Translations under genes and position numbers: made by a program | Shown here: in pieces, positions 1 through 64,000 of the stretch | How positions within the stretch are numbered: position 1 is the stretch's first letter | How the letters are laid out: every line of letters starts with the position of its first letter | The notes under the pieces: generated by a model | Told to the model about the DNA's origin: nothing | The model's input: only the letters and a program-made list of their open reading frames with translations | Database searches by the model: none | Source of the DNA: an uncultured Planctomycetia bacterium | GTDB taxonomy: Bacteria; Omnitrophota; Gorgyraeia; Taenaricolales; CAZCCH01 | Length of the DNA: 64,000 nt | Assembly (NCBI GenBank): GCA_964497315.1 | Contig: CAZCCH010000003.1 | Span: 23,346 to 87,345, forward strand | Direction: 5' to 3'

Positions 1-2
1 AA

Positions 3-3000
3 ATAACTAAGAGCATCCCTCCTGCAGAAATAACGCCTGATAGAATTGCAGTGATAACTGAAAGCTTAAATCCTATGAGCAGAAGCACAAAACGTTTACG
101 CAAAGAAGCCGCAAGAACTCTTAGACAACTTCAGCCCACCCGCTTTACTGAAGAAAGATTACTTATAGGCAGAGAAGATGAACTTGACTGGCATACGGAA
201 AGTCTCGTTTCCCCTTACCATCAAGGCAGAATTTATGAAATATTAAAATATTATGATTTTGAAGATGGCAGGCATGAATCTATTCCTTTGGCATCTTTGA
301 TATTAAGAGAGGGCAGTGCATATTTTTTATCATATGAAGCAGGTCCAGGAACTAGTAATACTTTTGAGGTTACGAGAAGAGAAGGAGAAGCAGGTCCGAG
401 AGTTACTGTAGTTGAAGGATATATTACTAACTTAACAGATTTACCTTGGTTTAAAGAGATAGTTAACAGAAGAGAATGGGCGCTTCCCAATGAGGAAGTA
501 GCATATAGATTAGCATTGTTACTTACAAGCAAGACTTCTACTACACAGTTATCTATGGCTAGGCTTTATTCTTCTACGAACACTCATAGCGGTCATTATG
601 AAAATATTAACAGGCCTGAGGGTGCATCTCTTAAGATATTAACTGAAAGAATATCTAAATACCTATCTGGGCACAAGGTAGAAGATAGAAGCGTACTTGT
701 ACATAGGTTAAGATTCGAGTCACTTGGTTTATTAGATGCGAATTTAGAAGCTTTTGTTGTTGATGTTAGTCCTGTACCAGAATCTGCTGCAAGGTTTACT
801 GAATTTAGGGAATTAGTCGAAAAATGGGAAGAGAAATTAAAGACAAGAGATCATACAGGATTAGAAGCAGACCTTGCACTATTATCATCTTATGCCGATG
901 ATGATATGGCAGATAAGGCATTGCTAAAACGCGCCCACCCATTGCTTAATAGAATGGGCAAATTAAGAGAACGCGCTAAAACAAGAGCTGCCAAACTGGC
1001 TAAAGCACAAGCTATATCTGCATCTCCAGAGGGACAGATAATTACTCACCTCAAAGGAATGGCTAAGCATCATGGTAAAAAGCTGGATGCAGTTTGGTTA
1101 AATGCCAATGGAGCTTATGAGCGTTCTTTTGACCGTGGATTTAGCAGAGTAAAGGTTCCTGGTGATGTTGCACGACGTATAAAAAGAAATGGATTAAAGG
1201 CAGTTGCTATTTCAAAGCTAAGAACCTTAACAAAAGCTAAATATGCAAAAGATGTAATGTGGATTCTAAAAAACCTTAGCAGCGTTATGTCGCAGTTGCG
1301 CAAGCAACGCGAAGAAGGAGAAGGAATTAATGCTATGCGCCTCAATAATCTAGTTGTTTATGTTTCCGGATTTGATGGTGATGATGAGATTTATGGCATA
1401 GCCATTAAAACAGCACGATCTTATGCTGCAGGTGCTCGTATTCGTCTTGGGAGAATCCCTCTTTTAGATATTAAAAAGTGGAGGCCTGTTTCTGCTGCTG
1501 CAAGGTTTACTGAAGTATCGCAAACAGGAGCAATACTACCTTTACAAACAGCAGCTAATATAGTAGCAGGCGTACTAGAACAAGATAGACCAGCTAATAT
1601 ATACCTTTATACCAAACCCGGAAGAGAAATTTTGACTTTCCAAAGAAATGAAGATGGAGACATAATAGAGGTTTCTAGGGGTAGGCATGAAACAATCGAA
1701 GATCCTTCTACTGCAGTAAGTAGGCGTCTTTCAGAATTTAGAGGTGATGATTTTCTTGTTACTACAAAACCGGCATCCAAAGAGGCTGATGTTTCCAAAG
1801 TCGAAGAGACTGCAGTTTTGACTGTTTTTCCAGAATCTGTAGCTGCGCCAAAAACTTTAGACGACGCAAGGGAGTTAGTTAGTGAAACACTACAAGTTAT
1901 AGGAACAGGATATAGCGTTGGAGGTATTCTTAGTAGTTTAGAGGCATTTACAACTGACTTTGAGGTAGAAATAACAGAAAATGAAGTTAATGACTACATA
2001 GCTTCTCTTGCATCTTTTGAGGGAGATGGTTCTAGAGAAGGTTTTAATGAAATTATTGCTGACTTAAGAGCTTGCCTATTTCAACTTAGGGGATTTACTA
2101 AAAGGACTGCAATGCCTGCAAGATATTCAGAATTAACTTTTCCTGTTGAAATTAAAGGTATTTCTGCTGTGGGAGATGTTGCATTTACTTCTGATTTTGG
2201 ACATATACAAATTGTAAATGTTAAAGGACGCTTATCACTTCAGACGAACCCTGCTGTAAACGGAAGTATTTATAAATGGAGAGAAGATGATGAAGATGGC
2301 GGGTGGTATCTCACAAGCGGAACTGGAATAAAATATATAGGTGAAAGGGAAGCACTTGGTAAAAACATACGAAAAGCAATTGATAATAGAACTAAAGCCA
2401 GATATTCAGAACAGCAAAACCTACCACAAAGACTACACCAGCAAATAATGGATGTTTTGGGGCCTCAGGGTATTACACCTGCTGCTGGCTTGAGCCTAAT
2501 GAACCTGCCAATTCCGCGCTTAGAGCGTTTAGCTGACATTGTTAGCCCGAATTGGCGTGATAACCGTGATCTAGAGGTCCTCATAGCTAGACACAGATTG
2601 GATAATGGGCTTCAGGCCTATTTAGGCGATAGATTTTTTGCCCTTATACGAGACAATGAACTTATCGTCCGAGAGCAAAAATTTGATATGACAATTTCAG
2701 GTTCTGCGATGTATGACTATATAGTTGACGCTGACGAGATTGGTGTTGAAATTCCTGAATGGCTACATTATGAAGATCTTGCGATTGCAGAACCAGGACA
2801 GGTAGATAAAGAATTAGATGCATTAGATGATTTAGGGGAAGAAGGCGATAAATTGGGGCAAGCAGTACGTGACGCCAGGACACCCGGAGGCCCTGGTCAA
2901 GCAGAAGCAATTGTTGCAGCACACCTTGGAGCTAGAGTAAGAGGAGTATTTACGCTTGGACATGATGGAGAAGAATTACTGTTACGTATGAGAAGGGCAG

Positions 3001-6000
3001 GTGTTGACGTAACTAGAGTTGAACAAGATCCAAATAAGCGCACAGCCATGACCTTTGTTGTCTCAGGGGGTGGTAAGACTGCATTTGGTCATGAAATGGG
3101 CGCAGATGATAATTTGAATCTTAATAATTTAAGGCCTGAAGATTACCAGGTGCAGGTTTTCCATGTTGGAGGCCCTGCTTTAACACCAACATATATGAGG
3201 CAGCTGCCAAAGGTTTTTGCCAATGCTAAAAGAGAAGGTGCTATAACATCTATGGATATGGTAGCTGACCCATTATGGCTTTGGAAAGAACTTAAAGACA
3301 AAGGAGACGCTGCTAAAATTTGCAGAGATTTAGATGTGCTTATGCTGAGCACAAAGGAAGTAAAATATCATGCAGATTTACTAGAAGGCCAAAGTAAAGA
3401 AGAAGCAGAGCAACTTATGATAGAAGAAGCTGAAAAGATTGTAGAAGAGCTTCTTGCAATGGGCGTTAAGACAGTTGTCTATAAGCTGGGTGAGCATGGA
3501 GCTGTAGTTGGTTCAAGAGATAGCTTGATTTTTGAAGGTGCCGATCCCACAAGGACACCTATACATCAATATGCTGACCATTTTAAGATAGAGGCAACTG
3601 GTATGGGTGATGCTATGAGTGGTACTTTTGCTACTATGTTGGCAAGAACAGATAAACACGGAGAAGATGATACGCTAAATGGTGAGATGGCCTTTGGTAC
3701 TTTAGGACAACTGATGACAGTTTCCACAGCAGCTGCTTCTATTGCCGGTGAACAGGAGGGCGGCGGAGGTGACCTTGGCCACAGCCCTAAAGAAAAACTG
3801 CTTGAACGTCATATAGAATTGCAAGGCAAACCCGAATTCCGCCGTGCCATTGCCAGAATAGATGGCAAGACCACTAGAGACCAGGCAGGATCCAGGTATT
3901 CAGAGTCTCCCAGGCTCCCACTAGGAAGAGAGGATCGCGTTGTTGTACTTGGAAAAGAAATTTTTGTAGGAAGAATACCAGGAAGAGATATTGGACAGTG
4001 GTTACCTAGGGCATTAAGTGGGCCTGCTGGAAATGTTATGAGAATAATTATGAGGGAAACTCCACCAACCGCAACCGATGCAGATGGAGTTGAAATAGCC
4101 AGGAAGTTTAGTATTCACGATACAAATTGGTATTCTCCTGAGGTTACTGCAACTACAAAAGCAGATTCTACTCCAATAAACCCAATAGAGGCAGCAAAGC
4201 AAGTATTAAAGGAAGACAAGGGTTATGAGCTAAGAAAGGACAGGTTAACTCTTTATATAATAGGTCCTGCTCGCTTTGCAGAAGGCAAGCTCTTGCTTGT
4301 GGAAAATAATGATGATGTAGTAAATACAGTAAAGAGAAGTTTGGCGCGAAGAGGTGTTGAAGAAGAAGATATTATAGTAGTTAAAACCGGAGAAGATGCA
4401 CAACAACACCTACGAGGTGCAGATATTGCAGTAGCAATAGTTGATCTTACGCTTGATGGTGACATGACAGGTGAAGAAGTACTTGCTGAAGCGCTTGGCC
4501 GTAGCATTCCAAGAGTAGTATTTAGTGGGGATGTCGACATGGATCCTTCCAGGCGAAGAAGGGTAGAGGCCCTGGCGAAAGATGCTGTTTTTGCAAAACC
4601 TCGAGATTTTACAGCGGCTATAGATAAAGCCGTTGCTTTAGGTGCTGACTCACTCAAAAGAGCAAAATTCGTAACATCCCTTAGGGAGCTTGGCTATATT
4701 GATAGCGCTATGGATGTTTCTGAAAGGCCTGAGGATGAACCCTTTAGAAAAGCACTAGTGAGATTTCTGGCATCAGAAATTGGCCCAAGGATGGCCTCAA
4801 TGCCAGTATACCCTAAAAAGGTAAAGGGTGGTAGCGGTTGGTTTAGCCTTCCAGATGAGACAAAGCGATATTACGTATCATGGTCTAGGTCAGGTCAAAC
4901 CCCACAAAAAGAAGATGTTTTTAAGTTTTCAGTAGGCGCTGATCATAAATTATTCTCCAATGTACCTAAGACTGTATTTTTAGGTGGCATGACAACTATT
5001 AAGTCTACTGAGATAGAGATAGTTGAGGATGAGTCAGCCAGATTTTCAGAGGCTGATAAACTGAGACTTCACGCTGAGGATACTGCGTTTGGGTTGAATG
5101 GTCTCGATGTGCCAGAAATTCCCCTTCCAAAACTTCCAAGGCCACAAGAGGGAGGTGAAACTTGGGCTTCTATTAGTAATCCTCCTAAACACAGGATTTG
5201 GTCAACTTCTGGTAGTTTAGCGGGACGTAGCACAAGAACTGACGAAAAAGATCCCGCCAGATTTTCAGAAAAAAGCCTGAATGAAGCGCGGACGGCTGTC
5301 CGGGAAGCTTCGGAAGTCATTTCCACCGGTATGGATACTGTCTTAAAAAGAACAGGAGAAGTTGATCCTATAATATCAGTTCAGCCTGATGGTCGTATGA
5401 TATGGACTAAAAGTGGCCGGCAATTTGTAAAATCTGATGATGGGATATGGACAACCGTTATTGACAGAGATGGCACTAAGCAGCAGTTTAGGCCTAAGTC
5501 TAATGTAGGCAGGGCATTAAATCGAGTTGTTGCTAATTGGAGAGATGAGCTTAGAGGCACATCCCCGGCACCTGAGTACGGAGGTGCCCATGAACGTGAT
5601 CGCCGGGTAGCCGCTGCCAGATATACAGAAGCTAAAGCTAATGACATAGTTGAAATTACTAGTATTGAGGGCGAGCTGGATTTAATGACAGAAACTATGC
5701 AACAGATTAGAGGGCCACTTGCAAGATTATTAAAAGAAGAAGATATAGAAATTATAGTACGAAGCGACACAATTGCTTTTGTAGGCAACGCATTTTTAAA
5801 TTCTCTTTCTATAAATACCTGTCTATTTGCCTTGCGAGAATTTCATAAAGCTGTTGCAGAACGGGATTTTGCTACTGCAAGAAGAAAGCTTACTGATGCA
5901 CAAAGGAAGCTAGCAGAAGTTAAAAGAAGCCTACCCAAGAGCCCTAAAGCCCAAGAAGAAATAGTCACCCCTCTTGAAAGGGCAACTAGGAGTTTCGATG

Positions 6001-9000
6001 CTTATCTTAAAACTGCAACTTCACGTAGGCGCTTTAGAAATGCCAAACGAGCAAGATATTCAGAAGGTCCCATAGACCAAGCAGTAGAGGTATTGAGATT
6101 TAGAACCCTTCTATTTATAGGAACGGGCAAAAAAACCAAACCAGCCGGATTAGATTCCTTGATTAGTAAAACAGATGCTAAGCCACTTGTATGTTCAGCT
6201 GTCCCAGCTGAAATTATCCATGACATAGACCGAGAAACAATTCCAGGTCCGTCACCTAAACTACCTGTCTTAGTTTTTAAAGACCAGAGTACATTTGAAA
6301 GATACTATGATGCAGCAACTGAAACACATCCAGATATCATGATGATAATACTAATGCCTACGCAAGCTAGGGGAATAGATTTTGATATTGCTTATCCGCC
6401 TTCAGGAAAAAAGGCCCCTTATATTACTATTGCAAGCAAGGCTTCAGAAGCTGCCTGGGCGAATGCGATAGTGCGTCTTGCATCAACAATTGATGTGATG
6501 CGCCAAGATGGTATATTCGGTTCTCCTGATGCAACACAAGCCGAACAAGCTAGATATTCAGAAGCTACTCTATCTGATTTAGCTGATGGATACGACATGA
6601 CTGATGCTGATAGACGCTTGGTTAGTATGCTATCTTCAGAAAGCAATGAAGCAAGAGAAACAGCAATCAGTAGGTTTACTAGGGCTTTTGGCAATGTTAA
6701 GACAATAGAGGCTAATCGCAAGAATTTAGAAGGGATGCGTGTGGTACCAACTAAGGTAATAGGCTGGTTTCATTCATCAATTGATGATTTAGTTAGTTAT
6801 AGAGGATATCGCTGCCTTATGCCTTACCATCCATTACTTTTAGAAGTAGCAAAAGCAGCCCATAAATATAATGCAGAAGAAGGAACAGATTACCAGCCAT
6901 ATGCTACTGGTCCTTGGGTTTCAGCAAGTTATGCTGGCTTAAATCCAATAGCTGATGGAAGATATAAGCCATATATATATTGGTGCGATGGCTTTGGAAG
7001 ATCATTCTCTAATTTACCAGTTGAGTTAATAACTGAGATTAAAGATATAGCTAAGCGCGATGCCCTTATCGGTCCGCTAAAAACTAACATGACTGAAGCA
7101 CAAATAGAAGATGCCTTGCTTGGTAGATTATCAGCGGATCCTACATTTTTGATGGACCGTGTTAGGCTTGCATTAATTATAGGAGATGACTTAGAAGTAG
7201 CAGGTGCTAAATTATGGGCAAGTGAGCAGGTTTCTGTAAATAGGCTATTGGAAGGAACCCTTACTTTAGCTGGCGCTGCCCCTTTAAACGCCAGGGAAGA
7301 AGGACCGAAGCTATTAGTAAAAGTTATTCATAGACTAGTTGAAGGCAGAAAGAGTTTCTGTGGAGAGTTTGAAAAACCCGGACGTTCTGTTGGTGCAAAT
7401 CTAGTGGAATTTTTAAAAGGAGCAGAACCACGAGCTGATTTAGGTGGCAGGATAACAACTGTTTTAGAAAACTTTAGAATTGATAAGGACGGTTTTGAAG
7501 GCTTAAGAGAAGCTGTCCTTAAAGACCTTGCTCAATCAAATCCAACTGAGCAATATCCATTGAATGAAAGATTGAAAGAAGCTGCAGAATCAGTTCTTCT
7601 TGCAAGGCCCGAACTTGAGACTAGGGATGCACCGCCTTTCTTTGAAGGAGGGGAAGGAATAACTAATAATCCTGATGGTAGTGTTACCTTTAATAGTTCT
7701 ATACAAAATCAAAGAGGCAGAGTAGCATTTATGGTAGATTTCCCAGAGGCTAAACACTTCCAAAGAGGAAGAAGGCCTGTTGTATTTTTATTCCATGGTC
7801 TATCAGGACATAAGACAGAGCCTCATCTTCAAGAATTTGCTGAATGGTTTAGGCAAAGAGGTTTTGCAGTTGTAAGAATAGATTTTACTAATAACAAAAT
7901 AGGTGACAAACCTAATGAAAGCGGTGGAAACTTACAAGACTTTTCCATTGCAGGTGAGATGGGTGATTTTCTATCAGTAGCCGAACACCTAATAGAAACC
8001 ATGAGTGGTTGGCTTAATTTTTCTAGAACATATGTAGGTGGTCACAGCTATGGTGGTTTAGTAGCTAGAGGAGTAAGAGAATTAGCGCGTCTAAACTCTG
8101 AATCTGCGGTTGCTCGTTTAGGTATACAAGGTGTTATAGACATGTCTGGTATTGTATCTCCTGCGGGTTCTGCTAGGAAGGCTATACAAAGAGCCCTTAT
8201 ACAAAAGGTTCTTAGTGAGGGAAGAGCCCAAGACGAAGGAGAGGCAGGAAGCATTGTTTCATATGAAGATGTGCAAGAGACATACGAAACCTGGAGACGA
8301 GACCGCAACTTAGAATTATTTGCAGGTGGACAGCGCTTCTTTCTTAGAGATGATGATGGTGCAATAGATTGGGAACAATATGATGCTGTGGATGCTTTAT
8401 CAAAATTTCCTAAAGATGTTCCTTATGTATACATAATTGGAACAGAAGATGTTGGTGTTAGGTGTACAGGTCTTGAACAAGAGAACCAAGCAAGTAGGTT
8501 TATAGCTGCAGTTGAGAGCCGTCCTCTTGGAAAAGTATTGGAATTTGATATGGAACATGCGTATCCAGGAGAGTTATTGCCAGAGATAATTAGTGCAGCA
8601 GGTGAGGCATTGCGAATTCCTGAAGAGGCAAGGTATTCAGAAAGAATTGAGCCTCTTGAGGTCCTTACTGGAAAGCAGGCAATGGAGGTTATTCTTGGTC
8701 AGCTTGAGAAAACAGAAGAACTTTATATAACCTTAGGTTATGATAATCCAAACTTTAGGGTTAGAGAAGGTAGCATTGTATGCAATGGAAAAGGAGTTGA
8801 GGGATTCCCAGGGTCTGAGATCTTTAAACACTTAAGGGGAGTGCATAACTATTTTTATCAGTCTCAAATTAGACCAGGTGATAGCCCTACAAACTATCGT
8901 ACTGCATGGAGTCTTAACTCAATTGCATTGACTGCCTTAGAAAGAATAGATGCCTCTGAATTAGGAGCAGAACAAATAGAAATACTTAATATCCTAAAGG

Positions 9001-12000
9001 TAGCAGCTGTTAGCGTAGATAAGTTTTTTGGAGAGAGCTTTTCTGATCCTGCACGCTTTAGTGAACCAAAAGATGCAGAGGCTCTGGAGAAGAAAAGAGA
9101 AGGACTTAAAGCAGATGTAAAGGCAATAGCAGATGCAAGGGAAAGAGTACTAGAGGTATTAATGAAAAGCAAAACAGCGGATGGCAAACCTATGACAGAA
9201 GATATCACAGGGTTGATACCTCAATGCAAGTTAACTAAAGATTTACCCGGAGGCATAATGGCATTTCTTCTTTCTTTAGTTGGAAAAGAAAATAATGTAT
9301 TATTAGCTTACTCAGGAGGAAGTATACTATCATTAGTATATAACGAAGGAGCTTCTGATGGTGAATGGGATACTTCAACAGAATTACTTGATGAATACAA
9401 AGCTTCTACAGAAAAACCTATTCTTACAAGCACAAGAAGAGCTATATTAGCTAATCCAGATACAGAAATGTCAACAGATGATTTACTCAAAGGTGGTGCA
9501 ACTGAAGATGAGATTATAGCATGGGCAAGATATAACAGATTTAAGATGCGTCCTATAGGAGGTAATAATTACGCTGTAACAGGAAGATCACAGGAATCAG
9601 CACGCTTTACAGAAGGAACTGTTATAAAGAATGTAAGATTTTTTCCAAGCCAAGACTTGCCTACCATGCTTTTTGAGATATCAAGAGAAAATAGTTTTGA
9701 ATCTTTAGAAGTTCACTATAGCACAAAGAAGGCAGGAGGGAAATGGGGAGGTTATACTATCTTTAAGCCAACTATAGAAACAGGGGCATTCTGGAGGGTA
9801 GCCCATGTTACATTAAGCTCGCTATCAGCCAATTCTAAATGGGCATTCTTTTCCAGAGGAAAGACATTAATTTTATTAGCAGATGTCCCAGGTGATGAAG
9901 CGCAGGTAAAAGAACAGCTTGACAGTATGCTTAAGGGCGTACGACTAGGAGACCCTTATGAAATACTAGAACCATCATTAGTAGAAGAAATACCTCCTGA
10001 TAGTAAACAAGCTAGGTTTACAGAAACCACCATACCATTAAAGGAATTAATGCAAAAAGAAGATCTTGAAAGAGGCGCTTATTTTGTAACACAAGACCTG
10101 TCTCCAGAGCTAATAGGTATTGCTATAGAACTACTTCAAGAACCTAAGTTAGCAATTCTAGCAGAAGAAGGTGCTACTTTTACAGCAAAACATGAACCAG
10201 GAGTTGCGAATGATACCATAACATCTATTTCAATTGATGTACCCCTTACCAATAGACTTGTTAAGGCAGCTGCTTCTGGAATCACTCTTCATAGATTAAA
10301 GATTTCTCAACATATAGACCCTGATACAGGTATGAACCACTTAGAATTTGCAATAGCAAATCCAGCAGCAGAGACCTTTCCTGAATTTGCAGGTTTTACA
10401 GCTGTTGATGATGATGCAGCTCTTTTAGGGTTAGCAAAGGGTTTTTCTAATGTCATGAGAGCAGATAGAGATATTAGGTCTTTGCTTGCTGAAACTGTAA
10501 CAGAAGAAGAAACCGAAGATGTAATACCATTCGAGGAAAGAGCCCGTGAGGCAGGAGTTGAACTTGTTGAGCCAGAAAAATGGACTGATATTACAGAAGA
10601 GTTAAAGACTATTGCAAGGACAATTATAGAAAACGTTGGTCTAAGACTTTCCCGACCAAAACTTCTTTTAAGTTCTACAAGGTCAATGGTGGAACAACCG
10701 AGTTTGAGCGATGGTGAGGCAATTTCTAATGTAGTTATCCTTGCCTATTTTGCTAATGGAATACCGTGCGATTTTAGTGCAGAGCAACAAAAGGATACTA
10801 ACTGGATAGCATTTTCCGCAGTTGATCAGCGTTCTCCTTATGAGGTTGGTAGGGTTTTAATGCCTCAAGGTCTTTCCGGTCTTACTGCATTTACACAAGC
10901 CGCATTTGCAATAGCAGAGCATAATGCGTTTTCACCTGAGGAAGAACAGGCAAGGTTTACAGAGAGTCGACAATATGTTATGCCTGAAGGTGAAGCTAGG
11001 GCACTTACTGAAGATGTGGACACAGGAGGAGTAATAAGGAAATATGGAGATGGAATATTGACTCCTAGTGAAATAGACGAACTTGAAAAAGTAGAAAAAG
11101 CAGCAGTGTTTGATATTAAATTCCTAAGAGAGGGCAGTGCAGAAGAAATGTTAGTTTTTCATTGCTATGGCTACCTTCATAATTCCAGATTAGGGACACC
11201 AAAAGGTGGTGTGGCTATAGGAGATGAGAAGGCCGTAACTTCAGAGAAGATTAAGAAAAAGGCCTTTTTGATGACCATCAAAGATGCCCTTGCTGGTTTC
11301 TTCCATGCGGGATATCCATTTGGCCTAGGCGGGGCTAAATTTGGTATAGTGATGCCTGAAGGCATTAAGATATCAGATTTAACGGATATAGAATTGGAAA
11401 GACTAGCAAGAACATGGACAAAGGCACTTTATGAAAGAAACTTAATAGGACCAGATATATATGTTCCTGCGACTGACATAGGTTTAGATGAAAAAAGAGG
11501 GCCAAAATTTATGGCCTGGGTTGCAAGTGAATACAGAAATATAGTAGACGAAGATCACCCTGAAGTAGTTACTAGCAAAACCGTAGTAGGAGATGATTTT
11601 GGGAATATTGACCCTACCGGTGGAATAGAAGGAAAGGTAGGGGCAACGAAGCATGGCGGATTGTATGTTATCGAAGAAGTATTAAAAGCAGAGAATCTTC
11701 AAAGATTATCAAAACGATTTCGTGCGCTCGAAGGTCTTACTCCAGGGTTAGTAGGTAAGGAGGTTGCTGTTCAAGGTGCTGGCAAGGTAGCCTTAATTGC
11801 TGAATTGCTTCAGCAGACGAGCGAGGCGACTGTAAAAGCATGGAGCGATGAAGATGGCGGGTATTATGAAGAAAAAGGTTTAAATGTGGCTGAATTGTGT
11901 AGACCAGAAGGATTTGTTGCTGCTGGAGAATTTTTAAGGACAAAACCAGGCTTTCCTTTAACTAATTCTATTACCAATGTGGCATTATTGAAACTACCTG

Positions 12001-13733
12001 TAGATATATTGGTCTTAGGGGCAACAGAAGGCCAGATTACAAAAGAAAACGCAGGCGAGGTTCAAGCAAAAATAGTCCTCTGTCTTGCCAATGATCCAAT
12101 TACTGCAGAGGCAGAAGAGATTCTAACTGAAAGAGGCATATTGGTCATACCTGATTTTGTGGCAAACATAGGAGCAGTAAGCGTTTCTTGTTTTGAGATG
12201 TTACAAAATAAAGAAGGAAGAGCATGGACTTTAAATGAGACAAGAGGAAGACTAAAACATCTTATGCTAAGGAATCTCGGTGAGGTAATGGCTATTTCTG
12301 AAGAGGAAAATATAGGCTTAACTGCTGCTGGCTACAGGTTGGTTTTAAAGAGATGGAAGGAAGGCAATAGGGCTAAAGCTCCGGTAAGCCAGATAGAGAT
12401 TGGTAAATTGCCAGACTATTCCATGGCCGCCAGATTTACAGAGGGGACCATTACAGAGCACATTGCTTTTCTACAGAGACAAGCACGCAGTAGAGACGAA
12501 AGCAAAAAAAGTGCTATTGGATTTGGAATATCATATTATAAACCTTCACCTGCAACGCAACGGGTGCTTTTAGCAGATAGTGTTAGACATAGCAGACCTG
12601 GTATGCATGATGGTAGGCTTCAGGAAGAACCCAGATATGCAGTTTGGAAAGAAGGACATGAAATTTACCTAGTAGGCGATATTACGCATGCTGAGCATCA
12701 GCCAAACGAAAGATTGGTGCAACGTTTAAAGGACGCTAATCTTAGAGGTATTTGTATTACTCGCCAAGCACTTCTTGATAAAAGCGTACAACCAGCTCTA
12801 AAATGGATGCTTGGAAATATCGCAAGGGCTTCAAAGGATTTAGACGGTCATGGTCAGCAAGTAACTATGCCAAAGAAGGAGCCAAAAGTAACAATTGAAC
12901 TTGCCCTTGTAGACAAAGAAGATTTTTATTTGTTTGTAAGTAAAGTTAAGGATTCTCATTCCACCAGATTTACAGAAACGACTAAGCTATCGACAGACAC
13001 ACCATCTATAAGTCCAACAGATGCATTCCTTGAATTAAGGAGAGATTTCCCTGATGCAACATTAGCAAAAGGACCATTTAAGATAGTACTTCCAGCAGCA
13101 ATGTTTGCTGAAAATGCAGACTCTGAAACAATAGGTAGCTCTTTAGCTGAAATAGCAGAAGTTGCTGCCGCAAGATATGCAACAGCAATTACTGTAGAGG
13201 TAGTCACTGAGGAGAATTTATTTAATCCAAGAGCCCATAGACTAGCAGAGAAAATAAACGCTAGCTTACATCAAGGAAGAGACATCTCAGGGCTTCTTAC
13301 TCAAGTAAGAAATGAAACAACCTTTACCCTTGGAAGTCAAGCACACCTTGAGAGCCTACTAAACCAACTAAGCCTAGGTCTTAATGTCCAATGGAAGGGT
13401 ATTGCATGGGATGATTTAAGAATAAATGAAACAAACACAGATAGACTAATAACAGCAGTTGATTTGATTTTTAGCTTAATAGAGCTTTATGCAGGAAAGA
13501 ATACCCGTAGCTTAGTACCAGAATTAATGGAAGGTGTTAGGCAAAGGTTAGCTGCCTTAGATATAACAGGCTATGATGATGATTCAATATTAAGCCTTGT
13601 ATCAGATGACTTGGAAGCAGCTATAAATGCAGCAAGAAAACTACGTAAACTCCTACCTTCTGCTGAAAAAGCTAGCTTTGGCAGATACTTCATGAGGCTA
13701 CAACAGTCTCTAGAATTCAGAAGGCAGATTTAA
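3..13733 (+). CDS. Giant multidomain protein, 5'-partial. The ORF is open to window position 3 with no in-frame stop upstream. It is at least 4577 aa with the first in-window start candidate a GTG at 51. It is punctuated by about 20 copies of [AST]-R-[FY]-[ST]-E.
   Basis: The reading frame is uninterrupted from the window edge to the TAA at 13731-13733, which is impossible by chance at this AT content. Codon usage is protein-like. Embedded kinase, receiver, hydrolase and dehydrogenase signatures are listed as separate features. A C/G-rich hairpin terminator follows. Confidence 0.8.
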   Translation: MTKSIPPAEITPDRIAVITESLNPMSRSTKRLRKEAARTLRQLQPTRFTEERLLIGREDELDWHTESLVSPYHQGRIYEILKYYDFEDGRHESIPLASLILREGSAYFLSYEAGPGTSNTFEVTRREGEAGPRVTVVEGYITNLTDLPWFKEIVNRREWALPNEEVAYRLALLLTSKTSTTQLSMARLYSSTNTHSGHYENINRPEGASLKILTERISKYLSGHKVEDRSVLVHRLRFESLGLLDANLEAFVVDVSPVPESAARFTEFRELVEKWEEKLKTRDHTGLEADLALLSSYADDDMADKALLKRAHPLLNRMGKLRERAKTRAAKLAKAQAISASPEGQIITHLKGMAKHHGKKLDAVWLNANGAYERSFDRGFSRVKVPGDVARRIKRNGLKAVAISKLRTLTKAKYAKDVMWILKNLSSVMSQLRKQREEGEGINAMRLNNLVVYVSGFDGDDEIYGIAIKTARSYAAGARIRLGRIPLLDIKKWRPVSAAARFTEVSQTGAILPLQTAANIVAGVLEQDRPANIYLYTKPGREILTFQRNEDGDIIEVSRGRHETIEDPSTAVSRRLSEFRGDDFLVTTKPASKEADVSKVEETAVLTVFPESVAAPKTLDDARELVSETLQVIGTGYSVGGILSSLEAFTTDFEVEITENEVNDYIASLASFEGDGSREGFNEIIADLRACLFQLRGFTKRTAMPARYSELTFPVEIKGISAVGDVAFTSDFGHIQIVNVKGRLSLQTNPAVNGSIYKWREDDEDGGWYLTSGTGIKYIGEREALGKNIRKAIDNRTKARYSEQQNLPQRLHQQIMDVLGPQGITPAAGLSLMNLPIPRLERLADIVSPNWRDNRDLEVLIARHRLDNGLQAYLGDRFFALIRDNELIVREQKFDMTISGSAMYDYIVDADEIGVEIPEWLHYEDLAIAEPGQVDKELDALDDLGEEGDKLGQAVRDARTPGGPGQAEAIVAAHLGARVRGVFTLGHDGEELLLRMRRAGVDVTRVEQDPNKRTAMTFVVSGGGKTAFGHEMGADDNLNLNNLRPEDYQVQVFHVGGPALTPTYMRQLPKVFANAKREGAITSMDMVADPLWLWKELKDKGDAAKICRDLDVLMLSTKEVKYHADLLEGQSKEEAEQLMIEEAEKIVEELLAMGVKTVVYKLGEHGAVVGSRDSLIFEGADPTRTPIHQYADHFKIEATGMGDAMSGTFATMLARTDKHGEDDTLNGEMAFGTLGQLMTVSTAAASIAGEQEGGGGDLGHSPKEKLLERHIELQGKPEFRRAIARIDGKTTRDQAGSRYSESPRLPLGREDRVVVLGKEIFVGRIPGRDIGQWLPRALSGPAGNVMRIIMRETPPTATDADGVEIARKFSIHDTNWYSPEVTATTKADSTPINPIEAAKQVLKEDKGYELRKDRLTLYIIGPARFAEGKLLLVENNDDVVNTVKRSLARRGVEEEDIIVVKTGEDAQQHLRGADIAVAIVDLTLDGDMTGEEVLAEALGRSIPRVVFSGDVDMDPSRRRRVEALAKDAVFAKPRDFTAAIDKAVALGADSLKRAKFVTSLRELGYIDSAMDVSERPEDEPFRKALVRFLASEIGPRMASMPVYPKKVKGGSGWFSLPDETKRYYVSWSRSGQTPQKEDVFKFSVGADHKLFSNVPKTVFLGGMTTIKSTEIEIVEDESARFSEADKLRLHAEDTAFGLNGLDVPEIPLPKLPRPQEGGETWASISNPPKHRIWSTSGSLAGRSTRTDEKDPARFSEKSLNEARTAVREASEVISTGMDTVLKRTGEVDPIISVQPDGRMIWTKSGRQFVKSDDGIWTTVIDRDGTKQQFRPKSNVGRALNRVVANWRDELRGTSPAPEYGGAHERDRRVAAARYTEAKANDIVEITSIEGELDLMTETMQQIRGPLARLLKEEDIEIIVRSDTIAFVGNAFLNSLSINTCLFALREFHKAVAERDFATARRKLTDAQRKLAEVKRSLPKSPKAQEEIVTPLERATRSFDAYLKTATSRRRFRNAKRARYSEGPIDQAVEVLRFRTLLFIGTGKKTKPAGLDSLISKTDAKPLVCSAVPAEIIHDIDRETIPGPSPKLPVLVFKDQSTFERYYDAATETHPDIMMIILMPTQARGIDFDIAYPPSGKKAPYITIASKASEAAWANAIVRLASTIDVMRQDGIFGSPDATQAEQARYSEATLSDLADGYDMTDADRRLVSMLSSESNEARETAISRFTRAFGNVKTIEANRKNLEGMRVVPTKVIGWFHSSIDDLVSYRGYRCLMPYHPLLLEVAKAAHKYNAEEGTDYQPYATGPWVSASYAGLNPIADGRYKPYIYWCDGFGRSFSNLPVELITEIKDIAKRDALIGPLKTNMTEAQIEDALLGRLSADPTFLMDRVRLALIIGDDLEVAGAKLWASEQVSVNRLLEGTLTLAGAAPLNAREEGPKLLVKVIHRLVEGRKSFCGEFEKPGRSVGANLVEFLKGAEPRADLGGRITTVLENFRIDKDGFEGLREAVLKDLAQSNPTEQYPLNERLKEAAESVLLARPELETRDAPPFFEGGEGITNNPDGSVTFNSSIQNQRGRVAFMVDFPEAKHFQRGRRPVVFLFHGLSGHKTEPHLQEFAEWFRQRGFAVVRIDFTNNKIGDKPNESGGNLQDFSIAGEMGDFLSVAEHLIETMSGWLNFSRTYVGGHSYGGLVARGVRELARLNSESAVARLGIQGVIDMSGIVSPAGSARKAIQRALIQKVLSEGRAQDEGEAGSIVSYEDVQETYETWRRDRNLELFAGGQRFFLRDDDGAIDWEQYDAVDALSKFPKDVPYVYIIGTEDVGVRCTGLEQENQASRFIAAVESRPLGKVLEFDMEHAYPGELLPEIISAAGEALRIPEEARYSERIEPLEVLTGKQAMEVILGQLEKTEELYITLGYDNPNFRVREGSIVCNGKGVEGFPGSEIFKHLRGVHNYFYQSQIRPGDSPTNYRTAWSLNSIALTALERIDASELGAEQIEILNILKVAAVSVDKFFGESFSDPARFSEPKDAEALEKKREGLKADVKAIADARERVLEVLMKSKTADGKPMTEDITGLIPQCKLTKDLPGGIMAFLLSLVGKENNVLLAYSGGSILSLVYNEGASDGEWDTSTELLDEYKASTEKPILTSTRRAILANPDTEMSTDDLLKGGATEDEIIAWARYNRFKMRPIGGNNYAVTGRSQESARFTEGTVIKNVRFFPSQDLPTMLFEISRENSFESLEVHYSTKKAGGKWGGYTIFKPTIETGAFWRVAHVTLSSLSANSKWAFFSRGKTLILLADVPGDEAQVKEQLDSMLKGVRLGDPYEILEPSLVEEIPPDSKQARFTETTIPLKELMQKEDLERGAYFVTQDLSPELIGIAIELLQEPKLAILAEEGATFTAKHEPGVANDTITSISIDVPLTNRLVKAAASGITLHRLKISQHIDPDTGMNHLEFAIANPAAETFPEFAGFTAVDDDAALLGLAKGFSNVMRADRDIRSLLAETVTEEETEDVIPFEERAREAGVELVEPEKWTDITEELKTIARTIIENVGLRLSRPKLLLSSTRSMVEQPSLSDGEAISNVVILAYFANGIPCDFSAEQQKDTNWIAFSAVDQRSPYEVGRVLMPQGLSGLTAFTQAAFAIAEHNAFSPEEEQARFTESRQYVMPEGEARALTEDVDTGGVIRKYGDGILTPSEIDELEKVEKAAVFDIKFLREGSAEEMLVFHCYGYLHNSRLGTPKGGVAIGDEKAVTSEKIKKKAFLMTIKDALAGFFHAGYPFGLGGAKFGIVMPEGIKISDLTDIELERLARTWTKALYERNLIGPDIYVPATDIGLDEKRGPKFMAWVASEYRNIVDEDHPEVVTSKTVVGDDFGNIDPTGGIEGKVGATKHGGLYVIEEVLKAENLQRLSKRFRALEGLTPGLVGKEVAVQGAGKVALIAELLQQTSEATVKAWSDEDGGYYEEKGLNVAELCRPEGFVAAGEFLRTKPGFPLTNSITNVALLKLPVDILVLGATEGQITKENAGEVQAKIVLCLANDPITAEAEEILTERGILVIPDFVANIGAVSVSCFEMLQNKEGRAWTLNETRGRLKHLMLRNLGEVMAISEEENIGLTAAGYRLVLKRWKEGNRAKAPVSQIEIGKLPDYSMAARFTEGTITEHIAFLQRQARSRDESKKSAIGFGISYYKPSPATQRVLLADSVRHSRPGMHDGRLQEEPRYAVWKEGHEIYLVGDITHAEHQPNERLVQRLKDANLRGICITRQALLDKSVQPALKWMLGNIARASKDLDGHGQQVTMPKKEPKVTIELALVDKEDFYLFVSKVKDSHSTRFTETTKLSTDTPSISPTDAFLELRRDFPDATLAKGPFKIVLPAAMFAENADSETIGSSLAEIAEVAAARYATAITVEVVTEENLFNPRAHRLAEKINASLHQGRDISGLLTQVRNETTFTLGSQAHLESLLNQLSLGLNVQWKGIAWDDLRINETNTDRLITAVDLIFSLIELYAGKNTRSLVPELMEGVRQRLAALDITGYDDDSILSLVSDDLEAAINAARKLRKLLPSAEKASFGRYFMRLQQSLEFRRQI
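2900..3700 (+). other. PfkB/ribokinase-family carbohydrate-kinase-like module inside the giant ORF
   Basis: Translation reads ...GVDVTRVEQDPNKRTAMTFVV...VVYKLGEHGAVVG...IEATGMGDAMSGTFA... The DTxGAGD-type anion-hole motif (ATGMGDAM, nt ~3598-3621) and the overall ribokinase-fold order of motifs are present. Confidence 0.55.
4246..4660 (+). other. CheY-like receiver (REC) module inside the giant ORF
   Basis: Translation reads KLLLVENNDDVV...ADIAVAIVDLTLDGDMTGEEVLAEAL...IPRVVFSGDVD...VFAKP. An acidic pair, a candidate phospho-acceptor Asp and a conserved Lys lie at REC-typical spacing. Confidence 0.5.
7770..8575 (+). other. alpha/beta-hydrolase (esterase/lipase-like) module inside the giant ORF
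   Basis: Translation reads RPVVFLFHGLSGH...YVGGHSYGGLVA (GxSxG nucleophile elbow at nt ~8040-8060)...IIGTEDVGV...FDMEHAYPGE. A Ser/Asp/His triad is present in canonical order. Confidence 0.6.
11200..12270 (+). other. Glu/Leu/Phe/Val amino-acid dehydrogenase-like module inside the giant ORF
   Basis: Translation reads GYPFGLGGAKFGI (GGxK catalytic-Lys loop, nt ~11326-11349)...YVPATDIG...PTGGIEGKVGAT...GKEVAVQGAGKVA (Rossmann GxGxxA/G)...DILVLGAT...LCLANDPIT...ILVIPDFVANIGAV. The motif order matches the GDH/LeuDH superfamily. Confidence 0.6.
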
Positions 13734-13749
13734 GGTTTAAAGTACCTTA

Positions 13750-13778
13750 CCCCCTCTCAAAAAGAGGGGGTATTTTTT
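13750..13778 (+). terminator. Rho-independent terminator after the giant ORF
   Basis: The 8-bp stem ccccctct / agaggggg has a 5-nt loop and is followed by tatttttt. Confidence 0.65.
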
Positions 13779-13935
13779 ACATAATTGCCTACAAACAAAT
13801 AAGTTATAGCAAAATACCTATTTTCTGTGTAATAATATATATATTTAAGTGTTATATATAGTAAGACTAAAAACTTATGAAAAACCTTTAGTAAAACTAG
13901 CAAAAAACAGCAAGAATCAGGGGGGGCTCAAAAAA

Positions 13936-16900
13936 ATGTTTAGGCAAAAACTTATGAATTCACATTTATTTAGAATAATATCACTAGTAATATTAATGGC
14001 CTTTACAGGTTCAATAGCATATCCAGGGCTTAGCTTTGCTGAGCCTTTTTCTTTTGAAGACACTTTAAGGCCAAAAAGTACAGCAGAAAATGAAGTAGCA
14101 AGGCAGGAGCTATTAAATGCTTTTGGTGTAGAAGAAGACGTAGAAGAAATAGCAGAAGAACCAAAGATTACACAGTTTCCGCTTTCTCCACAAGATAAAA
14201 CCCTTGGTATGGTTGCTAGATTTTCAGAGATGCAAAGGCTATGGGCTTCCCCTGATAGCGGCGAAGACGTATTCTATGATGAAAAGACAAGGGGTTTACG
14301 TGTTCACAAAAAAAGTTTAAGAGCAGGCGTTGCACGCCTAACCAGGCTTGGTGGAGTAAAACAGATACCTTTATTTTCACTTCTTGCTGATTTTATAAGA
14401 GAGCATGCAAGTGAATTTACACTAACTCCCGATGGAACAAGTTTAGAAAGGGTTACCGCAGACACTCCAGACTTTGGGTATAAACTTTATCTGCAGGCTA
14501 CCAAAGACGATGCTGCAGCAGTTTTAAGAGATTTGTTACCCTATTTATTTGAACCTAAGGGTTTTGATGAGGATATATTTTTCAGGTGTGTAGTTAATGA
14601 GGATCAACTAGCTCAAGTACCTGACGGTACGCTTATTACAATATACCCACCAGGCAATAGCATGATAGAACAAAGGTTAAATGCATTCACAATAGCCAAG
14701 GCCTTAGATGACCTTTTCCTAAACGCAAATTTAGAGATGGATCCTTCCGCAGGGCTACCCGCGCAACCATACAGAAAGGTAGTTGGAGAGAGTGGAAGAG
14801 TCCGTGCAAAATGGGATTCGATGACTGAGGAAGCTGCAGATGCCTTAGTCCAAATACGTACTGAAGCCGCTTTTTTAGACGCCAGGAACAAGTCGCCGCT
14901 TAACAATGTAGAAGTGGCTACTCCCCTGGAAGATTATTTGGCCGAATTTGGAGCTGAGCAACTGGCAACTTTCTTGCCTATATTACCATCTGAAGATGGT
15001 GAGGAGGTCGCCAGGTTTACAGAGAGTAATAAAACAGCAGAAGCAGTAGTAGAGGATGACGAGGACATTTCTGGTTTACCTTCATACACTGAAAGCGAAT
15101 GGCAGATAGCAACCGAAGCTTTGGGCAGAGAGCCAGTACTAAGCCGAGCAGAAGATGAAATAGGAATGATGATGACCATGGTGGCGCAGCATGGCTGGAC
15201 CTTGGAAGAGGCGGCACGCTATTACGCAAAGGCAGAACAAGAAGCAGCCACTCGCGAAAGCTTATCAGATACCAACGCCTTGCCAGAATGGCAGGATGAG
15301 GAAACCACGTCGACATACACTGAAGACGAATGGCGTACAGTAACCACCGAATTCATGGAAGTTCTAGGCCGAGCACCAATAGTGAGTTGGAGAGAAGATG
15401 AGATGTGGCAAGTTAAGCAATATGCGCAGGAAGGGAAAACTGGGCTAAGGGCTGCAGCGCGCAAATACGCAGAGGAAGAACTAGCATATAGGAGACGCGG
15501 CATGCAGACAGAGCGAGATGAGATGGGAGAAGTCGCCAGGTTTACAGAGGCGGTGGCGATAGATGCAAATGGTGCCCACCCTCTCATCGCTATAGCTAAA
15601 CACGCCAAAAGCAATGGAGACTTTTTTGCTGCACGGGATGGAGACTTTTTTACTGGACAGGGAAGAATAATGAAAGTTACAAATAGTACTAGCACAGCCA
15701 CGCGATTTTGGCTTGCAAGGGCAAAAGGTGTTAAATATGGCGTTAAGATAAATGCAACCATGGAAGGATATCAGGCGCATACGAGATGGTATTTCGATCA
15801 TGATGATACTCTTTATGTGCGAATGGGGCCCCGCGATTACGGAGAGTCTGTAGGAGATCGGAGGCGCATAGCAGCAGCCAGGAAAATTTGCGAAGCAGCA
15901 GCAGCTGCAGAGGTCAGTCAGGCACGCTACGCGGAAGCATCTGAAGTTCCGCCAGCTGAGCCTGTTATGACAGTTATGAAAGAAGCTGGCCTTGGTACAA
16001 GAGTAGTTAGGATACCTGATGAGTTTGTACCTTTAGCCACAGACAAAACTCCTGTGAGAGTACTAAAAGAAGCTGGTTTTGCTACGAGATTGGTAAGTAA
16101 AACACCTGCAAAGCCTACTGATGTAGAAGATGCCGATGCAACCCGCTTCTCTGAAGCTACAACCTTACCACAAGTTAATAGGATTACAGCCAGTAGAATT
16201 ACCCAAGCCACAACTGGTCTAACAGTAGATGAGCTAGTAGGAATAATCAACTCTGGAGTTGGTTTACAAGCAGCAATTGAAGACATAGCAAACATGAGTG
16301 AGTTTGACATAGACTTAGCCTTGCCAGAAGTAAGAAAACAAGTAAATGATGCTGCATGGGGTAACTTAATAGATACTATTGAGAACCAAGCACAAACCGA
16401 CCTCACACAATTAAAACCTCGAATAGCACGCAGCCCATGGGGTAGTAATTATACACGGCTTTCAGAAGCTGCAAGCAAAGTGCAAGGAGGTAATTTCTTT
16501 AGCGTTGTACTTAAATCAAGCCTTGGCAGCATACTTGATGACAGGGCCATATTAAGAGAAAGGGCCGCTGAATATGACATTACGCTACAAGATATTACTG
16601 TTGCAACAATAGATAACCTTGAAGCTGCTGTCCAGCAAATGGCTTCTGAATTAAACCAAAAAGGTACCCAAAGAGCATGCTTTTTCTTAGGTGCAATACC
16701 TAAAGAATTACAAGATAGAGTTACAAAGTTAGCAGAACAACTAAGAGAGCAAAACCCAAATATAATAAACTTAAACATTATATTTGCACCAACACCTTTA
16801 GAAAATCCAATAACCGCCCAACCTGATGTAGTATCTTACATGCAGGCATTTACAGAAGGTTTCTCAAGCAATCAGCTAGTTACACTCTTAACTAGAGGAT

Positions 16901-16983
16901 TGCGCTTGCCTAGTGGCTTATTGGGTGAATTAGGTCAGGTCATGAGACAATTAGACCTTGCTGAAATACTAAGAAACATCTAA
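13936..16983 (+). CDS. Secreted repeat protein (about 1015 aa from the ATG at 13936). It has a signal peptide, 6 copies of the same [AST]-R-[FY]-[STA]-E motif and internal tandem repeats.
   Basis: The track ORF runs 13849..16983. I moved the start to MFRQKLMNSHLFRIISLVILMAFTGSIAYPGLSFA, which gives a typical N-region, H-region and AxA signal peptide. A purine-rich stretch, aggggggg, lies upstream. The motif copies and composition match the giant ORF, and the gene has its own hairpin terminator. Confidence 0.7.
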   Translation: MFRQKLMNSHLFRIISLVILMAFTGSIAYPGLSFAEPFSFEDTLRPKSTAENEVARQELLNAFGVEEDVEEIAEEPKITQFPLSPQDKTLGMVARFSEMQRLWASPDSGEDVFYDEKTRGLRVHKKSLRAGVARLTRLGGVKQIPLFSLLADFIREHASEFTLTPDGTSLERVTADTPDFGYKLYLQATKDDAAAVLRDLLPYLFEPKGFDEDIFFRCVVNEDQLAQVPDGTLITIYPPGNSMIEQRLNAFTIAKALDDLFLNANLEMDPSAGLPAQPYRKVVGESGRVRAKWDSMTEEAADALVQIRTEAAFLDARNKSPLNNVEVATPLEDYLAEFGAEQLATFLPILPSEDGEEVARFTESNKTAEAVVEDDEDISGLPSYTESEWQIATEALGREPVLSRAEDEIGMMMTMVAQHGWTLEEAARYYAKAEQEAATRESLSDTNALPEWQDEETTSTYTEDEWRTVTTEFMEVLGRAPIVSWREDEMWQVKQYAQEGKTGLRAAARKYAEEELAYRRRGMQTERDEMGEVARFTEAVAIDANGAHPLIAIAKHAKSNGDFFAARDGDFFTGQGRIMKVTNSTSTATRFWLARAKGVKYGVKINATMEGYQAHTRWYFDHDDTLYVRMGPRDYGESVGDRRRIAAARKICEAAAAAEVSQARYAEASEVPPAEPVMTVMKEAGLGTRVVRIPDEFVPLATDKTPVRVLKEAGFATRLVSKTPAKPTDVEDADATRFSEATTLPQVNRITASRITQATTGLTVDELVGIINSGVGLQAAIEDIANMSEFDIDLALPEVRKQVNDAAWGNLIDTIENQAQTDLTQLKPRIARSPWGSNYTRLSEAASKVQGGNFFSVVLKSSLGSILDDRAILRERAAEYDITLQDITVATIDNLEAAVQQMASELNQKGTQRACFFLGAIPKELQDRVTKLAEQLREQNPNIINLNIIFAPTPLENPITAQPDVVSYMQAFTEGFSSNQLVTLLTRGLRLPSGLLGELGQVMRQLDLAEILRNI
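15085..15546 (+). repeat. Tandem in-frame duplication, 2 x 231 nt (77 aa), inside the secreted partner gene
   Basis: Unit 1 is YTESEWQIATEALGREPVLS..AEDE...AARYYAKAEQEAA. Unit 2 is YTEDEWRTVTTEFMEVLGRAPIVSWREDE...AARKYAEEELA. The units start at 15085 and 15316. A second shorter 87-nt x 2 repeat (KEAG[LF][GA]TR[VL]V...) starts at 15979 and 16066. Confidence 0.6.
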
Positions 16984-17013
16984 TAAATAGGTACAACCAT
17001 TTATTGATTACTT

Positions 17014-17046
17014 ACCCTCTCCCCAAAAGGGAGGGGGTTTTTTTAC
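17014..17046 (+). terminator. Rho-independent terminator after the secreted partner gene
   Basis: The 10-bp stem accctctccc / gggagggggt has a caaaa loop and a T8 run. The hairpin sequence closely resembles the one at 13750. Confidence 0.65.
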
Positions 17047-17075
17047 TTGCATTCCACCCCTCTTTTAACTATAAT
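17047..17075 (+). promoter_or_regulatory. sigma70-like promoter (TTGCAT-17-TATAAT)
   Basis: ttgcat lies at 17047-17052, the spacer is 17 nt, and tataat lies at 17070-17075. This is about 45 nt upstream of a strong RBS (aggagg) and the ATG at 17121. Confidence 0.5.
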
Positions 17076-17120
17076 AATAACTTATATAGAAGAATTTGTA
17101 TGAAATCAGGAGGTGAGTAA

Positions 17121-17339
17121 ATGGGTAAGCTTTTAAGTATTATAGGTGGCACAGTTGCAGTAGTATTAGGTATTGTAGCCTTGATGTCCTGGTGGTGGTC
17201 ATTTGTTGAGCTTTTAAAAGGCGTGATTCCGTGTCTTCTCATAATGGGTGGTCTTATTGCGCTATTTGCGGGTGTAAGCGAGATAAAAGATGCACTGACA
17301 TGCAAAAAGGAAGAGAAAAAAGAAGAACCAGCAGCATAA
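17121..17339 (+). CDS. Small two-helix membrane protein (72 aa)
   Basis: A strong SD sequence (aggaggtgag) precedes it. Two hydrophobic helices and a Lys/Glu-rich tail are predicted. A hairpin plus T7 run follows. Confidence 0.5.
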   Translation: MGKLLSIIGGTVAVVLGIVALMSWWWSFVELLKGVIPCLLIMGGLIALFAGVSEIKDALTCKKEEKKEEPAA

Positions 17340-17359
17340 AAATACATAAGAAAACACCT

Positions 17360-17397
17360 AGACCTTTATCACGCAGCAGTGGTAAAGGTCTTTTTTT
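17360..17397 (+). terminator. Hairpin plus T-tract downstream of the small membrane protein gene
   Basis: The 9-bp stem agaccttta / taaaggtct has a 14-nt loop and is followed by ttttttt. Confidence 0.45.
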
Positions 17398-17407
17398 AAA
17401 AACTGTT

Positions 17408-18814
17408 ATGTTAAGAAAAATTTCAAACTTTTTTAAAACAAATAATATAAAAGTCTGGTTAGTTGGTGGATTTTTAAGGGATAGGCTTTTAGGTATTAAA
17501 CAAACTAAAATAATAGATATGGATTTTGCTGTTGAAGGAAATGCCTTAAAGCTTGCTAGGGAATTTTCTAATAAAATAGGTGGAAGTTTTTTAGCACTAG
17601 ATAAAAAAAGAGGCTGTGCTAGAGTAATTTATAAAAATTATATCCTAGATTTTGCTAATTTAAGGGCAGGGAGTATTCAGGAAGATTTAAAAAACAGAGA
17701 CTTTACAATAAATGCCTTAGCTGTTGAATTAGGTAGTAAGACCAAGGAAATAATAGACCCAACTGGAGGATTAGCTGATTTAAAGTTAAAACGCATAAAA
17801 GTAGTAAAACAAGCTGCCTTAAAAAGCGACCCACTACGCATTATAAGGGCATTTGGTCTTAGTAGTCGCCTTGGGTTTAAAATAGAGAAAAAGACTATAA
17901 GCCTTATAAAACAGAATAAAACAAAAGTAAAAAGTGTTTCAGGTGAAAGACTCTGGGAAGAGTTTTATGGATTACTAGTAGAGCCACATTGCTTTAAAAA
18001 CCTACAGCTTATGGATAAACTTGGGATCTTAGATGAGATTTTACCTGAGATAAAGTTATCTAAAAAGACTTATCAAGGGGCATATCATCATTTAAATGTA
18101 TGGAGACATTCTCTCTTGGCTTTTGAGGAATTTGAAAAATTAACTATGCAGTTACACAAGACTCTTCCAAAGTTACATTCAAAACTTAAAAACTACCTAA
18201 ATTCAGAACTATCTACTGGCAGGAAAAGAACCCCCCTTCTAAAATTAGCTGTTTTTTTACATGATTTAGGAAAACCTCTCACTAAGAAAAAAGAAGATGG
18301 TAAGATAAAATTTATAGGTCATGAAAAGAAAGTCCTTAAGATTATAGATAGAGTTTCAAAAAGGCTCAAACTATCAAATGCTGAAAGGGATTTTTTAAAG
18401 GTGGTTAGTTTAAATCATTTGCGGCCTGGGTATTTAAGTGACTTAGAAAAGATTAGTAAAAAAGCGATATTCCACTTTTTCAGAGATACAAAAAATGAAG
18501 GAGTTGGAGTATTGCTTTTATCAATAGCAGATAGATGTGCTACATTAGGACCTTTAAGTACCAAAAAGGCACTAAGGCATCATAATAACTTATGCATTAG
18601 ATTGATAAAGGAGTTTTATAAAAGTCCAAAGAAAACAATAAACCCACCTAGGCTAGTTAATGGAAAAGATATAATGAAACACTTAAATATAAAACCAGGG
18701 CCCTTGGTTGGTAAAATACTTAGACAAATACAAGAGGCCCAGGCTGAGGAGAAGATAAAAACAAAAACACAAGCTTTAAGATATATAAAAAAATGGAGGG
18801 TTAAAAATGGCTAG
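17408..18814 (+). CDS. cca: tRNA nucleotidyltransferase (CCA-adding enzyme) / poly(A) polymerase family with an HD domain
   Basis: Translation MLRKISNFFKTNNIKVWLVGGFLRD...DMDFAV... matches the polymerase-beta nucleotidyltransferase head, and a C-terminal HD-like region follows. The track ORF starts at 17231, but that N-terminal extension is junk overlapping the previous gene and terminator. Confidence 0.65.
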   Translation: MLRKISNFFKTNNIKVWLVGGFLRDRLLGIKQTKIIDMDFAVEGNALKLAREFSNKIGGSFLALDKKRGCARVIYKNYILDFANLRAGSIQEDLKNRDFTINALAVELGSKTKEIIDPTGGLADLKLKRIKVVKQAALKSDPLRIIRAFGLSSRLGFKIEKKTISLIKQNKTKVKSVSGERLWEEFYGLLVEPHCFKNLQLMDKLGILDEILPEIKLSKKTYQGAYHHLNVWRHSLLAFEEFEKLTMQLHKTLPKLHSKLKNYLNSELSTGRKRTPLLKLAVFLHDLGKPLTKKKEDGKIKFIGHEKKVLKIIDRVSKRLKLSNAERDFLKVVSLNHLRPGYLSDLEKISKKAIFHFFRDTKNEGVGVLLLSIADRCATLGPLSTKKALRHHNNLCIRLIKEFYKSPKKTINPPRLVNGKDIMKHLNIKPGPLVGKILRQIQEAQAEEKIKTKTQALRYIKKWRVKNG

Positions 18815-20132
18815 AAGCATTAAAAAACGCCTTAGTAAATTCTTCCAGCTAGAAAAACTTGGTACAGATATTCGTACTGAAGTAATTGCAGGTATAACTA
18901 CCTTTATGACTATGGCCTATATTATTGTAGTAAACCCTAAAATTTTAGAGTTTGCTGGAATTCCTTTTGGACCTTCTGTGGTAGCGACAGTGCTCTCAGC
19001 ATTTTTTGGGACACTTATTATGGGTGTATATGCTAAAAGGCCCCTAGCCATTGCACCTTATATGGGTGAAAATGCCTTTATTGCATTTACTGTAGTTAAG
19101 GTTTTAGGTTATAGCTGGCAGACAGCCATTGGTGCAATATTTATAGGAGGTGTATTATTTAGCCTGTTAACTATTTTTAAGATGCGTTCATGGCTTGCCA
19201 ATGCAATACCGCAAAGCCTAAAATATAGCTTTGCTGTAGGGATAGGTCTGTTTTTAACATTTATAGGTTTAAATGAAACAGGCATTGTAACAGTAGGCAT
19301 TAAAGATGCACCTGTTAAAGTAGGGGCATTGACAACTCTACCAGTTTTACTTGCAATATTCGGGTTTTTATTAATTTGTATTCTAATGATACGAAAGGTC
19401 AAAGGTGCAATTTTATTGGGTATTATTACAACAACGCTTTTATCATTCCCTTTAGGTGTTTCAAAGGTACCAGATAAGTTATTCAGTATGCCACCAAGTC
19501 TAGCGCCTATATTTTTACAGTTAGATATTGTAGGTGCCCTAAGCTGGGGTTTCTTTGCTGTTATATTGACTGTGTTTGTAATGGATTTTGTAGATACTAT
19601 GGGTACACTTTTGGGGGTTTCATACAGGGCGGGGTTATTGGATAAAAACGGCAACCTACCTGAGATTGAAAAACCCATGCTTGCAGATGCCTTAGCGACA
19701 ATAGTAGGTGCACTTTTGGGGACTACCACCTGCGGGACATACATTGAATCTGCTGCAGGTATTGAAGAAGGTGGCAAAAGTGGCTTGACAGCGTGCGTTA
19801 CAGCACTTTTGTTTTTAGTGGCATTGTTTTTTGTGCCATTTTTTACAGCCGTACCTTCTGCAGCATACGGACCTGCTTTAATAATAGTGGGTGTTTTTAT
19901 GCTTGAGCCTATAGCAAGAATAAACTTCAAAGACTTAACAGAATTTATTCCTGCATTTTGTGTAATTGTATTGATGAGCTTTACATATAATCTAGGTATA
20001 GGTATGACAGCGGGATTTGTAATGTATGTGTTTCTTAAAGTAGTAACAGCAAGGAGTAAGGAAGTGCATCCTGGTATGTGGATATTGGGTGGTCTTTCGT
20101 TATTGTTTTTCATATTCTATCCTTATCATTAA
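18807..20132 (+). CDS. NCS2/AzgA-family purine (guanine/hypoxanthine) permease
   Basis: Translation reads ...GTDIRTEVIAGITTFMTMAYIIVVNPKIL..., the typical AzgA/PbuG N-terminus, and the protein is a multi-TM 441-aa transporter. Confidence 0.7.
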   Translation: MARSIKKRLSKFFQLEKLGTDIRTEVIAGITTFMTMAYIIVVNPKILEFAGIPFGPSVVATVLSAFFGTLIMGVYAKRPLAIAPYMGENAFIAFTVVKVLGYSWQTAIGAIFIGGVLFSLLTIFKMRSWLANAIPQSLKYSFAVGIGLFLTFIGLNETGIVTVGIKDAPVKVGALTTLPVLLAIFGFLLICILMIRKVKGAILLGIITTTLLSFPLGVSKVPDKLFSMPPSLAPIFLQLDIVGALSWGFFAVILTVFVMDFVDTMGTLLGVSYRAGLLDKNGNLPEIEKPMLADALATIVGALLGTTTCGTYIESAAGIEEGGKSGLTACVTALLFLVALFFVPFFTAVPSAAYGPALIIVGVFMLEPIARINFKDLTEFIPAFCVIVLMSFTYNLGIGMTAGFVMYVFLKVVTARSKEVHPGMWILGGLSLLFFIFYPYH

Positions 20133-20135
20133 AAA

Positions 20136-21851
20136 ATGGAAAATCAAGAAATTGCAGACATATTTCATGAAATAGCCGATATCTTAGAGATACAAGGAGA
20201 AAATCCTTTTAGGATACGCTCATACCGGAATGCTGCCCAGGCTATAGAGGAGCTTTCAGAAGAAGTTACATCTATTTATAAAAGGGGTGAACTTTGCGAT
20301 ATTCCAGGGGTAGGTTCTTCTATAGCAGAGAAAATAGAAGAGATTTTAAAAACAGGTAAGTGTAAATTCCACCAACAACTTTTTAAAAAGACACCACATG
20401 GTGTAATAGATATAATGAATATTCCTGGCATGGGACCAAAATCAGCAGCACTTGTTTATAAAAAACTAAAGGTTGATAGTATAAATAAACTTAAAAAGGC
20501 TGCTAAGGAAGGTAAGTTAGCTAGATTACCTAGGATGGGTGAAAAACTTCAACAAAAGGTACTTAAGGCAATAAAACAGATTAAAAAGGTTGAAGGAAAA
20601 TTTAAACTTGCAGATGCCCTTGAAGTGGCAGAAAAACTAGCAACCTCACTTAAGAAATTAAAAGAGGTTGAAAAATTAGAATTTGCAGGAAGCCTAAGAC
20701 GCAAAAAAGAATTAATAGGTGATATAGATATTTTAGTAATTTCTAAAAAGCCAGATAAGGTAATGGATAGCTTTACTTCTTTAAAAGAAGTAAAACAAAT
20801 TTTAGCCAAAGGACACACTAAATCCAGCGTTGTTTTAAAAAGTGGCATCCAGACTGATTTAAGGGTATTGCCTTCTAAAGACTTTGGTGCAGCTTTACAT
20901 TATTTTACAGGGTCAAAAGAACACAATGTTACAATAAGGGATTTAGCAAAGAGAAAAGGCCTTAAAATAAATGAATACGGTGTTTTTCGTGGCAAGCAGC
21001 GTATAGGAGGCAAGGAAGAAATAGATATCTTTAAGGCAGTGGGGATTAGGCAATACATTGAACCAGAGCTACGTGAAAACAAAGGTGAAATTGAAGCTGC
21101 CAAGAAAAACAAACTTCCTAAGCTTTTAGAACTAAAAGATATTAAGGGTGATTTACATATTCATACAGAGGATACTGATGGCAGAAGCAGCATTGATGAA
21201 ATGATTGAAGCAGCAAGGAAAAAAGGCTATAGTTATATTGCAATAACAAACCACTCTAAGGCAGTTACAATAGCGCATGGCATGGATGAAAAGAGACTAT
21301 TAAAGCAAATAGAAAAAATAGACAAAATTAATAAAAGACTTAAAGGTTTTAGGGTATTAAAAGGCATAGAGGTAGATATAAAAAAAGATGGATCTTTAGA
21401 TTTAAAAGATGAAGCACTAGTAAGGTGCGATGTAGTAATAGGTGCAATTCACTCAAACTTTGGTATGCCAAAAAGAAATATGACTGAAAGAATTTTAAAG
21501 GCAATGAAAAATAAACATTTGCATATTTTAGCTCATCCTACAGGCAGGCTATTAAAGGAACGTGAGCCTTACCAGGTAGATATGGAAAAAGTCTTAAAGA
21601 CAGCACTTGACTTAAATGTTTGTATGGAATTAAGTGCCTTTCCCGATAGGTTAGATTTAAATGATTTACACTGTCAGCTTGCGAAGAAGCTCGGTGTAAA
21701 GATAGCCTTAAATACAGACTCACACAGTATAGCACATCTTGATAATATGAAATACGGTATTTACACAGCCCGTAGAGGATGGCTTGAGAAAAAAGATATT
21801 GTAAATACCCTTCCCCTTGATAAATTACTAATGGCCCTAAGGAGGAATTAA
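20136..21851 (+). CDS. polX: Family X DNA polymerase (PolX) with a C-terminal PHP domain
   Basis: The N-terminus IADIFHEIADILEIQGENPFRIRSYRNAA is 8-kDa-domain-like, HhH motifs are present, and the C-terminus has a His-rich PHP (HIHTEDTDG...NHS...HP). Confidence 0.7.
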   Translation: MENQEIADIFHEIADILEIQGENPFRIRSYRNAAQAIEELSEEVTSIYKRGELCDIPGVGSSIAEKIEEILKTGKCKFHQQLFKKTPHGVIDIMNIPGMGPKSAALVYKKLKVDSINKLKKAAKEGKLARLPRMGEKLQQKVLKAIKQIKKVEGKFKLADALEVAEKLATSLKKLKEVEKLEFAGSLRRKKELIGDIDILVISKKPDKVMDSFTSLKEVKQILAKGHTKSSVVLKSGIQTDLRVLPSKDFGAALHYFTGSKEHNVTIRDLAKRKGLKINEYGVFRGKQRIGGKEEIDIFKAVGIRQYIEPELRENKGEIEAAKKNKLPKLLELKDIKGDLHIHTEDTDGRSSIDEMIEAARKKGYSYIAITNHSKAVTIAHGMDEKRLLKQIEKIDKINKRLKGFRVLKGIEVDIKKDGSLDLKDEALVRCDVVIGAIHSNFGMPKRNMTERILKAMKNKHLHILAHPTGRLLKEREPYQVDMEKVLKTALDLNVCMELSAFPDRLDLNDLHCQLAKKLGVKIALNTDSHSIAHLDNMKYGIYTARRGWLEKKDIVNTLPLDKLLMALRRN

Positions 21852-21852
21852 T

Positions 21853-22461
21853 ATGTTTAAGAAAATTACAGAAGAGTTAAGGCACCATGCACCTTTTACT
21901 GTTTTTGGAGCACTTACTGGTGCAATCTTAGTAATCGTTTTAAAAAATTTACCATTGAAGATTTCCCTTGGTGCCTTTTATGTATTTCATCCAATACATG
22001 TTCTTTTAAGTGCGCTAGTTACAGCCTCTATGTACGAGAGGCATAAATGCCCCGCCAATAGAAAGCAGTGCAACATCTGGATTTTGTTAATTATTGGGTA
22101 TGTGGGTGCTATAGGTATAGCTACATTAAGTGATTCATTAATACCTTACCTAGGTGAAACCTTACTTAATATGCCACACAGGCATATGCATATAGGTTTT
22201 ATTGAAAAATGGTGGTTGATTAACCCCCTGGCAATGATAGGTATTGCCATTGCATATTTTAGACCTTCCACAAAATTCCCCCACTACGGTCATGTATTAT
22301 TAAGTACCTGGGCATCACTTTTTCATATCCTTATGGCCATAGGCCAAGGACTAAACTGGCTTGGCTACCTTACCATATTTTTATTCCTCTTTATTGCCGT
22401 ATGGCTACCTTGCTGTATAAGTGATATCATCTTCCCGCTTTTATTTGTAAAAAATAAATAA
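21853..22461 (+). CDS. His-rich integral membrane protein of unknown function
   Basis: Its start is 1 nt after the polX stop. It has about 5 TM helices with conserved His clusters (HPIHV, PHRHMH, HYGH) and sits immediately upstream of nikR. Confidence 0.4.
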   Translation: MFKKITEELRHHAPFTVFGALTGAILVIVLKNLPLKISLGAFYVFHPIHVLLSALVTASMYERHKCPANRKQCNIWILLIIGYVGAIGIATLSDSLIPYLGETLLNMPHRHMHIGFIEKWWLINPLAMIGIAIAYFRPSTKFPHYGHVLLSTWASLFHILMAIGQGLNWLGYLTIFLFLFIAVWLPCCISDIIFPLLFVKNK

Positions 22462-22490
22462 TTGACAAATACCAAAAAACGTGTTATTAT
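22462..22490 (+). promoter_or_regulatory. nikR promoter (TTGACA-17-TATTAT)
   Basis: ttgaca lies at 22462-22467 and tattat at 22485-22490. A NikR-type palindrome overlaps the -10. Confidence 0.5.
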
Positions 22491-22507
22491 TTTTCTATTC
22501 GTAACAC
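22481..22507 (+). promoter_or_regulatory. Candidate NikR operator (GTGTTAT-N13-GTAACAC inverted repeat)
   Basis: gtgttat lies at 22481-22487 and gtaacac at 22501-22507. The half-sites are near-perfect reverse complements, with one mismatch to the GTGTTAC-N13-GTAACAC type of site. Confidence 0.55.
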
Positions 22508-22524
22508 GATTAAGGAGTCTACCT

Positions 22525-22941
22525 ATGTCTGAATTAATCCGCTTTGGCATATCTTTAGAAAAAGAACTCTCTGAAAAATTTGACCACATTATAAAACAAA
22601 GAAGCTATACTAATCGCTCTGAGGCCTTACGTGATTTAATCCGTAAGGAATTAGTAAAAAAACAATGGCATACTGGAAGAGAGGTTGCAGGGGCGATTAC
22701 GCTTGTATACGACCACCACAGAAGAGATCTTGTCAGTAAGCTTACCGATACCCAGCATGACTACCACCACATAATCATATCTACCCAGCATATTCACTTA
22801 GACCACCACAACTGTCTTGAGATAATAGTTGTTAAGGGTAAACCTCTTGATGTAGAGAAATTAACAGATGTAATAAGGGCCACTAAGGGAGTAAAACATA
22901 CCGGTTTAACCATGGCTACAACCGGAAAGGATATAACATAA
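22525..22941 (+). CDS. nikR: Nickel-responsive transcriptional regulator NikR (138 aa)
   Basis: The N-terminus MSELIRFGISLEKELSEKFD is a ribbon-helix-helix, and the C-terminal metal-binding region has His clusters (HH..D..HDYHH, HIHLDHH). An RBS (taaggag) precedes the ATG at 22525. The track ORF starts earlier at 22462. Confidence 0.75.
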   Translation: MSELIRFGISLEKELSEKFDHIIKQRSYTNRSEALRDLIRKELVKKQWHTGREVAGAITLVYDHHRRDLVSKLTDTQHDYHHIIISTQHIHLDHHNCLEIIVVKGKPLDVEKLTDVIRATKGVKHTGLTMATTGKDIT

Positions 22942-22958
22942 ACAAAGGAGGGGGGGGC

Positions 22959-24239
22959 ATGTTTAGACGTATTTTTTGTGTAATGTTGTTTTTAGGGGTA
23001 TTTGTTTCAACAAACTGTTTTGCCTCAGAGGTTGATGAGCTTAAGAAAGAGGTAAAAGAGCTTAGGGCAAGGATTATACAGCTTGAGAAAAGACTTGATG
23101 TACAGCAGAGGACAGTTGCGGCTCAAGAGGGCGAAATAGAGCAAATTAAAGAAACAGGAGTTATGCCGCAGTTAGATGGCATCAAGCTAGGAGCAGGTAG
23201 TACCTTTATAATACAGGGTACCTCAGATGCCAATGCTACCAGCAAAAAAGGTGAGGACGTAACAGATGCCTCTTATTCCATGAGCCTGGAATTTGAAAAA
23301 GAAGTAGGTAATTCAGGCTTGGCATTTTTACATATTGAAACAGGTGACGGAGAAGGCATAGAAGATGAATTAACGCTTTTCTCCAATGTAAACAGAGATC
23401 AAGATGATTCAGGCAATGCTGTAAATGTAACAGAGGCCTGGTATGAGCATTATCTTCTTGATGACCAATTTACTCTGACATTAGGAAAAATAGACGCAAC
23501 GTGCTATCTTGACCAAAATGAATTTGCAAATGATGAATGTGGGCAATTTTTAGGCAGAATTTTCAGAAATGCCTCGACACTAGATTTTCCTGACAACAAT
23601 GCCGGCATAAGGGGGTTATTGACATTAGAGAATACCCCATGGCTTGAAGTAGAAACACAGGCTTTAGATGGAGATGGTGATTGGGAAGATGTAGGAGATA
23701 ACCTATTTTTATCAGGTCAGTTGAATTTTAAACCGTCTTTAATGGAAGATAGAGAAGGTAATTATAGGCTCTATGCCTGGACAAATAGAACAAACCACCT
23801 ACTATGGGATGACCAAAACCAACAATGGGAGAATAATTGGGGTTTTGGTATAAGCGCAGACCAGGAAATTACAGATACAATTGGTCTATTTACAAGATAT
23901 GGATGGCAGGATCCCGATGTATATGTATCAGGTGCTGATTTTTCATTAGAACATTCCCTAAGCGGAGGTTGTCAGATTTTAGGTTCTTTATGGGGAAGGG
24001 ATGATGATTTAATTGGTCTCGGTCTTGGCTTAGAGATGCCATCAGATGAATATAAAGAATATTATAGCAGAAAGGCAGATGATGAAGGTCATTTTGAGGC
24101 ATATTATTCTTGCAAGATAAATGATTCCCTAACCATTTCCCCTGATTTTCATATGATTTGGGATGCCTATGGTAATGATGTAGCAGACAGGGATGATACT
24201 ATATATGTATTTGGAACAAGAGCTCAAGTAGATTTTTAA
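22959..24239 (+). CDS. Outer-membrane beta-barrel porin-like protein with an N-terminal coiled coil
   Basis: It has a signal peptide, a coiled coil (VDELKKEVKELRARIIQLEKRLD), an aromatic-rich and Gly-rich alternating body and a C-terminal Phe. It lies between nikR and the nik/cbi ECF transporter. Confidence 0.45.
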   Translation: MFRRIFCVMLFLGVFVSTNCFASEVDELKKEVKELRARIIQLEKRLDVQQRTVAAQEGEIEQIKETGVMPQLDGIKLGAGSTFIIQGTSDANATSKKGEDVTDASYSMSLEFEKEVGNSGLAFLHIETGDGEGIEDELTLFSNVNRDQDDSGNAVNVTEAWYEHYLLDDQFTLTLGKIDATCYLDQNEFANDECGQFLGRIFRNASTLDFPDNNAGIRGLLTLENTPWLEVETQALDGDGDWEDVGDNLFLSGQLNFKPSLMEDREGNYRLYAWTNRTNHLLWDDQNQQWENNWGFGISADQEITDTIGLFTRYGWQDPDVYVSGADFSLEHSLSGGCQILGSLWGRDDDLIGLGLGLEMPSDEYKEYYSRKADDEGHFEAYYSCKINDSLTISPDFHMIWDAYGNDVADRDDTIYVFGTRAQVDF

Positions 24240-24251
24240 GGGAGGTAAAAG

Positions 24252-24887
24252 ATGCATATACCAGATGGTTTTTTAACAGCAAATACCTGGATACCAACAT
24301 GGATTATATCTGTTGGCGGACTTGGATTTTGCCTTAGAAAACTAAAAGATATCCTTAAGGAAAAAATGGTTCCCCTAATGGGCGTTATGGCAGCCTTTAT
24401 ATTTGCAGCACAGATGCTGAATTTTCCTGTAGTAGGTGGAACATCAGGACATCTTTTAGGAGGGGTATTGGCAGCTGTGTTACTAGGGCCTTATGCAGGC
24501 GCAGTTGTAATAGCAGTGGTTTTAATTGTTCAATGTATAATATTCCAAGATGGCGGTTTGACTGTTTTAGGTGCAAATATTTTTAACATGTCTTTTGTAG
24601 GCGCTATGGGCGGATATATAATTTATAGGTTTGTACGCAAGATTATATCCGGCAATAGAGGTATTATTGCAGGAACTGCTGTGGCAGCGTGGTGTTCGGT
24701 TATAATAGCATCAACGGTTTGTGCAATAGAACTTGCTATTTCAGGGACATCTCCTTTAAAGATAGGCTTGCCTGCTATGGTAGGCATACATGCGTTGATA
24801 GGGATAGGTGAGGCTGTAATTAGTTGTTTAGTAGTAAGCTTTGTTTTGAAGGTAAGGCCGGATTTGATTTATAAAAGAGCAGATTAA
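24252..24887 (+). CDS. cbiM: ECF-type Ni/Co transporter substrate-capture component CbiM/NikM
   Basis: It has the N-terminal MHIPDGFL signature and about 6 TM helices. Confidence 0.75.
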   Translation: MHIPDGFLTANTWIPTWIISVGGLGFCLRKLKDILKEKMVPLMGVMAAFIFAAQMLNFPVVGGTSGHLLGGVLAAVLLGPYAGAVVIAVVLIVQCIIFQDGGLTVLGANIFNMSFVGAMGGYIIYRFVRKIISGNRGIIAGTAVAAWCSVIIASTVCAIELAISGTSPLKIGLPAMVGIHALIGIGEAVISCLVVSFVLKVRPDLIYKRAD

Positions 24888-24921
24888 AATATATAGACAC
24901 AAAAAGAGGAGTAAGACAGTC

Positions 24922-25206
24922 ATGACTAAAAAAGAAGTTATAGCAGGTCTTATTATAGCACTTGTTTTGGGGGTGTTTATTTCAGGGTTTGCATCTTCTT
25001 GGCCAGATGGTTTAGAAAAAGTTGCTGAGGATAAAGGTTTTCTAGAAAAAACTGATGCAGAACCTACCTTTCCATCACCCATACCTGATTATGCCTGGCC
25101 TGGTATTAAAAATGAAAAAGCTGCAACAGGCCTAGCAGGTGCAGCAGGCACACTTTTGACCTTTGGTGTAATGTATGGATTAGCAGTATTAGTTAAAGAA
25201 AAATGA
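24922..25206 (+). CDS. PDGLE-domain small membrane protein (NikL/CbiN-type accessory component)
   Basis: It contains the literal WPDGLEKV motif and has two TM helices. Confidence 0.6.
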   Translation: MTKKEVIAGLIIALVLGVFISGFASSWPDGLEKVAEDKGFLEKTDAEPTFPSPIPDYAWPGIKNEKAATGLAGAAGTLLTFGVMYGLAVLVKEK

Positions 25207-25925
25207 AACATTCCTTTTTAGATATTTACAGCAGCTTGGACTCACCCCTGCATAAAATTGATGCACGTATAAAGATTATAACCTTTATTAGCTGTATTTT
25301 ATTTACTATATTTACACCTGTAGAGGCCTTTGGTTGTTTTTCTTTATACATAATTATATTAATGACTCTTGTGTTTGTTTCTAAGCTGCCTGTAAGTTTT
25401 GTATTGAGAAGATCTTTGGTTATCATTCCCTTTGTTTTATTAATTTCACTTTTTAACTTAGCTGTAAATAAAGATATTTTATTTTTCTTAAATATATTAA
25501 TTAAGGCATACATTTCAATATTGTGCATGATTTTATTATCCAGCACAACCAGGTTTGATGAACTCCTAAAAGGTATGCAGTCTTTAAAATGTCCAAAACT
25601 TATAATAATGATATTATCCTTTATGTATCGCTATACCTTTATATTGCTTGATGAGATTTTAAGAATGAAGCGTGCCAAGGAAAGCCGCCAGATACAAAAA
25701 GCAACTAATTGGTTTGAGATAAAAACTATTGCACAAATGATAGGCTCGCTCTTTGTGCGCTCCTATGAAAGGGGTGAAAGGGTTTATTATGCTATGTGCT
25801 CGCGAGGATTTAAGGGGGATGTAATAACAAACACGCATTTTAAATTAAAGAGGCAGGATTTAATATTTATGTTTAGTATAATATTACCTGTAGGTTCTAT
25901 ATGGATAAAGGCATTGTTAAAATAA
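25203..25925 (+). CDS. cbiQ: ECF transporter transmembrane component CbiQ/NikQ (EcfT-like)
   Basis: Its position between cbiM and cbiO fits. Its start overlaps the previous stop. Confidence 0.6.
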   Translation: MKHSFLDIYSSLDSPLHKIDARIKIITFISCILFTIFTPVEAFGCFSLYIIILMTLVFVSKLPVSFVLRRSLVIIPFVLLISLFNLAVNKDILFFLNILIKAYISILCMILLSSTTRFDELLKGMQSLKCPKLIIMILSFMYRYTFILLDEILRMKRAKESRQIQKATNWFEIKTIAQMIGSLFVRSYERGERVYYAMCSRGFKGDVITNTHFKLKRQDLIFMFSIILPVGSIWIKALLK

Positions 25926-26665
25926 AAGATTTAAGCTATAGCTATCCCGACGGAACTAAAGCATTGAGCGATATGAACCTAGAAGTTCTAAAAGGCGAGA
26001 CTGTTGGTATAGTAGGACCCAATGCTGCTGGTAAAACAACACTTCTACTGCATCTAAACGGAATCTTACGCGGTGAAGGAAGTATTGAAGTTGCAGGACT
26101 TTGCATGGGCGATAAAAACCTCTTAGAAATACGTAAAAGAATAGGTCTTGTATTTCAAGACCCGGATGATCAATTATTTACACCAAGTGTATATGACGAT
26201 ATTGCATTTGGACTCCTGCAGAGAAACTTTGAAAAAGAAAAAATAGACAAGCTTGTAGAAGATGCCCTTTTACAAGTTGGCATGTGTGGTTTTGAGAAGA
26301 AATGCTCGCACCATTTAAGCTTTGGCCAGAAGAAAAAGGTTTCACTGGCTACTGTTTTAGCTTTACCTTGTGAGGTTTTGGTATTAGATGAACCCTCTAG
26401 TAATTTAGATCCAAAGTCGAGAAGAGAATTTATTGACATTTTAAAAAATTTGGCTTATACTAAACTTATTGCAACTCATGATTTGGAATTGGTTTTAGAG
26501 GTTTGCCAAAGAGTAGTGATTCTCGACGGAGGAAAGATAGTTGCCGACGGAAAAACGCTTCAAATTCTCTCCAATGAACCATTGCTTACAGAACACAATC
26601 TTGAAGTCCCCAGCAGTTTAAAAAAGCAAACATCATTTATTAATTCTAATAAACAAAATAAATAA
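25901..26665 (+). CDS. cbiO: ECF transporter ATPase CbiO/NikO
   Basis: It has Walker A GPNAAGKTT, the ABC signature LSFGQKKKV and Walker B VLVLDEP. Confidence 0.8.
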   Translation: MDKGIVKIKDLSYSYPDGTKALSDMNLEVLKGETVGIVGPNAAGKTTLLLHLNGILRGEGSIEVAGLCMGDKNLLEIRKRIGLVFQDPDDQLFTPSVYDDIAFGLLQRNFEKEKIDKLVEDALLQVGMCGFEKKCSHHLSFGQKKKVSLATVLALPCEVLVLDEPSSNLDPKSRREFIDILKNLAYTKLIATHDLELVLEVCQRVVILDGGKIVADGKTLQILSNEPLLTEHNLEVPSSLKKQTSFINSNKQNK

Positions 26666-26783
26666 TATTTCTTTGTATAACTTTTTATAATTAAAGAAGT
26701 TATGTAGGTAGAAGATTTTTCACTTATCCACCACATATTGTCGTAGGAAAATGGCAAAAATACCATATCTTGTATTTTTCACT

Positions 26784-26812
26784 TGACAGCAGTTTTTTCC
26801 TGTGATACATTT
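26784..26812 (+). promoter_or_regulatory. Putative nrdJ promoter, flanked by a 9-bp inverted repeat (tatccacca at 26725 / tggtggata at 26815) and a direct repeat atttttcactt (26714, 26774)
   Basis: ttgaca lies at 26784-26789, the spacer is 17 nt, and the -10 is tacatt. The repeat arms were read directly from the sequence. Confidence 0.35.
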
Positions 26813-26862
26813 TATGGTGGATAGAAAAAATTTAACTAACAATATGTTGCATGGAGGCACAA

Positions 26863-29800
26863 ATGGCAAGATTGGAGACAAAGCTTAACCTTACAGAGAA
26901 TGCCAAGACAGTCCTGGCAAAGCGTTACCTTAAAAAAGATGAAACAGGCGAACCTATTGAAAAACCAGAAGATATGTTTTGCCGTGTGGCAAATAATATA
27001 GCACAGGCAGACCGCTCTTATAATAAAGATTTAGATATTTCAAAAACTAAAGACAATTTTTATAGCATAATGACAAATGGAGAATTCTTACCAAATTCAC
27101 CAACTTTAATGAATGCAGGAAGAGAGTTGCAGATGTTGAGCGCCTGTTTTGTATTAAAGATTGATGATACAATGGAGGATATTTTCGAAACGCTCAAGCA
27201 TACTTCTATGATCCATAAAGCTGGAGGAGGTACTGGTTTTTCATTTTCTCGCCTTAGGTCAAAGGGAAGCATGGTTAAGTCTACAACAGGTATTGCAAGC
27301 GGACCCATTTCATTTTTGAAAGTTTTTGATTCAGCGACGGAAGCTGTAAAACAGGGCGGGGTTCGGAGAGGTGCTTCGATGGGGATTTTGCGGGTTGATC
27401 ACCCGGATATTTTGGAATTCATTAAATGCAAGGAAGACGACAAATCGATTACTAACTTTAACATTTCTGTTACAGTAACAGAAGATTTTATGCTGAAGGT
27501 AAAGCTTGGCCAGGATTATGATTTGATAGATCCGCATAATGGTGAAGTAGTGGGCAAATTGAACGCAAAAGAAGTCTTTGATCTTATTGTAAAACAGGCC
27601 CATAAAAACGGTGAGCCTGGAATAATATTTATTGATGAAATGAATAAATTTAATCCAACTCCGGAGATTGGAACATATGAGAGCACAAATCCTTGTATTA
27701 CTGGCGATTCATTAATACCTACTAATGAAGGGCTTTTACCAATTAAAAGATTGGCTTCAAGTGAATTTAATGGCAGCTTAAGAATTCTTGCCGATAATCG
27801 CTTTTTTGATCAAAGGGAGAATAACATAGAAAAACTTCTTTTGCCTAATAGAATATTTAGCACTGGCATTAGACCAACCTTATATCTTAAGACTAAAGCT
27901 GGCTATGAAATTAAACTTACAGCTAACCATCCCGTTTTGACTAATAGAGGTTGGATAAAAGCTGGAAATTTAGTCGTTGGAGAAGATAAAGTATTTATCC
28001 AGGATGCAAAAGGCGGATTTTCTACGAAAAGAACTCTGCCTTTTAAAGTTCAAAAACAATATAAGGGTAAAAATGGAAGAGCGTATAAGATGCCTTTACC
28101 GACAAAGTGGTCGGAAGAATTAGGTATTCTCATGGGTTGGCTTTTAGGCGATGGAAACCTGCATGGCAAGCAAGAAAGTATTTTTCTTTATTTTGGAAAA
28201 GATGATAAATTTGCACTTAGTGAAATCAGACATATATTAAAAAAGTTTACAAGCAATGAAGGAAGCCTAAGCAAAAGACCATGGGAATATCAGATATCCA
28301 TTTGCGGTAAATTACTTTTTGAATTTTTTAGAAGCTTAGGATTCCAGCGAGTCAGGGCTCATGAGAAATCAGTACCATCTAGTATTTTTATTGCGCCGAA
28401 AGATGTCATTAAAGGGTTTCTAAAGGGACTTTTTAGCTCTGACGGTACTGTAAATTATATGAAGGACAAAAACGCATATGTACGCTTAACATCCGCATCT
28501 CTCAAGCTATTGAAAGAGGTTCAATTGCTGTTGCTTAATTTTGGTGTTTTTTCTACGATATACGAGGAGCGCAGACCAGCTCAAAAAAGACTTCTACCAT
28601 TTCACGATAAGAATAATACACACAAGATGTATAACACAAGGGCTTATCATGAGCTGAATATCTCCAGAAAAGATGTAATAGTTTTTCTAAGAGAAATAGG
28701 GCTCATGAAGAATAAGCATACAAAAAAATTAGAGGAGATAATAAAAAAGAACAATCGAAAATTGGGTTATTATAAAAGAAGAAAAGAAGATTTAGTGGTT
28801 AAATTGGAACCAGCAGGCAGAGAAGAAGTTTTTGATCTTACCGAACCAGCCACCCATTCCTTTATCGCAAACGGATGTGTTATTCACAATTGTGGTGAAC
28901 AGATCCTCTTACCCTATGAATCGTGTAATTTAGGAAGTATAAATCTTTCTAAAATGCTCGTCGATAAAAACGGAAAGACGGAAATTGATTGGGATAAGCT
29001 TGTCAGGACTACGCGTAGCGCTGTGCATTTTTTAGATAACGTAATTGATATGAATAAATACCCTTTAAAAGAGATAGAAGACATGACAAAGGGTAACAGA
29101 AAAATAGGCCTTGGTATTATGGGATGGGCTGATATGTTAGTACAACTTGGGATTCCCTATAATTCTAATGAAGCAGTGACTTTAGCAGAAGAGGTCATGA
29201 GGTTTATATCTGATGAGGCAAAGAAGAAATCTTTAGAATTAGCCAAAGAAAAGAAAGAATTCCCGAATTTTAAAGAAAGTGTTTTTGCTAATGGAGAAAA
29301 GGTTAGGAATGCAACCCTTACAACAATTGCACCAACAGGAACGCTTTCTATAATTGCCGGTTGCTCAAGCGGTATAGAACCTTTGTTTGCAATTTGTTAT
29401 TACAGGAAGGTTTTAGATGGTGCAAAATTAATAGAGGTAAATCCTTACTTTGAAAAAATAGCAAAAGAAAAAGGTTTTTACAGCGAAAAGCTTATGAAGA
29501 AAATCTCACAGCAGTCTTCCATTCAAAACATGGAAGAAATCCCCGAAGATGTACGAAAGGTTTTTGTAACATCACATGACATAACACCTGTTTGGCATAT
29601 AAAGATGCAGGCAGCATTTCAAAAATATACCGACAATGCAGTTAGTAAGACCGTAAATTTTCCATATGATGCTACCCCTGATGATGTAGAAGAGGTATAT
29701 ATGCTTGCGCACAGATTAGGGTGTAAGGGTGTTACCATATATAGAGATGGAAGTAGGGATGAGCAGGTTTTAAATATTGATAGGGGTGCACGTACCACAG

Positions 29801-30459
29801 AGACACAAGTAGAAGTAAAAGATGGCAGCAAAGAGGCCATGGAAAAACAAGAAAGAGAAGAAAAGCTAGATGAGGCCATTGAACAAGTTCAACCAGCTAA
29901 TGAAAAAATTGCACCCAGACCAAGGCCTAAGGTAGTTCAAGGTACAACGACTAAAGTGCAAACAGGTTGCGGGAATTTATATGTAACTATAAATGTTGAT
30001 GGAGAAGGGCGTCCTTTCGAGGTATTTACTCAGATGGGAAAGGCGGGTGGTTGTGCTGCAAGTCAACTTGAGGCCCTTGGAAGACTTGTTTCATTGGCAT
30101 TGCGTAGCGGACAGGATATAAAGTCTGTTATTGAACAACTCGAAGGTATTAGATGTCCTTCACCTTCATGGGAGAAGACAGGCAGGATATTTTCCTGTGC
30201 GGATGCTATTGGAAAGGTCATAGAAAGAAGATTATTAGGCGAAGACAGAAAAGACAAGCCTAGTTTCGAAAGCCCTATGGCGCATACAAGCGGGACCATA
30301 GATATTAAAGAGGATGCAAAAGAGAGTTCGCAATCAAAAAAATCATCCGCCACAAAATTAAGAAACATCGTTGGGGTTTGCCCTGATTGTGGTGGGGCAT
30401 TAGTTCATGAAGAAGGCTGCATGAAGTGTTATGCATGTGGATACACTAAGTGTGGATGA
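26863..30459 (+). CDS. nrdJ: Adenosylcobalamin-dependent (class II) ribonucleotide reductase NrdJ, interrupted by an intein
   Basis: The extein reads ...RYLKKDETGEPIEKPEDMFCRVA... and ...TNP|CGEQILLPYESCNLGSINL..., and a C-terminal Zn-ribbon CPDCGG...CMKCYACG is present. GGAGG lies 5 nt before the ATG at 26863, and an alternative in-frame ATG lies at 26851. Confidence 0.8.
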   Translation: MARLETKLNLTENAKTVLAKRYLKKDETGEPIEKPEDMFCRVANNIAQADRSYNKDLDISKTKDNFYSIMTNGEFLPNSPTLMNAGRELQMLSACFVLKIDDTMEDIFETLKHTSMIHKAGGGTGFSFSRLRSKGSMVKSTTGIASGPISFLKVFDSATEAVKQGGVRRGASMGILRVDHPDILEFIKCKEDDKSITNFNISVTVTEDFMLKVKLGQDYDLIDPHNGEVVGKLNAKEVFDLIVKQAHKNGEPGIIFIDEMNKFNPTPEIGTYESTNPCITGDSLIPTNEGLLPIKRLASSEFNGSLRILADNRFFDQRENNIEKLLLPNRIFSTGIRPTLYLKTKAGYEIKLTANHPVLTNRGWIKAGNLVVGEDKVFIQDAKGGFSTKRTLPFKVQKQYKGKNGRAYKMPLPTKWSEELGILMGWLLGDGNLHGKQESIFLYFGKDDKFALSEIRHILKKFTSNEGSLSKRPWEYQISICGKLLFEFFRSLGFQRVRAHEKSVPSSIFIAPKDVIKGFLKGLFSSDGTVNYMKDKNAYVRLTSASLKLLKEVQLLLLNFGVFSTIYEERRPAQKRLLPFHDKNNTHKMYNTRAYHELNISRKDVIVFLREIGLMKNKHTKKLEEIIKKNNRKLGYYKRRKEDLVVKLEPAGREEVFDLTEPATHSFIANGCVIHNCGEQILLPYESCNLGSINLSKMLVDKNGKTEIDWDKLVRTTRSAVHFLDNVIDMNKYPLKEIEDMTKGNRKIGLGIMGWADMLVQLGIPYNSNEAVTLAEEVMRFISDEAKKKSLELAKEKKEFPNFKESVFANGEKVRNATLTTIAPTGTLSIIAGCSSGIEPLFAICYYRKVLDGAKLIEVNPYFEKIAKEKGFYSEKLMKKISQQSSIQNMEEIPEDVRKVFVTSHDITPVWHIKMQAAFQKYTDNAVSKTVNFPYDATPDDVEEVYMLAHRLGCKGVTIYRDGSRDEQVLNIDRGARTTETQVEVKDGSKEAMEKQEREEKLDEAIEQVQPANEKIAPRPRPKVVQGTTTKVQTGCGNLYVTINVDGEGRPFEVFTQMGKAGGCAASQLEALGRLVSLALRSGQDIKSVIEQLEGIRCPSPSWEKTGRIFSCADAIGKVIERRLLGEDRKDKPSFESPMAHTSGTIDIKEDAKESSQSKKSSATKLRNIVGVCPDCGGALVHEEGCMKCYACGYTKCG
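27694..28890 (+). mobile_element. Intein (399 aa) with a LAGLIDADG homing-endonuclease domain in nrdJ
   Basis: It starts with Cys (TNP|CITGDSLIPTNEG) and ends ...ANGCVIHN|CGEQ (HN plus a +1 Cys). LAGLIDADG blocks GWLLGDGNL and KGFLKGLFSSDGTV are present. The insert sits inside the conserved NPCGEQ active-site motif. Confidence 0.8.
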
Positions 30460-30533
30460 TACATAGCGGTTAGCAAGTGTGCTTCAAAGAAAATATATGC
30501 TAGCCGCTGAACTTTATCTAGGAGGAATTTATA

Positions 30534-31820
30534 ATGCGTAAGATTTTATATGTTGTTTTAGATGGACTAGGTGATTTACCAACACCAGAGCTTGATGGAA
30601 AAACACCCCTTGAGGCAGCCAATATACCTAATATGGATAAACTTGCTAAAGAAGGTATAAGCGGCGTTGTATATACAGTAGGTAAGGGTATTGCACCTGA
30701 ATCTGATATTGCGGTAATAAGTATTTTAGGTTATGAGGCAAAAAGATATTATACGGGCAGAGGTCCACTAGAGTCTTATGCTGAAGGACTTGATGTAAAA
30801 GATGGGGATTTGGCATTTAGGGTAAACTTTGCAACAGCAGGTCAAGAAAGAGAAATTTTAGACAGGCGCGTTGGGAGGAATCTCACAACAGATGAGGCAA
30901 CTGCTTTAGCAGATGAGATAAATGAAAAGGTAAAACTTACAAGCATACCCGCAAATTTTAAATTCAAGAACACAATAGGACACAGAGGAATTTTAGTTAT
31001 CTATCCAGAAAATGAAAAACTATGTGCTGAGATTACAAATACAGACCCTGCTTATGAAAAAGAAGGTCCATTTGGTGTAGCAAAAGAAGAATTTGAAAGT
31101 ATAATATTAGATGCAAAACCTGTAGAGGGATATGAAGATAATAAGGCAGCCATAGATGCAGCGGCTTTAATAAACGAATTTACTACTAAATCCCGTAAGG
31201 TTCTTGAGGAATCAGAGATTAACAAGCAAAGAGAAACACAAGGAAAGTTAAAAGCAAATCTAATAGTATCAAGAGATGCAGGAGATAAGCTACCAAAATT
31301 ACCATCTATAACAGAAAAATTCAATATGAATTTTGGTTGTTTTGTAGAGATGCCCGTTGAAAAAGGTATTGCGCTTTTAACAGGAATGAAGATAGTTGAA
31401 ATCCCCCTACCTTCTAAAGATTTAGAAAAAGATTACACTATAAGGGCAAAAGCAGTAATTGAATCTATAAACAAATTTGATGGATTATATATTCACTTAA
31501 AAGGACCTGATGAACCAGCACACGATGGAGATATAGATGCTAAAGTTAATTCAATAGAAGCAATAGATAAATACTTTTTTGCTAAATTACTCCCCCAGAT
31601 AAATCTGGAAGAAGTAATAATTGCCGTAACGGCAGACCACTCAACCCCCTGCATAAAAAAGGCACACACCGACGATCCAGTTCCTCTGATTATTTCAGGT
31701 GGAAGCCTAGCTTCTGATTTTACTGAAGACTTTTCTGAAAGAAAGTGCAAGAATGGTAGCATTGGAGTTATCCAAGGCACTGAAATAATGCCAAAGCTAG
31801 TCGAAATTTCTAAAACATAA
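30534..31820 (+). CDS. apgM: 2,3-bisphosphoglycerate-independent phosphoglycerate mutase, archaeal type
   Basis: The N-terminus MRKILYVVLDGLGDLP... matches, and ADHSTPC metal-site-type motifs are present. An RBS (taggagg) precedes the start. Confidence 0.7.
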   Translation: MRKILYVVLDGLGDLPTPELDGKTPLEAANIPNMDKLAKEGISGVVYTVGKGIAPESDIAVISILGYEAKRYYTGRGPLESYAEGLDVKDGDLAFRVNFATAGQEREILDRRVGRNLTTDEATALADEINEKVKLTSIPANFKFKNTIGHRGILVIYPENEKLCAEITNTDPAYEKEGPFGVAKEEFESIILDAKPVEGYEDNKAAIDAAALINEFTTKSRKVLEESEINKQRETQGKLKANLIVSRDAGDKLPKLPSITEKFNMNFGCFVEMPVEKGIALLTGMKIVEIPLPSKDLEKDYTIRAKAVIESINKFDGLYIHLKGPDEPAHDGDIDAKVNSIEAIDKYFFAKLLPQINLEEVIIAVTADHSTPCIKKAHTDDPVPLIISGGSLASDFTEDFSERKCKNGSIGVIQGTEIMPKLVEISKT

Positions 31821-31881
31821 AAAGTTTAATATATTATTCAACTCACCGCCGCTAAGTGAAGTTATGAGGAGAGGTTTTTTC

Positions 31882-31909
31882 TTGACAAAATTCCTCTTTA
31901 TGTTATATT
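31882..31909 (+). promoter_or_regulatory. sigma70-like promoter (TTGACA-16-TATATT)
   Basis: ttgaca lies at 31882-31887 and tatatt at 31904-31909. Confidence 0.4.
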
Positions 31910-31967
31910 TATATTAAGAGATAACAATATAACTATAATATTAACCTAGAAGGGAGGTGGAGAGCTA

Positions 31968-32645
31968 ATGGATTGGAATGCCGTAGTTATGGAGCCAGTA
32001 AGAGCAATCTTGACAAGGGCGGGGAGCTTTGTATCCATTCTCGTGGCTGTTATACTTATATTGGCGGTTGGATGGATAGTTGCCAGGGCTGTTCAGAAAT
32101 TCTTAGTTAGGTTTTTAAAGTTGGCTCGGTTGGATGTAGTAGCAGATAAAGCAGGAGTAACAACTGTTTTAGCAAGAGGAGAGATAAAATATACACTCTC
32201 TGAATTAATCGGGGTATTAGTTTATTGGCTGATAATGCTTATAGTTTTTGTAGCAGCAATAAACGCCCTTAATCTAACTATCGCTGCAGAATTGTTAGAT
32301 AAGATAGTGGCTTATATGCCGAATGTAGTTGCTGGTATATTCATTCTTGTTTTAGGTATGTTTGCAGCTACCTTGCTAAGCACGTTTGTTACAACTACAA
32401 CCACAAATGCTGGTGTTCCACAGGCACGGTTATTAGGAAGGATTACCCAGGTGGTTATAATAGTAGTTGCAATCGCTATGACTTTAGAACAGCTTAAGAT
32501 TGCCTCTACAGTAATAAACTTGGTAATCTGGATTGTCATGGGAGCAATAGGTCTTGCCTGTGCGATAGCATTCGGATTGGGGTGCAAGGATATAGCCGGT
32601 AAAGCTGTTAAAGAAGCTGTAGACAAGCTCAAGCCCCAGAAGTAA
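31968..32645 (+). CDS. Membrane protein with TM-helix repeats, like the MscS N-terminal region but with no channel domain
   Basis: A good RBS (ggaggtgg) precedes it. It has about 5 TM helices with repeated hydrophobic blocks. A clean hairpin terminator follows. Confidence 0.4.
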   Translation: MDWNAVVMEPVRAILTRAGSFVSILVAVILILAVGWIVARAVQKFLVRFLKLARLDVVADKAGVTTVLARGEIKYTLSELIGVLVYWLIMLIVFVAAINALNLTIAAELLDKIVAYMPNVVAGIFILVLGMFAATLLSTFVTTTTTNAGVPQARLLGRITQVVIIVVAIAMTLEQLKIASTVINLVIWIVMGAIGLACAIAFGLGCKDIAGKAVKEAVDKLKPQK

Positions 32646-32697
32646 TTGTTTATATGGAGGCCTGATAGTTTAAAAATTGAAAGATAGAAGACTTTTG

Positions 32698-32737
32698 AAG
32701 GGACCCACTTTTTAGCAGGAGGGGTCCCTTTTTCTTT
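32698..32737 (+). terminator. Rho-independent terminator
   Basis: The stem gggaccc (32698-32704) / gggtccc (32722-32728) has a 17-nt loop and is followed by tttttcttt. Confidence 0.6.
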
Positions 32738-32785
32738 AATTTTCTCGACGAGAAAGAGGATATTTTTTCTAAAATATAGTAAAAA

Positions 32786-33781
32786 ATGGGTAAAATTATA
32801 GGTTTGACATATGATTTAATGACTGATTATACCTTTGGACAAAATGATCCAAAGGATGCGAATGCGGAGTTCGATCATCCAAAGACGGTGGAGCGAATAG
32901 AAAAGGCATTGTCTAAAGTAGGTCATAAAGTATTAAGGATAGGAAAGGCTTTAGATTTACTGGAAAGGCTAGAAGAGGTGAAAAAATGCGACATCGTTTT
33001 TAATATAGCAGAAGGCCTGGAAGGTCGCAACAGAGAATCACAAGTGCCTGTAATATTGGAAATGTTGGGTAAGCCATTCGTTGGAGCCGATGGTCTTACT
33101 TTGAGTCTTACACTAGATAAATTGATGGCAAAAAAGATTCTAATGTCTGAGGGGATACCTACACCTAGATTTTTAGAGATAAAAGATGCAAAGAATTTAA
33201 ACGGACTAAATGGTTTAAAATTTCCTTTAATCGTTAAACCCAGACACGAAGGTTCCAGTAAAGGCATAAGTGATGATTCGTTAGTTAGGGATGCTGAGCA
33301 ACTTAAACAAAAGGCCAAATGGCTTATAGATACTTATAAGCAACCAGCACTAGCAGAAGAATTTATTTCAGGTAAAGAATTTACAGTAGGCATTATTGGA
33401 AATAATCCTCCAGAGGCTTTACCAGTAGTTCAAGTGCAAATTGATGGAAAGCTAAACCTAGGGGAGCTTTTTTATACAAATGCCGGAATTAGGGGTACAA
33501 GGGTTTTATATGTATGCCCTGCACCTATCTCTAAAAAACTGGCAAAGAAAATGACCCAATTGAGCCTTGCAGCATATGAGGCTGTTGACTGTCGTGATTT
33601 TGGACGTGTAGACTTTAGGGTTGATAAAAAAGGTAATCCCTATTGTCTTGAAATCAATCCATTGCCAGCACTCTCTAAAGCAGATGTATTTGGAGTGGTA
33701 GCCAAGCATTATAAAATACGATATTACACAATGATAAATCGCATTTTTGAAAGTGCCCTAAAAAGATGTGGACTGAACTAA
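32786..33781 (+). CDS. D-Ala-D-Ala-ligase-like ATP-grasp ligase (paralog 1). It is non-canonical and lacks the Ddl N-terminal GG.S.E.EVS loop.
   Basis: Translation ...VFNIAEGLEGRNRESQVPVILEMLGKPFVGADGLTLSLTLDKLMAKKIL...GIPTP...EINPLPALS has the Ddl-like central and C-terminal ATP-grasp motifs. Confidence 0.55.
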   Translation: MGKIIGLTYDLMTDYTFGQNDPKDANAEFDHPKTVERIEKALSKVGHKVLRIGKALDLLERLEEVKKCDIVFNIAEGLEGRNRESQVPVILEMLGKPFVGADGLTLSLTLDKLMAKKILMSEGIPTPRFLEIKDAKNLNGLNGLKFPLIVKPRHEGSSKGISDDSLVRDAEQLKQKAKWLIDTYKQPALAEEFISGKEFTVGIIGNNPPEALPVVQVQIDGKLNLGELFYTNAGIRGTRVLYVCPAPISKKLAKKMTQLSLAAYEAVDCRDFGRVDFRVDKKGNPYCLEINPLPALSKADVFGVVAKHYKIRYYTMINRIFESALKRCGLN

Positions 33782-33782
33782 T

Positions 33783-34835
33783 ATGAAAATCGCCTTAGTA
33801 TATAATATAAAACCAAAACCTCCAAAGGGGAGTTGCCCGGAAGATTTTTATTCAGAGTTTGACAGCCAGGACACAATAGACGCCATAAGCCTTGCATTGC
33901 GTACTAGGGGGCATGAGGTTTTCCAAGTAGAAGCAAATCAGGATCTTTTTGAATGGCTTAGACTCAACAAGACAGATTTTGTATTTAATATTGCAGAGGG
34001 AGTTTCCGGTGCAAACAGAGAGTCGCAGGTCCCAGCAGTTTTGGACCTTTTAGGAATTCCTTATACTGGTTCTGGCACTTTGGCATTAGCACTTACTTTA
34101 GATAAGGCAAAGAGCAAAAAGATTTTTAGATATGAAGGAATACCTACTCCAAATTTTCAGCTGTTTTCTAAACCAGGAGAAAAACTAGATAAAAAATTAA
34201 AATTTCCATTGATTGCAAAACCAAACAGAGAAGGTTCTGCAAAGGGTATTTCAAAAGCTAATGTGAGGCATGATGCAAAGTCAATGCACGAACAGATAAA
34301 AAAAATTCAAGCTTCTTATAAACAGGAAGTTTTAGTTGAGGAATTTATTGAAGGAAAAGAGCTTACCGTGGGTATATTGGGGAATTATCCCTCGAGGGTA
34401 CTTTCTATCTTAGAGATAGATTTTGAAAATTGCAAAGAAAGCGGTGAGTTTTTTTACTCTTGGAGGATGAAGGAGTTTCAGGGGAATCAAGAACTGAATT
34501 TGGTTCCCACTTTTCATTGCCCTGCAAGATTAGACGAACGCACCAAGACCGCTGTAAAGACTATTGCTTTAGAAGCACACCAGGCATTAGGTTGTGTGGA
34601 TTTTTCAAGGACAGACATAAGGTTAAGCAGTGAAGGGATACCTTATGTTCTTGAGGTAAACCCCTTACCAGGCCTTGATCCGAAAGAATCAAATCTACCA
34701 GTTGTTGCCCAGGCTAATGGCATTGGATATGAGGAGTTGATTAATACCATTTTAGATGAGGCGGTAGCAAGATGCAAGGGGGGTTCCTTAAAAAAGGAGG
34801 CAGATAGTGCCAACAGGATACTGGCGTCGCATTGA
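33783..34835 (+). CDS. D-Ala-D-Ala-ligase-like ATP-grasp ligase (paralog 2)
   Basis: Its start is 1 nt after the stop of paralog 1. Translation ...FVFNIAEGVSGANRESQVPAVLDLLGIPYTGSGTLALALTLDKAKSKKIF...EVNPLPGLD... carries the same motifs. Confidence 0.55.
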   Translation: MKIALVYNIKPKPPKGSCPEDFYSEFDSQDTIDAISLALRTRGHEVFQVEANQDLFEWLRLNKTDFVFNIAEGVSGANRESQVPAVLDLLGIPYTGSGTLALALTLDKAKSKKIFRYEGIPTPNFQLFSKPGEKLDKKLKFPLIAKPNREGSAKGISKANVRHDAKSMHEQIKKIQASYKQEVLVEEFIEGKELTVGILGNYPSRVLSILEIDFENCKESGEFFYSWRMKEFQGNQELNLVPTFHCPARLDERTKTAVKTIALEAHQALGCVDFSRTDIRLSSEGIPYVLEVNPLPGLDPKESNLPVVAQANGIGYEELINTILDEAVARCKGGSLKKEADSANRILASH

Positions 34836-35955
34836 ACTCTGGAAGAATGTTTCAGAAGAGCAATGGGAAGATTGGCATTGGCAGTTAAAAAATAGAATTA
34901 CGAAATTAGATCTGCTTAAAAAGATTATCCAGGTGACACCCCAGGAAGAAAAAGGCATAAAGGGTGCCAAGGGTAGGCTTTCTATGGCGATAACTCCGTA
35001 TTTTGCAGAATTAATGTCTCCAGAAAAACCCTATTGTGCTATTCGCAAACAAACAGTACCTGTTGATGAAGAATTATTTGTGAACCCAAATGATTTAACC
35101 GATCCCTGCGGCGAAGACAAGGATTCTCCTGTTAAGGGCTTGGTCCATCGCTACCCGGACAGGGCGCTGCTTTTAATTACAGATCAATGCGCTAGCTATT
35201 GCAGGCATTGCACAAGGCGCAGGCTTGTTGGCAACGGGGAAGCGGTTATATCGGATAGTAATCTTAAAGCAGCATGCGATTATATCCGTTCTAATAAAAA
35301 AATAAGAGATGTATTGATATCAGGTGGAGACCCGCTGTTATTGTCTGATGAGAAATTAGATTATATATTGAGCAGCATAAGAGAGATACCGAATGTTGAA
35401 TTTTTACGCATTGGCACAAGGGTTCCTGTGACTCTGCCGATGAGAATTACAGAAAACTTAATATCTATATTCAAAAAACACACACCCTTATGGATATCTA
35501 TTCATTTTAATCACTCAAAAGAGATAACCAGACGCGTTAAAAAGGCCTGCGACGGACTTACTGATAACGGTATTCCCCTTGGTAGCCAAACAGTACTTTT
35601 AAAAGGGATTAATGATAGGCTTTACATAATGAAAAAGCTAATGCATGATTTGTTAAAGATTAGGGTAAGGCCTTATTACATATATCAATGTGACTTAGCA
35701 AAAGGCACTGCACATTTGCGTACCAGTATTTCCTGTGGAATTAATATAATGGATAAGCTAAGAGGCCACACTTCAGGCTATGCGGTTCCTACCTATGTCG
35801 TAGACGGACCAGGTGGCGGCGGAAAAATACCCATAGGACCCAACTATATAGTTTCCTGCGAAAAAGGAGAGATAGTTCTAAGAAATTATGAAGGCAAGGA
35901 ATTTATTTATCGCGAAAGTCTCACAGAAAAAGAGGCTGCAGAACTGCAGGGTTGA
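34807..35955 (+). CDS. KamA-family radical-SAM amino-acid 2,3-aminomutase (lysine 2,3-aminomutase-like)
   Basis: Translation ...WEDWHWQLKNRI...RYPDRALLLITDQCASYCRHCTRRR...RVRPYYIYQCDLAKG...GYAVPTYVVDGPGGGGK is collinear with KamA. The CxxxCxxC cluster and a PLP-Lys region are present. Its start overlaps the upstream gene by 29 nt. Confidence 0.7.
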   Translation: MPTGYWRRIELWKNVSEEQWEDWHWQLKNRITKLDLLKKIIQVTPQEEKGIKGAKGRLSMAITPYFAELMSPEKPYCAIRKQTVPVDEELFVNPNDLTDPCGEDKDSPVKGLVHRYPDRALLLITDQCASYCRHCTRRRLVGNGEAVISDSNLKAACDYIRSNKKIRDVLISGGDPLLLSDEKLDYILSSIREIPNVEFLRIGTRVPVTLPMRITENLISIFKKHTPLWISIHFNHSKEITRRVKKACDGLTDNGIPLGSQTVLLKGINDRLYIMKKLMHDLLKIRVRPYYIYQCDLAKGTAHLRTSISCGINIMDKLRGHTSGYAVPTYVVDGPGGGGKIPIGPNYIVSCEKGEIVLRNYEGKEFIYRESLTEKEAAELQG

Positions 35956-36544
35956 ATACGGCTGCAGAGAAAAGTTTTTCACAGTAGCTTTTATTTTGGT
36001 TTTTATCTTATGTAGCTTTTCTCTTGCAGGCTGTAACCAGCTAATCGACAAAAAGAAGGCAGCTGAGCAGGTTTTAGCTATAGACCCCACTTTTGAAAAA
36101 ATCTTACAAAATAAGAAAGATATAGATGAGGAAATTACACAGCTAAGAGATCAGATAAGGAAACAAAGGCAGATTTATGAATCAAAGGTAGCCGTAATTA
36201 GAGAAGAGTTTAACTCTCAAAGGGCAAGCTCAACTTCTGAAATAGAACGTTTAAAGAGGCAGCTGGACCCATACAGGCAACAGACAGATTCTCAGATAAA
36301 TAGCGTAAAACTACAACTCAAGCAGAAACTAAGGGCTCATAAAAATATTAACAGTATGTCAAAACAAGCCACGAAATTATTAGAAGGCAAAAAGGCTGTT
36401 GAGCTCTCATCGACGGAAAGAAAAGAATGGGAGAGGAGGCTGTATAATCTTTCAACTCAAAAGAAGGATTTAAATCAAGAAATACTCCAATTAAAAGATA
36501 GGCTACGCACTTTACAGCTTAAAAAACGCCTCTTAGCCCAATAA
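35888..36544 (+). CDS. Coiled-coil lipoprotein. The lipobox is LAGC and the start codon is uncertain.
   Basis: A hydrophobic stretch FFTVAFILVFILCSFSLAGC is followed by a heptad-rich polar body. The track start at 35888 overlaps the kamA 3' end. Confidence 0.4.
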   Translation: MKARNLFIAKVSQKKRLQNCRVEYGCREKFFTVAFILVFILCSFSLAGCNQLIDKKKAAEQVLAIDPTFEKILQNKKDIDEEITQLRDQIRKQRQIYESKVAVIREEFNSQRASSTSEIERLKRQLDPYRQQTDSQINSVKLQLKQKLRAHKNINSMSKQATKLLEGKKAVELSSTERKEWERRLYNLSTQKKDLNQEILQLKDRLRTLQLKKRLLAQ

Positions 36545-36553
36545 ACACACCAA

Positions 36554-36582
36554 TTGACAAATCCCGCCTTTAATATTATACT
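36554..36582 (+). promoter_or_regulatory. sigma70-like promoter (TTGACA-17-TATACT)
   Basis: ttgaca lies at 36554-36559 and tatact at 36577-36582. This is upstream of the long coupled gene string that starts at 36716. Confidence 0.5.
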
Positions 36583-36715
36583 ATAATAGTCTTATTGTCT
36601 CACCCTGCTAATCTTGGAATCATACCATATTTATACTACAAATATAAATTCTGTGTAATCAGGTATTAATAAAAGCTTTGGTTTTTTTATCTAAAATCTA
36701 TAAGGAGGGAACACC

Positions 36716-38281
36716 ATGAATGACAGTAATATTTTAGAGCTAAAGGTATCCAGGATTATAGCTGCTCCCAAATGGAAAATCTTGCGTCTTATTACCAAGG
36801 TGAATGAATTCCCGAAATACATGCCCAACGTAAAGGAGGCAACAATACTACAAAAAAGCAGGAATAGATTTAAGACAAAGTGGTGTATCCAATTAGATGA
36901 GGTACCCATAAGCTGGGTAGAGGAAGATACCTTAGATGCCTCAGGTATATCTTTCAAGGCCACAGAGGGTGATTTAGCAGAGTTTGGTGGAAGGTGGAAT
37001 TTATCTGACCATCCAGATGGAACCTTAGTAGAGATTTGCATAAAGGCCTTAGTAGGAATTCCAGCAATACAACATTTTGCAGAAGGTTATATTAGAAATA
37101 TAATTGAGAGAAATTTTGAGTCTATCTTAGAGTCTGTGGAAACCCGACTTATTTCCATGCGATATGCCAGCCTTAAAAAAGGAGATAAAGACAAGGTTGC
37201 AGGTTTCGGGGTACTAGGGCATTTCTATAATTATAACCACCTAATGCGCTGCTTAAAAGCACTAAAGCCAGATTTTAAAGTACCTTCAAGAGGATTCATA
37301 AGTAAATTATTTGATTTGACACCCTCTTTTAAGATACACGATATGGAAGAGTTTAAGTCAAAAACAGGTGCGACCACTAGTGGCCGTTTTATTTTATGCA
37401 CCTTTATACCTGATATGGTAAATTTCGATGCTAAAGCTGTATATTCAAAAGTTGTTAGGGCATGCAAGGTAGCTGAAAAGTATGGCGTTGGTATTGTGAC
37501 ACTCGGTGGTTTTAGCTCAGTTGTCGGTGAGCGATATGGACAAAAAATAACAAAAGAGGTTGACATACCGATTACTACAGGCAATACATTGACCGCCTCA
37601 CTTGCCATTGACGGTGTTTTAAAAGCAAGTAGCCTTATGGGAATAGATTTAAAGAATGCAAAGGTAGCAATTATAGGAGGCACAGGAGATATTGGAAGTG
37701 CCTGTGCACGCGCTTTGGCAAAAAAGGTTAGGCACATAGTAATCACCGGAAGGACAAAGTCCAATTTAAGGAAGATGTGGTGGCAGCTTAAGTTTAAGTA
37801 TGGTGCACGCGTTGAGGCCACAAGAAATAATATAAAGGCTGTAAAGGATGCAGATATAGTCCTAGCATGTGCGAGTGTTTCAGCATCTATATTAGATATA
37901 AATGTTTTTAAGCCAGGAGCAATAATTTGTGATTTGGCATATCCTAAAAACATTTCATATATGGCAACAAGCAGAAAAGACATTTTGATATTCTCAGGTG
38001 GCTTGGCAAAATTACCTACACCCATAAATGTAGGTTTTGATACCGGTTCCCCATCACCTGATATTAGTTACGGTTGTTTTTCAGAGGTAATTGTGCTCTC
38101 ACTTGAGAAGCGGTTTGAGAGTTTTAGCTATGGAAGGGGTAACATAACACCAGAAAAAATAGAAGAAATAAGAGAAATGGCCACAAAACACGGGTTTGAA
38201 GTTGCCCCATTTTACTGGGGAGATAAATTGATAGAAGAGAGCGAAATTGCCGAAATTAGAAAGAGTGCGAAGAATACATGA
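36716..38281 (+). CDS. Fusion protein with an N-terminal SRPBCC (Bet v1/START-like) ligand-binding domain and a C-terminal NAD(P)-binding Rossmann oxidoreductase-like domain
   Basis: An RBS (aaggaggg) precedes it. The N-terminal ~150 aa are polyketide-cyclase/SRPBCC-like. The C-terminus has KVAIIGGTGDIGSACARALA (GxGxxG) and a ...TTGNTLTA... block. Confidence 0.4.
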   Translation: MNDSNILELKVSRIIAAPKWKILRLITKVNEFPKYMPNVKEATILQKSRNRFKTKWCIQLDEVPISWVEEDTLDASGISFKATEGDLAEFGGRWNLSDHPDGTLVEICIKALVGIPAIQHFAEGYIRNIIERNFESILESVETRLISMRYASLKKGDKDKVAGFGVLGHFYNYNHLMRCLKALKPDFKVPSRGFISKLFDLTPSFKIHDMEEFKSKTGATTSGRFILCTFIPDMVNFDAKAVYSKVVRACKVAEKYGVGIVTLGGFSSVVGERYGQKITKEVDIPITTGNTLTASLAIDGVLKASSLMGIDLKNAKVAIIGGTGDIGSACARALAKKVRHIVITGRTKSNLRKMWWQLKFKYGARVEATRNNIKAVKDADIVLACASVSASILDINVFKPGAIICDLAYPKNISYMATSRKDILIFSGGLAKLPTPINVGFDTGSPSPDISYGCFSEVIVLSLEKRFESFSYGRGNITPEKIEEIREMATKHGFEVAPFYWGDKLIEESEIAEIRKSAKNT

Positions 38282-39234
38282 AAGTTTTGGTTACCGGAGG
38301 AACCGGTTTTATCGGTTCAGCCGTAGTAAGACATTTATTGGCAGCTAATCACGAAGTAAGAATTTTAGCTCGTTCTAAGAAAAAGACATTTCTTTTAAAA
38401 GGCTTGGATGTTGAGATAGTTGAAGGGGATATAATTTATCCAGAGGATATAGAAAAAGCAATCAGAGATTGCACAGTCTTATTCAATCTAGCTTCCAGTT
38501 ACACATTTTATCCTTTTTGGGAGAAGAAAGCAGAGGCTTTATATAAAATAAATGTTCAAGGCACAATTAACACACTGAATGTAGCATTAAAAAATAAAAT
38601 AGAGAGATTTATTCATACCGGTACTATTGCTACTATTGACAAAGGTTTAACTAGTCACTATGCTCGTTCAAAATATTTAGCCGAACAAGAAATTTTAAAA
38701 TTTTACCAAAAGGGATTGTCGACTATTATCCTCAATCCGGCTATTGTAATAGGAGAGAGAGATTATAAGCCTACTCCCTCCGGAGAGATAATTGTTAAGT
38801 TTTTGAATAAGAAATATCCCGGCTATTTTGATACTACTTGGGCTGTGGCAGATGTTGATGATGTGGCCAGGGCGCATGTAGCTGCAATTGAGCGCGGGCG
38901 CGCTGCGGAGAAATATACTCTTTGCAATAAAAGACATTATTCCATGAAGGAGATATTCGAATTACTGGAGGAAGTTTCTGGTGTAAAAGCACCTGGGATA
39001 AAAATTCCATATCTTTTATTGTCTAGCTTTGCATATATAGAAGAACTATTATCTTATTGCATTTTGAAGAAGAAGCCACTTATGCCAACGGATGGTGTAA
39101 AATTTTGCAGAATGTCAGGCACACATGACAACTCAAAGGCTGTAAACGAATTAGGTTATACCGAAACCCCGATCAAAGAAACTCTCACCAAGGCAGTAGG
39201 GTGGTATGAAGATAACGGATATATCAAAAGATGA
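38278..39234 (+). CDS. NAD-dependent epimerase/dehydratase (extended SDR)
   Basis: The N-terminus MKVLVTGGTGFIGSAVVRHLL has the Rossmann motif and a YxxxK-type active site (YARSK) is present. Its start overlaps the previous stop. Confidence 0.7.
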   Translation: MKVLVTGGTGFIGSAVVRHLLAANHEVRILARSKKKTFLLKGLDVEIVEGDIIYPEDIEKAIRDCTVLFNLASSYTFYPFWEKKAEALYKINVQGTINTLNVALKNKIERFIHTGTIATIDKGLTSHYARSKYLAEQEILKFYQKGLSTIILNPAIVIGERDYKPTPSGEIIVKFLNKKYPGYFDTTWAVADVDDVARAHVAAIERGRAAEKYTLCNKRHYSMKEIFELLEEVSGVKAPGIKIPYLLLSSFAYIEELLSYCILKKKPLMPTDGVKFCRMSGTHDNSKAVNELGYTETPIKETLTKAVGWYEDNGYIKR

Positions 39235-40829
39235 ACTTTTTGTTAAAAAAGATGGGGATGAATAAATATACCGACAGAGTAAATTTCGGAACCGCTATCT
39301 TTTTTTTAATTGTTAAATTTTTGCAATTTTTATTAAAGCTGGGATTTAAACCTAACGGGGATGGATGGCGAAGGGTTACGGAATCTTATCTGCGGACAGA
39401 ACATTCCAAGTTTGCATTAGCAGCTTTTAAATTAAATTTTTGGTCTGATTTGGATGTCGAAGGTAGCAAGACATTGGATTCAGCAAGAAAACACCTCATT
39501 GAAAGATTAGCCCAGTTTCTTAAACTACATCCTGCAACTCATTGGAAATTGCAATGGAATAGATTTTCTACGAAGAGACAAAAGAAAGAATTTATAGATA
39601 TTGTTCATGCGTTTTTTGATGAAAATGGCAATTTAAAAGATCTAAAGACATATTTTGACCAGGGCGAAGATATAGGAAGCCTTGGCGATGCCCAACCAGA
39701 TGCAAAGGCTACTCTGATTAAGATAATTATTGAGAATTACAATAACACGAAGGATTTAGGCGACAAGAAACGGCCGAAGATTTTACAAAGGAGAATAAAT
39801 GTTTGTCTCTCAAGGAAACCTCAGCTGAAAGATAAAGGATGGGCGGAGGTTTTTATTGAAAGAGTTTTGAGTGCAACTTTTATAAGTTTTGAAACACTGC
39901 CTTCAGTAGATGTTGGCGCAAATCGGAAGCGTTTTCAAACCCCGCGTTTTATAAAACGCAAACATCCTGGATTTGGTTTTTTAAATATAATCTGTAGATT
40001 TACCGAGGATTTTAATGAAGCAGACCTTTGGTTTCAGTTTAGCCATATTCCGGCAGACGGTGTTCCCATGCAAGAAATTTTGAATGACTTAAAACAACAA
40101 TGGGGTCAGCGGGGATTTTTTAAATTCCCCGCCCCAGATTATAGAGAAAACCTTAGGCCGGAATTATGTTCTACCAAAGATAGCAATGGAACAGCTTACC
40201 ATGTAAGCGAATTTGTTGATTTTCAGCCTTTGCGAAAATTAAGGTGGAAGCTAAATGCGCAATATTCCAGCCAGCTAAAGGGAAGTATTACCATAGTTGC
40301 GCTTTTTATATGGAAATTAGCGCAGCATGAGGTATTCAAAGATATTAAATTTGCTGTACCCATTGATTTATATTCTAGCCAGGGGCAAGAGAGAACTCTT
40401 GGGTTTGTCTTTATCCGGCCCAGTGTTTATTTTAATGATACCAAGCCTGATAAAGGTTTTCTTGGTTTTCAAGAGGAGTTTGACTTACAGCTTCAAACAG
40501 TCAGGGAGCGCAGAAGTCTAAGCTATGGATTGCTAGAGAGCTATACATTAACCCATCCCATTATGTATTCAGCTACATCAAAATTCATGCTTTCAGCTGT
40601 TGGTCATTTTGTTGGCACGTTGGGTGTTACGATAATTAAAAACGCAGACTTCTTTATGGGTCCGTTAAGCGATATACATATAGGGGGTTTTATCGCTATT
40701 GGAAATTTTCTAGTTTCAACAGAAGACGATAGAAATATATGCAATGTGAGCATAAAGGGTCCTAAAGATAAAATTGCAGATTATCTAGAGATAATCAAGA
40801 AAATAGCAAGTTCGGAAGGTGAAATATGA
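39231..40829 (+). CDS. Hypothetical protein with an HxxxDG acyltransferase-like motif (condensation/WS-DGAT superfamily-like)
   Basis: It is 532 aa. Translation ...FQFSHIPADGVPMQEIL... carries an HxxxDG-like motif. There is no other recognisable signature. Confidence 0.3.
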   Translation: MNFLLKKMGMNKYTDRVNFGTAIFFLIVKFLQFLLKLGFKPNGDGWRRVTESYLRTEHSKFALAAFKLNFWSDLDVEGSKTLDSARKHLIERLAQFLKLHPATHWKLQWNRFSTKRQKKEFIDIVHAFFDENGNLKDLKTYFDQGEDIGSLGDAQPDAKATLIKIIIENYNNTKDLGDKKRPKILQRRINVCLSRKPQLKDKGWAEVFIERVLSATFISFETLPSVDVGANRKRFQTPRFIKRKHPGFGFLNIICRFTEDFNEADLWFQFSHIPADGVPMQEILNDLKQQWGQRGFFKFPAPDYRENLRPELCSTKDSNGTAYHVSEFVDFQPLRKLRWKLNAQYSSQLKGSITIVALFIWKLAQHEVFKDIKFAVPIDLYSSQGQERTLGFVFIRPSVYFNDTKPDKGFLGFQEEFDLQLQTVRERRSLSYGLLESYTLTHPIMYSATSKFMLSAVGHFVGTLGVTIIKNADFFMGPLSDIHIGGFIAIGNFLVSTEDDRNICNVSIKGPKDKIADYLEIIKKIASSEGEI

Positions 40830-42985
40830 TACCACCCATTTTTAATCCTAGTAGCTACTTTTTTAATCCTCATAGCCTCACTTATTTTATTTCTGGTATT
40901 TTGATTGCCGCAGAAGGCGTTTTCACTTTCTCGCAGAATAAAAAATCCATATTGAATTCTAGCTTTGCACTCCTTACCATTTCTTCGGGTATATGGCTTA
41001 CAGGAATCAGCTTTATATATTCTTCGCTATATGAGCCTATAGCATTTGCGTGGTCCCGGTATTATACTTGGTTAGGAATAATTTTTATTACACCTGCCGT
41101 ATATTTGTTTTCGGTAAGCTGGGAAGGTGCACCGACATTAAGAAAAAGAAAAAAATTTATATATTTTATTTTTGCAACTTGCTTTACCTTCTATCTTTTT
41201 GGCATTTTGTCAACTTATCTTGTTGAAGGATTATGGTCGTATCCATGGGGATTTTATCCAAAAGCCGGAGTGCTTGAAGCCCCCTTTATAATGTGGTTTT
41301 ACATTTTGATGGTTTTATCATTTGAAAACCTTATCCGAAGCTATAAAAAAGAAACGATACCAATAAGAAAGAAACAGACCAAATTTATTATTATAGCATT
41401 CGTGCTTGGTTTTATGGGATCTGTGGATTTTTTACCGAATTATGGTGTTCCTTTATACGCATTTGGCGCTATCTTTGCATTGATGTTCACCACCATAATA
41501 GCATACTCCATCGTCAATTATCGCCTCATGGAAATAGAGACTGTAATCCATAAAACGATTGCTTGGTTTCTTACAAATGCAGCCTTAGTGGTCCCTTTGG
41601 TGGCCTTGCTTTATTTTACAAAGGATTGGTGTGTTAGGCTTGGGACCTATGGTGCATGGAGTTATCTAGGTGCAGTACTTTTATGTTTTTTGTTTTTCGT
41701 AAAGACATTCCAGCCAAAGGTAGATAACTTTTTTCAAAAGGGCAAGGTTTACATAGAGACCACCTTAAATAAATTTACCGATGAACTAATTCATCTTAGG
41801 GGTCTAGAAGAGGTAGTCAATAAAATTACAGACACAATAGTTGAAACAATACATGTGAATAGAGTGACGTTGTTGCTTTGCAATGATAGAACAAAAAAGC
41901 TAGTTACCGTAGGCAGCGCTAGAGATCCATTAGAGACAAGAATAGAATTAGATCTGAAGAACCCCTTTTTACAATGGCTTTCAGAAAATGATCGCATTAT
42001 CAACCGTAGGTTTATTGAGATAGACCCTGAAATAGAACCTATTCGTACACAGGCTAAAGAATATTTTCAAAAGCTAGAAGCTGCAACATGCATTCCTTTG
42101 GTACTAAATGAAAAATTAATTGGCTTGGTTAATTTAGGCCAGAAGACAAACCTAAAATCTCTTAGCGCCCTGGAGTACCAATTTCTTAATCGCCTTAAAA
42201 ATCAGACTACAATCGCCATCTCTAACTCATTAGTATATGACAGGGTAGAGGAAATGGTAAAGATAAGAACTGAAGAATTAGTTCAGACCCAACAGCAACT
42301 TATCCAGGCTGAAAAACTAGCCACTGTTGGTACTCTTGCAGGTGGTGTAGCGCATGAGATAAACAATCCCTTGGCTGCCATTTTAACAAATGCGCAAATG
42401 CTTATGATGACAATAGAAGACGAAGATGACAAAGAGTCATTAAAGTTGATAGAGGAGGCCACAAAGCGCTGCCGCAGTATTATCCAAAAACTCATGGCCT
42501 ACTCCAGAAAACCCTTGGGGGTTAGAGAAATTACAGAAGTAGACTTAGAAGAGGTCTTAAACAACATGGTCGCATTTTTAAGTTATCAGCTTAAGCAGGA
42601 AAATATCAGAATTATTCTAGAAAAGGAAAGACCTCCTTTTATCCTTAAAGGTTGCCAGAATGAATTAGAGCAGGTTTTAACAAACCTGATACTAAATGCC
42701 AAAGATGCCATAAAACACACTAAAAGCTTAGGGGATATACATATTACACTTTCTAAATCTGAGAATGAAATAACCATAAAAGTAAAAGATGAAGGCTCCG
42801 GTATTTCCAAAGAGCACATACAAAAGGTTTTTGACCCATTTTTCACAACCAAAGATGTAGGAAAAGGAACAGGCCTAGGTCTTTCCATCTGCCAGAGTAT
42901 AATCGAACAGCACAAAGGTACCATAAAAGCTGAATCGCAGCCAGGGCAAGGTGCTACATTTATTATCAATCTGCCCATCCTATAA
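40826..42985 (+). CDS. Membrane sensor histidine kinase (multi-TM sensor, HisKA and HATPase_c domains)
   Basis: About 7-8 N-terminal TM helices are predicted. The H-box is GGVAHEINNPLAAI, and the N, G1 and G2 boxes are LNAKDA, DEGSGI and GTGLGLSI. Confidence 0.7.
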   Translation: MIPPIFNPSSYFFNPHSLTYFISGILIAAEGVFTFSQNKKSILNSSFALLTISSGIWLTGISFIYSSLYEPIAFAWSRYYTWLGIIFITPAVYLFSVSWEGAPTLRKRKKFIYFIFATCFTFYLFGILSTYLVEGLWSYPWGFYPKAGVLEAPFIMWFYILMVLSFENLIRSYKKETIPIRKKQTKFIIIAFVLGFMGSVDFLPNYGVPLYAFGAIFALMFTTIIAYSIVNYRLMEIETVIHKTIAWFLTNAALVVPLVALLYFTKDWCVRLGTYGAWSYLGAVLLCFLFFVKTFQPKVDNFFQKGKVYIETTLNKFTDELIHLRGLEEVVNKITDTIVETIHVNRVTLLLCNDRTKKLVTVGSARDPLETRIELDLKNPFLQWLSENDRIINRRFIEIDPEIEPIRTQAKEYFQKLEAATCIPLVLNEKLIGLVNLGQKTNLKSLSALEYQFLNRLKNQTTIAISNSLVYDRVEEMVKIRTEELVQTQQQLIQAEKLATVGTLAGGVAHEINNPLAAILTNAQMLMMTIEDEDDKESLKLIEEATKRCRSIIQKLMAYSRKPLGVREITEVDLEEVLNNMVAFLSYQLKQENIRIILEKERPPFILKGCQNELEQVLTNLILNAKDAIKHTKSLGDIHITLSKSENEITIKVKDEGSGISKEHIQKVFDPFFTTKDVGKGTGLGLSICQSIIEQHKGTIKAESQPGQGATFIINLPIL

Positions 42986-42991
42986 AGAATT

Positions 42992-44488
42992 ATGTTTTAT
43001 CCAAGTAAATCTGAAATCAAAAAAATTAACTTACCCAAAGGACATCTTTTGCCTTTGTGTAAATATATAGATATAAGTTTATCACAAGCCCAGCTATACG
43101 AAGGGGTGTGTGAAGAGTTTAGCTTTTTATTAGATAGTGCCAAGATGCATCCAGAGATAGGCAGGTTTTCGTTTTTGGGATTTGAACCATTTTTGATATT
43201 TACCTCTAAAGGTAGTTCTATCCAGATAAAAAAGGCTACACATACACAAGATTTGATCGGTAACCCGATAGAAAAACTTCATCTTTTACTCAATGAATAC
43301 CGCAGTGTAAAATTAAAAGGCCTTCCGAATTTTACAGGGGGGGCAGTAGGTTATTTTTCTTATGATTGCTGCCATCTCTTTGAGAGGCTCCCCCGTAGCG
43401 CAATAGATGATCTTCAAATCCCGGATATGCATTTTATGTTTGTAGATACAATTTTAGCATTTGACCATGTGCAAAAAAAGACAATGATAATCTCAAACAT
43501 ATATCCGGATAAACCTTTAGATATAGCATACGATGAAGCAGTAGATAGGATTGAGAAGATGCAGGAGAGGTTAGAGAATGCAATCCTGGTTCCCAGGTCT
43601 TCAACTGTAAACTTCCAACCTGCTAACAAAGACCTTAAGATCAAATCAACCTTCACAAAAGAAGGTTTTGAAGCTATAGTCCGGCAGGCTAAAAAATATA
43701 TCAAGGCAGGGGACATATTTCAGGCAAATCTTTCACAAAGGCTTTCTTGTGAGACTCCTGACATACATCCATTTTATCTATACAAAACATTAAGAGAGAT
43801 AAATCCATCACCTTTTGCATGTTTTTTGGATTTTGGGAATTTGAAAATTGCAAGTTCTTCCCCGGAAAGGCTGCTTAAGGTAGAAGATAGATTTGTTCAA
43901 ACTAGACCCATTGCCGGTACAAGGCCAAGGGGGAAGACCCCCTCAGAGGACTTATCGCTTTCATGCGAATTATTATTGAGTGATAAAGAAAGGGCAGAGC
44001 ATATAATGCTTGTAGATTTAGAACGCAATGATTTGGGCAGGGTTTGTGAATATGGAAGTGTTAGGGTAAATGAACTCATGGTGCTGGAAGAATATTCACA
44101 TGTAATTCATATAGTTTCTAATGTTGTTGGCAGGCTTCATAAAGATAAAGACAGGTTTGATTTATTGGCTGCAGCATTTCCAGGGGGGACAATAACAGGG
44201 ACTCCTAAAATAAGGTGCATGGAAATAATAGATGAATTGGAGCCTGTAACAAGAAATATATATACAGGCTCAATAGGATATTTAGGTTTTAATGGCGATA
44301 TGGATTTGAATATTGCAATACGCACCTTTGTAATAAAAGACAATATAGCCCATGTTCAAGTGGGTGCCGGCATTGTAGCTGATTCAGACCCCACCAGGGA
44401 GTATTATGAAACCCTCTACAAGGCAGAGGCGCTTTTAAAAACACTGGAGAAAGTAACAGATGAAGCGCAGACTGTACCCACCAGCTGA
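42992..44488 (+). CDS. pabB: Aminodeoxychorismate synthase component I / anthranilate-synthase-like (PabB/TrpE family)
   Basis: The chorismate-binding C-terminal motifs IAGTRPRG...GGTITGTPK...YTGSIGY...GAGIV are present. It is adjacent to a class IV aminotransferase (ADC lyase-like). Confidence 0.7.
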   Translation: MFYPSKSEIKKINLPKGHLLPLCKYIDISLSQAQLYEGVCEEFSFLLDSAKMHPEIGRFSFLGFEPFLIFTSKGSSIQIKKATHTQDLIGNPIEKLHLLLNEYRSVKLKGLPNFTGGAVGYFSYDCCHLFERLPRSAIDDLQIPDMHFMFVDTILAFDHVQKKTMIISNIYPDKPLDIAYDEAVDRIEKMQERLENAILVPRSSTVNFQPANKDLKIKSTFTKEGFEAIVRQAKKYIKAGDIFQANLSQRLSCETPDIHPFYLYKTLREINPSPFACFLDFGNLKIASSSPERLLKVEDRFVQTRPIAGTRPRGKTPSEDLSLSCELLLSDKERAEHIMLVDLERNDLGRVCEYGSVRVNELMVLEEYSHVIHIVSNVVGRLHKDKDRFDLLAAAFPGGTITGTPKIRCMEIIDELEPVTRNIYTGSIGYLGFNGDMDLNIAIRTFVIKDNIAHVQVGAGIVADSDPTREYYETLYKAEALLKTLEKVTDEAQTVPTS

Positions 44489-45236
44489 TTTTGATTGTAA
44501 CGGTGTATTTGAGTCTATAAGAACTTATAATGGAGAAGTGTTTAGATTAGATGAGCACCTAGATAGGCTTTTTTGTTCTATGAAATCTGCTGGATTTAAG
44601 CAAAAGCTAAATAGGCGAGATATTAAATCCTTGATAGATAAAAAATTGACAGTGAGCAACTTAAAAAATGCCTATATTAGAGTTGCAGTAAAAGGTCAAG
44701 ATAATAAAAAACCAGAAATAGAAATCATCTTAAAACCTGTTAAAGGCTATCCTGCACATTGCTACAGAAGGGGTGTAAGCGTTAGGACGGCAGTTAACAA
44801 GAAGAATTATATCAATAGCTTGAGTCCGAAGATTAAATCTTCGAATTTTCTTTACGGTGTTTGCGCTAAAGCTGAATCAAAAGATGCCTTTGAAGTCATT
44901 CTTTTAAATCATAAAGGATACGTTGCCGAGGGAAGTATTTCCAATATCTTCATGGTAAAATCAGGCCAACTTTTCACACCTGCATGTTTTATCGGGTGTT
45001 TGGAAGGCGTAACAAGAAAGTTTGTAATGCAACTTGGACTTAAATTAAAAATAAAGACCCATGAGACAGTTTTAACAAGGCATGATTTTTATAGTGCTGA
45101 GGAGTGTTTCCTAACTAACACTACAATGGAGGTTATGCCTGTTGTTAAAATTGATAACAGGAAGATAGGTGGTGGTACCGTGGGTAAGATTACAAAAAAA
45201 CTAATGGTAAAATTTAAACAGGAGGTAACAAGATGA
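44460..45236 (+). CDS. pabC: Class IV aminotransferase-fold protein (aminodeoxychorismate lyase PabC-like)
   Basis: It is 258 aa with a fold-type IV pattern (EGSISNIF...). It overlaps the pabB 3' end. Confidence 0.55.
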   Translation: MKRRLYPPADFDCNGVFESIRTYNGEVFRLDEHLDRLFCSMKSAGFKQKLNRRDIKSLIDKKLTVSNLKNAYIRVAVKGQDNKKPEIEIILKPVKGYPAHCYRRGVSVRTAVNKKNYINSLSPKIKSSNFLYGVCAKAESKDAFEVILLNHKGYVAEGSISNIFMVKSGQLFTPACFIGCLEGVTRKFVMQLGLKLKIKTHETVLTRHDFYSAEECFLTNTTMEVMPVVKIDNRKIGGGTVGKITKKLMVKFKQEVTR

Positions 45237-46804
45237 ACAAGGTAAAGCGTGCATTGATAAGTGTTTCGGATAAAACAGGTATTGATGAGTTTGTAAGAGG
45301 CTTAAATAAAATGGGAGTTGAGATTTTATCCACAGGTGGAACGGCTAAAAGAATTGAGGGTCTAGGAATCCCTGTGCGTAGGGTTTCCTCATATACAGGT
45401 TTCCCAGAAATGCTAGATGGCAGGGTAAAGACCTTGCATCCTAAGATTCACGGTGGACTCCTGGCTTTAAGGGGAAATGTAGAACATATGAAGCAAGTCC
45501 AAGAACATGATATTGAATTAATTGATATGGTAGTTGTTAACCTTTATCCTTTTGAGAAAACAGTAGCTAAGAAAGAGGTTAGCCTAGAAGAGGCAATAGA
45601 AAATATTGATATAGGTGGACCTTCTATGCTAAGGTCTGCTGCAAAGAATTACAAGGCCGTTGCAGTGGTATGCAACCCCGCAAGATATGCTGATATTTTA
45701 GAAGAGATGCAAAATAATGACGGTAGTGTTTCCAATGAGACAAAGACCATTTTAGCTGTTGAGGTATTTGAGAGAACAAATGAATACGATAGGGCGATAT
45801 ATAATTATTTAAGTAACCAACAGACATGTAGTTGCAAGCAAAAGGAAGACTTGCCTCAAGAGTTAAAATTACAATATCAAAAGGTGCAAGATTTAAGGTA
45901 TGGTGAGAATTCACACCAAAGGGCAGCATTCTATAAGGATGCAAAATGTAAAGAGCCTAGTGTGTCTTGTGCAGAACAGCTTTCAGGGAAGGAGTTATCT
46001 TTTAATAATATCCTAGATTTAGATGCAGCGATAGAGATAGTAAAAGATTTCAAAGAACCTGCAGCAAGCGTTATAAAACATACCAATCCCTGTGGTGCAG
46101 CAGTTGCAGAAACACTCTCAAAGGCATATCTGGATGCACTTGATTGCGATAAGCTTTCTGCATTTGGAAGCATAGTTGGTTTAAATAGAAAAGTAGATGA
46201 GGATACTGCTAAAGAAATTACATCTGCAGACTTTGTAGAATGCATTATAGCACCAGGTTATGAAGATAAGGCCTTGGATATTTTAAAAGAAAAAAAGAAT
46301 CTGCGTATTATGCGGGTACCTACTTTAGGTGGTAAACCCGACCTTCTTGATTATAATCTAAAAAAGGTCACAGGTGGAGTTTTGTTACAGGAGAGGGATA
46401 TAAATTCTGTTGCAGACTCAGGCCTAAAGGTTGTTACTAGTAAAAAGCCTACCCAGGAAGAGCTAAAATCGCTCCTGTTTGGTTATACAATAGTAAAGCA
46501 TGTAAAATCAAATGCTATAGTTTTATCTCAAGGCACAAAGACTGTAGGCATAGGTGCAGGCCAGATGTCAAGAGTAGATTCAGTGATTATCTCAATTAGA
46601 AAGTCTAGCGATCGCTCTAAAGGCACTACCTTAGCAAGTGATGCATTTTTCCCAAAGGCCGATGCCATAGAAGAAGCAGCCAAGGCAGGTATAACAGCGA
46701 TAGTCCAACCTGGTGGTTCAAAGTCCGATGAGGAAATTATAGCAGCGTGCAATAATGCAGGCATTGCCATGGTATTTGCCGGGTTGAGGCATTTCAAACA
46801 CTAA
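45233..46804 (+). CDS. purH: Bifunctional AICAR formyltransferase / IMP cyclohydrolase
   Basis: The N-terminus MNKVKRALISVSDKTGIDEF...LSTGGTAK is the MGS-like IMPCH domain, followed by the AICARFT domain. It is 523 aa. Confidence 0.8.
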   Translation: MNKVKRALISVSDKTGIDEFVRGLNKMGVEILSTGGTAKRIEGLGIPVRRVSSYTGFPEMLDGRVKTLHPKIHGGLLALRGNVEHMKQVQEHDIELIDMVVVNLYPFEKTVAKKEVSLEEAIENIDIGGPSMLRSAAKNYKAVAVVCNPARYADILEEMQNNDGSVSNETKTILAVEVFERTNEYDRAIYNYLSNQQTCSCKQKEDLPQELKLQYQKVQDLRYGENSHQRAAFYKDAKCKEPSVSCAEQLSGKELSFNNILDLDAAIEIVKDFKEPAASVIKHTNPCGAAVAETLSKAYLDALDCDKLSAFGSIVGLNRKVDEDTAKEITSADFVECIIAPGYEDKALDILKEKKNLRIMRVPTLGGKPDLLDYNLKKVTGGVLLQERDINSVADSGLKVVTSKKPTQEELKSLLFGYTIVKHVKSNAIVLSQGTKTVGIGAGQMSRVDSVIISIRKSSDRSKGTTLASDAFFPKADAIEEAAKAGITAIVQPGGSKSDEEIIAACNNAGIAMVFAGLRHFKH

Positions 46805-46805
46805 T

Positions 46806-48122
46806 ATGGATTATAGAGAAGCTTTAAAATATCTAAACTCCTTCATAGATTATGAGCGTATAGAAAAATATAGCTATGAGGGAAGTTTTAAACTGGATCG
46901 TGTAAAAAAGCTCCTGAACCTATTAGGTAACCCTCATAGAAGTTTACGCTGTATTCATGTAGCAGGCACAAAGGGCAAGGGTTCTGTTTGTGTGATGACA
47001 GCATATATACTAAAAGAGGCAGGTTTTAAAGTAGGTTTATACACATCGCCCCACCTTCATGATTTTAGAGAAAGGATAAGAATATTAAATTCAAACTCCG
47101 ATGACAATTTAGAATTTGGAGGCATGATAACAAAAGAAAACATTTGCAGGTTAACTGATACAATGAAGCCTTCAATTGAGAAGGTGCAGAAAGAGTTTGA
47201 AGCTGAACCACTAACATTTTTTGAAGTATATACAGCAGTTATGTTTTTGTATTTCAAGCAGAAAAAGATAGATTATGCAGTGATAGAAGTTGGACTTGGG
47301 GGAAGGCTCGATGCCACAAATGCAATAGAAAATCCCCTAGTCTGCTGCATAACGCCTATAAGCTTAGAGCACACAGACAAACTAGGGGTCAATATTGCAA
47401 ACATTGCCAGAGAAAAATCTATGATAATAAAAAAAGGATGCAAGGTTGTATCTGCCCCACAGCGCGAAGAAGTACTTAACCAAATACAGAAACTATGCCA
47501 AAAGAACAGCGTCGAACTTTTCCTTATAGGTAAAGACAAAGATTCTAACTTAAAGGTTAATCTCTTAGGGGAACACCAGCTGATGAACGCCGCTTGTGCA
47601 GTAAAAACAATTAAATGCTTACCTGTTGAGGTAAGAAAAGAGGCAATTCAACGAGGATTGAATCAAGTCCGCTGGCCTGGAAGGTTTGAGGTTCTAGGAG
47701 AAAAACCATACACTGTTGTTGACGGAGCGCAAAATACAGCCAGCGCAGCAGTTTTAGCAGAACAGGTTGGGAAGCTTTTCAGTTTTGATAGACTTGTTTT
47801 GGTAGTGGGTTTTTGTAAGGATAAAGATATTGAGGGCATATGCGAGATCCTTCTAGCTATAAGCAATGAAATAATAGTTACAAAATCCCAGAATCCCAGG
47901 GCAGTAGAACCGAAAGAGATATTTCAAATTATAAGGAATAAAAATTCAAATATACCCCTAACATTAACCGATAATGCTAGGCAAGCAATGAAAATCGCTT
48001 ATCAGAAGGCAAGTGGCAATGATTTAATTCTTATCACAGGCTCTTTATTTGTAGTAGCGGAAACCAGAAAAAAACTCCACCCAAAGGAATCCTTAGATGA
48101 AACAGAAGTTTTATCAAGATGA
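46806..48122 (+). CDS. folC: Folylpolyglutamate synthase / dihydrofolate synthase (Mur-ligase family)
   Basis: The P-loop HVAGTKGKGS and Mur-ligase middle and C-terminal motifs are present. Confidence 0.75.
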   Translation: MDYREALKYLNSFIDYERIEKYSYEGSFKLDRVKKLLNLLGNPHRSLRCIHVAGTKGKGSVCVMTAYILKEAGFKVGLYTSPHLHDFRERIRILNSNSDDNLEFGGMITKENICRLTDTMKPSIEKVQKEFEAEPLTFFEVYTAVMFLYFKQKKIDYAVIEVGLGGRLDATNAIENPLVCCITPISLEHTDKLGVNIANIAREKSMIIKKGCKVVSAPQREEVLNQIQKLCQKNSVELFLIGKDKDSNLKVNLLGEHQLMNAACAVKTIKCLPVEVRKEAIQRGLNQVRWPGRFEVLGEKPYTVVDGAQNTASAAVLAEQVGKLFSFDRLVLVVGFCKDKDIEGICEILLAISNEIIVTKSQNPRAVEPKEIFQIIRNKNSNIPLTLTDNARQAMKIAYQKASGNDLILITGSLFVVAETRKKLHPKESLDETEVLSR

Positions 48123-49485
48123 TACGATTGTAGCAATTTCAACACCACCAGGTGAAGGTGGCATTGGAATAGTCAGGCTAAGCGGCAATGAGGCGCTTTC
48201 AATTGCTGATAAGGTATTCGTCTGTAAAAACAATAAAAAGCCTTCAAGGTTTAACTCTTACACCACGCATTATGGGTGGATTAAGGATGGCGAAGTTATA
48301 GATGAGGTCCTTCTTACAATAATGAAAGCCCCTAAGACTTATACAAAAGAAGATATCGTTGAGATAAACTGCCATAGCGGAATTATCCCTTTAAGAAAGA
48401 CCTTAGAACTTGCATTAAAACATGGAGCAAGAGTAGCCCAACCAGGGGAATTTACAAAGAGGGCCTTTTTAAATGGAAGGATTGATTTATCTCAAGCAGA
48501 GGCGGTTTTGGATGTTGTTGCATCTAAAACTGAACATTCTTTGCGAGCCGCAGTTACGCAACTTAAAGGCGGAATATCTAAAGAAATCAAGGTTATTAGT
48601 AGCTCTTTAGTTGGTATATTAGCCCACATAGAAGCATCTTTAGATTTTCCAGAAGAAGGATTAGAACTAAGTTCAAGAGCGAATACTTTAAAAACTCTAA
48701 AAAAAATAAATTCGCAATTGGAAAATTTATATGAATCCTCATCTTATGGAATGATTATAAAAGAAGGCATTACGACGGTGATAGCAGGCAGGCCTAATGT
48801 AGGAAAATCAAGCCTTTTAAATTCCCTCCTGGGGCAAGATAGAGCCATAGTTACCTCAATAGCCGGTACTACAGTAGATACAATAGAGGAGGTGATAGAT
48901 ATAGATGGAATTCCCGTAAAGGTAGTGGATACAGCAGGCATTATAGAACCAAAAGATTTGATACAAACTCAAGCAGTCAAAAGATCTAATAAATACCTAG
49001 AGAGAGCAGATTTAGTTTTACTCATTTTAGATGCAAGTCAAACAGTTAAAACAGAAGATAAAACTTTAATTGAACGGATAAAGAAAAAGGAATTTATAGT
49101 TGTATTAAATAAAAGGGATCTTAAAAAAAGAATAAATCTAAACAGATTAAAGGCAAAGTTAAAAAATAAAATAACAGTGAATACCTCAGCTACTAAAAAA
49201 ACAGGCCTATCTAGACTTAAAAAGGAAATCTCAAAGACAATCTGGAAGGGCAAGGTAAAATCTTACCCCGATGTAATGATAACTAATGCAAGACATAAAG
49301 AAGCAGTTAGAAAGGCTTTTTTGTGTACAAAGAAAGCATATTCAAATATAGAGAATTGTTTAAGTGAGGAATTTATAGCTGAAGATTTAAAAGAGGCGCT
49401 GAATGAATTAGGTGCTATTACAGGAAATTGTGCCAGAGAAGAAGTTTTGGATAAAATATTTTCAGAGTTTTGCATAGGTAAATAA
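48097..49485 (+). CDS. mnmE: tRNA modification GTPase MnmE (TrmE)
   Basis: The N-terminal domain has GIGIVRLSG, the G-domain has [12 protein letters not shown]...DTAG, and the C-terminal tetrapeptide is CIGK. Confidence 0.8.
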
Positions 49486-49498
49486 CAAAGGAGTGAAA

Positions 49499-51043
49499 AT
49501 GGATAAGAAGAAAATAGAAGAAGCAGTAAAACAAATACTTAAGGCAATCGGAGATGACCCCAAAAGAGAAGGTCTTAAAGCCACACCAAAACGCGTTGCT
49601 GAAATGTATGAGGAGATTTTTAGTGGCATAAAACAAGACCCTAAAAAAGAATTGGAGGTTATATTTGAGCATGAGCACGATGAGGTAATCCTTTTAAAGG
49701 GCATACCTTTGTATTCTATATGTGAGCACCACCTCGTTCCCTTTATAGGTAAAGCGCATGTAGCATATATACCAGAGGGTAATAGGGTAACCGGTTTAAG
49801 TAAATTAGCAAGGGTTGTAGATATTTTATCAAAAAAGCCGCAGGTCCAGGAGAGATTGACGACGCAGATTGCAGAGATAATTATGAAAAAATTAAAACCA
49901 AAGGGCGTTTTGGTGGTATTAGAAGCAGAACACCTTTGTTACGATAAAAAAACGGAAATTTTGACAGAAGCTGGATGGAAATTTTTTAAAAAGCTAGAAA
50001 AAAATGATAAAGTAGCTCAGGTAGATATGCCTACTAGAGAGTTATCTTTTGTTAAGCCCAAAAAAATTATTTCATATAACTATAGTGGTGAAATGGTAAA
50101 TGTGAATAGCTTATCCGTAAATCTTTTAGTTACGCCAGACCACAGATTTTGCTATTGTTCAGATTGGAGTTTTTACAATCACCAAGAACCTAACTTCAAG
50201 ATAGGAGTCGCCAGAGAATTGGTAAAAAAGTACGTAGTAATTCCCAGGGCATGCAACTGGGGCGGAAAAAGTTGTGGTAGTATAAAAATCGGAAGGTATA
50301 ACATCGCTTTTAAAAAATTCGCCCAACTATTTGGCATATGGGTTGGCGAGGGCTGTGTTACACACGCTGGAAAAAGGAAATTTTTTGTTGTATCGCAGAG
50401 CCCTAATTCACCACATTTTAAAAATATTAATAGTTTATTTGATAGTCTTAGAATAAAATACATAAAAGCCAAAAGCGGAAAAACGATACAATTTCGTATA
50501 GAAAGTAACGATTTTTATAATTATTTTAAACAGTTTGGCAAGTCAGATAAAAAATTCGTCCCGAAAATAATTAAAAATTCATCACCCCATTATTTAAAAA
50601 TATTTTTAGATTGGTATGTAAAAGGCGATGGTCATATAAAGAAAAATGGAGCTTATCATTTTGTATCTAAATCAGAAAAATTAATAGATGACCTTCAGGA
50701 GATATGTATTAAATTAGGCATGGGTTGTACAAAACAAAATAATAAAAACCATTACAGAATGGAGACCCACAAGGCAAAAAGTGGAATGGATAAGTGGTAT
50801 TCTAGATTAATACCAGAAAATTTTTCTATAACGCATTATAAAGGAAAGATATATTGCGTTTCGGTTCCCAAGGGACTAATTTTAGTACGCAGGATGGGAC
50901 GGGTTGCCGTTTGCGGCAACTGCATGTCTATGAGGGGAGTAAAAAAACCAGGGATTTTAACTGTAACAAGTGCGGTGCGAGGAATTTTTAGGGAAAATGA
51001 AAAAACTAGGGCAGAGGCCCTTTCTTTAATCGGACAAAGATGA
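49499..51043 (+). CDS. folE: GTP cyclohydrolase I (FolE) interrupted by an intein
   Basis: The extein reads ...ICEHHLVPF...VVLEAEHL|(intein)|[23 protein letters not shown]... An RBS (aaggag) lies 5 nt upstream of the ATG at 49499. The track ORF starts at the GTG at 49493. Confidence 0.8.
49937..50920 (+). mobile_element. Intein (328 aa) with a LAGLIDADG homing-endonuclease domain in folE. The C-terminal residues are GN rather than the usual HN.
   Basis: It starts with Cys (EAEHL|[14 protein letters not shown]) and ends ...GRVAVCGN|CMSMRGV. LAGLIDADG-like blocks [10 protein letters not shown] and [11 protein letters not shown] are present. It sits inside the conserved EAxHxCMxMRGV active-site motif. 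Confidence 0.75.
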
Positions 51044-52728
51044 AAAGACATCGCCAGTTTGTTATTTTAATTTTTCTCCTGGCTTTAAGTTTACGTTTAA
51101 TTTATTTAATAGAAGTAGAAAAAAATCCATTTTTTTATCCACAAACAAAAGGGTTAGATGGATTTTTTTATCATGAATTAGCAAAAGATTTAAAAGCTGG
51201 ACTTTGGCCATCTGAAGGACTTTCACAAGGATTACCTTTTTATCCTTATTTAATTTCTTTTATATACAAAATTTTTGGTGTTAATTCCTACCTGGTAAGG
51301 TTTCTACAAATATTTTTAGGAAGCCTTAGTTGCATTTTTATTTATTTTATAGCGCATAAGGCCTTTAAAGATATAAGGGTAGCTAGAGTTTCTTCGTTAC
51401 TGGCAGCTTGTTATGGACCGTTTCTGTTTTTTGAAGGACTTTTAGTTCCTACTTCCTTAGCTATATTCTTAATATGTGCCTCATTAATGTTGCTTTTACA
51501 TTTTTTTGAATCGAAGAAACTACTAACACTTTTTCTGGCAGGTTTATTGCTCGGATGTTCATTACTAACGAGTTCTGTCATTTTACCATTTATCCTATGT
51601 GTTCCCATATGGCTCATATGGATTTTAAAAGGAAAACAAAGGATAATCGCTCTTTTCTTTTATTTATTGGCTGTATCTTTACCAATGTTGTTATTATCAA
51701 CTAAAAATCTTACCACACAACAAGACATGAGATTATTTGCAATGCACGGTGGGATAAACTTTTATATCGGCAATAACCCAACTGCAGATGGGACCTTTAG
51801 GAGCCCTCATGGCTTTACCCCCAACGCAAATGGATTGATAAAAGATTCTAGCTTGTATGCTAAGAAATTATCGAAAGAAAAGAATTTATCCTATAAAGAT
51901 ATTTCAAGGTTTTGGTACAAGGAGGCATTTAAATTTATACGCAAAAACCCAAAGGCATATTTAAAATTAAACTGGCGTAAATTTTTACTTTTCTTTAATG
52001 CAAAAGAATTACATGATGTGGCAGACTACAATTTTTACAAAAAACATTCTCTTATTTTAAGAAAATTCACATTACACCTTAGTGTGATTTTGGGGTTTTG
52101 TGTATTTGGTTTGATTTTAAATCTTAAAAGATTTAAACGCCTTAGCTTGTTTTATGTATTAACTTTTTCAACTCTCGCATCTTGTGTTTTGTTTTTTGTA
52201 AATTCAAGGTACCGCATGTTAACAATTTGTCCACTTTTAATATTCTGCGCCTATACGTTGATATGGTTGTTTGATAACTTAAAGCGAAAAAGCTTCAAGA
52301 GGATTTTTATTTCTGTATGTGTTATTGTGGTGTTATTTTTTTTAACAAATATCAAGATCATAACTTCCAGCAATACGACCACAACTGCCTATAATCTATC
52401 CGTAGTTTATGCAAGTTCAGGCAACATAGATAAGGCTATAACAGAATGTGAAAAATTACTTAGCGTACATCCTGATTTAGCCCCAGCCCATTTTAATCTA
52501 GGTGTTTGTTTTTATAAAAGAGGACAGCTATATAAAGCAAGGAAAGAATTTAAGATATGTATAAAACTAGACAATGACTATCGTGATGCCTATTTCAACC
52601 TGGGAGTAATCTATTATAAACAGGGCAAGTACAAGGAGGCCTTAGATTATTTCAATGAGGTACTTTCACGAGATCCCGATGACCAACCAACAAGGAATTA
52701 CCTAACAGAGATACAAAGAGTAAAATAA
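51040..52728 (+). CDS. Membrane glycosyltransferase (PMT/ArnT-like, GT-C fold) with C-terminal TPR repeats
   Basis: About 11 TM helices are followed by TPR-like repeats ([18 protein letters not shown]..., [14 protein letters not shown]..., [19 protein letters not shown]). Confidence 0.5.
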
Positions 52729-52748
52729 AGACACTCATAATATAAGGC

Positions 52749-52777
52749 TTGCACTTTTGAGCTAATTGTACTATAAT
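52749..52777 (+). promoter_or_regulatory. sigma70-like promoter (TTGCAC-17-TATAAT) for pilT
   Basis: ttgcac lies at 52749-52754 and tataat at 52772-52777. This is the first real intergenic gap after about 16 kb of coupled genes. Confidence 0.5.
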
Positions 52778-52788
52778 TATCTATTAAA

Positions 52789-53838
52789 ATGGACATCAAA
52801 CAACTACTTCAACTAGCTATGACCGCAGAGGCATCAGATCTTCATCTGACGGCAAATTCACCTCCTATCATCAGGGTAGATGGCAGCTTAAGGACATTGA
52901 AAGATATAGGCAATTTAGACGAAGATGCCATCAAGCGGATGATATATGATATTCTTACTGACCAACAGAAGGAACAATTTAAAAAAGAACTAGAATTAGA
53001 TTTTTCTACTTCTGTCCCTGGAATTGTACGATTGCGCGTAAATGTCCATAAACAAAAGGGTTTCGTTGAGGCGGCCTTTAGATTAATCCCATCTAAAATA
53101 ATGTCGCTTGGAGAACTTGGCATGCCTGATGTGGTAGGGAATTTAGCAAGAAGGTCTCACGGATTAGTTTTAGTTACGGGTCCAGCAGGTACTGGTAAGT
53201 CTACTACTTTAGCAGCTCTGATTGACATGATAAATACAGAGAAGAGTTGCGTAATAGTGACCATAGAAGACCCAATAGAGTTTGTTTTTAAAAGCAAAAA
53301 ATCCATAATAAAACAAAGAGAAGTCGGCAAAGACACTACTTCTTTTACTAGGGCGCTTAAGGCAGTCTTAAGACAAGACCCTAATGTGATAATGGTTGGG
53401 GAAATGAGAGATTTAGAAACTATTTCTACTGTTATAACAGCAGCAGAGACAGGTCATCTTGTCTTAAGTACCCTTCACACCACAAATGCTCCAAATACTA
53501 TAGACCGCTTGATAGATGTATTTCCAGATACCCAGCAACAGCAGATAAAAATGCAATTGTCCGGTTGCCTTCAAGGTATAATTAGCCAGCAGTTGTTGCC
53601 TAGGACAGATGGCAAGGGTAGGACTATGGCTTGTGAAGTTTTGGTTGCTACAACAGCCGTCCGGCAACTTATTAAGCAACACCAGACCGAACAACTCCCC
53701 AGGATTATAGAGACAGGCGCTGAATTTGGTATGGTTTCAATGGATAAGAGCTTGAAGGGGTTAGTTAAAGAAGGAGTTATTACTAATAAAACTGCTATGT
53801 CTAAGGTTCATGACATAGAAATGTTTGAGAGCTATTAA
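52789..53838 (+). CDS. pilT: Type IV pilus retraction ATPase PilT (twitching motility)
   Basis: Walker A GPAGTGKST is present together with PilT-type His and Asp boxes. It is 349 aa. Confidence 0.8.
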   Translation: MDIKQLLQLAMTAEASDLHLTANSPPIIRVDGSLRTLKDIGNLDEDAIKRMIYDILTDQQKEQFKKELELDFSTSVPGIVRLRVNVHKQKGFVEAAFRLIPSKIMSLGELGMPDVVGNLARRSHGLVLVTGPAGTGKSTTLAALIDMINTEKSCVIVTIEDPIEFVFKSKKSIIKQREVGKDTTSFTRALKAVLRQDPNVIMVGEMRDLETISTVITAAETGHLVLSTLHTTNAPNTIDRLIDVFPDTQQQQIKMQLSGCLQGIISQQLLPRTDGKGRTMACEVLVATTAVRQLIKQHQTEQLPRIIETGAEFGMVSMDKSLKGLVKEGVITNKTAMSKVHDIEMFESY

Positions 53839-53839
53839 A

Positions 53840-54289
53840 ATGGAAAATCCTGTAATTATCGTTTTTCAGAATAAGATATTTTTACTCACGCTTTTTTCTT
53901 GGCTGACCGCACAGTGTATAAAGATTGGGCTTGGCGTTATATTTGAGAAAAAGTTCAACTTTAAATGGCTCCTAGGTACAGGTGGCATGCCTAGTGCCCA
54001 TGCAGCTGCAGTTACTGCACTTGCCTTTTCTGTGGGGTTAGAAATTGGATATGACACCCCTTTGTTTATAGCAACATTTGTTTTTGCATTTATAACTATG
54101 TTTGATGCTCAGGGGGTAAGAAGGGCTGCAGGCAAACAGGCAGCCGTATTAAATAAAATGGTAGATGAACTTTACCAGAAAATGGAGATAGAACCCGAAA
54201 GGCTAAAAGAACTTTTAGGTCATACCCCTATTGAAGTATTTGCAGGAGCCTTTTTAGGGATGATGATAGCATTAATCTTTGGAGGTTAA
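53840..54289 (+). CDS. Divergent PAP2 / DUF212 (YuiD-like) membrane protein
   Basis: Translation ...GGMPSAHAAAVTALAFSVGLEIGYDTPLFIATFVFAFITMFDAQGVRRAAGKQAAVLNKM... is the characteristic DUF212 core. Confidence 0.6.
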   Translation: MENPVIIVFQNKIFLLTLFSWLTAQCIKIGLGVIFEKKFNFKWLLGTGGMPSAHAAAVTALAFSVGLEIGYDTPLFIATFVFAFITMFDAQGVRRAAGKQAAVLNKMVDELYQKMEIEPERLKELLGHTPIEVFAGAFLGMMIALIFGG

Positions 54290-54297
54290 AAAGAAAG

Positions 54298-55203
54298 ATG
54301 AACAGAAGACTTGTCATAATTATTCTATCCTGCGTTGTGATTGGTGTAATTTTAATTATGGCTACCGGAGCCAGGAGGATTTTATTCCCAGATAAAGCAG
54401 AAAGGCTTTTTAATCAGGCAAAGGAAACTTTTGAAAATAAAGCTTTTGATATGGCTATTAAAGACTATCAAAACATAATTGAAAAATATCCAAAATCAAA
54501 ATGGGTTGGCAAAAGCTTTATTGGGTTAGCTGAGAGTTTTAAAACGCAAGGCCGCTTACTAGAAGCCAAAGATGCCTACAAGAATGCCTTAACAAAAGTA
54601 TCAAGTAGTAAGTTAGTGAAGAATATCAAGAAAAATTTAGAAAAGCTAAATATGGAAATTTTATTTTCTTCCATCATAACTAAAGATAGCATTGCATATG
54701 GTGTGCAGCCAGGGGATACCCTAATTGCAATAGCCAGGCGTTTTAATACTACAGTTAATCTTATAAAAAGGTCCAATGGATTAAAAACCTCTTTGATAAA
54801 ACCGGGTACGGACTTAAAAATCTCTAAGGCAAAGTTTAGCGTAATCGTCGACAAATCTCAAAATACCTTAAGTTTGAAAGTGGGTGAGGAGGTATATAAA
54901 ATTTACCCCGTTTCTACAGGAGAAGGTAGCTCTACCCCAATAGGAATTTTTTGCGCAACAGATAAGTTAAGAAATCCTGTATGGTTTACTACGGGAGCAA
55001 TAGTTCCTCCTGATAGCCCGGAGAATATTTTGGGTACGAGATGGATTGGTATTTCAAAACAAGGCTATGGTATTCATGGCACAACAGAACCACAAACTAT
55101 AGGCACGCACGTAACAAAAGGCTGTGTTAGGATGCACAATCGTGACGTAGAAGAACTTTTTGACATATTGCCTGCTGGTGCCGAAGTGGTTATTGTAGAT
55201 TAA
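54298..55203 (+). CDS. L,D-transpeptidase (YkuD domain) with a LysM domain
   Basis: LysM reads YGVQPGDTLIAIARRFNTTVNLIKRSNGL. The catalytic motif reads GIHGTTEPQTIGTHVTKGCVRMHN (His...Cys). Confidence 0.7.
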   Translation: MNRRLVIIILSCVVIGVILIMATGARRILFPDKAERLFNQAKETFENKAFDMAIKDYQNIIEKYPKSKWVGKSFIGLAESFKTQGRLLEAKDAYKNALTKVSSSKLVKNIKKNLEKLNMEILFSSIITKDSIAYGVQPGDTLIAIARRFNTTVNLIKRSNGLKTSLIKPGTDLKISKAKFSVIVDKSQNTLSLKVGEEVYKIYPVSTGEGSSTPIGIFCATDKLRNPVWFTTGAIVPPDSPENILGTRWIGISKQGYGIHGTTEPQTIGTHVTKGCVRMHNRDVEELFDILPAGAEVVIVD

Positions 55204-55205
55204 AA

Positions 55206-56159
55206 ATGAATGGCACTTTAGATTTTGAAAGACCAATTATAGAGCTTGAGCGAAAGATAGAAGAACTGAAGAAATTTACCTCTGGTGAAAAGCTTGAGTT
55301 CAAAGATGAAATAAAAAAGCTAGAAGAAAAGCTTGCAAAGATAAAAGTTACTACCTATAAAGACCTTACCCCCTGGCAAAGAGTTCAGCTAGCCCGCCAT
55401 CCTAAAAGGCCTTACACATTAGACTACATAGATATGATAATGTCTGATTTTGTTGAGTTCCATGGTGATGGATTGTTTTCAGATGACAAGGCACTCGTTG
55501 CAGGTTTTGCTAGGCTTAATGGAATAAAACTTGCCATAATGGGTCATCAAAAAGGCAGGGACACAAAAGAGAACTTAATGAGAAACTTCGGGAGTGCCCA
55601 CCCCGAAGGCTATAGAAAAGCAATGCGGATTATGAAGCTGGCTGAAAAATTCAAACTTCCAATAGTCGTGTTCATTGATACACCTGGTGCATACCCAGGC
55701 ATAGGAGCTGAAGAAAGGGGACAGGCAGAGGCCATAGCTAAAAATTTAGAACAGATGATAATGGTTAAAGTCCCCATAGTTATCTTTGTTATTGGAGAAG
55801 GTGGTTCAGGAGGTGCCTTAGGGGTAGGTATTGGAGATCGTTTGTGTATATTAGAAAATGCTTATTATTCTGTAATCTCTCCTGAAGGGTGTGCGGCAAT
55901 TCTTTGGAAGGACAGGGCCAAGGCCCCTGAAGCTGCCAAGGCACTTAAATTGACAGCAAAGGATTTATTGGAATTAGGTGTTGCAGATGAGATTATAGAA
56001 GAGCCGCTGGGCGGAGCTCATCGTGAGGCCCAAAAGGTAGCCAGTAATATAAAAGAGGCTATAAAGCGAAACCTATCAGAACTTGCCAAGCTTTCCGAAC
56101 AACAACTGCTTAAATCAAGATACGAAAAATTTAGAAAGATAGGTGTGTTTAAGGAATAA
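55206..56159 (+). CDS. accA: Acetyl-CoA carboxylase carboxyltransferase subunit alpha
   Basis: Translation ...ARHPKRPYTLDYI...GFARLNG...FIDTPGAYPGIGAEERGQAEAIA... is collinear with AccA. It is 317 aa. Confidence 0.8.
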   Translation: MNGTLDFERPIIELERKIEELKKFTSGEKLEFKDEIKKLEEKLAKIKVTTYKDLTPWQRVQLARHPKRPYTLDYIDMIMSDFVEFHGDGLFSDDKALVAGFARLNGIKLAIMGHQKGRDTKENLMRNFGSAHPEGYRKAMRIMKLAEKFKLPIVVFIDTPGAYPGIGAEERGQAEAIAKNLEQMIMVKVPIVIFVIGEGGSGGALGVGIGDRLCILENAYYSVISPEGCAAILWKDRAKAPEAAKALKLTAKDLLELGVADEIIEEPLGGAHREAQKVASNIKEAIKRNLSELAKLSEQQLLKSRYEKFRKIGVFKE

Positions 56160-56164
56160 ACCTC

Positions 56165-56251
56165 GCCGGAGTGATGAAATTGGCAGACATGCGGGTCTCA
56201 AAAACCCGTGGGGTTAAACCCGTGTCGGTTCGACTCCGACCTCCGGCACCA
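56165..56251 (+). tRNA. tRNA-Leu(CAA), class II with a long variable arm, CCA encoded
   Basis: The acceptor is gccggag / ctccggc, the D-stem is atg / cat, the anticodon stem is cgggt / acccg with loop ctCAAaa, there is a long variable arm, and the T-arm is gtcgg-ttcgact-ccgac. Confidence 0.8.
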
Positions 56252-56289
56252 TTAAATATTTCGTACCCCTGATCTTTATAATAATATAG

Positions 56290-56318
56290 TTGACATAGCT
56301 ATTCAGATATAGTATAAT
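56290..56318 (+). promoter_or_regulatory. Perfect-consensus sigma70 promoter (TTGACA-17-TATAAT) directly upstream of the HTH/LAGLIDADG-like ORF
   Basis: ttgaca lies at 56290-56295 and tataat at 56313-56318. The ATG at 56327 is only 8 nt downstream of the -10, so the transcript would be leaderless or near-leaderless, and there is no SD. Confidence 0.55.
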
Positions 56319-56326
56319 CTATAGCT

Positions 56327-57001
56327 ATGAGGAAGAAAACCAGTAAAATCAGAAGCAAGGCGATAAGCTTAAGAAGAAAAGGCCACTCTCTTTTAGAAAT
56401 ATCCAATATTCTCAATACTCCTAGAACTACAATACAGGGATGGGTTAACAATATAAAGCTCACAAAGAAGCAAGAAACCCGCCTGTTTAAAAAAGCATTA
56501 GAATGCGGAAAAAAAGGACTAGAAAAAGCCTTAATAGTAAATAAGAAGAAAAAAGAACAGTGGAAAAATGAGATTATTTGCAAGGCAAAAAGATTTAAGA
56601 GTGTCTTTGACAAAGAAAGTGATGTAGCAAAGTTAATATGCGGGGTATTATATATTTGTGAAGGAGCAAAATACCCATCTTCCAGACAACTGATTTTTGC
56701 AAATTCCGATGAGAGAATGATAAAGGTATTTTTAGATTTATTAAGAAAAAATTTTGATATTGATGAAAAAAAATTCAGATGTAGGGTAACACATAGATAC
56801 GACCAAAAAGGGGATTTATTAAGCAAGTACTGGTCGAATTTGACTAAAATCCCATTAGCACAGTTTTATAAAACTTACAAAGATAAGCGCACCAGAGGAA
56901 AGGTTACTAAGAAAAAAGGCTACAAAGGAATTTGCGCGCTTTGTTATTTGAGCGCCGATTTGCAATATGAAATTCAATCAATAGGAGAGACTATCTATTG
57001 A
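56327..57001 (+). CDS. HTH-domain protein with a LAGLIDADG-like homing-endonuclease-type core, free-standing between two tRNA genes
   Basis: The N-terminus GHSLLEISNILNTPRTTIQGWV is a helix-turn-helix. The central ...LICGVLYICEGAKY...LIFANSDERMIKVFLDLLRKNF... resembles a single-motif LAGLIDADG block, in the same style as the two intein endonucleases. It is Lys-rich. Confidence 0.45.
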   Translation: MRKKTSKIRSKAISLRRKGHSLLEISNILNTPRTTIQGWVNNIKLTKKQETRLFKKALECGKKGLEKALIVNKKKKEQWKNEIICKAKRFKSVFDKESDVAKLICGVLYICEGAKYPSSRQLIFANSDERMIKVFLDLLRKNFDIDEKKFRCRVTHRYDQKGDLLSKYWSNLTKIPLAQFYKTYKDKRTRGKVTKKKGYKGICALCYLSADLQYEIQSIGETIY

Positions 57002-57009
57002 AAATATGT

Positions 57010-57083
57010 GGGGCTGTGGTGAAATGGGATCACATCACAATGGCATTGTGATATTACGGGTTCGACTCCCGTCAGCTCCACCA
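57010..57083 (+). tRNA. tRNA-Ala(GGC), CCA encoded
   Basis: The acceptor is ggggctg / cagctcc with the G3:U70 Ala identity pair. The D-stem is gtga / tcac, the anticodon stem is tcaca / tgtga with loop atGGCat, and the T-arm is acggg-ttcgact-cccgt. Confidence 0.8.
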
Positions 57084-57101
57084 ATTTGTTTTTTATAAAC
57101 C

Positions 57102-59582
57102 ATGGCAGAAAAATATCCTTTTAACAAAATAGAACCAAAATGGCAGAAGTTTTGGGAAAAAGAAAAGCTTTTTTATGTAGATACCAAAACCCCAAAAGAT
57201 AAATACTATGTTTTGGTTATGTTCCCGTATCCTTCCGGAGATTTACATGTCGGTCATGGCCGAAACTACATCATAGGCGATGCCGTAGCCAGATATAAAC
57301 TAATGAGGGGTTTTAACGTATTGACGCCCATGGGCTGGGATGCCTTTGGCCTTCCTGCTGAAAACGCCGCAATAAAATCAAATACCCACCCGAGGAACTG
57401 GACCTTAAAGAATATAAAAAGAATGAAGCAACAGCTTCATCAATGGGGTTGCTGCTATGACTGGAAAAGGGAGGTAACCTCTTGCCTGCCGGATTATTAT
57501 AAATGGACACAATGGATATTTTTAAAGCTTTTTGAAAGAGGTCTTGCCTATAAAAAACTTGCCTCGGTAAACTGGTGCTCACATTGCAAGACAGTTCTTG
57601 CCAATGAACAAGTAGTTGCAGGTACATGCGAGAGATGTCAGAGTGATGTTATAGAAAAAGACCTAGAGCAGTGGTTTTTTAAAATAACAGATTATGCACA
57701 AAGGCTCCTAGATGATTTGTCTCTCCTAGAAAAATGGCCGCAACGTGTAAGGATTATGCAAAAAAATTGGATAGGCAAAAGCGAAGGTGTAGAGATAGAT
57801 TTTCCTATTGAGGGAGGCAATGATAAATTAAGTTGTTTTACAACCAGGGTAGATACCATATTCGGTGCTACCTATATGGCAATTGCCTGTGAACATCCAA
57901 GGATTCATGAGTTAATTAAGAATTCAAAAAACAAAGATGAAATATTAGAATTTATTCACCGTGTAAAAAACCAACCAAAATCAGAAAGAGAATCAGAAGA
58001 AATAAAGAAAGAAGGTATCTTTACTGGTCGGTATTTAATAAATCCTGTAAATAATGAAAAGATACCACTTTGGATTACAAATTATGTATTACTAGCATAC
58101 GGCACAGGTGCTGTAATGGCTGTCCCTGCACATGATCAAAGGGACTTTGAATTTGCCAAAGAATACAATTTGCCTATAAAGATAGTAATTCAAAACCCAG
58201 ATGCCAAAAACCAAAAGGCAAAAGATTTAAAAGAGGCTTACATAAATAATGGTATAATGGTAAATTCTTCCCAGTTTGATGGAATAGATAACCAAGAGGC
58301 AATGGGGAAAATAGCCGATTGGATGGAGTCTAAAAAAATTGGCAGATGTGCTGTTAGTTACCGCCTAAGGGATTGGCTTATTTCCCGTCAGAGATATTGG
58401 GGAGCGCCAATTCCTATTGTGTATTGTGAAAAATGTGGCGTAGTGGCTGTACCAGAGGAAGATTTACCTGTATTACTACCTGAAAAAATAGCATTTAAGC
58501 CAACAGGAGAGTCCCCTCTTAAAGATGTGAAGAATTTCCTTAACACCAAATGTCCCAAATGTAAGAATAAAGCCAAAAGAGAAATAGACACCATGGATAC
58601 ATTTGTTGACTCAAGTTGGTATTATCTGCGGTATATATCACCAAAATTAAAAGAGGCGGTTTTTGATTCTCAATTCGTAAACGAATGGCTACCCATAGAT
58701 CAGTATATAGGCGGGGTAGAACATGCAATATTGCACCTTTTGTATTCAAGATTCATAACAAAGGTCTTTCATGATATGAACCTTGTAGCATTTTCAGAAC
58801 CCTTTGGAAGGCTTTTTACACAGGGTATGATTGTCAAAGACGGGGCGAAGATGTCAAAATCAAAGGGCAATGTAGTAAGTCCTGATGAGTTGATATCAAA
58901 GTTTGGAACAGATACAGTCAGGCTTTATACATTGTTTATAGGTCCCCCTGAAAAAGATGCCGAGTGGAATGACAGGGGAGTTGAGGGCGCATGGCGATTT
59001 TTAAATAGGGTTTGGAGAATAACAGAAGAGATTAAGAATTTAAAGGGAAAAATCGATAATTCTAAAGTAAGCTCCAGCGAAAGAAAATTCCAAGCCCTGA
59101 GACAAAAAACACACCTTACTATCAAAAATGTAACAGATGACATAGAACACAATTTTCATTTTAATACTGCTATAGCATTTATCATGGAATTGGTTAATGC
59201 AATGTATGCAGCATCAAATGATATTGAAACGGAAGAAGACTACCAGATAACACGTGATGCCATTGAAACAGTTGTTGTGCTACTTGCCCCATTTGCCCCC
59301 CACGTATCCGAAGAACTCTGGCAGAGGCTAGGGAATAAACCCAGCGTATTTCAACAACCTTGGCCTAAGTGTAATAAAGAATTTATCAAACAAGAGACAG
59401 TTACCATGGTGATACAAGTAAACGGAAAACTGCGCTCCAAGATAGATGTGCCCACCAACATAGAGCAAGAAAAATTAAAAGAACTTGTTCTATCCGATGA
59501 GAAAGTGAAGAAATTTCTCGGTGAGAAATCCATCAAGAAATTTATCGTAGTCCCTAAAAAAATAGTTAATATCGTTATATAA
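57102..59582 (+). CDS. leuS: Leucyl-tRNA synthetase
   Basis: The class I HIGH motif is PYPSGDLHVGHGRNY and the KMSKS motif is KMSKSKGN. Editing-domain and anticodon-binding regions are present. It is 826 aa. Confidence 0.85.
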   Translation: MAEKYPFNKIEPKWQKFWEKEKLFYVDTKTPKDKYYVLVMFPYPSGDLHVGHGRNYIIGDAVARYKLMRGFNVLTPMGWDAFGLPAENAAIKSNTHPRNWTLKNIKRMKQQLHQWGCCYDWKREVTSCLPDYYKWTQWIFLKLFERGLAYKKLASVNWCSHCKTVLANEQVVAGTCERCQSDVIEKDLEQWFFKITDYAQRLLDDLSLLEKWPQRVRIMQKNWIGKSEGVEIDFPIEGGNDKLSCFTTRVDTIFGATYMAIACEHPRIHELIKNSKNKDEILEFIHRVKNQPKSERESEEIKKEGIFTGRYLINPVNNEKIPLWITNYVLLAYGTGAVMAVPAHDQRDFEFAKEYNLPIKIVIQNPDAKNQKAKDLKEAYINNGIMVNSSQFDGIDNQEAMGKIADWMESKKIGRCAVSYRLRDWLISRQRYWGAPIPIVYCEKCGVVAVPEEDLPVLLPEKIAFKPTGESPLKDVKNFLNTKCPKCKNKAKREIDTMDTFVDSSWYYLRYISPKLKEAVFDSQFVNEWLPIDQYIGGVEHAILHLLYSRFITKVFHDMNLVAFSEPFGRLFTQGMIVKDGAKMSKSKGNVVSPDELISKFGTDTVRLYTLFIGPPEKDAEWNDRGVEGAWRFLNRVWRITEEIKNLKGKIDNSKVSSSERKFQALRQKTHLTIKNVTDDIEHNFHFNTAIAFIMELVNAMYAASNDIETEEDYQITRDAIETVVVLLAPFAPHVSEELWQRLGNKPSVFQQPWPKCNKEFIKQETVTMVIQVNGKLRSKIDVPTNIEQEKLKELVLSDEKVKKFLGEKSIKKFIVVPKKIVNIVI

Positions 59583-59594
59583 GGTAAACTTCCC

Positions 59595-59945
59595 ATGATA
59601 AACCTTACTAAAAATGAGCGTTTGGTTATTTCTTTTTTAATATGCGTTATTCTTTTGGGCATAGGCGTTAGACACTATAGACATATTAGGCAGGAGGCAG
59701 TGCTTAACGCAGAAAATTTAGAGTTAGATAAAATTATTAAAGAAAAAGAAACCCCCATAAATATAAACACCGCAGACTTTAAAGATTTTATAAAATTACC
59801 TGGTATAGGGCCAAAGACAGCAGAAAAGATTCTAGAATACAGACAACTCAATAATCAGTTTTGGCATATTGAAGACTTAAAGAAAATAAAAGGCATCGGA
59901 GATAAGAAGCTTGAGAAGTTAAGAAAATATGTGACGGTTGAATAA
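59595..59945 (+). CDS. comEA: Competence protein ComEA (helix-hairpin-helix DNA-binding)
   Basis: An N-terminal TM helix is followed by a C-terminal tandem HhH (INTADFKDFIKLPGIGPKTAEKILEYR). Confidence 0.7.
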   Translation: MINLTKNERLVISFLICVILLGIGVRHYRHIRQEAVLNAENLELDKIIKEKETPININTADFKDFIKLPGIGPKTAEKILEYRQLNNQFWHIEDLKKIKGIGDKKLEKLRKYVTVE

Positions 59946-61337
59946 ATGCGCATAAAAAGAGCCTTGGTTTTTATATTCGTCGCTTTTTGCACAGGGATAT
60001 GGATAATTACGTTTTTAGATATCAGTTTATTTCCCCTTCCCGAGGAGCATATTACAAATTTCACACCCCAAGACCCAGAGGGGTTTTATTTAAAAGGTGT
60101 CGTAATATCTGACCCAGTTATCCAAAGAAGGACAAATGCCACATTTATACTAAAAGCCCAAAAGCTTAAAGCGAAAAAGGGCAACGACTGGCATGGTGTT
60201 ACAGGCCTTATTCAGGTAAAGGCCCAGGGTTTATACAAGCCCGTACGTTATGGCGATGCATTGCTCCTAAAGGGGCTTTTGCAAAAACCAAAGACAAAAC
60301 TCAACTCCAGGGATTTTGACTATAGAGCCTACCTGGGCAGAAAAAAGATTTATTCTTGCCTTTTTGTAAAAAAGCAAGGTTTCATTGAAACCTTAGCGAC
60401 GGATAAAGCAAATTATGCCATTGGGAAGATATTTGATTTCAAACAAACGCTAAGAAACCTACTTAAAAAACACATACATGAGGAACCAGAAAAACAAATC
60501 CTGGCAGGTATTTTACTGGGGGATAGAGAAAATATTCCATACAAGGTTAAAGAAAAATTTATAAACACAGGAACTGTTCATATATTAGCGATAAGCGGAC
60601 TTCATGTAGCACTAATTGCCTTTTTGCTATTAGGTCTATTTAATATTTTTCATGTTCCTAAAAGTGCAACCTATCCACTAGTGATTATTATCTTAATCGC
60701 ATATTCTATCCTTACGGGTGCCAGACCACCTATAGTCAGAGCTACTATAATGTCAGTTGTTTTTCTATGTGGATTCATTCTAAGGAGGCCAGCAGATCTT
60801 TTAAATGCACTTGCATTAAGTGGACTTATTATATTATGTAAAAATCCCATGCAGCTTTTTGATGCGGGGTTTCAACTATCATTTATTGCAGTAAGTTCGA
60901 TAATTTTTATTACCCCTAAGATAAGCACAGTTTTAAAAACAAACAAACCGTTACCGCGATATATAAAAAATGCCCTTTGTGTTTCTTTAGCGGCATGGAT
61001 TGGAACATTGCCTGTAGTGGCTTATTACTTTGGTATTATTTCCCCAGTTGCTGTAATAGCAAATGTATTCGTAGTTTTAGTTTTAAGTGCAATTGTCTCA
61101 ACCGGGCTTGCATTTTTTACTTTAAGTTTTTTTAGTTATACCCTTGGTTCTATATTTGCTTGTGCAACATCATTTTTTATAAGCTTTTTGATAAAAATAG
61201 TTAATTTTTTTAATAAAGTTCCCCTTGGGTTTTTTAAGATTGAAGTACCACCTGCTCTATTTATAGGCCTTTACTACGTGCTTCTTATAGGGGTTTTAGC
61301 TATCTATGCGAAGCTTGACAGAAGGCACTTTGTATGA
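59946..61337 (+). CDS. comEC: ComEC/Rec2-family DNA-uptake channel protein, short form with no metallo-beta-lactamase domain
   Basis: A DUF4131-like N-terminus is followed by the polytopic Competence domain (...TGTVHILAISGLHVALIAFLL...). It is 463 aa. Confidence 0.65.
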   Translation: MRIKRALVFIFVAFCTGIWIITFLDISLFPLPEEHITNFTPQDPEGFYLKGVVISDPVIQRRTNATFILKAQKLKAKKGNDWHGVTGLIQVKAQGLYKPVRYGDALLLKGLLQKPKTKLNSRDFDYRAYLGRKKIYSCLFVKKQGFIETLATDKANYAIGKIFDFKQTLRNLLKKHIHEEPEKQILAGILLGDRENIPYKVKEKFINTGTVHILAISGLHVALIAFLLLGLFNIFHVPKSATYPLVIIILIAYSILTGARPPIVRATIMSVVFLCGFILRRPADLLNALALSGLIILCKNPMQLFDAGFQLSFIAVSSIIFITPKISTVLKTNKPLPRYIKNALCVSLAAWIGTLPVVAYYFGIISPVAVIANVFVVLVLSAIVSTGLAFFTLSFFSYTLGSIFACATSFFISFLIKIVNFFNKVPLGFFKIEVPPALFIGLYYVLLIGVLAIYAKLDRRHFV

Positions 61338-61377
61338 TATAAGATATATACATAACGGACAAAAACAGAGGATTATA

Positions 61378-62349
61378 GTGAGAGAAAGAAAATATATTTA
61401 TATAATAGCCCTTCTTTTAGTGAGTAGTATTTTCACCTCTAGTGGGTGCGCTTATGCTTTCTGGATTTGGACCCCCCAGAGCAAAAAATGGGTAAATCCT
61501 AAAAATGAGCCCCGCTCAGTACCAAAGGAACAATTCGAATGGGCTATGAGTTTTTATAACAAGGCAAAGTACAAAAAGGCCCGTAGCGAGTTCAAAAAGC
61601 TTATTAAAAAATACTCAAGTTCCAAATTCGCATCAGAGGCCCAATATCATATAGGGCTATGCTATCAGGCAGAAGAAGAGTACTATCAGGCATTTTTGGC
61701 CTACCAGAAACTAATAGAATCCTACCCTTATTCTGAAAGAATAGATGATATCGTGAAGAGGCAGTATGAAATAGGAAAGATATTTCATGGAGGTTATAAG
61801 TCTAAGCTTTTAGGGTGGGCCATTTTACCCTCTACGGATAGGGCAATTGAGGTTTTTCAAAAGGTCGCAGAAAACGCACCTTATAGCCCTTATGCGGATA
61901 AGGCATTGTATCACTTGGGACTGAATTATAAAAAGATGCTCAAGTACCAAGAAGCGAAGGAGACCTTTGAGAAAATTACCGAGCAGTATCCTGAAAGTGA
62001 GCTAGTCGATGATGCTAGATTCCAGATAGGTTTGTGTTCAGCTGAAGCTTCCAAGGAAGCGGTTTATGACCAGGTTAAGACTGAAGAGTCTATTGAGGAA
62101 TTTGAAGATTTTATAAAAGTCCATCCAGAGAGCGAGAAGACCAAAGAGGCAGAAGTCTTAGTGGATGAGTTAAGATCAAAGAAGGCAGAGTCAATTTTCG
62201 TTGCTGCCAGGTTCTATGAAAAGCGAAAAAAATACGAAAGCGCAACCATTTATTACAACCAACTCTTAAAAGACTACGCGGATACAGCCTGGGCACCCAA
62301 GGCCCTTGAACGACTTGAGGTGCTAAAGCAAAAGGGGAAGATAGAATAG
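61378..62349 (+). CDS. TPR lipoprotein, BamD (YfiO)-like outer-membrane assembly factor
   Basis: I placed the start at the GTG at 61378 (VRERKYIYIIALLLVSSIFTSSGC, a lipobox). Several TPR-like helical pairs follow (AQYHIGLCYQAEEEYYQA, ALYHLGLNYKKMLKYQEA, ARFQIGLC). The track ORF starts at 61306, overlapping comEC. Confidence 0.5.
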   Translation: MRERKYIYIIALLLVSSIFTSSGCAYAFWIWTPQSKKWVNPKNEPRSVPKEQFEWAMSFYNKAKYKKARSEFKKLIKKYSSSKFASEAQYHIGLCYQAEEEYYQAFLAYQKLIESYPYSERIDDIVKRQYEIGKIFHGGYKSKLLGWAILPSTDRAIEVFQKVAENAPYSPYADKALYHLGLNYKKMLKYQEAKETFEKITEQYPESELVDDARFQIGLCSAEASKEAVYDQVKTEESIEEFEDFIKVHPESEKTKEAEVLVDELRSKKAESIFVAARFYEKRKKYESATIYYNQLLKDYADTAWAPKALERLEVLKQKGKIE

Positions 62350-62400
62350 TAGTAGCATTTTAAGTTATAAAACCCATATCTAAACCAAAAACCAATCCAA

Positions 62401-62949
62401 ATGACCAATATACTTAAACCCAAAATTTTTATCTCTATCTTTTTCTTGATACTTATCGCTGGGTGTGGATATACTACCAAGACTTTAGTCCCCACAAAAT
62501 ACAAGACTATATATGTAGAAACATTTAAGAACAAGATTGATATAACCCAGGAAGTTAGTCAAAAAGACCCATTTAAGGTATACAGGCCATTTCTGGAAGT
62601 CGATATCACAAATGCTGTGATAGACAGGTTTATCTACGATGGGAACCTGACAGTTACAAAAGACTCACACGCAGACCTTATACTCACAGGAAACCTAATG
62701 GGGTTTGTTAAGCAACCACTTAAATATGCAGATAGTGATGAAATAGAAGAATACAGACTTAACCTGGTGGTTGATTTTGCTGTTAAAGGAGCCAGTGACG
62801 AAAAGATAATTTTAGAAGCAAAGAATCTAGTGGGTGACACTACTTATTTTACAACAGGCACACTTGCCAAGACAGAAGAAACTGCTTTAGTGAATGCGAT
62901 TGATGACTTGGCACGAAGGATCGTCGAAAGAACCGTTGAGTTTTGGTAA
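62401..62949 (+). CDS. lptE: LptE-like LPS-assembly lipoprotein
   Basis: It has the lipobox LIAGCGY and is about 180 aa. The leuS ... lptE - holA neighbourhood mirrors the conserved E. coli leuS-lptE-holA order. Confidence 0.45.
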   Translation: MTNILKPKIFISIFFLILIAGCGYTTKTLVPTKYKTIYVETFKNKIDITQEVSQKDPFKVYRPFLEVDITNAVIDRFIYDGNLTVTKDSHADLILTGNLMGFVKQPLKYADSDEIEEYRLNLVVDFAVKGASDEKIILEAKNLVGDTTYFTTGTLAKTEETALVNAIDDLARRIVERTVEFW

Positions 62950-63740
62950 AAAAAGTGGAGAGACTGTTTTTACTCATTAATCAAGATGGCTCCCAAAGGC
63001 AAGAAACCCTTAAAAAGATAAGGTCTAAGTTTTTAGATAAGACTAACTTTGAATTTAACTATCATACATTTTATCCTAAAGAGACTAACTTAAAAGAAGT
63101 TTTACAGCAGGGTGCCACAGCGGGTTTTTTATCAAAACACAGGGTAGTAGCACTTAGAGACGTTAACCGTCTCAACCTTAAACAAAAAGAGATACTTCGT
63201 GAGTTTATAAAACGCCAACCCAAAAGCTGTGTATTAATATTAGACGCTGCTATCCTCCCACCAAGTGATATTATTTACAAGACAGTAAATTCTAGTGGCA
63301 GGATAGTTAATTTGGGCACAACTCAAGCGAGGCGGAGGGGACAGGCGTTTGGAGCAGATACCTTCCGGTTGGCAGATGCCGTCGGCTTAAAAAAATGTAG
63401 CCTTGCTTTAAATTTACTTAATAGATTATCTCAAGAAGCCATAGAGCCTTCGGAAATAGTAGGTGTCTTAGGATGGCACCTGCGACGCATGTGGAAGGCC
63501 AAGCGACTCATAAATAAAGGCGTAGATAAGTCACAGGTGGCTAGAACGATAGGTATTCCTCAATTTTTTATGGATAGTTTTTTTAGGCAGGTTGGGCAAT
63601 TTTTGATGGAAGATATTGAAACAGCGATTTCACAGCTTTTGAAAATAGATGTCGCTACTAAGACAAGAAAGGTTAGCCCCTTTCAAGAACTTGAGCAGTT
63701 TATAATAAGATTGAGCAGTACCTCATTAGCCAGAGCGTGA
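62943..63740 (+). CDS. holA: DNA polymerase III delta subunit (HolA)-like, short (265 aa)
   Basis: The delta-subunit N-terminal pattern (LFLL...D, EFNY..F) and synteny downstream of lptE support the call. Its 3' end overlaps the convergent rpsT stop by 15 nt. Confidence 0.45.
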   Translation: MVKKVERLFLLINQDGSQRQETLKKIRSKFLDKTNFEFNYHTFYPKETNLKEVLQQGATAGFLSKHRVVALRDVNRLNLKQKEILREFIKRQPKSCVLILDAAILPPSDIIYKTVNSSGRIVNLGTTQARRRGQAFGADTFRLADAVGLKKCSLALNLLNRLSQEAIEPSEIVGVLGWHLRRMWKAKRLINKGVDKSQVARTIGIPQFFMDSFFRQVGQFLMEDIETAISQLLKIDVATKTRKVSPFQELEQFIIRLSSTSLARA

Positions 63741-63998
63741 TGAGGAAGTGATTTTTTTTGCAAGGCGGGATTTTTTCCTTGAGGCAGTATTTTTGTGGAT
63801 AATATTTTTAGAAGCAGCCTTATCTAGGCGACTCGCCAGTTTTTTTAGTGCTTCTTTGGCCTGATCAAGTTTTTTTTCTGATATTAATATTTGTATTTGT
63901 TTTGCCCTGGTTTTTAAATCTGATTTTACACCTATGTTTTTAAGGTGTCTTTTGTGGCTTTTTCGTAATTCTTTCTTGGCGGATTTTTTAATTGGCAC
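63726..63998 (-). CDS. rpsT: 30S ribosomal protein S20
   Basis: Translation MPIKKSAKKELRKSHKRHLKN...NIIHKNTASRKKSRLAKKI is collinear with bacterial S20 (..SAKKR..., ..GLIHKNKAARHKSRL..). It is the only convincing minus-strand gene in the window. Confidence 0.75.
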   Translation of the reverse strand: MPIKKSAKKELRKSHKRHLKNIGVKSDLKTRAKQIQILISEKKLDQAKEALKKLASRLDKAASKNIIHKNTASRKKSRLAKKITSSSRSG

Positions 63999-64000
63999 TT

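Follow-up and report, generated by a model that had tools for sequence, protein, structure and literature searches.

A 5,292-residue chain of unrelated protein modules closed by a recurrent pentapeptide, a candidate bacterial polyprotein from a probable member of Omnitrophota

The 64,000-nt stretch of DNA analysed here (the window) opens with a very long reading frame that joins enzyme modules unrelated to one another, which raises the question of whether this is one gene and, if so, whether its product works as a single chain or as many products. Two preprints on the long proteins of Omnitrophota leave the latter question open (bioRxiv 10.1101/2023.11.21.568195; 10.64898/2026.06.07.730766), and the cleavage points of the giant proteins, including the Archaeovorins, are stated as unknown, which bars their module-wise analysis (West-Roberts et al. 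2023, bioRxiv 10.1101/2023.11.21.568195).

Extent and assembly of gene A

The long reading frame (gene A) ends at a stop codon followed directly by a putative terminator.

3..13733, + strand: 3′ part of gene A (13.7 kb), from the ORF scan and contig L003
13748..13782, + strand: terminator-like hairpin and T-run directly past the gene A stop, read from the sequence

Gene A is stop-free in + strand frame 3 from position 3 to the TAA at 13731–13733 (4,576 codons in the window), while the remaining two + frames carry 395 and 511 stops across the same span. An earlier reading made from the sequence alone (the sequence-only reading) had described a single frame of more than 13.7 kb, still open at the window edge and to be extended upstream. 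The true start was reached on a 90-kb metagenome contig (JGI 3300009374 Ga0118720_1000239; L003), on which the ORF occupies 9941–25819 with an ATG and an AAGGAG-type RBS. The ATG lies 2,146 nt (716 codons) upstream of window position 1, which is L003 position 12087, and residue n of the window is thus residue n+716 of the full-length protein. The complete gene comprises 15,879 nt and encodes 5,292 aa; the contig had been reached through an exhaustive protein search, in which its product of 5,272 aa was 100% identical.

Two other samples gave independent assemblies of the 3′ 8.9 kb of gene A and of its junction to the following gene (gene B), one with a single mismatch and the other with none, and misassembly, a concern of the sequence-only reading, is unlikely because these assemblies agree. 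That an artefact of assembly or annotation (a chimera of contigs or the loss of a stop) has fused several genes is extremely unlikely: the data are short-read metagenome assemblies, and for the 5′ 4.8 kb of the window all supporting contigs are identical to it, but 15.9 kb are stop-free against the many stops of the other frames, the 3′ part recurs in independent samples, frameshifts would have destroyed the 21 in-frame separators described below, and the same architecture exists at related loci elsewhere.

Modules of protein A

In protein A a signal peptide and a conserved pro-region with the FSFEDTLRP box precede 22 modules that are unrelated to each other. The N-terminal hydrophobic stretch (MFSQKFTNSYLCKILSITILMAFIGSLIAPELSYA) is predicted to be a Sec-type signal peptide. 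The N-terminal leaders are the only hydrophobic stretches in proteins A and B, besides one non-transmembrane stretch in the Rossmann fold of the glutamate-dehydrogenase-like (GDH) module, and no internal TM-like segments occur in protein A. Five of the 22 modules are recognisable (HEAT repeats, PfkB sugar kinase, CheY-like receiver, alpha/beta-hydrolase and GDH), whereas 17 are without known relatives. The HEAT repeats (HEAT_2) are encoded upstream of the window, and the other four modules are located as follows.

2850..3662, + strand: PfkB-family sugar-kinase domain, window residues 950–1220, between the separators at 2397 and 3891 (E=2.3e-17, 63.7 bits against a Pfam cut-off of 25.8)
4287..4640, + strand: CheY-like receiver, window residues ~1429–1546, with the DD, D, S and K-P hallmarks read from the sequence (PDB matches)
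7686..8600, + strand: alpha/beta-hydrolase module with the nucleophile elbow GHSYGG, ending 10 aa ahead of the next separator (Pfam, AlphaFold, Foldseek)
10992..12377, + strand: Glu/Leu/Phe/Val-dehydrogenase module with both Pfam domains (Pfam, alignment to 1gtm)

All four had been proposed in the sequence-only reading, and profile and structure searches bear out three of them, the PfkB module well above its cut-off. The GDH module, for which GGxK and Rossmann motifs had been pointed out, matches ELFV_dehydrog (E=2e-42) and ELFV_dehydrog_N (E=4e-14), the scores (145.8 and 52.9 bits) both being above cut-off. As aligned with 1gtm, it keeps GGAK (with the catalytic Lys), MTIK, PATD and QGAGKV (Rossmann), while the Arg of GGIR is replaced, and the predicted substrate and activity are therefore uncertain. 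The alpha/beta-hydrolase module scores 26.0 bits with Abhydrolase_6, just under the cut-off of 26.3; its AlphaFold model (pLDDT 89.5), which Foldseek groups with carboxylesterases, has a carboxylesterase/lipase-like fold. The receiver is sustained in part, as seven of its eight PDB matches are response-regulator/receiver-domain proteins (E=3e-4 to 1e-3). The best of them aligns at the acceptor Asp, and VanR-B matches at 0.005, but the receiver does not appear in the Pfam table at E≤0.01. The sequence-only reading had suggested that this receiver may place the protein under phospho-control.

The signature-free stretches that had been noticed between these modules are equally silent in profile searches: Pfam at E≤1 on ten unrecognised modules gave noise only, and NCBIfam and PHROGs added nothing further. 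For the first 800 aa of the window ORF the only match among 5.8 billion proteins was the protein itself, and no relative was found in GTDB genome scans with the N-terminal 706 aa and with the esterase (alpha/beta-hydrolase) module, or in two JGI metagenome scans, in which the leader DNA pattern had a single match (L006), a coincidental one within a P-type ATPase. The final, C-terminal module of 251 aa is without known homologue. Single-sequence AlphaFold prediction across three modules and two separators reached a mean pLDDT of 34.6, too low to be informative. BLASTP and phmmer detected no paralogy among the modules of gene A, nor did they link its C-terminal modules to those of gene B, and the recognised modules belong to distinct Pfam families. 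Adhesin, RTX and Ig-type repeats were not found, in line with the sequence-only reading, which had recognised no repetitive adhesin or RTX/Big-type domain.

A pentapeptide at the module borders of proteins A and B

Every module of protein A except the last is closed by a pentapeptide of the consensus A-R-[F/Y]-[S/T]-E, a separator system that was not among the features of the sequence-only reading. The separators of gene A in the window are the following.

138..152, + strand: TRFTE
789..803, + strand: ARFTE, in a 20-nt exact repeat shared with 1495–1514
1500..1514, + strand: ARFTE
2118..2132, + strand: ARYSE
2397..2411, + strand: ARYSE
3891..3905, + strand: SRYSE
4269..4283, + strand: variant ARFAE, the receiver domain beginning directly after it
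5037..5051, + strand: ARFSE
5256..5270, + strand: ARFSE
5616..5630, + strand: ARYTE
6051..6065, + strand: ARYSE
6549..6563, + strand: ARYSE
8628..8642, + strand: ARYSE, where the esterase model trails off without structure (pLDDT<50)
9051..9065, + strand: ARFSE, with the Ser codon AGT instead of TCA
9600..9614, + strand: ARFTE
10011..10025, + strand: ARFTE
10950..10964, + strand: ARFTE, the next residue corresponding to about residue 1–2 of free-standing GDHs
12429..12443, + strand: ARFTE, ~13 aa past the native-like GDH C-terminus
12963..12977, + strand: TRFTE, the last one, followed by the 251-aa C-terminal module

Gene B encodes 1,015 aa, and its leader (signal peptide and FSFEDTLRP box) is paralogous to that of gene A; besides itself, protein B has no homologue among the 5.8 billion proteins searched. 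It carries six separators.

13936..16983, + strand: gene B, from ATG 13936, the mechanical ORF opening at GTG 13849 (ORF, separators)
14215..14229, + strand: ARFSE
15010..15024, + strand: ARFTE
15535..15549, + strand: ARFTE
15922..15936, + strand: variant ARYAE
16141..16155, + strand: TRFSE
16453..16467, + strand: variant TRLSE
17014..17048, + strand: terminator-like hairpin and T-run past gene B, read from the sequence

The permissive pattern [ASTVG]R[FYL][STA]E occurs 21 times in protein A, against 0.32 expected from shuffles, and six times in protein B. With a slightly narrower pattern the 24 matches are confined to A and B; the remaining frames and genes of the window are free of it, and so is the rest of L003. 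None of the separators falls inside the five recognised domains (P=0.0015), and three of these domains start no more than 12 aa after a separator (P=0.0012). Where the domain fixes the end of a module (esterase, GDH), about 10–13 unstructured residues follow before the pentapeptide; in the esterase model the final helix stops at residue 317, with the separator in the coil beyond it. The separators are the strongest direct DNA repeats of gene A, their 15-nt coding units forming repeat families D1–D6 and D8. Their codons vary freely among synonyms (Arg AGA/AGG/CGC, Ser TCA/AGT, Ala GCA/GCC/GCT), and conservation therefore acts on the peptide. The pentapeptide is thus strongly over-represented, confined to A and B, selected as a peptide and placed at native-like domain termini.

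The genes around A and B are cellular housekeeping genes. A phage origin, considered in view of the one-strand genes and low GC, was rejected, since a 24-kb megablast against phage records was empty and the neighbours are housekeeping genes; a PHROG "tail protein" match is a xanthine/uracil permease. Searches of A, B, the window and the 10 kb upstream turned up no peptidase family or domain. The bacterium, uncultivated and from oxygen-deficient marine water (samples SAMN10231893 and SAMN10231901–04; JGI 3300009374 and related), is probably a member of Omnitrophota, an assignment made indirectly, through the names of the esterase relatives.

Relatives of the esterase module

The esterase module has its relatives in long, signal-peptide-bearing multi-enzyme proteins, the closest named ones being Omnitrophota proteins (P0003 and P0012, both annotated as Candidatus Omnitrophota). 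Most of these long proteins likewise bracket their modules with pentapeptides, which differ from those of protein A: xG[LQAVM]EE, or ARMAD in P0053. In nine related long proteins, in which xG[LQAVM]EE is the commonest 4-mer, the esterase envelope starts no more than 8 residues from where one copy ends (−2 to +8), and in six of the nine it stops 8–20 residues ahead of the next one. Zero Pfam domains of the related long proteins straddle a separator. P0014 and its downstream neighbour share xGxEE, just as A and B share one separator, and a separator shared within a locus is the pattern to be expected of one genome-encoded reader.

The multi-module relatives P0003 and P0004 contain no detectable separator. 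In the C-terminal region of P0010 the separators are just 30–50 aa apart, and the homologous positions of P0014 are degenerate; the stretch between two separators is therefore not in every case a unit that folds by itself. Module content differs greatly among the relatives, the esterase module moving around, and no conserved protease or secretion gene recurs beside the related loci (five loci).

A polyprotein reading and its alternatives

The reading preferred here, held at even chances, is that A and B are exported precursors in which the pentapeptides are sites of lineage-specific cutting into separate proteins, i.e. a bacterial polyprotein. The Sec system would export A and B as "beads-on-a-string" precursors, and a trans-acting, lineage-specific endopeptidase would recognise the pentapeptides and cut the exported chain, so that one gene would deliver a fixed enzyme set outside the cytoplasm of its producer. 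By analogy with the predatory or episymbiotic way of life of cultured Omnitrophota, a host or prey cell may be where the freed enzymes work, at its surface or within it; the kinase and the dehydrogenase would require ATP or NAD(P), and the periplasm is without these. GDHs function as hexamers, an assembly hardly compatible with burial in a chain of 5,292 aa unless the module is cut out. A separator that is uniform within a genome and different between lineages would likewise need a reader acting in trans. Polyproteins are marked by a consensus site that recurs wherever two unrelated units meet and by a dedicated site-specific protease. The former is present in the 21 and 6 separators, none of which lies in a recognised domain, but no such protease was found in A, B, the window or its flanks; it could be encoded elsewhere in the genome.

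A wider proposition is advanced tentatively, as somewhat short of probable: that some bacteria, probably Omnitrophota, possess a virus-like polyprotein system, in which a lineage-specific five-residue code and a co-evolving protease free cytoplasm-type enzymes (kinases, dehydrogenases, phosphatases, esterases) for work in or on a host or prey. If so, the separators would supply the cleavage points that are missing for the giant proteins of Omnitrophota, and cleavage, if confirmed, would make the system a cellular counterpart of viral polyprotein expression that delivers fixed enzyme sets outside the cell. The position of the separator at native domain termini offers a testable answer to the question of a single chain versus many products. 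The separator code predicts exact peptide termini for proteomes, gives a rule for splitting long proteins into structure-prediction units, and provides a handle on the responsible protease, whose specificity pocket should co-vary with the separator sequence.

It is also conceivable, though rather unlikely, that the chain stays uncut as a tethered multi-enzyme scaffold, whose pentapeptides serve as hinge caps, as docking sites for a partner or anchor, or as modification sites (Ser/Thr phosphorylation). Such a scaffold would need no protease, consistent with none being found in A, B, the window or the upstream flank, and a 2026 preprint treats such Omnitrophota proteins as intact membrane-associated or periplasmic multi-enzyme assemblies (bioRxiv 10.64898/2026.06.07.730766). 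The S/T at position 4 in protein A against E in the xGxEE lineages would fit a phosphosite and its phosphomimic, but a universal phosphosite is unlikely because the ARMAD lineage has A/S at this position. The close spacing in P0010 is more like a repeated structural feature, whereas in protein A the motif sits in an unstructured tail and at the native-like termini of enzymes with oligomeric free-standing relatives; moreover, a sequence uniform in the genome and variable among lineages still requires a trans-acting reader under the scaffold reading.

An improbable alternative is that the separators are chiefly DNA microhomologies (~15–20 nt) for the shuffling, loss and gain of modules, the peptide being a by-product. 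Their rank as the strongest direct repeats of the gene, including the 20-nt exact pair, and the very different module content of the relatives with their mobile esterase module speak for this, but the free synonymous variation (TCA vs AGT, AGR vs CGC) speaks against it, and 15 nt is short for homologous recombination. Microhomology could also be a secondary consequence of the polyprotein reading rather than an alternative to it.

It is very improbable that processing is the task of the alpha/beta-hydrolase module, as a serine peptidase that would cut both its own chain and others in the manner of viral polyprotein proteases. The GxSxGG elbow also occurs in S9 peptidases, and the module has weak matches to Peptidase_S9 and Hydrolase_4 (S33), but the 50 structural neighbours listed are nearly all carboxylesterases, feruloyl esterases, lipases and PET hydrolases, with no endopeptidase among them. 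The module is present in only one of the tandem genes at the three loci compared (A not B; P0014 not its neighbour; P0053 not the sampled part of its neighbour), a distribution counted in favour of a protease acting also in trans. All three loci were found via the esterase module, and its seeming ubiquity is therefore an ascertainment effect.

Comparison with known systems

The sequence-only reading held that the combination of modules in protein A corresponds to no known family; this is not borne out, as such a class is described in the Omnitrophota preprints of 2023 and 2026, and the closest named esterase relatives are from Omnitrophota. Long proteins of the "multi-enzyme metabolic cluster" class (class 1) have a single long ORF with many enzyme Pfams and no dominant repeat (Nielsen & Lui 2026, bioRxiv 10.64898/2026.06.07.730766), and their usual content includes sugar kinases, receivers of the response-regulator type and HEAT scaffolds (bioRxiv 10.64898/2026.06.07.730766). 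Signal peptides and/or TM helices are found in 94% of the catalogue of 916 proteins, the topology with a signal peptide only accounting for 8.6% (bioRxiv 10.64898/2026.06.07.730766). Pentapeptide separators are mentioned in neither preprint, the 2026 text containing none of the strings "cleav", "motif" and "linker", and a literature search on these motifs or on bacterial polyproteins returned nothing relevant. Protein A resembles this class in having HEAT_2, PfkB, receiver-like, Abhydrolase_6 and ELFV domains in separate modules, none of them dominant, and in its predicted N-terminal leader without TM helices. At 5.3 kaa (5,292 aa) it is much smaller than the giants of 30–147 kaa. Archaeovorin/Dockerin-type giants have at least 30,000 aa, many TM segments, and C39/S8 and SecA-like domains or dockerins; protein A is shorter, has no TM helices and gave no such Pfam match at E≤0.01. 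The best reading of its sequence places protein A with the Omnitrophota-type multi-enzyme long proteins, as a putative polyprotein whose sites of processing are specific to its lineage.

The MARTX toxins of Vibrio are large secreted precursors from which unrelated effector enzymes are freed by inter-module cleavage to act in the cytoplasm of another cell; they contain RTX-type repeats and a built-in C80 cysteine protease cutting after Leu, and are secreted by a type I system. Protein A likewise appears to place several unrelated enzyme modules in a large exported chain, but has a Sec-type leader and a five-residue consensus, with no RTX or C80 match (Pfam, NCBIfam) and no built-in protease found. 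Viral 3C-like proteases cut after Q/E with S/T at P2, and the T4 prohead protease gp21 cuts at L/I-x-E. The separators resemble such sites as a short consensus repeated at borders and, if cut after Glu, would present a hydrophobic P3, a small or polar P2 and Glu at P1. Unlike viral and phage polyproteins, gene A lies on a cellular chromosome among housekeeping genes, its product is predicted to be exported, and no protease was found.

The gingipain/HagA precursors of Porphyromonas gingivalis and multi-core RiPP precursors, among them cyanobactin PatE, are also cut at repeated recognition sequences flanking their units, and the N-terminal site of PatE, G(L/V)E(A/P)S, appears similar to the xGLEE separators found in the related lineages. 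Gingipain precursors comprise a protease and related adhesin domains, and RiPP cores are peptides of ~8 aa, whereas the units of protein A are enzymes of 70–690 aa. Repetitive adhesins (Big, cadherin, FhaB-type) differ from protein A, which has no such Pfam matches and no internal paralogy.

A 17-nt exact duplicate in gene A

Outside the separator system, gene A contains two copies of one 17-nt sequence.

304..320, + strand: copy 1, encoding LREGSA (exact match)
11125..11141, + strand: copy 2 (exact match)

The duplicate exists as the sequence-only reading had described it, but its interpretation as a trace of recombination or duplication finds no support, as the flanks of these only two copies are unrelated and the modules show no paralogy. 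It is no evidence of duplication and is mildly unusual, some repeated 17-mer appearing in 3% of trials with codon-shuffled gene A.

A separator pentapeptide between modules

Protein A (5,292 aa), the product of the giant gene, carries along its whole length a recurrent pentapeptide, A-R-[F/Y]-[S/T]-E (hereafter the separator), which the sequence-only reading overlooked and which is the new and interesting point of this locus. The features concerned are as follows (window coordinates).

3–13733, +, 3′ part of gene A
4287–4640, +, receiver module of A
7686–8600, +, esterase (alpha/beta-hydrolase) module of A
10992–12377, +, GDH (ELFV dehydrogenase) module of A
13936–16983, +, gene B, encoding 1,015 aa
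17121–17339, +, ORF of 72 aa with two hydrophobic helices, directly downstream of B

Within the window, A contains 18 copies of the strict pattern R[FY][ST]E, where shuffles predict 0.22 (maximum 4), and the permissive pattern [ASTVG]R[FYL][STA]E occurs 21 times in full-length A against 0.32 expected and six times in B; a slightly narrower pattern has no match outside A and B in the six frames of the window or in the rest of L003, the JGI contig carrying all of A. Codon choice at the separators varies freely (Arg AGA/AGG/CGC, Ser TCA/AGT, Ala GCA/GCC/GCT), therefore the conservation acts on the peptide, and the top direct DNA repeats of the region, families D1–D6 and D8, are separator codons. 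The 17-nt duplicate previously read as a hint of internal recombination or duplication (family D13) exists, but is an isolated two-copy match, separate from the separators and with unrelated flanks; a repeated 17-mer arises in 3% of codon-shuffle trials. The duplicate is treated as an incidental side issue.

All 21 separators fall outside the recognised domains (P = 0.0015), and three of five domains begin within 12 residues after one (P = 0.0012). The first residue after ARFTE (10950–10964) corresponds approximately to residue 1–2 of free-standing GDHs, query residues 10 and 21 being aligned with residue 11 of 3k92 and residue 22 of 7mfm, respectively, and about 13 residues separate the end of the GDH fold from the next ARFTE, while the receiver starts directly C-terminal to ARFAE. 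The final helix of the esterase model stops at residue 317 and is followed by a coil, LRIPEEARYS, with pLDDT below 50 across the separator. Compared with the whole proteins, the 12-residue stretches ahead of separators contain more proline (7.4% vs 4.4%) and less leucine (4.9% vs 9.4%). The separators occupy unstructured tails at native-like module termini, and unrelated modules are punctuated by a locus-specific pentapeptide in both A and B; we have high confidence that they are genuine, that they delimit modules and that their conservation is at the peptide level.

Extent and assembly of gene A

The frame of A, reported earlier as a giant ORF open at the window edge, indeed runs stop-free for 4,576 codons from position 3 (+) to the TAA at 13731–13733, while the other two + frames over this span contain 395 and 511 stops. 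An exhaustive HMMER search with residues 1680–2877 of the window ORF recovered a 100%-identical 5,272-aa protein from the 90.5-kb JGI contig 3300009374, Ga0118720_1000239 (L003), where position 12087 equals window position 1, leaving 716 codons of A upstream of the window, and where A starts at an ATG preceded by AAGGAGAGAAAG, giving an ORF of 15,879 nt. Misassembly merging several genes is unlikely, as two ENA assemblies of other samples reproduce 4825–17443 with one mismatch and 13232–17730 with none, and the same population occurs in at least eight samples, one of them taken, according to PMC12220078, from an oxygen-deficient marine water column. A terminator-like hairpin lies 3′ of A and another 3′ of B, and the GC content of the two genes (0.39–0.46) exceeds that of the rest of the window (0.33–0.40).

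Modules of protein A

The PfkB module proposed from the sequence is borne out by Pfam (63.7 bits; cut-off 25.8), as is the GDH module (N domain 52.9 bits, C domain 145.8 bits), whose top PDB match is Pyrococcus GDH (3e-45) and in which the lysines of GGxK and MTxK, the aspartate of PAxD and the Rossmann motif are retained, while the Arg of GGIR is lost. The proposed alpha/beta-hydrolase falls just under its Pfam cut-off (26.0 vs 26.3), but a model from a 15-sequence alignment is confident (pLDDT 89.5, pTM 0.90) and supports the assignment, the nearest solved structures being PET46, feruloyl/cinnamoyl esterases and a thermostable lipase (E ~1e-14 to 1e-12). The proposed CheY-type receiver is a probable one: response-regulator or receiver-domain proteins make up seven of its eight PDB matches (best E = 3e-4), with the acceptor Asp aligned in the top match, but Pfam reports nothing at E ≤ 0.01. 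HEAT repeats occupy one module upstream of the window, ten more modules have no Pfam match even at E ≤ 1, and no paralogy was found among the modules of A.

The earlier view that A matches no known protein family has been overtaken by a recently described class: two preprints (West-Roberts et al., bioRxiv 10.1101/2023.11.21.568195; Nielsen & Lui, bioRxiv 10.64898/2026.06.07.730766) report long proteins of Omnitrophota that combine many enzyme Pfams in one chain, frequently together with a signal peptide, receivers, sugar kinases and HEAT scaffolds. A is alike in architecture, but is much shorter and without TM helices, C39, S8, SecA or dockerin domains, and the phylum of its contig is itself an inferred one. 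A recurrent separator is reported in neither preprint; the 2023 preprint states the cleavage points of giant proteins to be unknown, and the terms 'cleav', 'motif' and 'linker' are absent from the text of the 2026 preprint.

Leaders

The leaders of A (MFSQKFTNSYLCKILSITILMAFIGSLIAPELSYA-GAFSFEDTLRP) and B (MFRQKLMNSHLFRIISLVILMAFTGSIAYPGLSFA-EPFSFEDTLRP) are near-identical and hold the only hydrophobic segments of the two proteins, besides a single non-TM stretch within the Rossmann fold of the GDH module; they are probably Sec signal peptides with a conserved pro-region behind them. Among the leaders compared (A, L003 9941–10250; B, window 13936–14230; relatives P0005, P0008, P0009, P0012 and P0014; metagenome locus L004 from 11484), the '(T)LR(P)' box after the signal peptide is common to lineages with different separators and looks like a conserved pro-region. 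In lineages with xGxEE separators the box is followed 3–6 residues on by the first separator, a conserved peptide of about 15–20 aa and the second separator.

Relatives of the esterase module

Among the modules of A, homologues were found for the esterase only, with 66 matches, many of them long proteins of 1,700–7,011 aa, most of which open with a signal-peptide-like leader and the '(T)LR(P)' box; two are annotated 'Candidatus Omnitrophota bacterium'. The commonest 4-mers are of the xG[LQAVM]EE type in P0008–P0012, P0014, P0016, P0017 and P0027 and of the ARMAD type in P0053, and these motifs are 5–30 times over-represented; no separators were detectable in P0003 and P0004. The esterase envelope starts within 8 residues of a motif end (−2 to +8) in nine proteins and ends 8–20 residues ahead of the next motif in six, and none of the other Pfam domains (PP2C, HD, cupin, 2-hydroxyacid dehydrogenase) straddles a motif. 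This bracketing of domains by differing motifs points to a conserved architecture with a lineage-dependent separator sequence. Each locus has one separator type, a common one in A and B and another in P0014 and the 1,416-aa protein encoded downstream of it, and long modular genes tend towards tandem placement.

In the C-terminal domain of P0010 (aa 1929–2060) separators follow one another at intervals of 30–50 aa; P0014 ends in a homologous domain, in which the corresponding positions are degenerate. Several xGxEE proteins (P0010; C-termini of P0011, P0014 and P0017) have only 5–12 residues beyond the last separator, with ends such as SGLEE-FAQQLGTTAIAA, TGMEE-LSTAA and SGLEE-SLERSRAA. Locus L008 holds a second very long gene (15992–17492; 6,251 aa) with many WD40/beta-propeller Pfams, 8 kb downstream of the gene for P0070, a modular protein that includes the esterase. 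Toxin-antitoxin-type genes (AbiEii; RHH+PIN; PemK) adjoin long modular genes in four of the loci examined (L003 7950–9364; L004 16286–16943; L008 7533–8167; L005 5537–6105), which may be coincidence or a mark of mobile or variable regions.

Putative polyprotein processing

A and B may be polyproteins cut at the separators, which a sequence-specific endopeptidase working in trans would recognise; we give the separators an even chance of being cleavage sites. This reading is suggested by their position at native-like termini in disordered spacers, and their uniformity within a genome and difference between lineages imply a co-evolving reader. Moreover, GDHs are hexamers when free-standing, an assembly hardly open to a module in mid-chain. 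The three separator types share the pattern small-[R/G]-hydrophobic-x-[E/D], compatible with a cut after either the acidic or the hydrophobic residue. A, B, the window and the upstream 10 kb yielded no protease, nor did one recur beside five related loci; the esterase is an unlikely processing enzyme, its nearest structures being esterases and a lipase and its fold not peptidase-like. The resemblance to MARTX toxins, viral polyproteins, gingipain precursors and multi-core RiPP precursors is one of functional analogy only; the defining features looked for, such as RTX repeats or a dedicated protease, were not found. A literature search for polyproteins in Omnitrophota returned nothing relevant. 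More speculatively, the released products would act in or on another cell, as two of them, the kinase and the dehydrogenase, depend on ATP and NAD(P); this would agree with the predatory/episymbiotic biology reported for cultured Omnitrophota (West-Roberts et al. 2023, bioRxiv 10.1101/2023.11.21.568195; PMC12583861). The separator code makes it directly testable whether such huge bacterial proteins are cut into pieces.

Other genes of the window

The 72-aa ORF downstream of B is tagged PF26391 (MamI, magnetosome protein family) by precomputed annotation on three independent contigs, and the window contains no further magnetosome genes. Inteins with LAGLIDADG homing-endonuclease domains interrupt two housekeeping genes (26851–30459 and 49493–51043), namely a ribonucleotide reductase large subunit (Intein_splicing and LAGLIDADG_3 within Ribonuc_red_lgC) and a 516-aa GTP cyclohydrolase I (LAGLIDADG_3 match). 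The gene at 18807–20132 matches a phage 'tail protein' (PHROGs phrog_27398, E = 3e-137) but is a xanthine/uracil permease by Pfam, so that label in the phage family library looks misleading. At 32786–35955 a tandem pair of D-Ala-D-Ala-ligase-like ATP-grasp paralogues precedes a lysine-2,3-aminomutase-like radical SAM enzyme, and the three may form a small peptide or beta-amino-acid ligation cassette. Across 1–64000, nearly all ORFs of at least 150 aa read in the + direction, those few that do not being nested within + genes, and GC skew is positive in each 2-kb bin.

Follow-up and report, generated by a model that had tools for sequence, protein, structure and literature searches.

A recurrent pentapeptide at the module junctions of a giant Omnitrophota protein and its partner: a candidate polyprotein-processing signal

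The giant gene and its partner

The window, that is, the whole 64,000-nucleotide stretch of an Omnitrophota genome analysed here, carries most of a giant gene followed by a partner gene (Table 1); the neighbouring genes are housekeeping genes, and the locus gave no match to phage genomes. The giant gene is cut by the window edge. Its start had been placed at nt 51 by the first-pass annotation, whereas the frame extends without a break to the window edge and about 2.1 kb beyond it upstream, so that the full gene has about 5,293 codons; it was called as a protein of 5,272 aa (P0002). The giant protein begins with a Sec-type signal peptide nearly identical to that of the partner, which alone had been credited with one, and contains no transmembrane helices besides it. 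The mechanical ORF of the partner starts at GTG 13849, upstream of its likely start codon. Additionally, the two proteins share a homologous leader of about 60 residues, overlooked before, which ends exactly at the first ARFSE in the manner of a propeptide junction. No homologue was found for the partner protein or for the orphan modules. The N-terminal part of the giant includes a HEAT-repeat module.

Table 1. Features of the giant gene and the partner gene (window coordinates; aa numbers of motif copies refer to P0002)
Feature	Position	Strand	Remarks
Giant gene, last 4,576 codons and stop	1..13733	+	ORF open at window start
TRFTE	138..152	+	aa 742; closes HEAT-repeat module
ARFTE	789..803	+	aa 959
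ARFTE	1500..1514	+	aa 1196
ARYSE	2118..2132	+	aa 1402
ARYSE	2397..2411	+	aa 1495; before PfkB-containing module
PfkB carbohydrate-kinase domain	2850..3662	+	Pfam E 2.3e-17
SRYSE	3891..3905	+	aa 1993; after Gly-rich hydrophilic linker 3' of PfkB
ARFAE	4269..4283	+	aa 2119; directly before receiver domain
Receiver (Response_reg), weak match	4293..4601	+	E 3.4e-4, 21 bits vs 30.2-bit cut-off
ARFSE	5037..5051	+	aa 2375
ARFSE	5256..5270	+	aa 2448
ARYTE	5616..5630	+	aa 2568
ARYSE	6051..6065	+	aa 2713
ARYSE	6549..6563	+	aa 2879
SRFTR, degenerate	6669..6683	+	aa 2919; possibly decayed site or chance match
Alpha/beta-hydrolase domain	7773..8462	+	GHSYG nucleophile elbow
ARYSE	8628..8642	+	aa 3572
ARFSE	9051..9065	+	aa 3713; sole copy with Pro next
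ARFTE	9600..9614	+	aa 3896
ARFTE	10011..10025	+	aa 4033
ARFTE	10950..10964	+	aa 4346; Glu aligned to first residue of free-standing glutamate dehydrogenases
ELFV_dehydrog_N and ELFV_dehydrog (glutamate/leucine/phenylalanine/valine dehydrogenase)	11136..12362	+	E 3.9e-14 and 2.3e-42
ARFTE	12429..12443	+	aa 4839; about 14 residues past end of GDH fold
TRFTE	12963..12977	+	aa 5017; before last module (251 aa)
Terminator-like GC hairpin and T run	13748..13782	+	directly 3' of giant gene
Partner gene, about 1,015 aa	13936..16983	+	likely start ATG 13936 (MFRQKL...)
Partner Sec-type signal peptide	13936..14040	+	MFRQKLMNSHLFRIISLVILMAFTGSIAYPGLSFA; near-identical to that of giant
Leader common to giant and partner	14041..14229	+	EPFSFEDTLRP...ITQFP...ARFSE; 43% identity, E 8e-12
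ARFSE (partner)	14215..14229	+	leader end
ARLTR, degenerate (partner)	14332..14346	+	
ARFTE (partner)	15010..15024	+	
ARFTE (partner)	15535..15549	+	
ARYAE (partner)	15922..15936	+	
TRFSE (partner)	16141..16155	+	
TRLSE, degenerate (partner)	16453..16467	+	
Terminator-like GC hairpin and T run	17014..17048	+	3' of partner; sequence resembles giant's hairpin

Copies, statistics and codons of the pentapeptide

The two full-length proteins (6,287 residues) contain 26 exact copies of the motif [AST]R[FY][STA]E against 0.12 expected (Poisson P = 2.5e-51). Within the window there are 24, comprising 19 in the giant frame and 5 in the partner, and the portion of the giant gene 5' of the window adds another two. 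For the window part of both proteins, the composition-based expectation is 0.106 copies, and 2,000 shuffles gave a mean of 0.10 and a maximum of 3. The motif was absent from the other 37 window ORFs of at least 150 aa (about 15,000 aa), from the other five reading frames of the window and from unrelated proteins totalling 66,405 aa, while the six-frame translation of unrelated loci (286,880 residues) gave a single match. Other proteins carry practically no copies, so the compositional bias that had been named as a possible refutation is not supported. All coordinates of the earlier list were reproduced, covering the 24 exact copies and the degenerate SRFTR (6669) and TRLSE (16453), and to these we add a degenerate copy that it had missed, ARLTR (14332).

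Arg at position 2 and Glu at position 5 are invariant (26/26 each), Ala occupies position 1 at 22 of the 26 sites, and position 4 is Ser or Thr at 24, the other two being the otherwise perfect sites ARFAE and ARYAE. The residue next after the Glu is A, S, G or T at 17/26 sites and Pro at only one (the copy at nt 9051). As had been claimed, the codons vary synonymously (Ala GCA/GCC/GCT, Arg AGA/AGG/CGC, Ser TCA/AGT/TCT, Glu GAA/GAG) and the flanks are not conserved, showing neither DNA nor protein similarity between copies; the inter-motif segments, compared with each other, likewise showed no similarity. Synonymous variation together with unrelated segments indicates that each site is kept at the peptide level. 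Because the segments are dissimilar, the sites are not copies of a duplicated linker but are maintained independently, as would be expected if a single reader has to recognise a large number of junctions.

Placement of the motif between modules

All recognisable domains lie between motifs, and no motif was found inside any recognised domain core. Specifically, the coordinates of the PfkB, alpha/beta-hydrolase and GDH domains agree with the earlier proposal that each sits within consecutive copies. The receiver had been described as starting right after the copy at 4269; this position holds, with profile position 2 aligning 4 residues past the motif Glu, whereas the domain call itself is weak and below the gathering score. 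The GDH module aligns to the full-length solved GDHs 7mfm and 3k92, whose residue 1 coincides with the motif Glu or directly follows it and whose C-terminus precedes the next motif by about 14 residues. Both this module and the receiver therefore start 0–4 residues past the Glu, and a cut at the motif would yield natural N-termini. In the 10 residues upstream of the motifs the hydrophobic fraction is 0.21 vs 0.31, as low as in 0 of 5,000 random site sets, and downstream the composition is normal from +4 on; by this measure, the upstream segment is linker-like. The structure predictions (pLDDT 41 and 37) were too poor to show motif exposure. Together, the sequence data support the motif as a peptide-level signal at the module junctions of a polyprotein-like protein. 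The closest relative of the GDH module is found in P0003, a protein of 3,140 aa with a signal peptide; the recurrent motif is absent from P0003 and from its giant neighbour, so giant multi-enzyme proteins do not require such a signal.

The search for a protease covered both proteins and their surroundings. Chymotrypsin-like GDSGG, GxCG and HExxH signatures are absent from the giant and the partner, no Pfam peptidase family was significant in either, and no protease genes were found in the 10 kb upstream or the 47 kb downstream. The alpha/beta-hydrolase module, the sole hydrolase candidate in cis, has weak similarity to the S33 and S9 peptidase families and is at least as close to esterases and dienelactone hydrolases as to peptidases.

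Proposed processing, rival readings and known systems

We propose that secreted bacterial polyproteins are processed at the motifs, most probably by a cut following the Glu, and put the chances of this at about even. Both genes would encode Sec-exported polyproteins in which the signal peptide and the common pro-leader of about 60 residues are followed by a series of unrelated modules, each folding on its own (21 in the giant, 5 in the partner), among them the HEAT-repeat, PfkB kinase, receiver, alpha/beta-hydrolase and glutamate-dehydrogenase-like modules. Each junction would read [module]-[hydrophilic linker of about 10 residues]-A-R-(F/Y)-(S/T)-E-[next module], and the pentapeptide would be recognised by one sequence-specific endopeptidase in trans, or possibly by the alpha/beta-hydrolase module in cis, that takes off the leader and separates the modules into 28 fragments, the two leaders included. 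The likeliest scissile bond would follow the invariant Glu (P1 Glu, P2 Ser/Thr, P3 Phe/Tyr, P4 Arg, small P1'), a layout that by analogy would match the grammar of Glu/Gln-specific polyprotein proteases. The first-pass annotation had already suggested a polyprotein junction signal, for which placement and peptide-level selection speak, with Arg at P1 as one option; this is not favoured over Glu, since it is the Glu that directly precedes the module starts and the next residue is mostly small. We infer a protease as the reader, as we do the bond cut and the place of processing (periplasm, cell surface or target cell). GDH enzymes are hexamers, an assembly difficult to picture for a module enclosed in a chain of 5,300 aa, so freeing the module would be sensible for its function. 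Against processing, enzymes dependent on NAD and ATP follow a Sec signal although they have no obvious role outside the cytoplasm, and most proteases would not cut at the site with Pro after the Glu.

The pentapeptide may instead be a docking signal without cleavage, a short linear motif at which a single partner binds copy after copy while the chain stays intact; the binder could be an export chaperone, a machine that secretes or translocates module by module, or the HEAT-repeat module of the giant itself, HEAT repeats being common binders of peptides in extended form. The statistics and the exposed-junction position fit this equally well as cleavage, the giant and the partner are both export substrates sharing a leader, and the protease search of both proteins was empty. 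However, docking has no need for exact placement at module N-termini or at the leader end, strict identity over five residues at all junctions, with no copies in other places, is a pattern more typically shown by processing sites, and no candidate binding partner was identified. This reading is credible but unlikely. Modification of the Ser/Thr (or Arg) in R-[FY]-[ST]-E, regulating or cross-linking the modules, for example by phosphorylation, possibly then beta-elimination by a lyase-like module, is very improbable. The prevalence of Ser/Thr at position 4 favours it, as does the match of one partner module to RamC_N, RamC being presumably the class III lanthipeptide synthetase; this match is weak (E 9e-4, 19 bits vs the Pfam cut-off of 27 bits), the Pfam description says RamC N-terminal domain and no more, and the AF2 model for the module was of unusable quality. 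Furthermore, the two Ala-bearing sites (2/26) speak against modification and weaken the earlier idea of a basophilic-kinase site, no protein-kinase domain was found (PfkB being a sugar-kinase family), and modification alone leaves the junction placement unaccounted for.

Cleavage at another bond, a sub-variant of the processing reading with no separate mechanism, appears decidedly unlikely. Position 3, with F/Y and with Leu in two degenerate copies, is the classic P1 set of chymotrypsin-like enzymes, and small-x-F|x-E parallels the S/T-X-F|X-D/E at which Mycoplasma hyopneumoniae adhesins are cut in disordered regions (PMC3322551), while the invariant Arg would suit a trypsin-, gingipain- or Kex2-like enzyme. 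The Glu, however, is equally invariant and adjoins the module N-termini, and a cut after Arg would expose an N-terminal Phe/Tyr, one after Phe/Tyr a two-residue stub. The probability of an artefact is virtually nil: composition is ruled out by the observed excess, the shuffles and the lack of copies in other frames and genes, and a duplicated linker cassette or DNA-level repeat by the dissimilar flanks and synonymous codon variation.

The proposed processing has parallels in several known systems. Viral polyproteins cut by Glu/Gln-specific 3C-like or chymotrypsin-like proteases are likewise long chains of unrelated modules with a short conserved junction motif, in which Glu adjoins the next module, a small residue comes next and an aromatic residue or Arg stands a few positions upstream; the 3C-like protease of sapovirus, for example, cleaves at E/G, Q/G and E/A sites that have Phe/Tyr or Arg at P4 (PMC3433708). 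In contrast, the present genes lie on a cellular chromosome, their products are predicted to be Sec-exported and have no detected 3C-like or other protease domain, and the motif, a putative cleavage signal, is far stricter than typical viral junctions, with 5 fixed positions at 26 sites. MARTX toxins, one effector of which is also an alpha/beta-hydrolase, resemble the giant as secreted bacterial proteins of similar size with an array of unrelated enzyme modules and junctions in unstructured linkers. They reach 5,208 aa (PMC5218395); in these and in the large clostridial toxins, autoprocessing at Leu between effector domains is carried out by a cysteine protease domain (CPD) that InsP6 activates, the MARTX CPD cutting unstructured segments between effectors (PMC2900308). 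Unlike these, the giant has no CPD, RTX or glycine-rich repeats or evident type I secretion C-terminal signal, and has an N-terminal Sec signal, a five-residue junction motif in place of a single Leu, and metabolic-type enzyme modules.

The P97/P102 adhesins of M. hyopneumoniae, whose protease was unknown as of the 2012 paper (PMC3322551), are also bacterial exported proteins with a pentapeptide of small-hydroxyl-X-Phe-X-acidic form, a template that TRFTE, TRFSE and SRYSE fit. They differ in that Arg and Glu, invariant here, are free or loose there, that Ala predominates at the first position here, and that there is no homology and the present organism belongs to an unrelated diderm phylum. 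Prohead proteases of giant phages cleave A-X-E motifs behind the Glu, and giant-phage and T4 sites include A-X-E, S/A/G-X-E and L/I-X-E (PMC5694885); several sites per substrate, a short Glu-terminated motif and N-terminal propeptide removal (predicted here) are common to both, whereas the present locus has no phage context and its motif is longer, with Phe/Tyr at P3.

The giant proteins described from the same phylum (West-Roberts et al. 2023 preprint, 10.1101/2023.11.21.568195; 2026 preprint, 10.64898/2026.06.07.730766) are similarly very long, carry signal peptides and mix regulatory with metabolic enzyme domains. They have been hypothesised to undergo post-translational cleavage; the papers give no cleavage points and state that such information is missing. 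The present giant stands at the small end of their size range, is free of even a single transmembrane segment beyond the signal peptide and lacks the proteases hypothesised there (C39, S8), and it differs in bearing an explicit junction motif, which most likely marks cuts that would yield about 28 separate proteins, as in viral polyproteins.

A five-residue motif shared by two adjacent proteins

The giant gene, whose frame is open at the start of the window and stops at 13733 on the forward strand, and the partner gene directly downstream of it carry the pentapeptide [AST]R[FY][STA]E. Translation of the giant frame to its stop and of ORF 13849-16983 gave 19 exact copies in the giant frame within the window and 5 in the partner, which exactly reproduces the coordinates of the first-pass annotation. 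The degenerate copies SRFTR (6669) and TRLSE (16453) that it had listed were found again, together with an additional one, ARLTR (14332). Amino-acid composition predicts 0.106 copies for the part in the window, and 2,000 shuffles gave a mean of 0.10 and a maximum of 3. At full length, the giant has 21 exact copies, which brings the total for both proteins (6,287 aa) to 26, where 0.12 would be expected (Poisson P = 2.5e-51). Elsewhere in the window, the 37 further ORFs of 150 aa or longer lack the motif, as do the other five frames. A similar density in unrelated proteins, which had been named as the sign of compositional bias, was looked for, and the background is near zero (66,405 aa of unrelated proteins contain 0 copies, and 286,880 six-frame residues contain 1). 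A lone CRFTE occurs at aa 255-259 of an orphan 532-aa membrane-associated protein (ORF 39231-40829, forward strand); its first residue does not fit the motif, its surroundings are unremarkable, and we regard it as a chance match.

The codons of the motif vary synonymously at every position, including three Ala codons, AGA, AGG and CGC for Arg, TCA, AGT and TCT for Ser, and GAA and GAG for Glu. BLASTP of the two proteins against themselves found no mutual similarity among the inter-motif segments, which rules out duplicated linkers or internal repeats as the source of the motif, and a tandem-repeat search of the window returned nothing relevant to it. Varied codons and unrelated segments together indicate a signal that acts at the peptide level and is maintained at every site separately, bearing out the earlier proposal that selection acts on the peptide. 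Judged from these sequence features, the motif is neither a repeated DNA word nor a duplicated linker. Our literature searches found no description of it.

Leaders, modules and junctions

The giant frame runs open through the start of the window, and the gene extends upstream. A 90.5-kb JGI metagenome contig matches the window at 100% identity; the giant product encoded there has 5,272 aa and N-terminal HEAT repeats. Judged by the study codes of the JGI and ENA records, the source samples may be from a marine anoxic basin. This full-length protein (P0002), retrieved by exhaustive HMMER search, is identical to the window translation over its last 4,576 residues and adds two exact motif copies, ARFSE at aa 78 and ARFTE at aa 294. 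In a second assembly with upstream DNA (L034), the giant frame runs 21 codons further, giving the N-terminus MFSQKFTNSYLCKILSITILMAFIGSLIAPELSYA followed by GAFSFEDTLRP. The HEAT-repeat copy number varies by assembly, with giant products of 5,168, 5,272 and 5,367 aa and a run of N at this place in one of them; the assembly variants (P0154-P0158) differ solely in the number of these repeats.

From the likely ATG at 13936, the partner begins with MFRQKLMNSHLFRIISLVILMAFTGSIAYPGLSFA followed by EPFSFEDTLRP. The two N-termini are homologous over ~80 residues (43% identity, E 8e-12), and the DNA similarity begins at the start codon, the 5' untranslated regions being unrelated. Both resemble Sec signal peptides, with a basic n-region, a hydrophobic core of 18-20 residues and a small-x-Ala end, and this segment is the sole strongly hydrophobic stretch in each protein, the Rossmann fold of the glutamate dehydrogenase (GDH) module aside. 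With their homologous signal-peptide leaders, the two proteins are predicted to be exported and to have a pro-region in common. Specifically, the shared leader stops exactly at the first ARFSE in giant and partner alike, so that the first motif copy is predicted to stand where a propeptide junction would be.

Features of the locus and of related contigs
Feature	Position	Strand	Remarks
Missing 5' part of giant gene	L034 8399-10000, ~2.1 kb		Upstream of window; signal peptide, shared leader, two motif copies, near-identical HEAT repeats
PfkB module	2850-3662	+	Pfam
Receiver (Response_reg)	After motif copy 4269		Pfam E 3.4e-4; profile position 2 at fourth residue past motif
Alpha/beta-hydrolase module	7773-8462	+	Pfam
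Two-domain glutamate/leucine dehydrogenase (GDH) module	11136-12362	+	Pfam
GC-rich hairpin and T run	13748-13782		Directly after giant; TACCCCCTCTC...GAGGGGGTA
RamC_N match in partner module	14230-15009	+	Sub-threshold: E 9e-4, 19 bits against 27-bit cut-off; described by Pfam as RamC N-terminal domain
GC-rich hairpin and T run	17014-17048		Directly after partner; ACCCTCTCCCC...GGGAGGGGGT
tRNA Leu-CAA	56165-56251		Flanks small HTH ORF
tRNA Ala-GGC	57010-57083		Flanks the same small HTH ORF
AbiEii-domain gene and small neighbouring ORF	L034 6408-7822	Opposite	Just upstream of giant
Adjacent giant gene pair	L007 (Logan ERR7850085) 1-19423		P0003, 3,140 aa, and gene of >3,291 aa reaching contig end

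As had been proposed, Pfam places the PfkB, alpha/beta-hydrolase and GDH modules each wholly between two consecutive motif copies. The match to the receiver said to follow the copy at 4269 starts within four residues of the motif; it is weak and lies below the gathering score. In single-module Pfam scans with E up to 1, this and the RamC_N match, both weak, were the only ones obtained. The solved full-length GDHs 7mfm and 3k92 (424 aa) align with their first residue at the motif Glu of the GDH junction and with their last residue ~14 residues ahead of the next motif, while the PfkB module runs into a Gly-rich hydrophilic tail that leads to SRYSE. Averaged over the 26 sites, the hydrophobic fraction of the ten residues upstream of the motif is 0.21 versus 0.31; of 5,000 randomly drawn sets of sites, 0 had so low a value. 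Downstream, hydrophobic residues are mildly depleted over three positions (p about 0.01), and the composition is normal beyond. A, P, Q or S frequently precedes the motif, and in 17 of 26 sites the motif Glu is followed by A, S, G or T. Module placement and linker composition together give the anatomy of module, short hydrophilic linker, A-R-(F/Y)-(S/T)-E and next module, with fragments of 68-688 aa between the candidate cut points. These domain positions, linker composition and GDH alignment support the earlier view of the motif as the junction signal of a polyprotein-like chain. AlphaFold2 models made without alignment had a mean pLDDT of 41 (window 4227-6104) and 37 (14230-15009), too poor to interpret.

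Relatives and genomic surroundings

The partner matched only itself among 5.8 billion clustered proteins, and the N-terminal 930 aa of the window ORF gave no match. An exhaustive HMMER search of 1.84 billion representatives gave no homologue for the five orphan modules at aa 2860-3640 (counted from nt 51); with aa 2860-3970 as query, it returned the protein itself and other matches, all in the GDH part. The closest relative of the GDH module (47% identity) is embedded in another giant multi-enzyme protein with a signal peptide, P0003, whose neighbouring upstream gene also encodes a giant. P0003 carries a DTLGPP box after its signal peptide, resembling the EDTLRP box of the giant and partner leaders. 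Neither P0003 nor its neighbour contains the motif or any other enriched pentapeptide, and no C-terminal domain common to these two, the giant and the partner was found. Searches of genome and metagenome contig collections with the N-terminal modules yielded no related locus, and those with the leader or a degenerate FSFEDTLRP DNA pattern found nothing but P-type ATPases; the latter were rejected as leader relatives, the FxFEDTLRP box being shared by chance.

The named best matches of the window's LeuRS are all from Omnitrophota/Omnitrophica MAGs (64-68% identity), and the LeuRS of a syntenic relative (L036) is 74% identical. Outside the giant and the partner, the window is an ordinary stretch of bacterial chromosome, with genes for a CCA-adding enzyme, a permease, PolX, NikR, an OprB porin, CbiMNQO, an intein-containing ribonucleotide reductase, ApgM, ATP-grasp ligases, a histidine kinase, folate and purine genes, PilT, AccA, LeuRS, ComEC, BamD, LptE and HolA. 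A TonB-dependent receptor, peptide deformylase, PEPCK and the AbiEii gene lie upstream of the giant in L034. The 39 long genes accepted as real all lie on the forward strand, and the GC skew is positive throughout the 64 kb; the few long minus-strand ORFs overlap plus-strand genes. The hairpins behind giant and partner are strong, terminator-like and very similar to each other, which suggests two separate transcription units with related terminators. The G+C content of the two genes is 0.39-0.46 versus 0.33-0.39 in the surrounding chromosome; this and the AbiEii neighbour may point to an acquired island, or the former may only reflect a composition rich in Ala, Arg, Gly and Glu.

Several other features of the window were recorded. 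A 72-aa membrane ORF right after the partner (17121-17339, forward strand) overlaps the start of the CCA-adding enzyme gene; it has a precomputed match to PF26391 (MamI, a magnetosome membrane protein), whereas our own Pfam scan did not return that family and gave a weak TerC match only. The gene at 18807-20132 (forward strand) matches PHROG 27398, "tail protein", at E 3e-137; Pfam identifies it as Xan_ur_permease, a 441-aa multi-pass membrane permease, and the PHROG label looks like an annotation artefact. LAGLIDADG inteins are present in the ribonucleotide reductase (26851-30459) and in GTP cyclohydrolase I (49493-51043), the latter enzyme being intein-free, with 186 aa, in L036 (4878-5438). 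At 32786-35955 (forward strand), two D-Ala-D-Ala-ligase-like ATP-grasp genes in tandem and, behind them, a lysine-2,3-aminomutase-like radical SAM gene may form a small amino-acid or peptide modification cluster.

Candidate processing of the two precursors

A strict pentapeptide kept independently at 26 junctions of two neighbouring predicted export substrates, where it ends a short, presumably exposed linker, adjoins the natural N-terminus of the following module and closes the shared leader, means that a single sequence-specific reader must exist. In the leading reading, to which we give roughly an even chance, this reader is an endopeptidase that would remove the leader at the first motif of each exported precursor and would cut at the remaining motifs, thereby separating the modules. 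The junctions fit the site pattern of polyprotein proteases specific for Glu/Gln: Glu lies directly against the next module, Ser/Thr precedes it, an aromatic residue and Arg stand farther upstream, and the residue that follows is small. Sapovirus has a 3C-like protease whose cuts are at E/G, Q/G and E/A, with Phe/Tyr or Arg in P4 (PMC3433708), and prohead proteases of giant phages cut after Glu at A-X-E (PMC5694885).

Several observations count against this reading. The giant and the partner have no significant match to a peptidase family in Pfam and no catalytic signature (GDSGG, GxCG, HExxH and others), the sole signature-like match being GHSYG of the hydrolase module, and the flanks (10 kb upstream, 47 kb downstream) contain no protease gene. 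The alpha/beta-hydrolase is the only protease candidate in either protein or the flanks, and its best matches are esterase-like. One motif site has Pro after Glu, which counts against cleavage. Since no protease was found, one site carries Pro and cleavage is only predicted, the motif may possibly serve in non-proteolytic docking, or its Ser/Thr may be post-translationally modified. Modification is hinted at solely by the RamC_N match of the partner, and Ala takes the Ser/Thr position in two otherwise perfect sites, which argues against it. Of the kinase and phospho-Ser/Thr lyase domains of a lanthipeptide-type modification system, Pfam gave this sub-threshold match only, and no protein kinase was found. 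Cleavage might also fall at another bond, after Arg, as the first-pass annotation had suggested, or after Phe/Tyr. The latter would parallel the mycoplasma adhesin motif S/T-X-F|X-D/E (PMC3322551); here x-x-[FY]-x-E is matched at each of the 26 sites, S/T stands first in only 4 of 26 and Tyr replaces Phe in 8 of 26, and there is no Pfam or PDB match to the P97/P102 adhesins.

Among known systems, the locus works most like a protease-processed polyprotein, as judged by analogy, and belongs to none of the families examined. Like viral polyproteins, it is a chain of unrelated, independently folding modules with a recurrent junction motif; viral polyproteins, however, encode their cognate protease within or adjacent, in contrast to the two proteins and flanks here. 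MARTX toxins are secreted bacterial giants that release enzyme modules by cuts in unstructured inter-module segments (PMC2900308), and the modules here are likewise separated by linkers of unstructured type, as assessed by composition. Unlike MARTX toxins, which have an InsP6-activated cysteine protease domain (CPD), RTX-type repeats and type I secretion with no N-terminal signal peptide, both proteins have a Sec-type signal peptide; the CPD was not found by Pfam in single modules at E up to 1, and HEAT is the only Pfam repeat family in the two proteins. Prohead-protease substrates occur in phage genomes with capsid, portal and protease genes, a context absent here. A phage or jumbo-phage origin, with the motif as prohead-protease site, was rejected on the housekeeping neighbours and the lack of a megablast match to 50,697 phage records, and a Borg-like element with tandem repeats was rejected since the window has only three trivial tandem repeats. 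The locus falls into the loosely defined class of giant secreted proteins of Omnitrophota, with which it shares the phylum, a size of multiple thousand residues, a signal peptide and a mixture of regulatory and enzyme domains. For those proteins, post-translational cleavage has been proposed, and lacking cleavage-point information was said to block analysis (10.1101/2023.11.21.568195); a recent survey of them mentions neither cleavage nor linkers.

What appears new, at the level of sequence, is a cellular, Sec-exported polyprotein with an unusually strict five-residue junction signal and no recognisable protease. In its fullest form, which we hold to be somewhat less probable than an even bet, the endopeptidase reading has a free-living or episymbiotic bacterium using a virus-like polyprotein strategy. 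Two Sec-exported precursors would be cut at 26 strict A-R-[FY]-[ST]-E copies by a protease of no recognised signature family into ~28 proteins, perhaps a stoichiometric effector set for a host or prey cell; among them would be enzymes of cytoplasm type (glutamate dehydrogenase, sugar kinase, receiver).

With 26 candidate cut points of strict consensus and unambiguous statistics, it becomes directly testable whether giant proteins of Omnitrophota and other bacteria act as single chains or are cut. If cleavage is true, the copies would be the first explicit cleavage-point map for an Omnitrophota giant protein and would represent a polyprotein strategy in a cellular organism. They would also point to a new sequence-specific protease, a potential tool enzyme with a five-residue site, and enrichment of junction pentapeptides would become a method to dissect other giant proteins. 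Sec export of NAD- and ATP-dependent enzymes would have a bearing on the host interaction of these ultra-small bacteria, and the locus poses the question of why dehydrogenase, kinase and receiver modules take the Sec pathway.

Follow-up and report, generated by a model that had tools for sequence, protein, structure and literature searches.

The analysed stretch of 64,000 nucleotides (the window, 64 kb) contained a giant gene that began upstream of the window and, behind it on the same strand, a gene for a modular protein of 1,015 amino acids that is predicted to be exported (Table 1). The open reading frame of the latter (+ strand) reached 16983 from either GTG 13849 or ATG 13936. Because of the G-run Shine-Dalgarno sequence and the register of the leader of a relative, P0005, which aligned to the 1,015-aa protein residue 7 on residue 7 when counted from its own Met1, ATG 13936 is the better start, as the initial annotation had already chosen. 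On sequence grounds, the host is an Omnitrophota-like uncultured bacterium; the named best matches of the neighbouring CCA-adding enzyme were all from Omnitrophota, but with an identity of 46% or less.

Architecture of the locus

The full giant product was called at 4,774 or 5,272 aa, with its start 197 or 695 residues before the window. As this start lies upstream, the absence of a signal peptide from the in-window part is uninformative. The N-terminus of the giant was recovered neither by exact-DNA and protein scans of metagenome contigs nor by a protein search with the first 800 in-window residues. Pfam domains of the PfkB kinase, REC, alpha/beta hydrolase, GDH, and HEAT types tiled the giant, which comprised ~20 modules, some of them complete enzymes; the five modules of the 1,015-aa protein gave no domain above threshold. 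Both proteins were rich in Ala, Glu, and Arg and poor in Lys, Ile, and Cys.

Both genes ended in intrinsic terminators of the same style. The hairpins at 13748-13772 and 17014-17038 had equal 10-bp stems followed by T-runs (-18.5 and -18.8 kcal/mol, respectively) and no other pyrimidine-arm hairpin occurred in the 64 kb, whichever strand was scanned, in agreement with the C-run/G-run hairpins described earlier at the ends of both genes. Additionally, the AT-rich region ahead of the 1,015-aa gene shared the blocks TGTAATA, TGTTATATATA, and ACTAAAAAC with the DNA upstream of the P0005 gene. The local score of this comparison was 38, against 21.2 +/- 3.2 for shuffles, and was reached by 1/1000 shuffles, while scores of 14-27 were obtained for the remaining intergenic regions of the window. 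With a terminator and a promoter-like spacer between them, the giant and the 1,015-aa gene are predicted to be separate transcription units.

Table 1. Positions of the genes, signals, modules, and separators at the locus.
Feature	Position (nt)	Strand	Remarks
Giant gene, in-window 4,576 aa	3..13733	+	19 [RH][FY][STA]E separators
Giant separators, position of R	141, 792, 1503, 2121, 2400, 3894, 4272, 5040, 5259, 5619	+	
Giant separators (continued), position of R	6054, 6552, 8631, 9054, 9603, 10014, 10953, 12432, 12966	+	
Giant, intrinsic terminator	13748..13779	+	10-bp C/T-run versus G/A-run stem, AAAAA loop, T6 tail
AT-rich promoter / 5' leader	13820..13896	+	resembles DNA upstream of the P0005 gene
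G-run Shine-Dalgarno sequence	13920..13926	+	7 G, 9 nt ahead of ATG 13936
Coding sequence, 1,015-aa modular protein	13936..16983	+	gene callers: GTG 13849, 1,044 aa
Sec-type signal peptide, aa 1-35	13936..14040	+	predicted cleavage SFA↓EP; sequence and conservation, read by eye
Leader/pro-region, aa 36-93, up to separator 1	14041..14214	+	ETLRP block conserved
Separator 1, ARFSE	14215..14229	+	
Module 1, aa 99-358	14230..15009	+	residues 146-271 homologous to P0006 1768-1909
Separator 2, ARFTE	15010..15024	+	DNA matches separator 3 at 20/21 nt
Module 2, aa 364-533	15025..15534	+	tandem duplication, ~77-aa YTE[SD]EW unit
Separator 3, ARFTE	15535..15549	+	
Module 3, aa 539-662	15550..15921	+	24-nt tandem duplication 15614-15661
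Separator 4, ARYAE	15922..15936	+	
Module 4, aa 668-735	15937..16140	+	short repeat V[ML]KEAGxxTR[VL]V
Separator 5, TRFSE	16141..16155	+	
Module 5, aa 741-1015	16156..16980	+	residues 819-1010 homologous to the P0004 C-terminal module
RLSE inside module 5	16456-16467	+	probably no separator
1,015-aa gene, intrinsic terminator	17014..17045	+	same style as the 13748 terminator

The putatively exported modular protein and its relatives

The N-terminus of the 1,015-aa protein had the three regions of a signal peptide, as claimed in the initial annotation: a positively charged n-region (MFRQKLMNSHLFR), an h-region (IISLVILMAFTGSI, residues 14-27) that was the sole strongly hydrophobic stretch of the protein, and a c-region (AYPGLSFA↓EP) with small residues at -1 and -3. 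The pattern G-P-x-[LF]-x-[FL]-A was kept in P0005 and P0004. By-eye reading and this conservation predict that the protein is exported by a Sec type I signal peptide. In the leader that follows, a conserved F-S-x-E-D-T-L-R-P-K block was found at nt 14047-14076.

The remainder of the protein consists of five mutually unrelated modules, each introduced by [AST]-R-[FY]-[STA]-E. Searches of Pfam, NCBIfam, and PDB sequences with the 1,015-aa protein gave no match above threshold, consistent with the lack of a recognisable enzymatic domain reported before. Module 1 alone matched RamC_N (PF25816) with 21 bits (E 2.5e-4), short of the 27 bits that Pfam sets as its gathering threshold, and this was the sole family matched by both module 1 and its P0006 homologue. 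Class III lanthipeptide synthetases carry RamC_N as their phospho-Ser/Thr lyase domain. Two internal duplications had been proposed. The pair at 15085-15315 and 15316-15546 (YTE[SD]EW unit) is real and old, with 46% identity over 56 aa (E 8e-9), whereas the pair at 15979/16066 shrank to a repeat with a core of 43 nt or 12 aa, V[ML]KEAGxxTR[VL]V, at 15968-16010 and 16055-16097; Tandem Repeats Finder detected neither duplication. The AF2 model of the whole protein had a mean pLDDT of 38, too poor for use. That of the C-terminal module, built from a 2-sequence alignment, reached pLDDT 54 and showed, at low confidence, a generic alpha/beta fold, for which Foldseek found nothing in the PDB at E <=0.001 (TM ~0.3).

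When 1.84 billion protein representatives were searched with HMMER, three relatives emerged, P0004, P0005, and P0006, each sharing one module. P0004 (4,210 aa) and P0005 agreed with the 1,015-aa protein in both the motif and the signal-peptide/ETLRP leader, and the giant-sized P0004 combined this leader with a C-terminal module of the 1,015-aa type in one chain. P0005, which came from the same samples and had a similar tetranucleotide signature, was the closest relative of the 5' end of the 1,015-aa gene; its gene stood alone after carB-guaA-purF, without a giant neighbour. P0006 (4,004 aa), from the single-cell genome of a distant member of the phylum, 'Candidatus Omnitrophota bacterium SAG AM-311-C11', had a signal-peptide-like N-terminus and used the hexapeptide K[SA]SSAG instead. 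REC and FHA domains were also present in members of the family.

In a word-indexed protein search, the 1,015-aa protein matched itself only, and the members of its protein cluster were identical in sequence, bar the writing of the first residue (GTG start). No orthologue was found in any other genome. None of 185,579 species genomes matched in a search with the leader, a module-1 search of species genomes recovered the P0006 contig alone, and viral contigs searched with the leader and C-terminal module alignments gave no match. The empty leader and viral-contig searches point to a rare family that is not carried by phages. Four proteins have the [AST]-R-[FY]-[STA]-E motif, probably from two or three organisms.

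The initial annotation had proposed the two genes as a functional pair of possibly paralogous origin, i.e., a dedicated two-gene system with an exported partner of 1,044 codons working alongside a non-exported giant. The genes are adjacent and have the motif, composition, and terminator style in common, yet such a system is improbable in light of several results. Alignment of the 1,015-aa protein with the giant, the check proposed at the time, revealed similarity limited to the motif itself: no BLASTP match had an E-value below about 1, a comparison of the C-terminal module profile with the last module of the giant by hhalign gave a probability of 0.2%, and the two products had no module in common, so that paralogy was rejected. 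The strong terminator and the promoter-like spacer separate the genes, P0005 occurs without a giant, the P0004 giant unites a partner-type leader and a partner-type C-terminal module in one chain, and the N-terminus of the giant at this locus lies outside the window. What both genes share is one unusual architecture, namely separator motif, composition, and terminator style. The lack of a shared module, the separate terminators, and the lone, paralogue-like P0005 gene indicate that the 1,015-aa gene is not the dedicated partner of the giant; both belong to one small, lineage-specific family of motif-punctuated modular proteins. Compared with the long multi-enzyme proteins already known from Omnitrophota, the 1,015-aa protein appears to be a short variant.

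The separator motif

The motif was a protein-level hexapeptide, [AP]-[AST]-[RH]-[FY]-[STA]-E. Strict R[FY][ST]E copies numbered 18 in the giant (0.22 expected from shuffles), 4 in the 1,015-aa protein (0.05), 9 in P0004 (0.24), and 3 in P0005 (0.06), and no shuffle of the giant gave more than 3. K[SA]SSAG, which takes the same role in P0006, occurred seven times there against 0.0015 expected from shuffles. The rest of the 64 kb, outside the two genes, held 2 strict copies; the R[FY][ST]E at 39996, inside an unrelated 532-aa ORF (ICRFTED), was judged a chance match. The 4 strict copies of the 1,015-aa protein, together with RYAE and RLSE, reproduced the previous count of six, and the motif and the residue composition were indeed common to both genes, as had been stated. 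RLSE (residue 841) is probably not a separator, since it falls within a module aligning with P0004.

Codons differed from copy to copy, with AGA, AGG, or CGC for Arg and TCA, AGT, ACT, or ACA for Ser/Thr, which indicates that the signal is the peptide and not the DNA. The separators at 15004 and 15529, which match at 20/21 nt, could be read to mean that the motif arose from composition or from repeated DNA, e.g., a recombination or cassette site, and has no role in the protein. This explanation is effectively refuted by the codon variation and the shuffles of the giant, and the motif is conserved across proteins whose sequences have nothing else in common.

In a logo of 41 sites, the information was confined to positions -2 to +3. 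Among the 10 residues upstream, acidic and disorder-promoting ones were over-represented and hydrophobic ones under-represented. The aromatic position (P1) was F/Y and P2' was Glu at every site (41/41 each), whereas P3 was Ala in 26/41 and S/T in 14/41. Acidic linkers preceded the motifs, which marked the module boundaries and lay 1-11 residues ahead of the natural N-termini of REC and GDH domains; none fell within a Pfam domain. In the giant and P0005, REC strand beta-1 began 1-3 residues past the end of the motif, and the ends of the GDH model projected to ~10 residues from the flanking motifs in the giant. The modules therefore appear to be whole proteins.

The residue after the aromatic was Ser/Thr in 34/41 sites, as would suit a modification site of the R-x-S/T type, phosphorylated or otherwise modified and regulating the modules. 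REC and FHA domains in the family and the sub-threshold RamC_N-like match of module 1 point in the same direction. We consider this role doubtful at best, given that the residue was Ala in the other 7/41 sites, including three consecutive HFAE in P0005, that the context of K[SA]SSAG in P0006 differs, that no kinase domain was detected, and that ATP for a kinase would be absent after export. Searching the literature for the motif strings gave irrelevant matches only.

Possible processing of exported precursors

We suggest that endoproteolytic processing takes place at the separator motifs, the simplest cut being the one behind the aromatic residue, [AST]-R-F/Y↓S/T-E. Each gene would encode a polyprotein precursor exported by the Sec route. 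After removal of the signal peptide and the ETLRP pro-piece, a protease acting in trans would cut the precursor into separate module proteins, ~5 products in the case of the 1,015-aa protein. We assign this reading of the motifs, as processing sites of exported polyprotein precursors, a probability of roughly 0.45. It draws on the enrichment of the motif, the peptide-level signal, the acidic linkers, and the absence of sites inside Pfam domains, and also on the exchange of modules under a constant syntax, with each relative sharing one module, and on the leader and upstream DNA in common with P0005. The suspected cleavage of Omnitrophota giant proteins and a precedent in Mycoplasma hyopneumoniae argue for it as well. 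In surface proteins of M. hyopneumoniae, efficient cleavage occurs at S/T-X-F↓X-D/E in acidic disordered regions, e.g., at TYFAE (PMC3322551, PMC4772806).

The sites of the P97/P102 adhesins of M. hyopneumoniae partly resemble those described here, in the small P3, the Phe at P1, and the acidic P2' (TYFAE there, [AST]RF[ST]E here) and in their position in acidic, disordered regions of exported proteins. They differ in that P2 is fixed as Arg/His, P3 is mostly Ala, and the sites are far more regular in our proteins, which belong to another phylum and for which cleavage is predicted from sequence, whereas it was demonstrated in M. hyopneumoniae. No homology to the P97/P102 adhesin families was found in Pfam and NCBIfam, and HMMER of the 1.84 billion representatives gave P0004-P0006 only. 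Likewise, MARTX-type toxins and viral polyproteins are long precursors whose unrelated modules are freed at short, recognisable sites, but no RTX repeats, cysteine protease domain, or embedded protease were detected here, and unlike MARTX, the 1,015-aa protein carries a Sec signal peptide instead of a type I secretion signal, and the modules look like housekeeping enzymes.

Several observations weigh against cleavage. The GDH, sugar kinase, and REC modules have activities of a cytoplasmic type, and their export behind a signal peptide would be odd; Ala dominates P3 (26/41), unlike the Ser/Thr of the Mycoplasma motif; and the family is tiny, with four proteins carrying the motif. No protease gene was found in the 64 kb among the Pfam-scanned ORFs of at least 150 aa and the 72-aa gene, no peptidase family scored above threshold in the giant, the 1,015-aa protein, or P0004-P0006, and the precomputed Pfam list of the 5,272-aa giant product included no peptidase. 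The only peptidase traces were weak S9/S33 matches on the alpha/beta hydrolase module (E 0.002-0.009).

The lack of a protease in the 64 kb and in the family members would also suit an uncut protein, in which the motif is a short linear motif for docking or recognition on a beads-on-a-string scaffold, bound by a chaperone, a factor for export or sorting, or a shared binding partner. Such a role accounts for the same facts as cleavage does, i.e., a strict hexapeptide in exposed linkers, without flanking conservation and with a lineage-specific variant, and published surveys describe the Omnitrophota long proteins as single membrane-associated chains. We nevertheless regard it as less likely than cleavage, since complete enzyme modules carry the motif right at their natural N-termini, like a substitute start, and the tolerance of Ser, Thr, or Ala between the aromatic and Glu is a protease subsite pattern with experimental precedent.

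Processing would bear directly on other members of the phylum. Extremely long genes encoding many enzymes are known from Omnitrophota, and whether they act as one chain or as cut products is an explicit question; cleavage of the giant proteins is suspected, and information on the cleavage points is absent (bioRxiv 10.1101/2023.11.21.568195, West-Roberts et al.). The long multi-enzyme proteins of this phylum (bioRxiv 10.64898/2026.06.07.730766; 10.1101/2023.11.21.568195) share with the present ones the tiling of unrelated domains (kinase, REC, hydrolase, HEAT) along one chain, common signal peptides, largely unique sequences, and suspected post-translational cleavage. They differ in length, with a catalogue threshold of at least 10,000 aa against 1,015 and 4,774-5,272 aa here, whereas the present proteins have no in-window transmembrane helices or C39, S8, or SecA domains and carry a strict separator at every module boundary. 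The word 'motif' was absent from bioRxiv 10.64898/2026.06.07.730766, and 'short motif' was absent from bioRxiv 10.1101/2023.11.21.568195. As a tentative generalisation, lineage-specific hexapeptides might punctuate the long exported proteins of some Omnitrophota at every module boundary and be cleaved by co-evolving proteases, releasing complete enzymes extracytoplasmically. If cleavage is true, such genes would encode true bacterial polyproteins, and the separators would constitute the first cleavage-site map for the long or giant proteins of Omnitrophota. The countable strict separator and its variant in another lineage make the question of one chain or cut products directly testable, and the separator also shows where such proteins can be divided when their structures are to be predicted or their parts annotated.

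Gene layout and the secreted-type protein

The open frame of the giant gene, whose product has about 5,000 residues, enters at the left window edge and occupies 13.7 kb. On two public contigs with the same sequence, the product is called at 4,774 aa (ENA) and at 5,272 aa with N-terminal HEAT repeats (JGI contig Ga0118720_1000239), which places the start 197-695 codons beyond the window. The partner gene, encoding a secreted-type modular protein of 1,015 aa (1,044 aa from GTG 13849), follows on the same strand. Its start is most likely ATG 13936, as supported by a seven-G run 9 nt upstream and by the alignment of partner residue 7 to residue 7 of P0005 (counted from that protein's own first Met), the sole homologue of the partner leader. 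The N-terminus runs from MFRQKLMNSHLFR through IISLVILMAFTGSI to AYPGLSFA↓EP and contains a hydrophobic segment, the protein's only one. It looks like a type I signal peptide, and the initial annotation is borne out here by inspection and by conservation, since P0005 and P0004 likewise have G-P-x-[LF]-x-[FL]-A at this point, with [ED]-T-L-R-P after it.

Coordinates and characteristics of the genes, terminators and relatives of the partner protein
Feature	Position	Strand	Characteristics
Giant gene	window edge to 13733 (stop)	+	
Partner gene	13849/13936-16983	+	
Terminator hairpin	13748	+	10-bp stem, T-tail, -18.5 kcal/mol
Terminator hairpin	17014	+	10-bp stem, T-tail, -18.8 kcal/mol
P0005			1,331 aa; leader shared with partner, 41% identity over 103 aa
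P0004			4,210 aa; C-terminal module shared, 28% over about 200 aa; C-terminal in both proteins
P0006			4,004 aa; module 1 shared, 31% over 144 aa

The C-run/G-run hairpins after the two genes are the only pyrimidine-arm hairpins on either strand of the window, and have CTTACCC...AAAA...GGGGGT...TTTTTTAC in common. They had been described as near-identical copies; both are of one style, and a common origin is plausible, with about 35 nt being too short for proof. Each is followed by a CCT-TTTT...T-TAATAATA element (13817-13837 and 17059-17079, 76% identity), 45 nt and 21 nt downstream, respectively. These elements resemble -10 regions serving the transcription units that follow, and terminators and promoters may have been copied as a unit. 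Additionally, the + strand holds nearly all real-looking ORFs of at least 150 aa (window 1-64000) and cumulative GC skew climbs steadily over all 64 kb, which points to a strong strand bias within a single replichore.

Separators and modules

The giant's frame has 18 copies of the strict separator, R[FY][ST]E, and that of the partner has 4 (0.22 and 0.05 expected from shuffles of each protein), compared with just two in the rest of the reading frames in the 64 kb. The Arg, Ser and Thr codons vary among the copies, indicating selection on the peptide. Based on 41 sites in four proteins, the logo is [AP]-[AST]-[RH]-[FY]-[STA]-E, with information confined to these six positions, and the ten preceding residues have above-average acidic and disorder-promoting and below-average hydrophobic content. 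No site lies within a Pfam domain. In the giant and P0005, REC strand beta-1 begins 1-3 residues after the motif end; positions 49-408 of 419 of the NCBIfam GDH model match giant residues 3714-4119, and extrapolation to the full model places both domain termini roughly 10 residues away from the flanking motifs (3651 and 4144). Judged from these positions, the modules look like whole proteins, with the motif occupying the place of a start.

All six motif copies initially counted in the partner are present, but the sixth, RLSE at residue 841, lies within the module aligning to P0004 and is probably not a separator, giving a leader plus five modules. Separators 2 and 3 (window 15004-15024 and 15529-15549; G-E-V-A-R-F-T-E) are identical at 20 of 21 nt and the remaining separators use different codons, which suggests that a local duplication or gene conversion took in the separator. 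Of the two tandem duplications proposed earlier, that at 15085/15316 is real yet old (46% identity over 56 aa, E 8e-9), whereas that at 15979/16066 is reduced to a 12-residue core; neither was detected by Tandem Repeats Finder.

As first noted, the partner has no recognisable enzymatic domain, with no above-threshold match in Pfam, NCBIfam or PDB. The whole-protein AF2 model had a mean pLDDT of 38, and that of the C-terminal module (pLDDT 54) had a generic alpha/beta fold with no significant match in PDB. Module 1 (window 14230-15009, especially aa 169-250) and its P0006 homologue gave only a sub-threshold match (21 bits, E 2.5e-4) to RamC_N (PF25816), which we take to be the lyase domain of class III lanthipeptide synthetases; such an identity, if true, would be notable given the Ser/Thr in the separators. 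Compared with neighbouring proteins (14,541 residues), the partner and giant are enriched in Ala, Glu and Arg and depleted in Lys, Ile and Cys, and their GC content is higher (0.41-0.44 vs 0.37) with no rise in GC3, indicating a shift in amino-acid content and giving no sign of foreign DNA.

A small protein family and its separator

A word-indexed search over 5.8 billion clusters recovered the partner alone, in a cluster whose members are identical save for the writing of the first residue (GTG start), and HMMER against 1.84 billion representatives found three distant matches, each with one module in common. Strict motif copies numbered 9 in P0004 and 3 in P0005 (0.24 and 0.06 expected), the latter also having HFAE variants. 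P0006, from 'Candidatus Omnitrophota bacterium SAG AM-311-C11' (contig JBHPDT010000061.1), has a signal-peptide-like N-terminus, an FHA domain and zero copies of the RF[ST]E-type motif; seven copies of K[SA]SSAG are present instead (0.0015 expected), each after A, S or T. The named best matches of the adjacent CCA-adding enzyme were all Omnitrophota (identity at most 46%), and by such sequence matches the organism is Omnitrophota-like. P0005 is present in the same two ENA samples as the window sequence; its contigs have a tetranucleotide signature correlating with the window at r = 0.89 (0.68 for the P0006 contig), and its upstream DNA resembles that of the partner (score 38 vs 21.2 +/- 3.2 for shuffles and 14-27 for other intergenic regions). 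The partner leader was absent from 185,579 species genomes and from the viral contigs searched.

No module similarity was found between partner and giant, contrary to the suggested paralogy. A functional pair is likewise disfavoured by the strong terminator and promoter-like spacer between the genes, and by P0005, whose gene follows carB-guaA-purF with no giant gene in its vicinity. Partner and giant have syntax in common, but not content, and the partner belongs to a small family whose members combine a head (promoter, signal peptide and ETLRP leader), exchangeable modules and a fixed separator; P0004, a giant-sized chain, has a head and a tail of the partner type. Among Omnitrophota long proteins, the giant fits the published class named 'multi-enzyme metabolic cluster' (bioRxiv 10.64898/2026.06.07.730766), although it is below the 10,000-aa threshold of that class, and the partner is a short variant without recognised domains. 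The word 'motif' is absent from that preprint, 'short motif' from an earlier one (bioRxiv 10.1101/2023.11.21.568195), and 'linker' and 'polyprotein' from both; on this term search, the separator and its lineage-specific variants are undescribed.

The separator is kept over paralogues and species while modules vary, and in another lineage a homologous module is flanked by a separator of another kind. These patterns suggest that the separator is recognised by a trans-acting factor specific to the lineage. We favour a protease, at somewhat less than an even chance (probability about 0.45), because the small-basic-aromatic-small-acidic pattern of the separator matches in form the S/T-X-F↓X-D/E cleavage sites established experimentally for surface proteins of M. 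hyopneumoniae, where they lie in acidic, disordered stretches, e.g., TYFAE (PMC3322551, PMC4772806). Against this, scans of the window and of the proteins themselves turned up no protease, and cytoplasm-type enzymes behind a signal peptide are odd. The factor might instead bind the separator as a docking motif that is not cleaved, which seems rather unlikely, or use it as a modification site, for which we see only a slight chance.

Other genes of the window

A 72-aa two-helix membrane protein (17121-17339) had a precomputed match to MamI (PF26391) without support in our own Pfam scan. Its gene comes with a promoter-like element, a ribosome-binding site and a strong terminator of its own (17360-17398, -19.3 kcal/mol). 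This terminator falls within the 5' end of the CCA-adding enzyme gene as called; the latter gene probably starts at the in-frame ATG 17408 (MLRKISNFF...VWLVGGFLR). LAGLIDADG insertions occur in two housekeeping genes (26851-30459 and 49493-51043): ribonucleotide reductase has an intein (Intein_splicing and LAGLIDADG_3), and GTP cyclohydrolase I, about 516 aa with a LAGLIDADG_3 match, probably carries a second. Finally, two adjoining D-Ala-D-Ala-ligase-like ATP-grasp genes followed by a lysine-2,3-aminomutase-like radical SAM gene (32786-35955) may form a small beta-lysine or peptide-ligation cluster.
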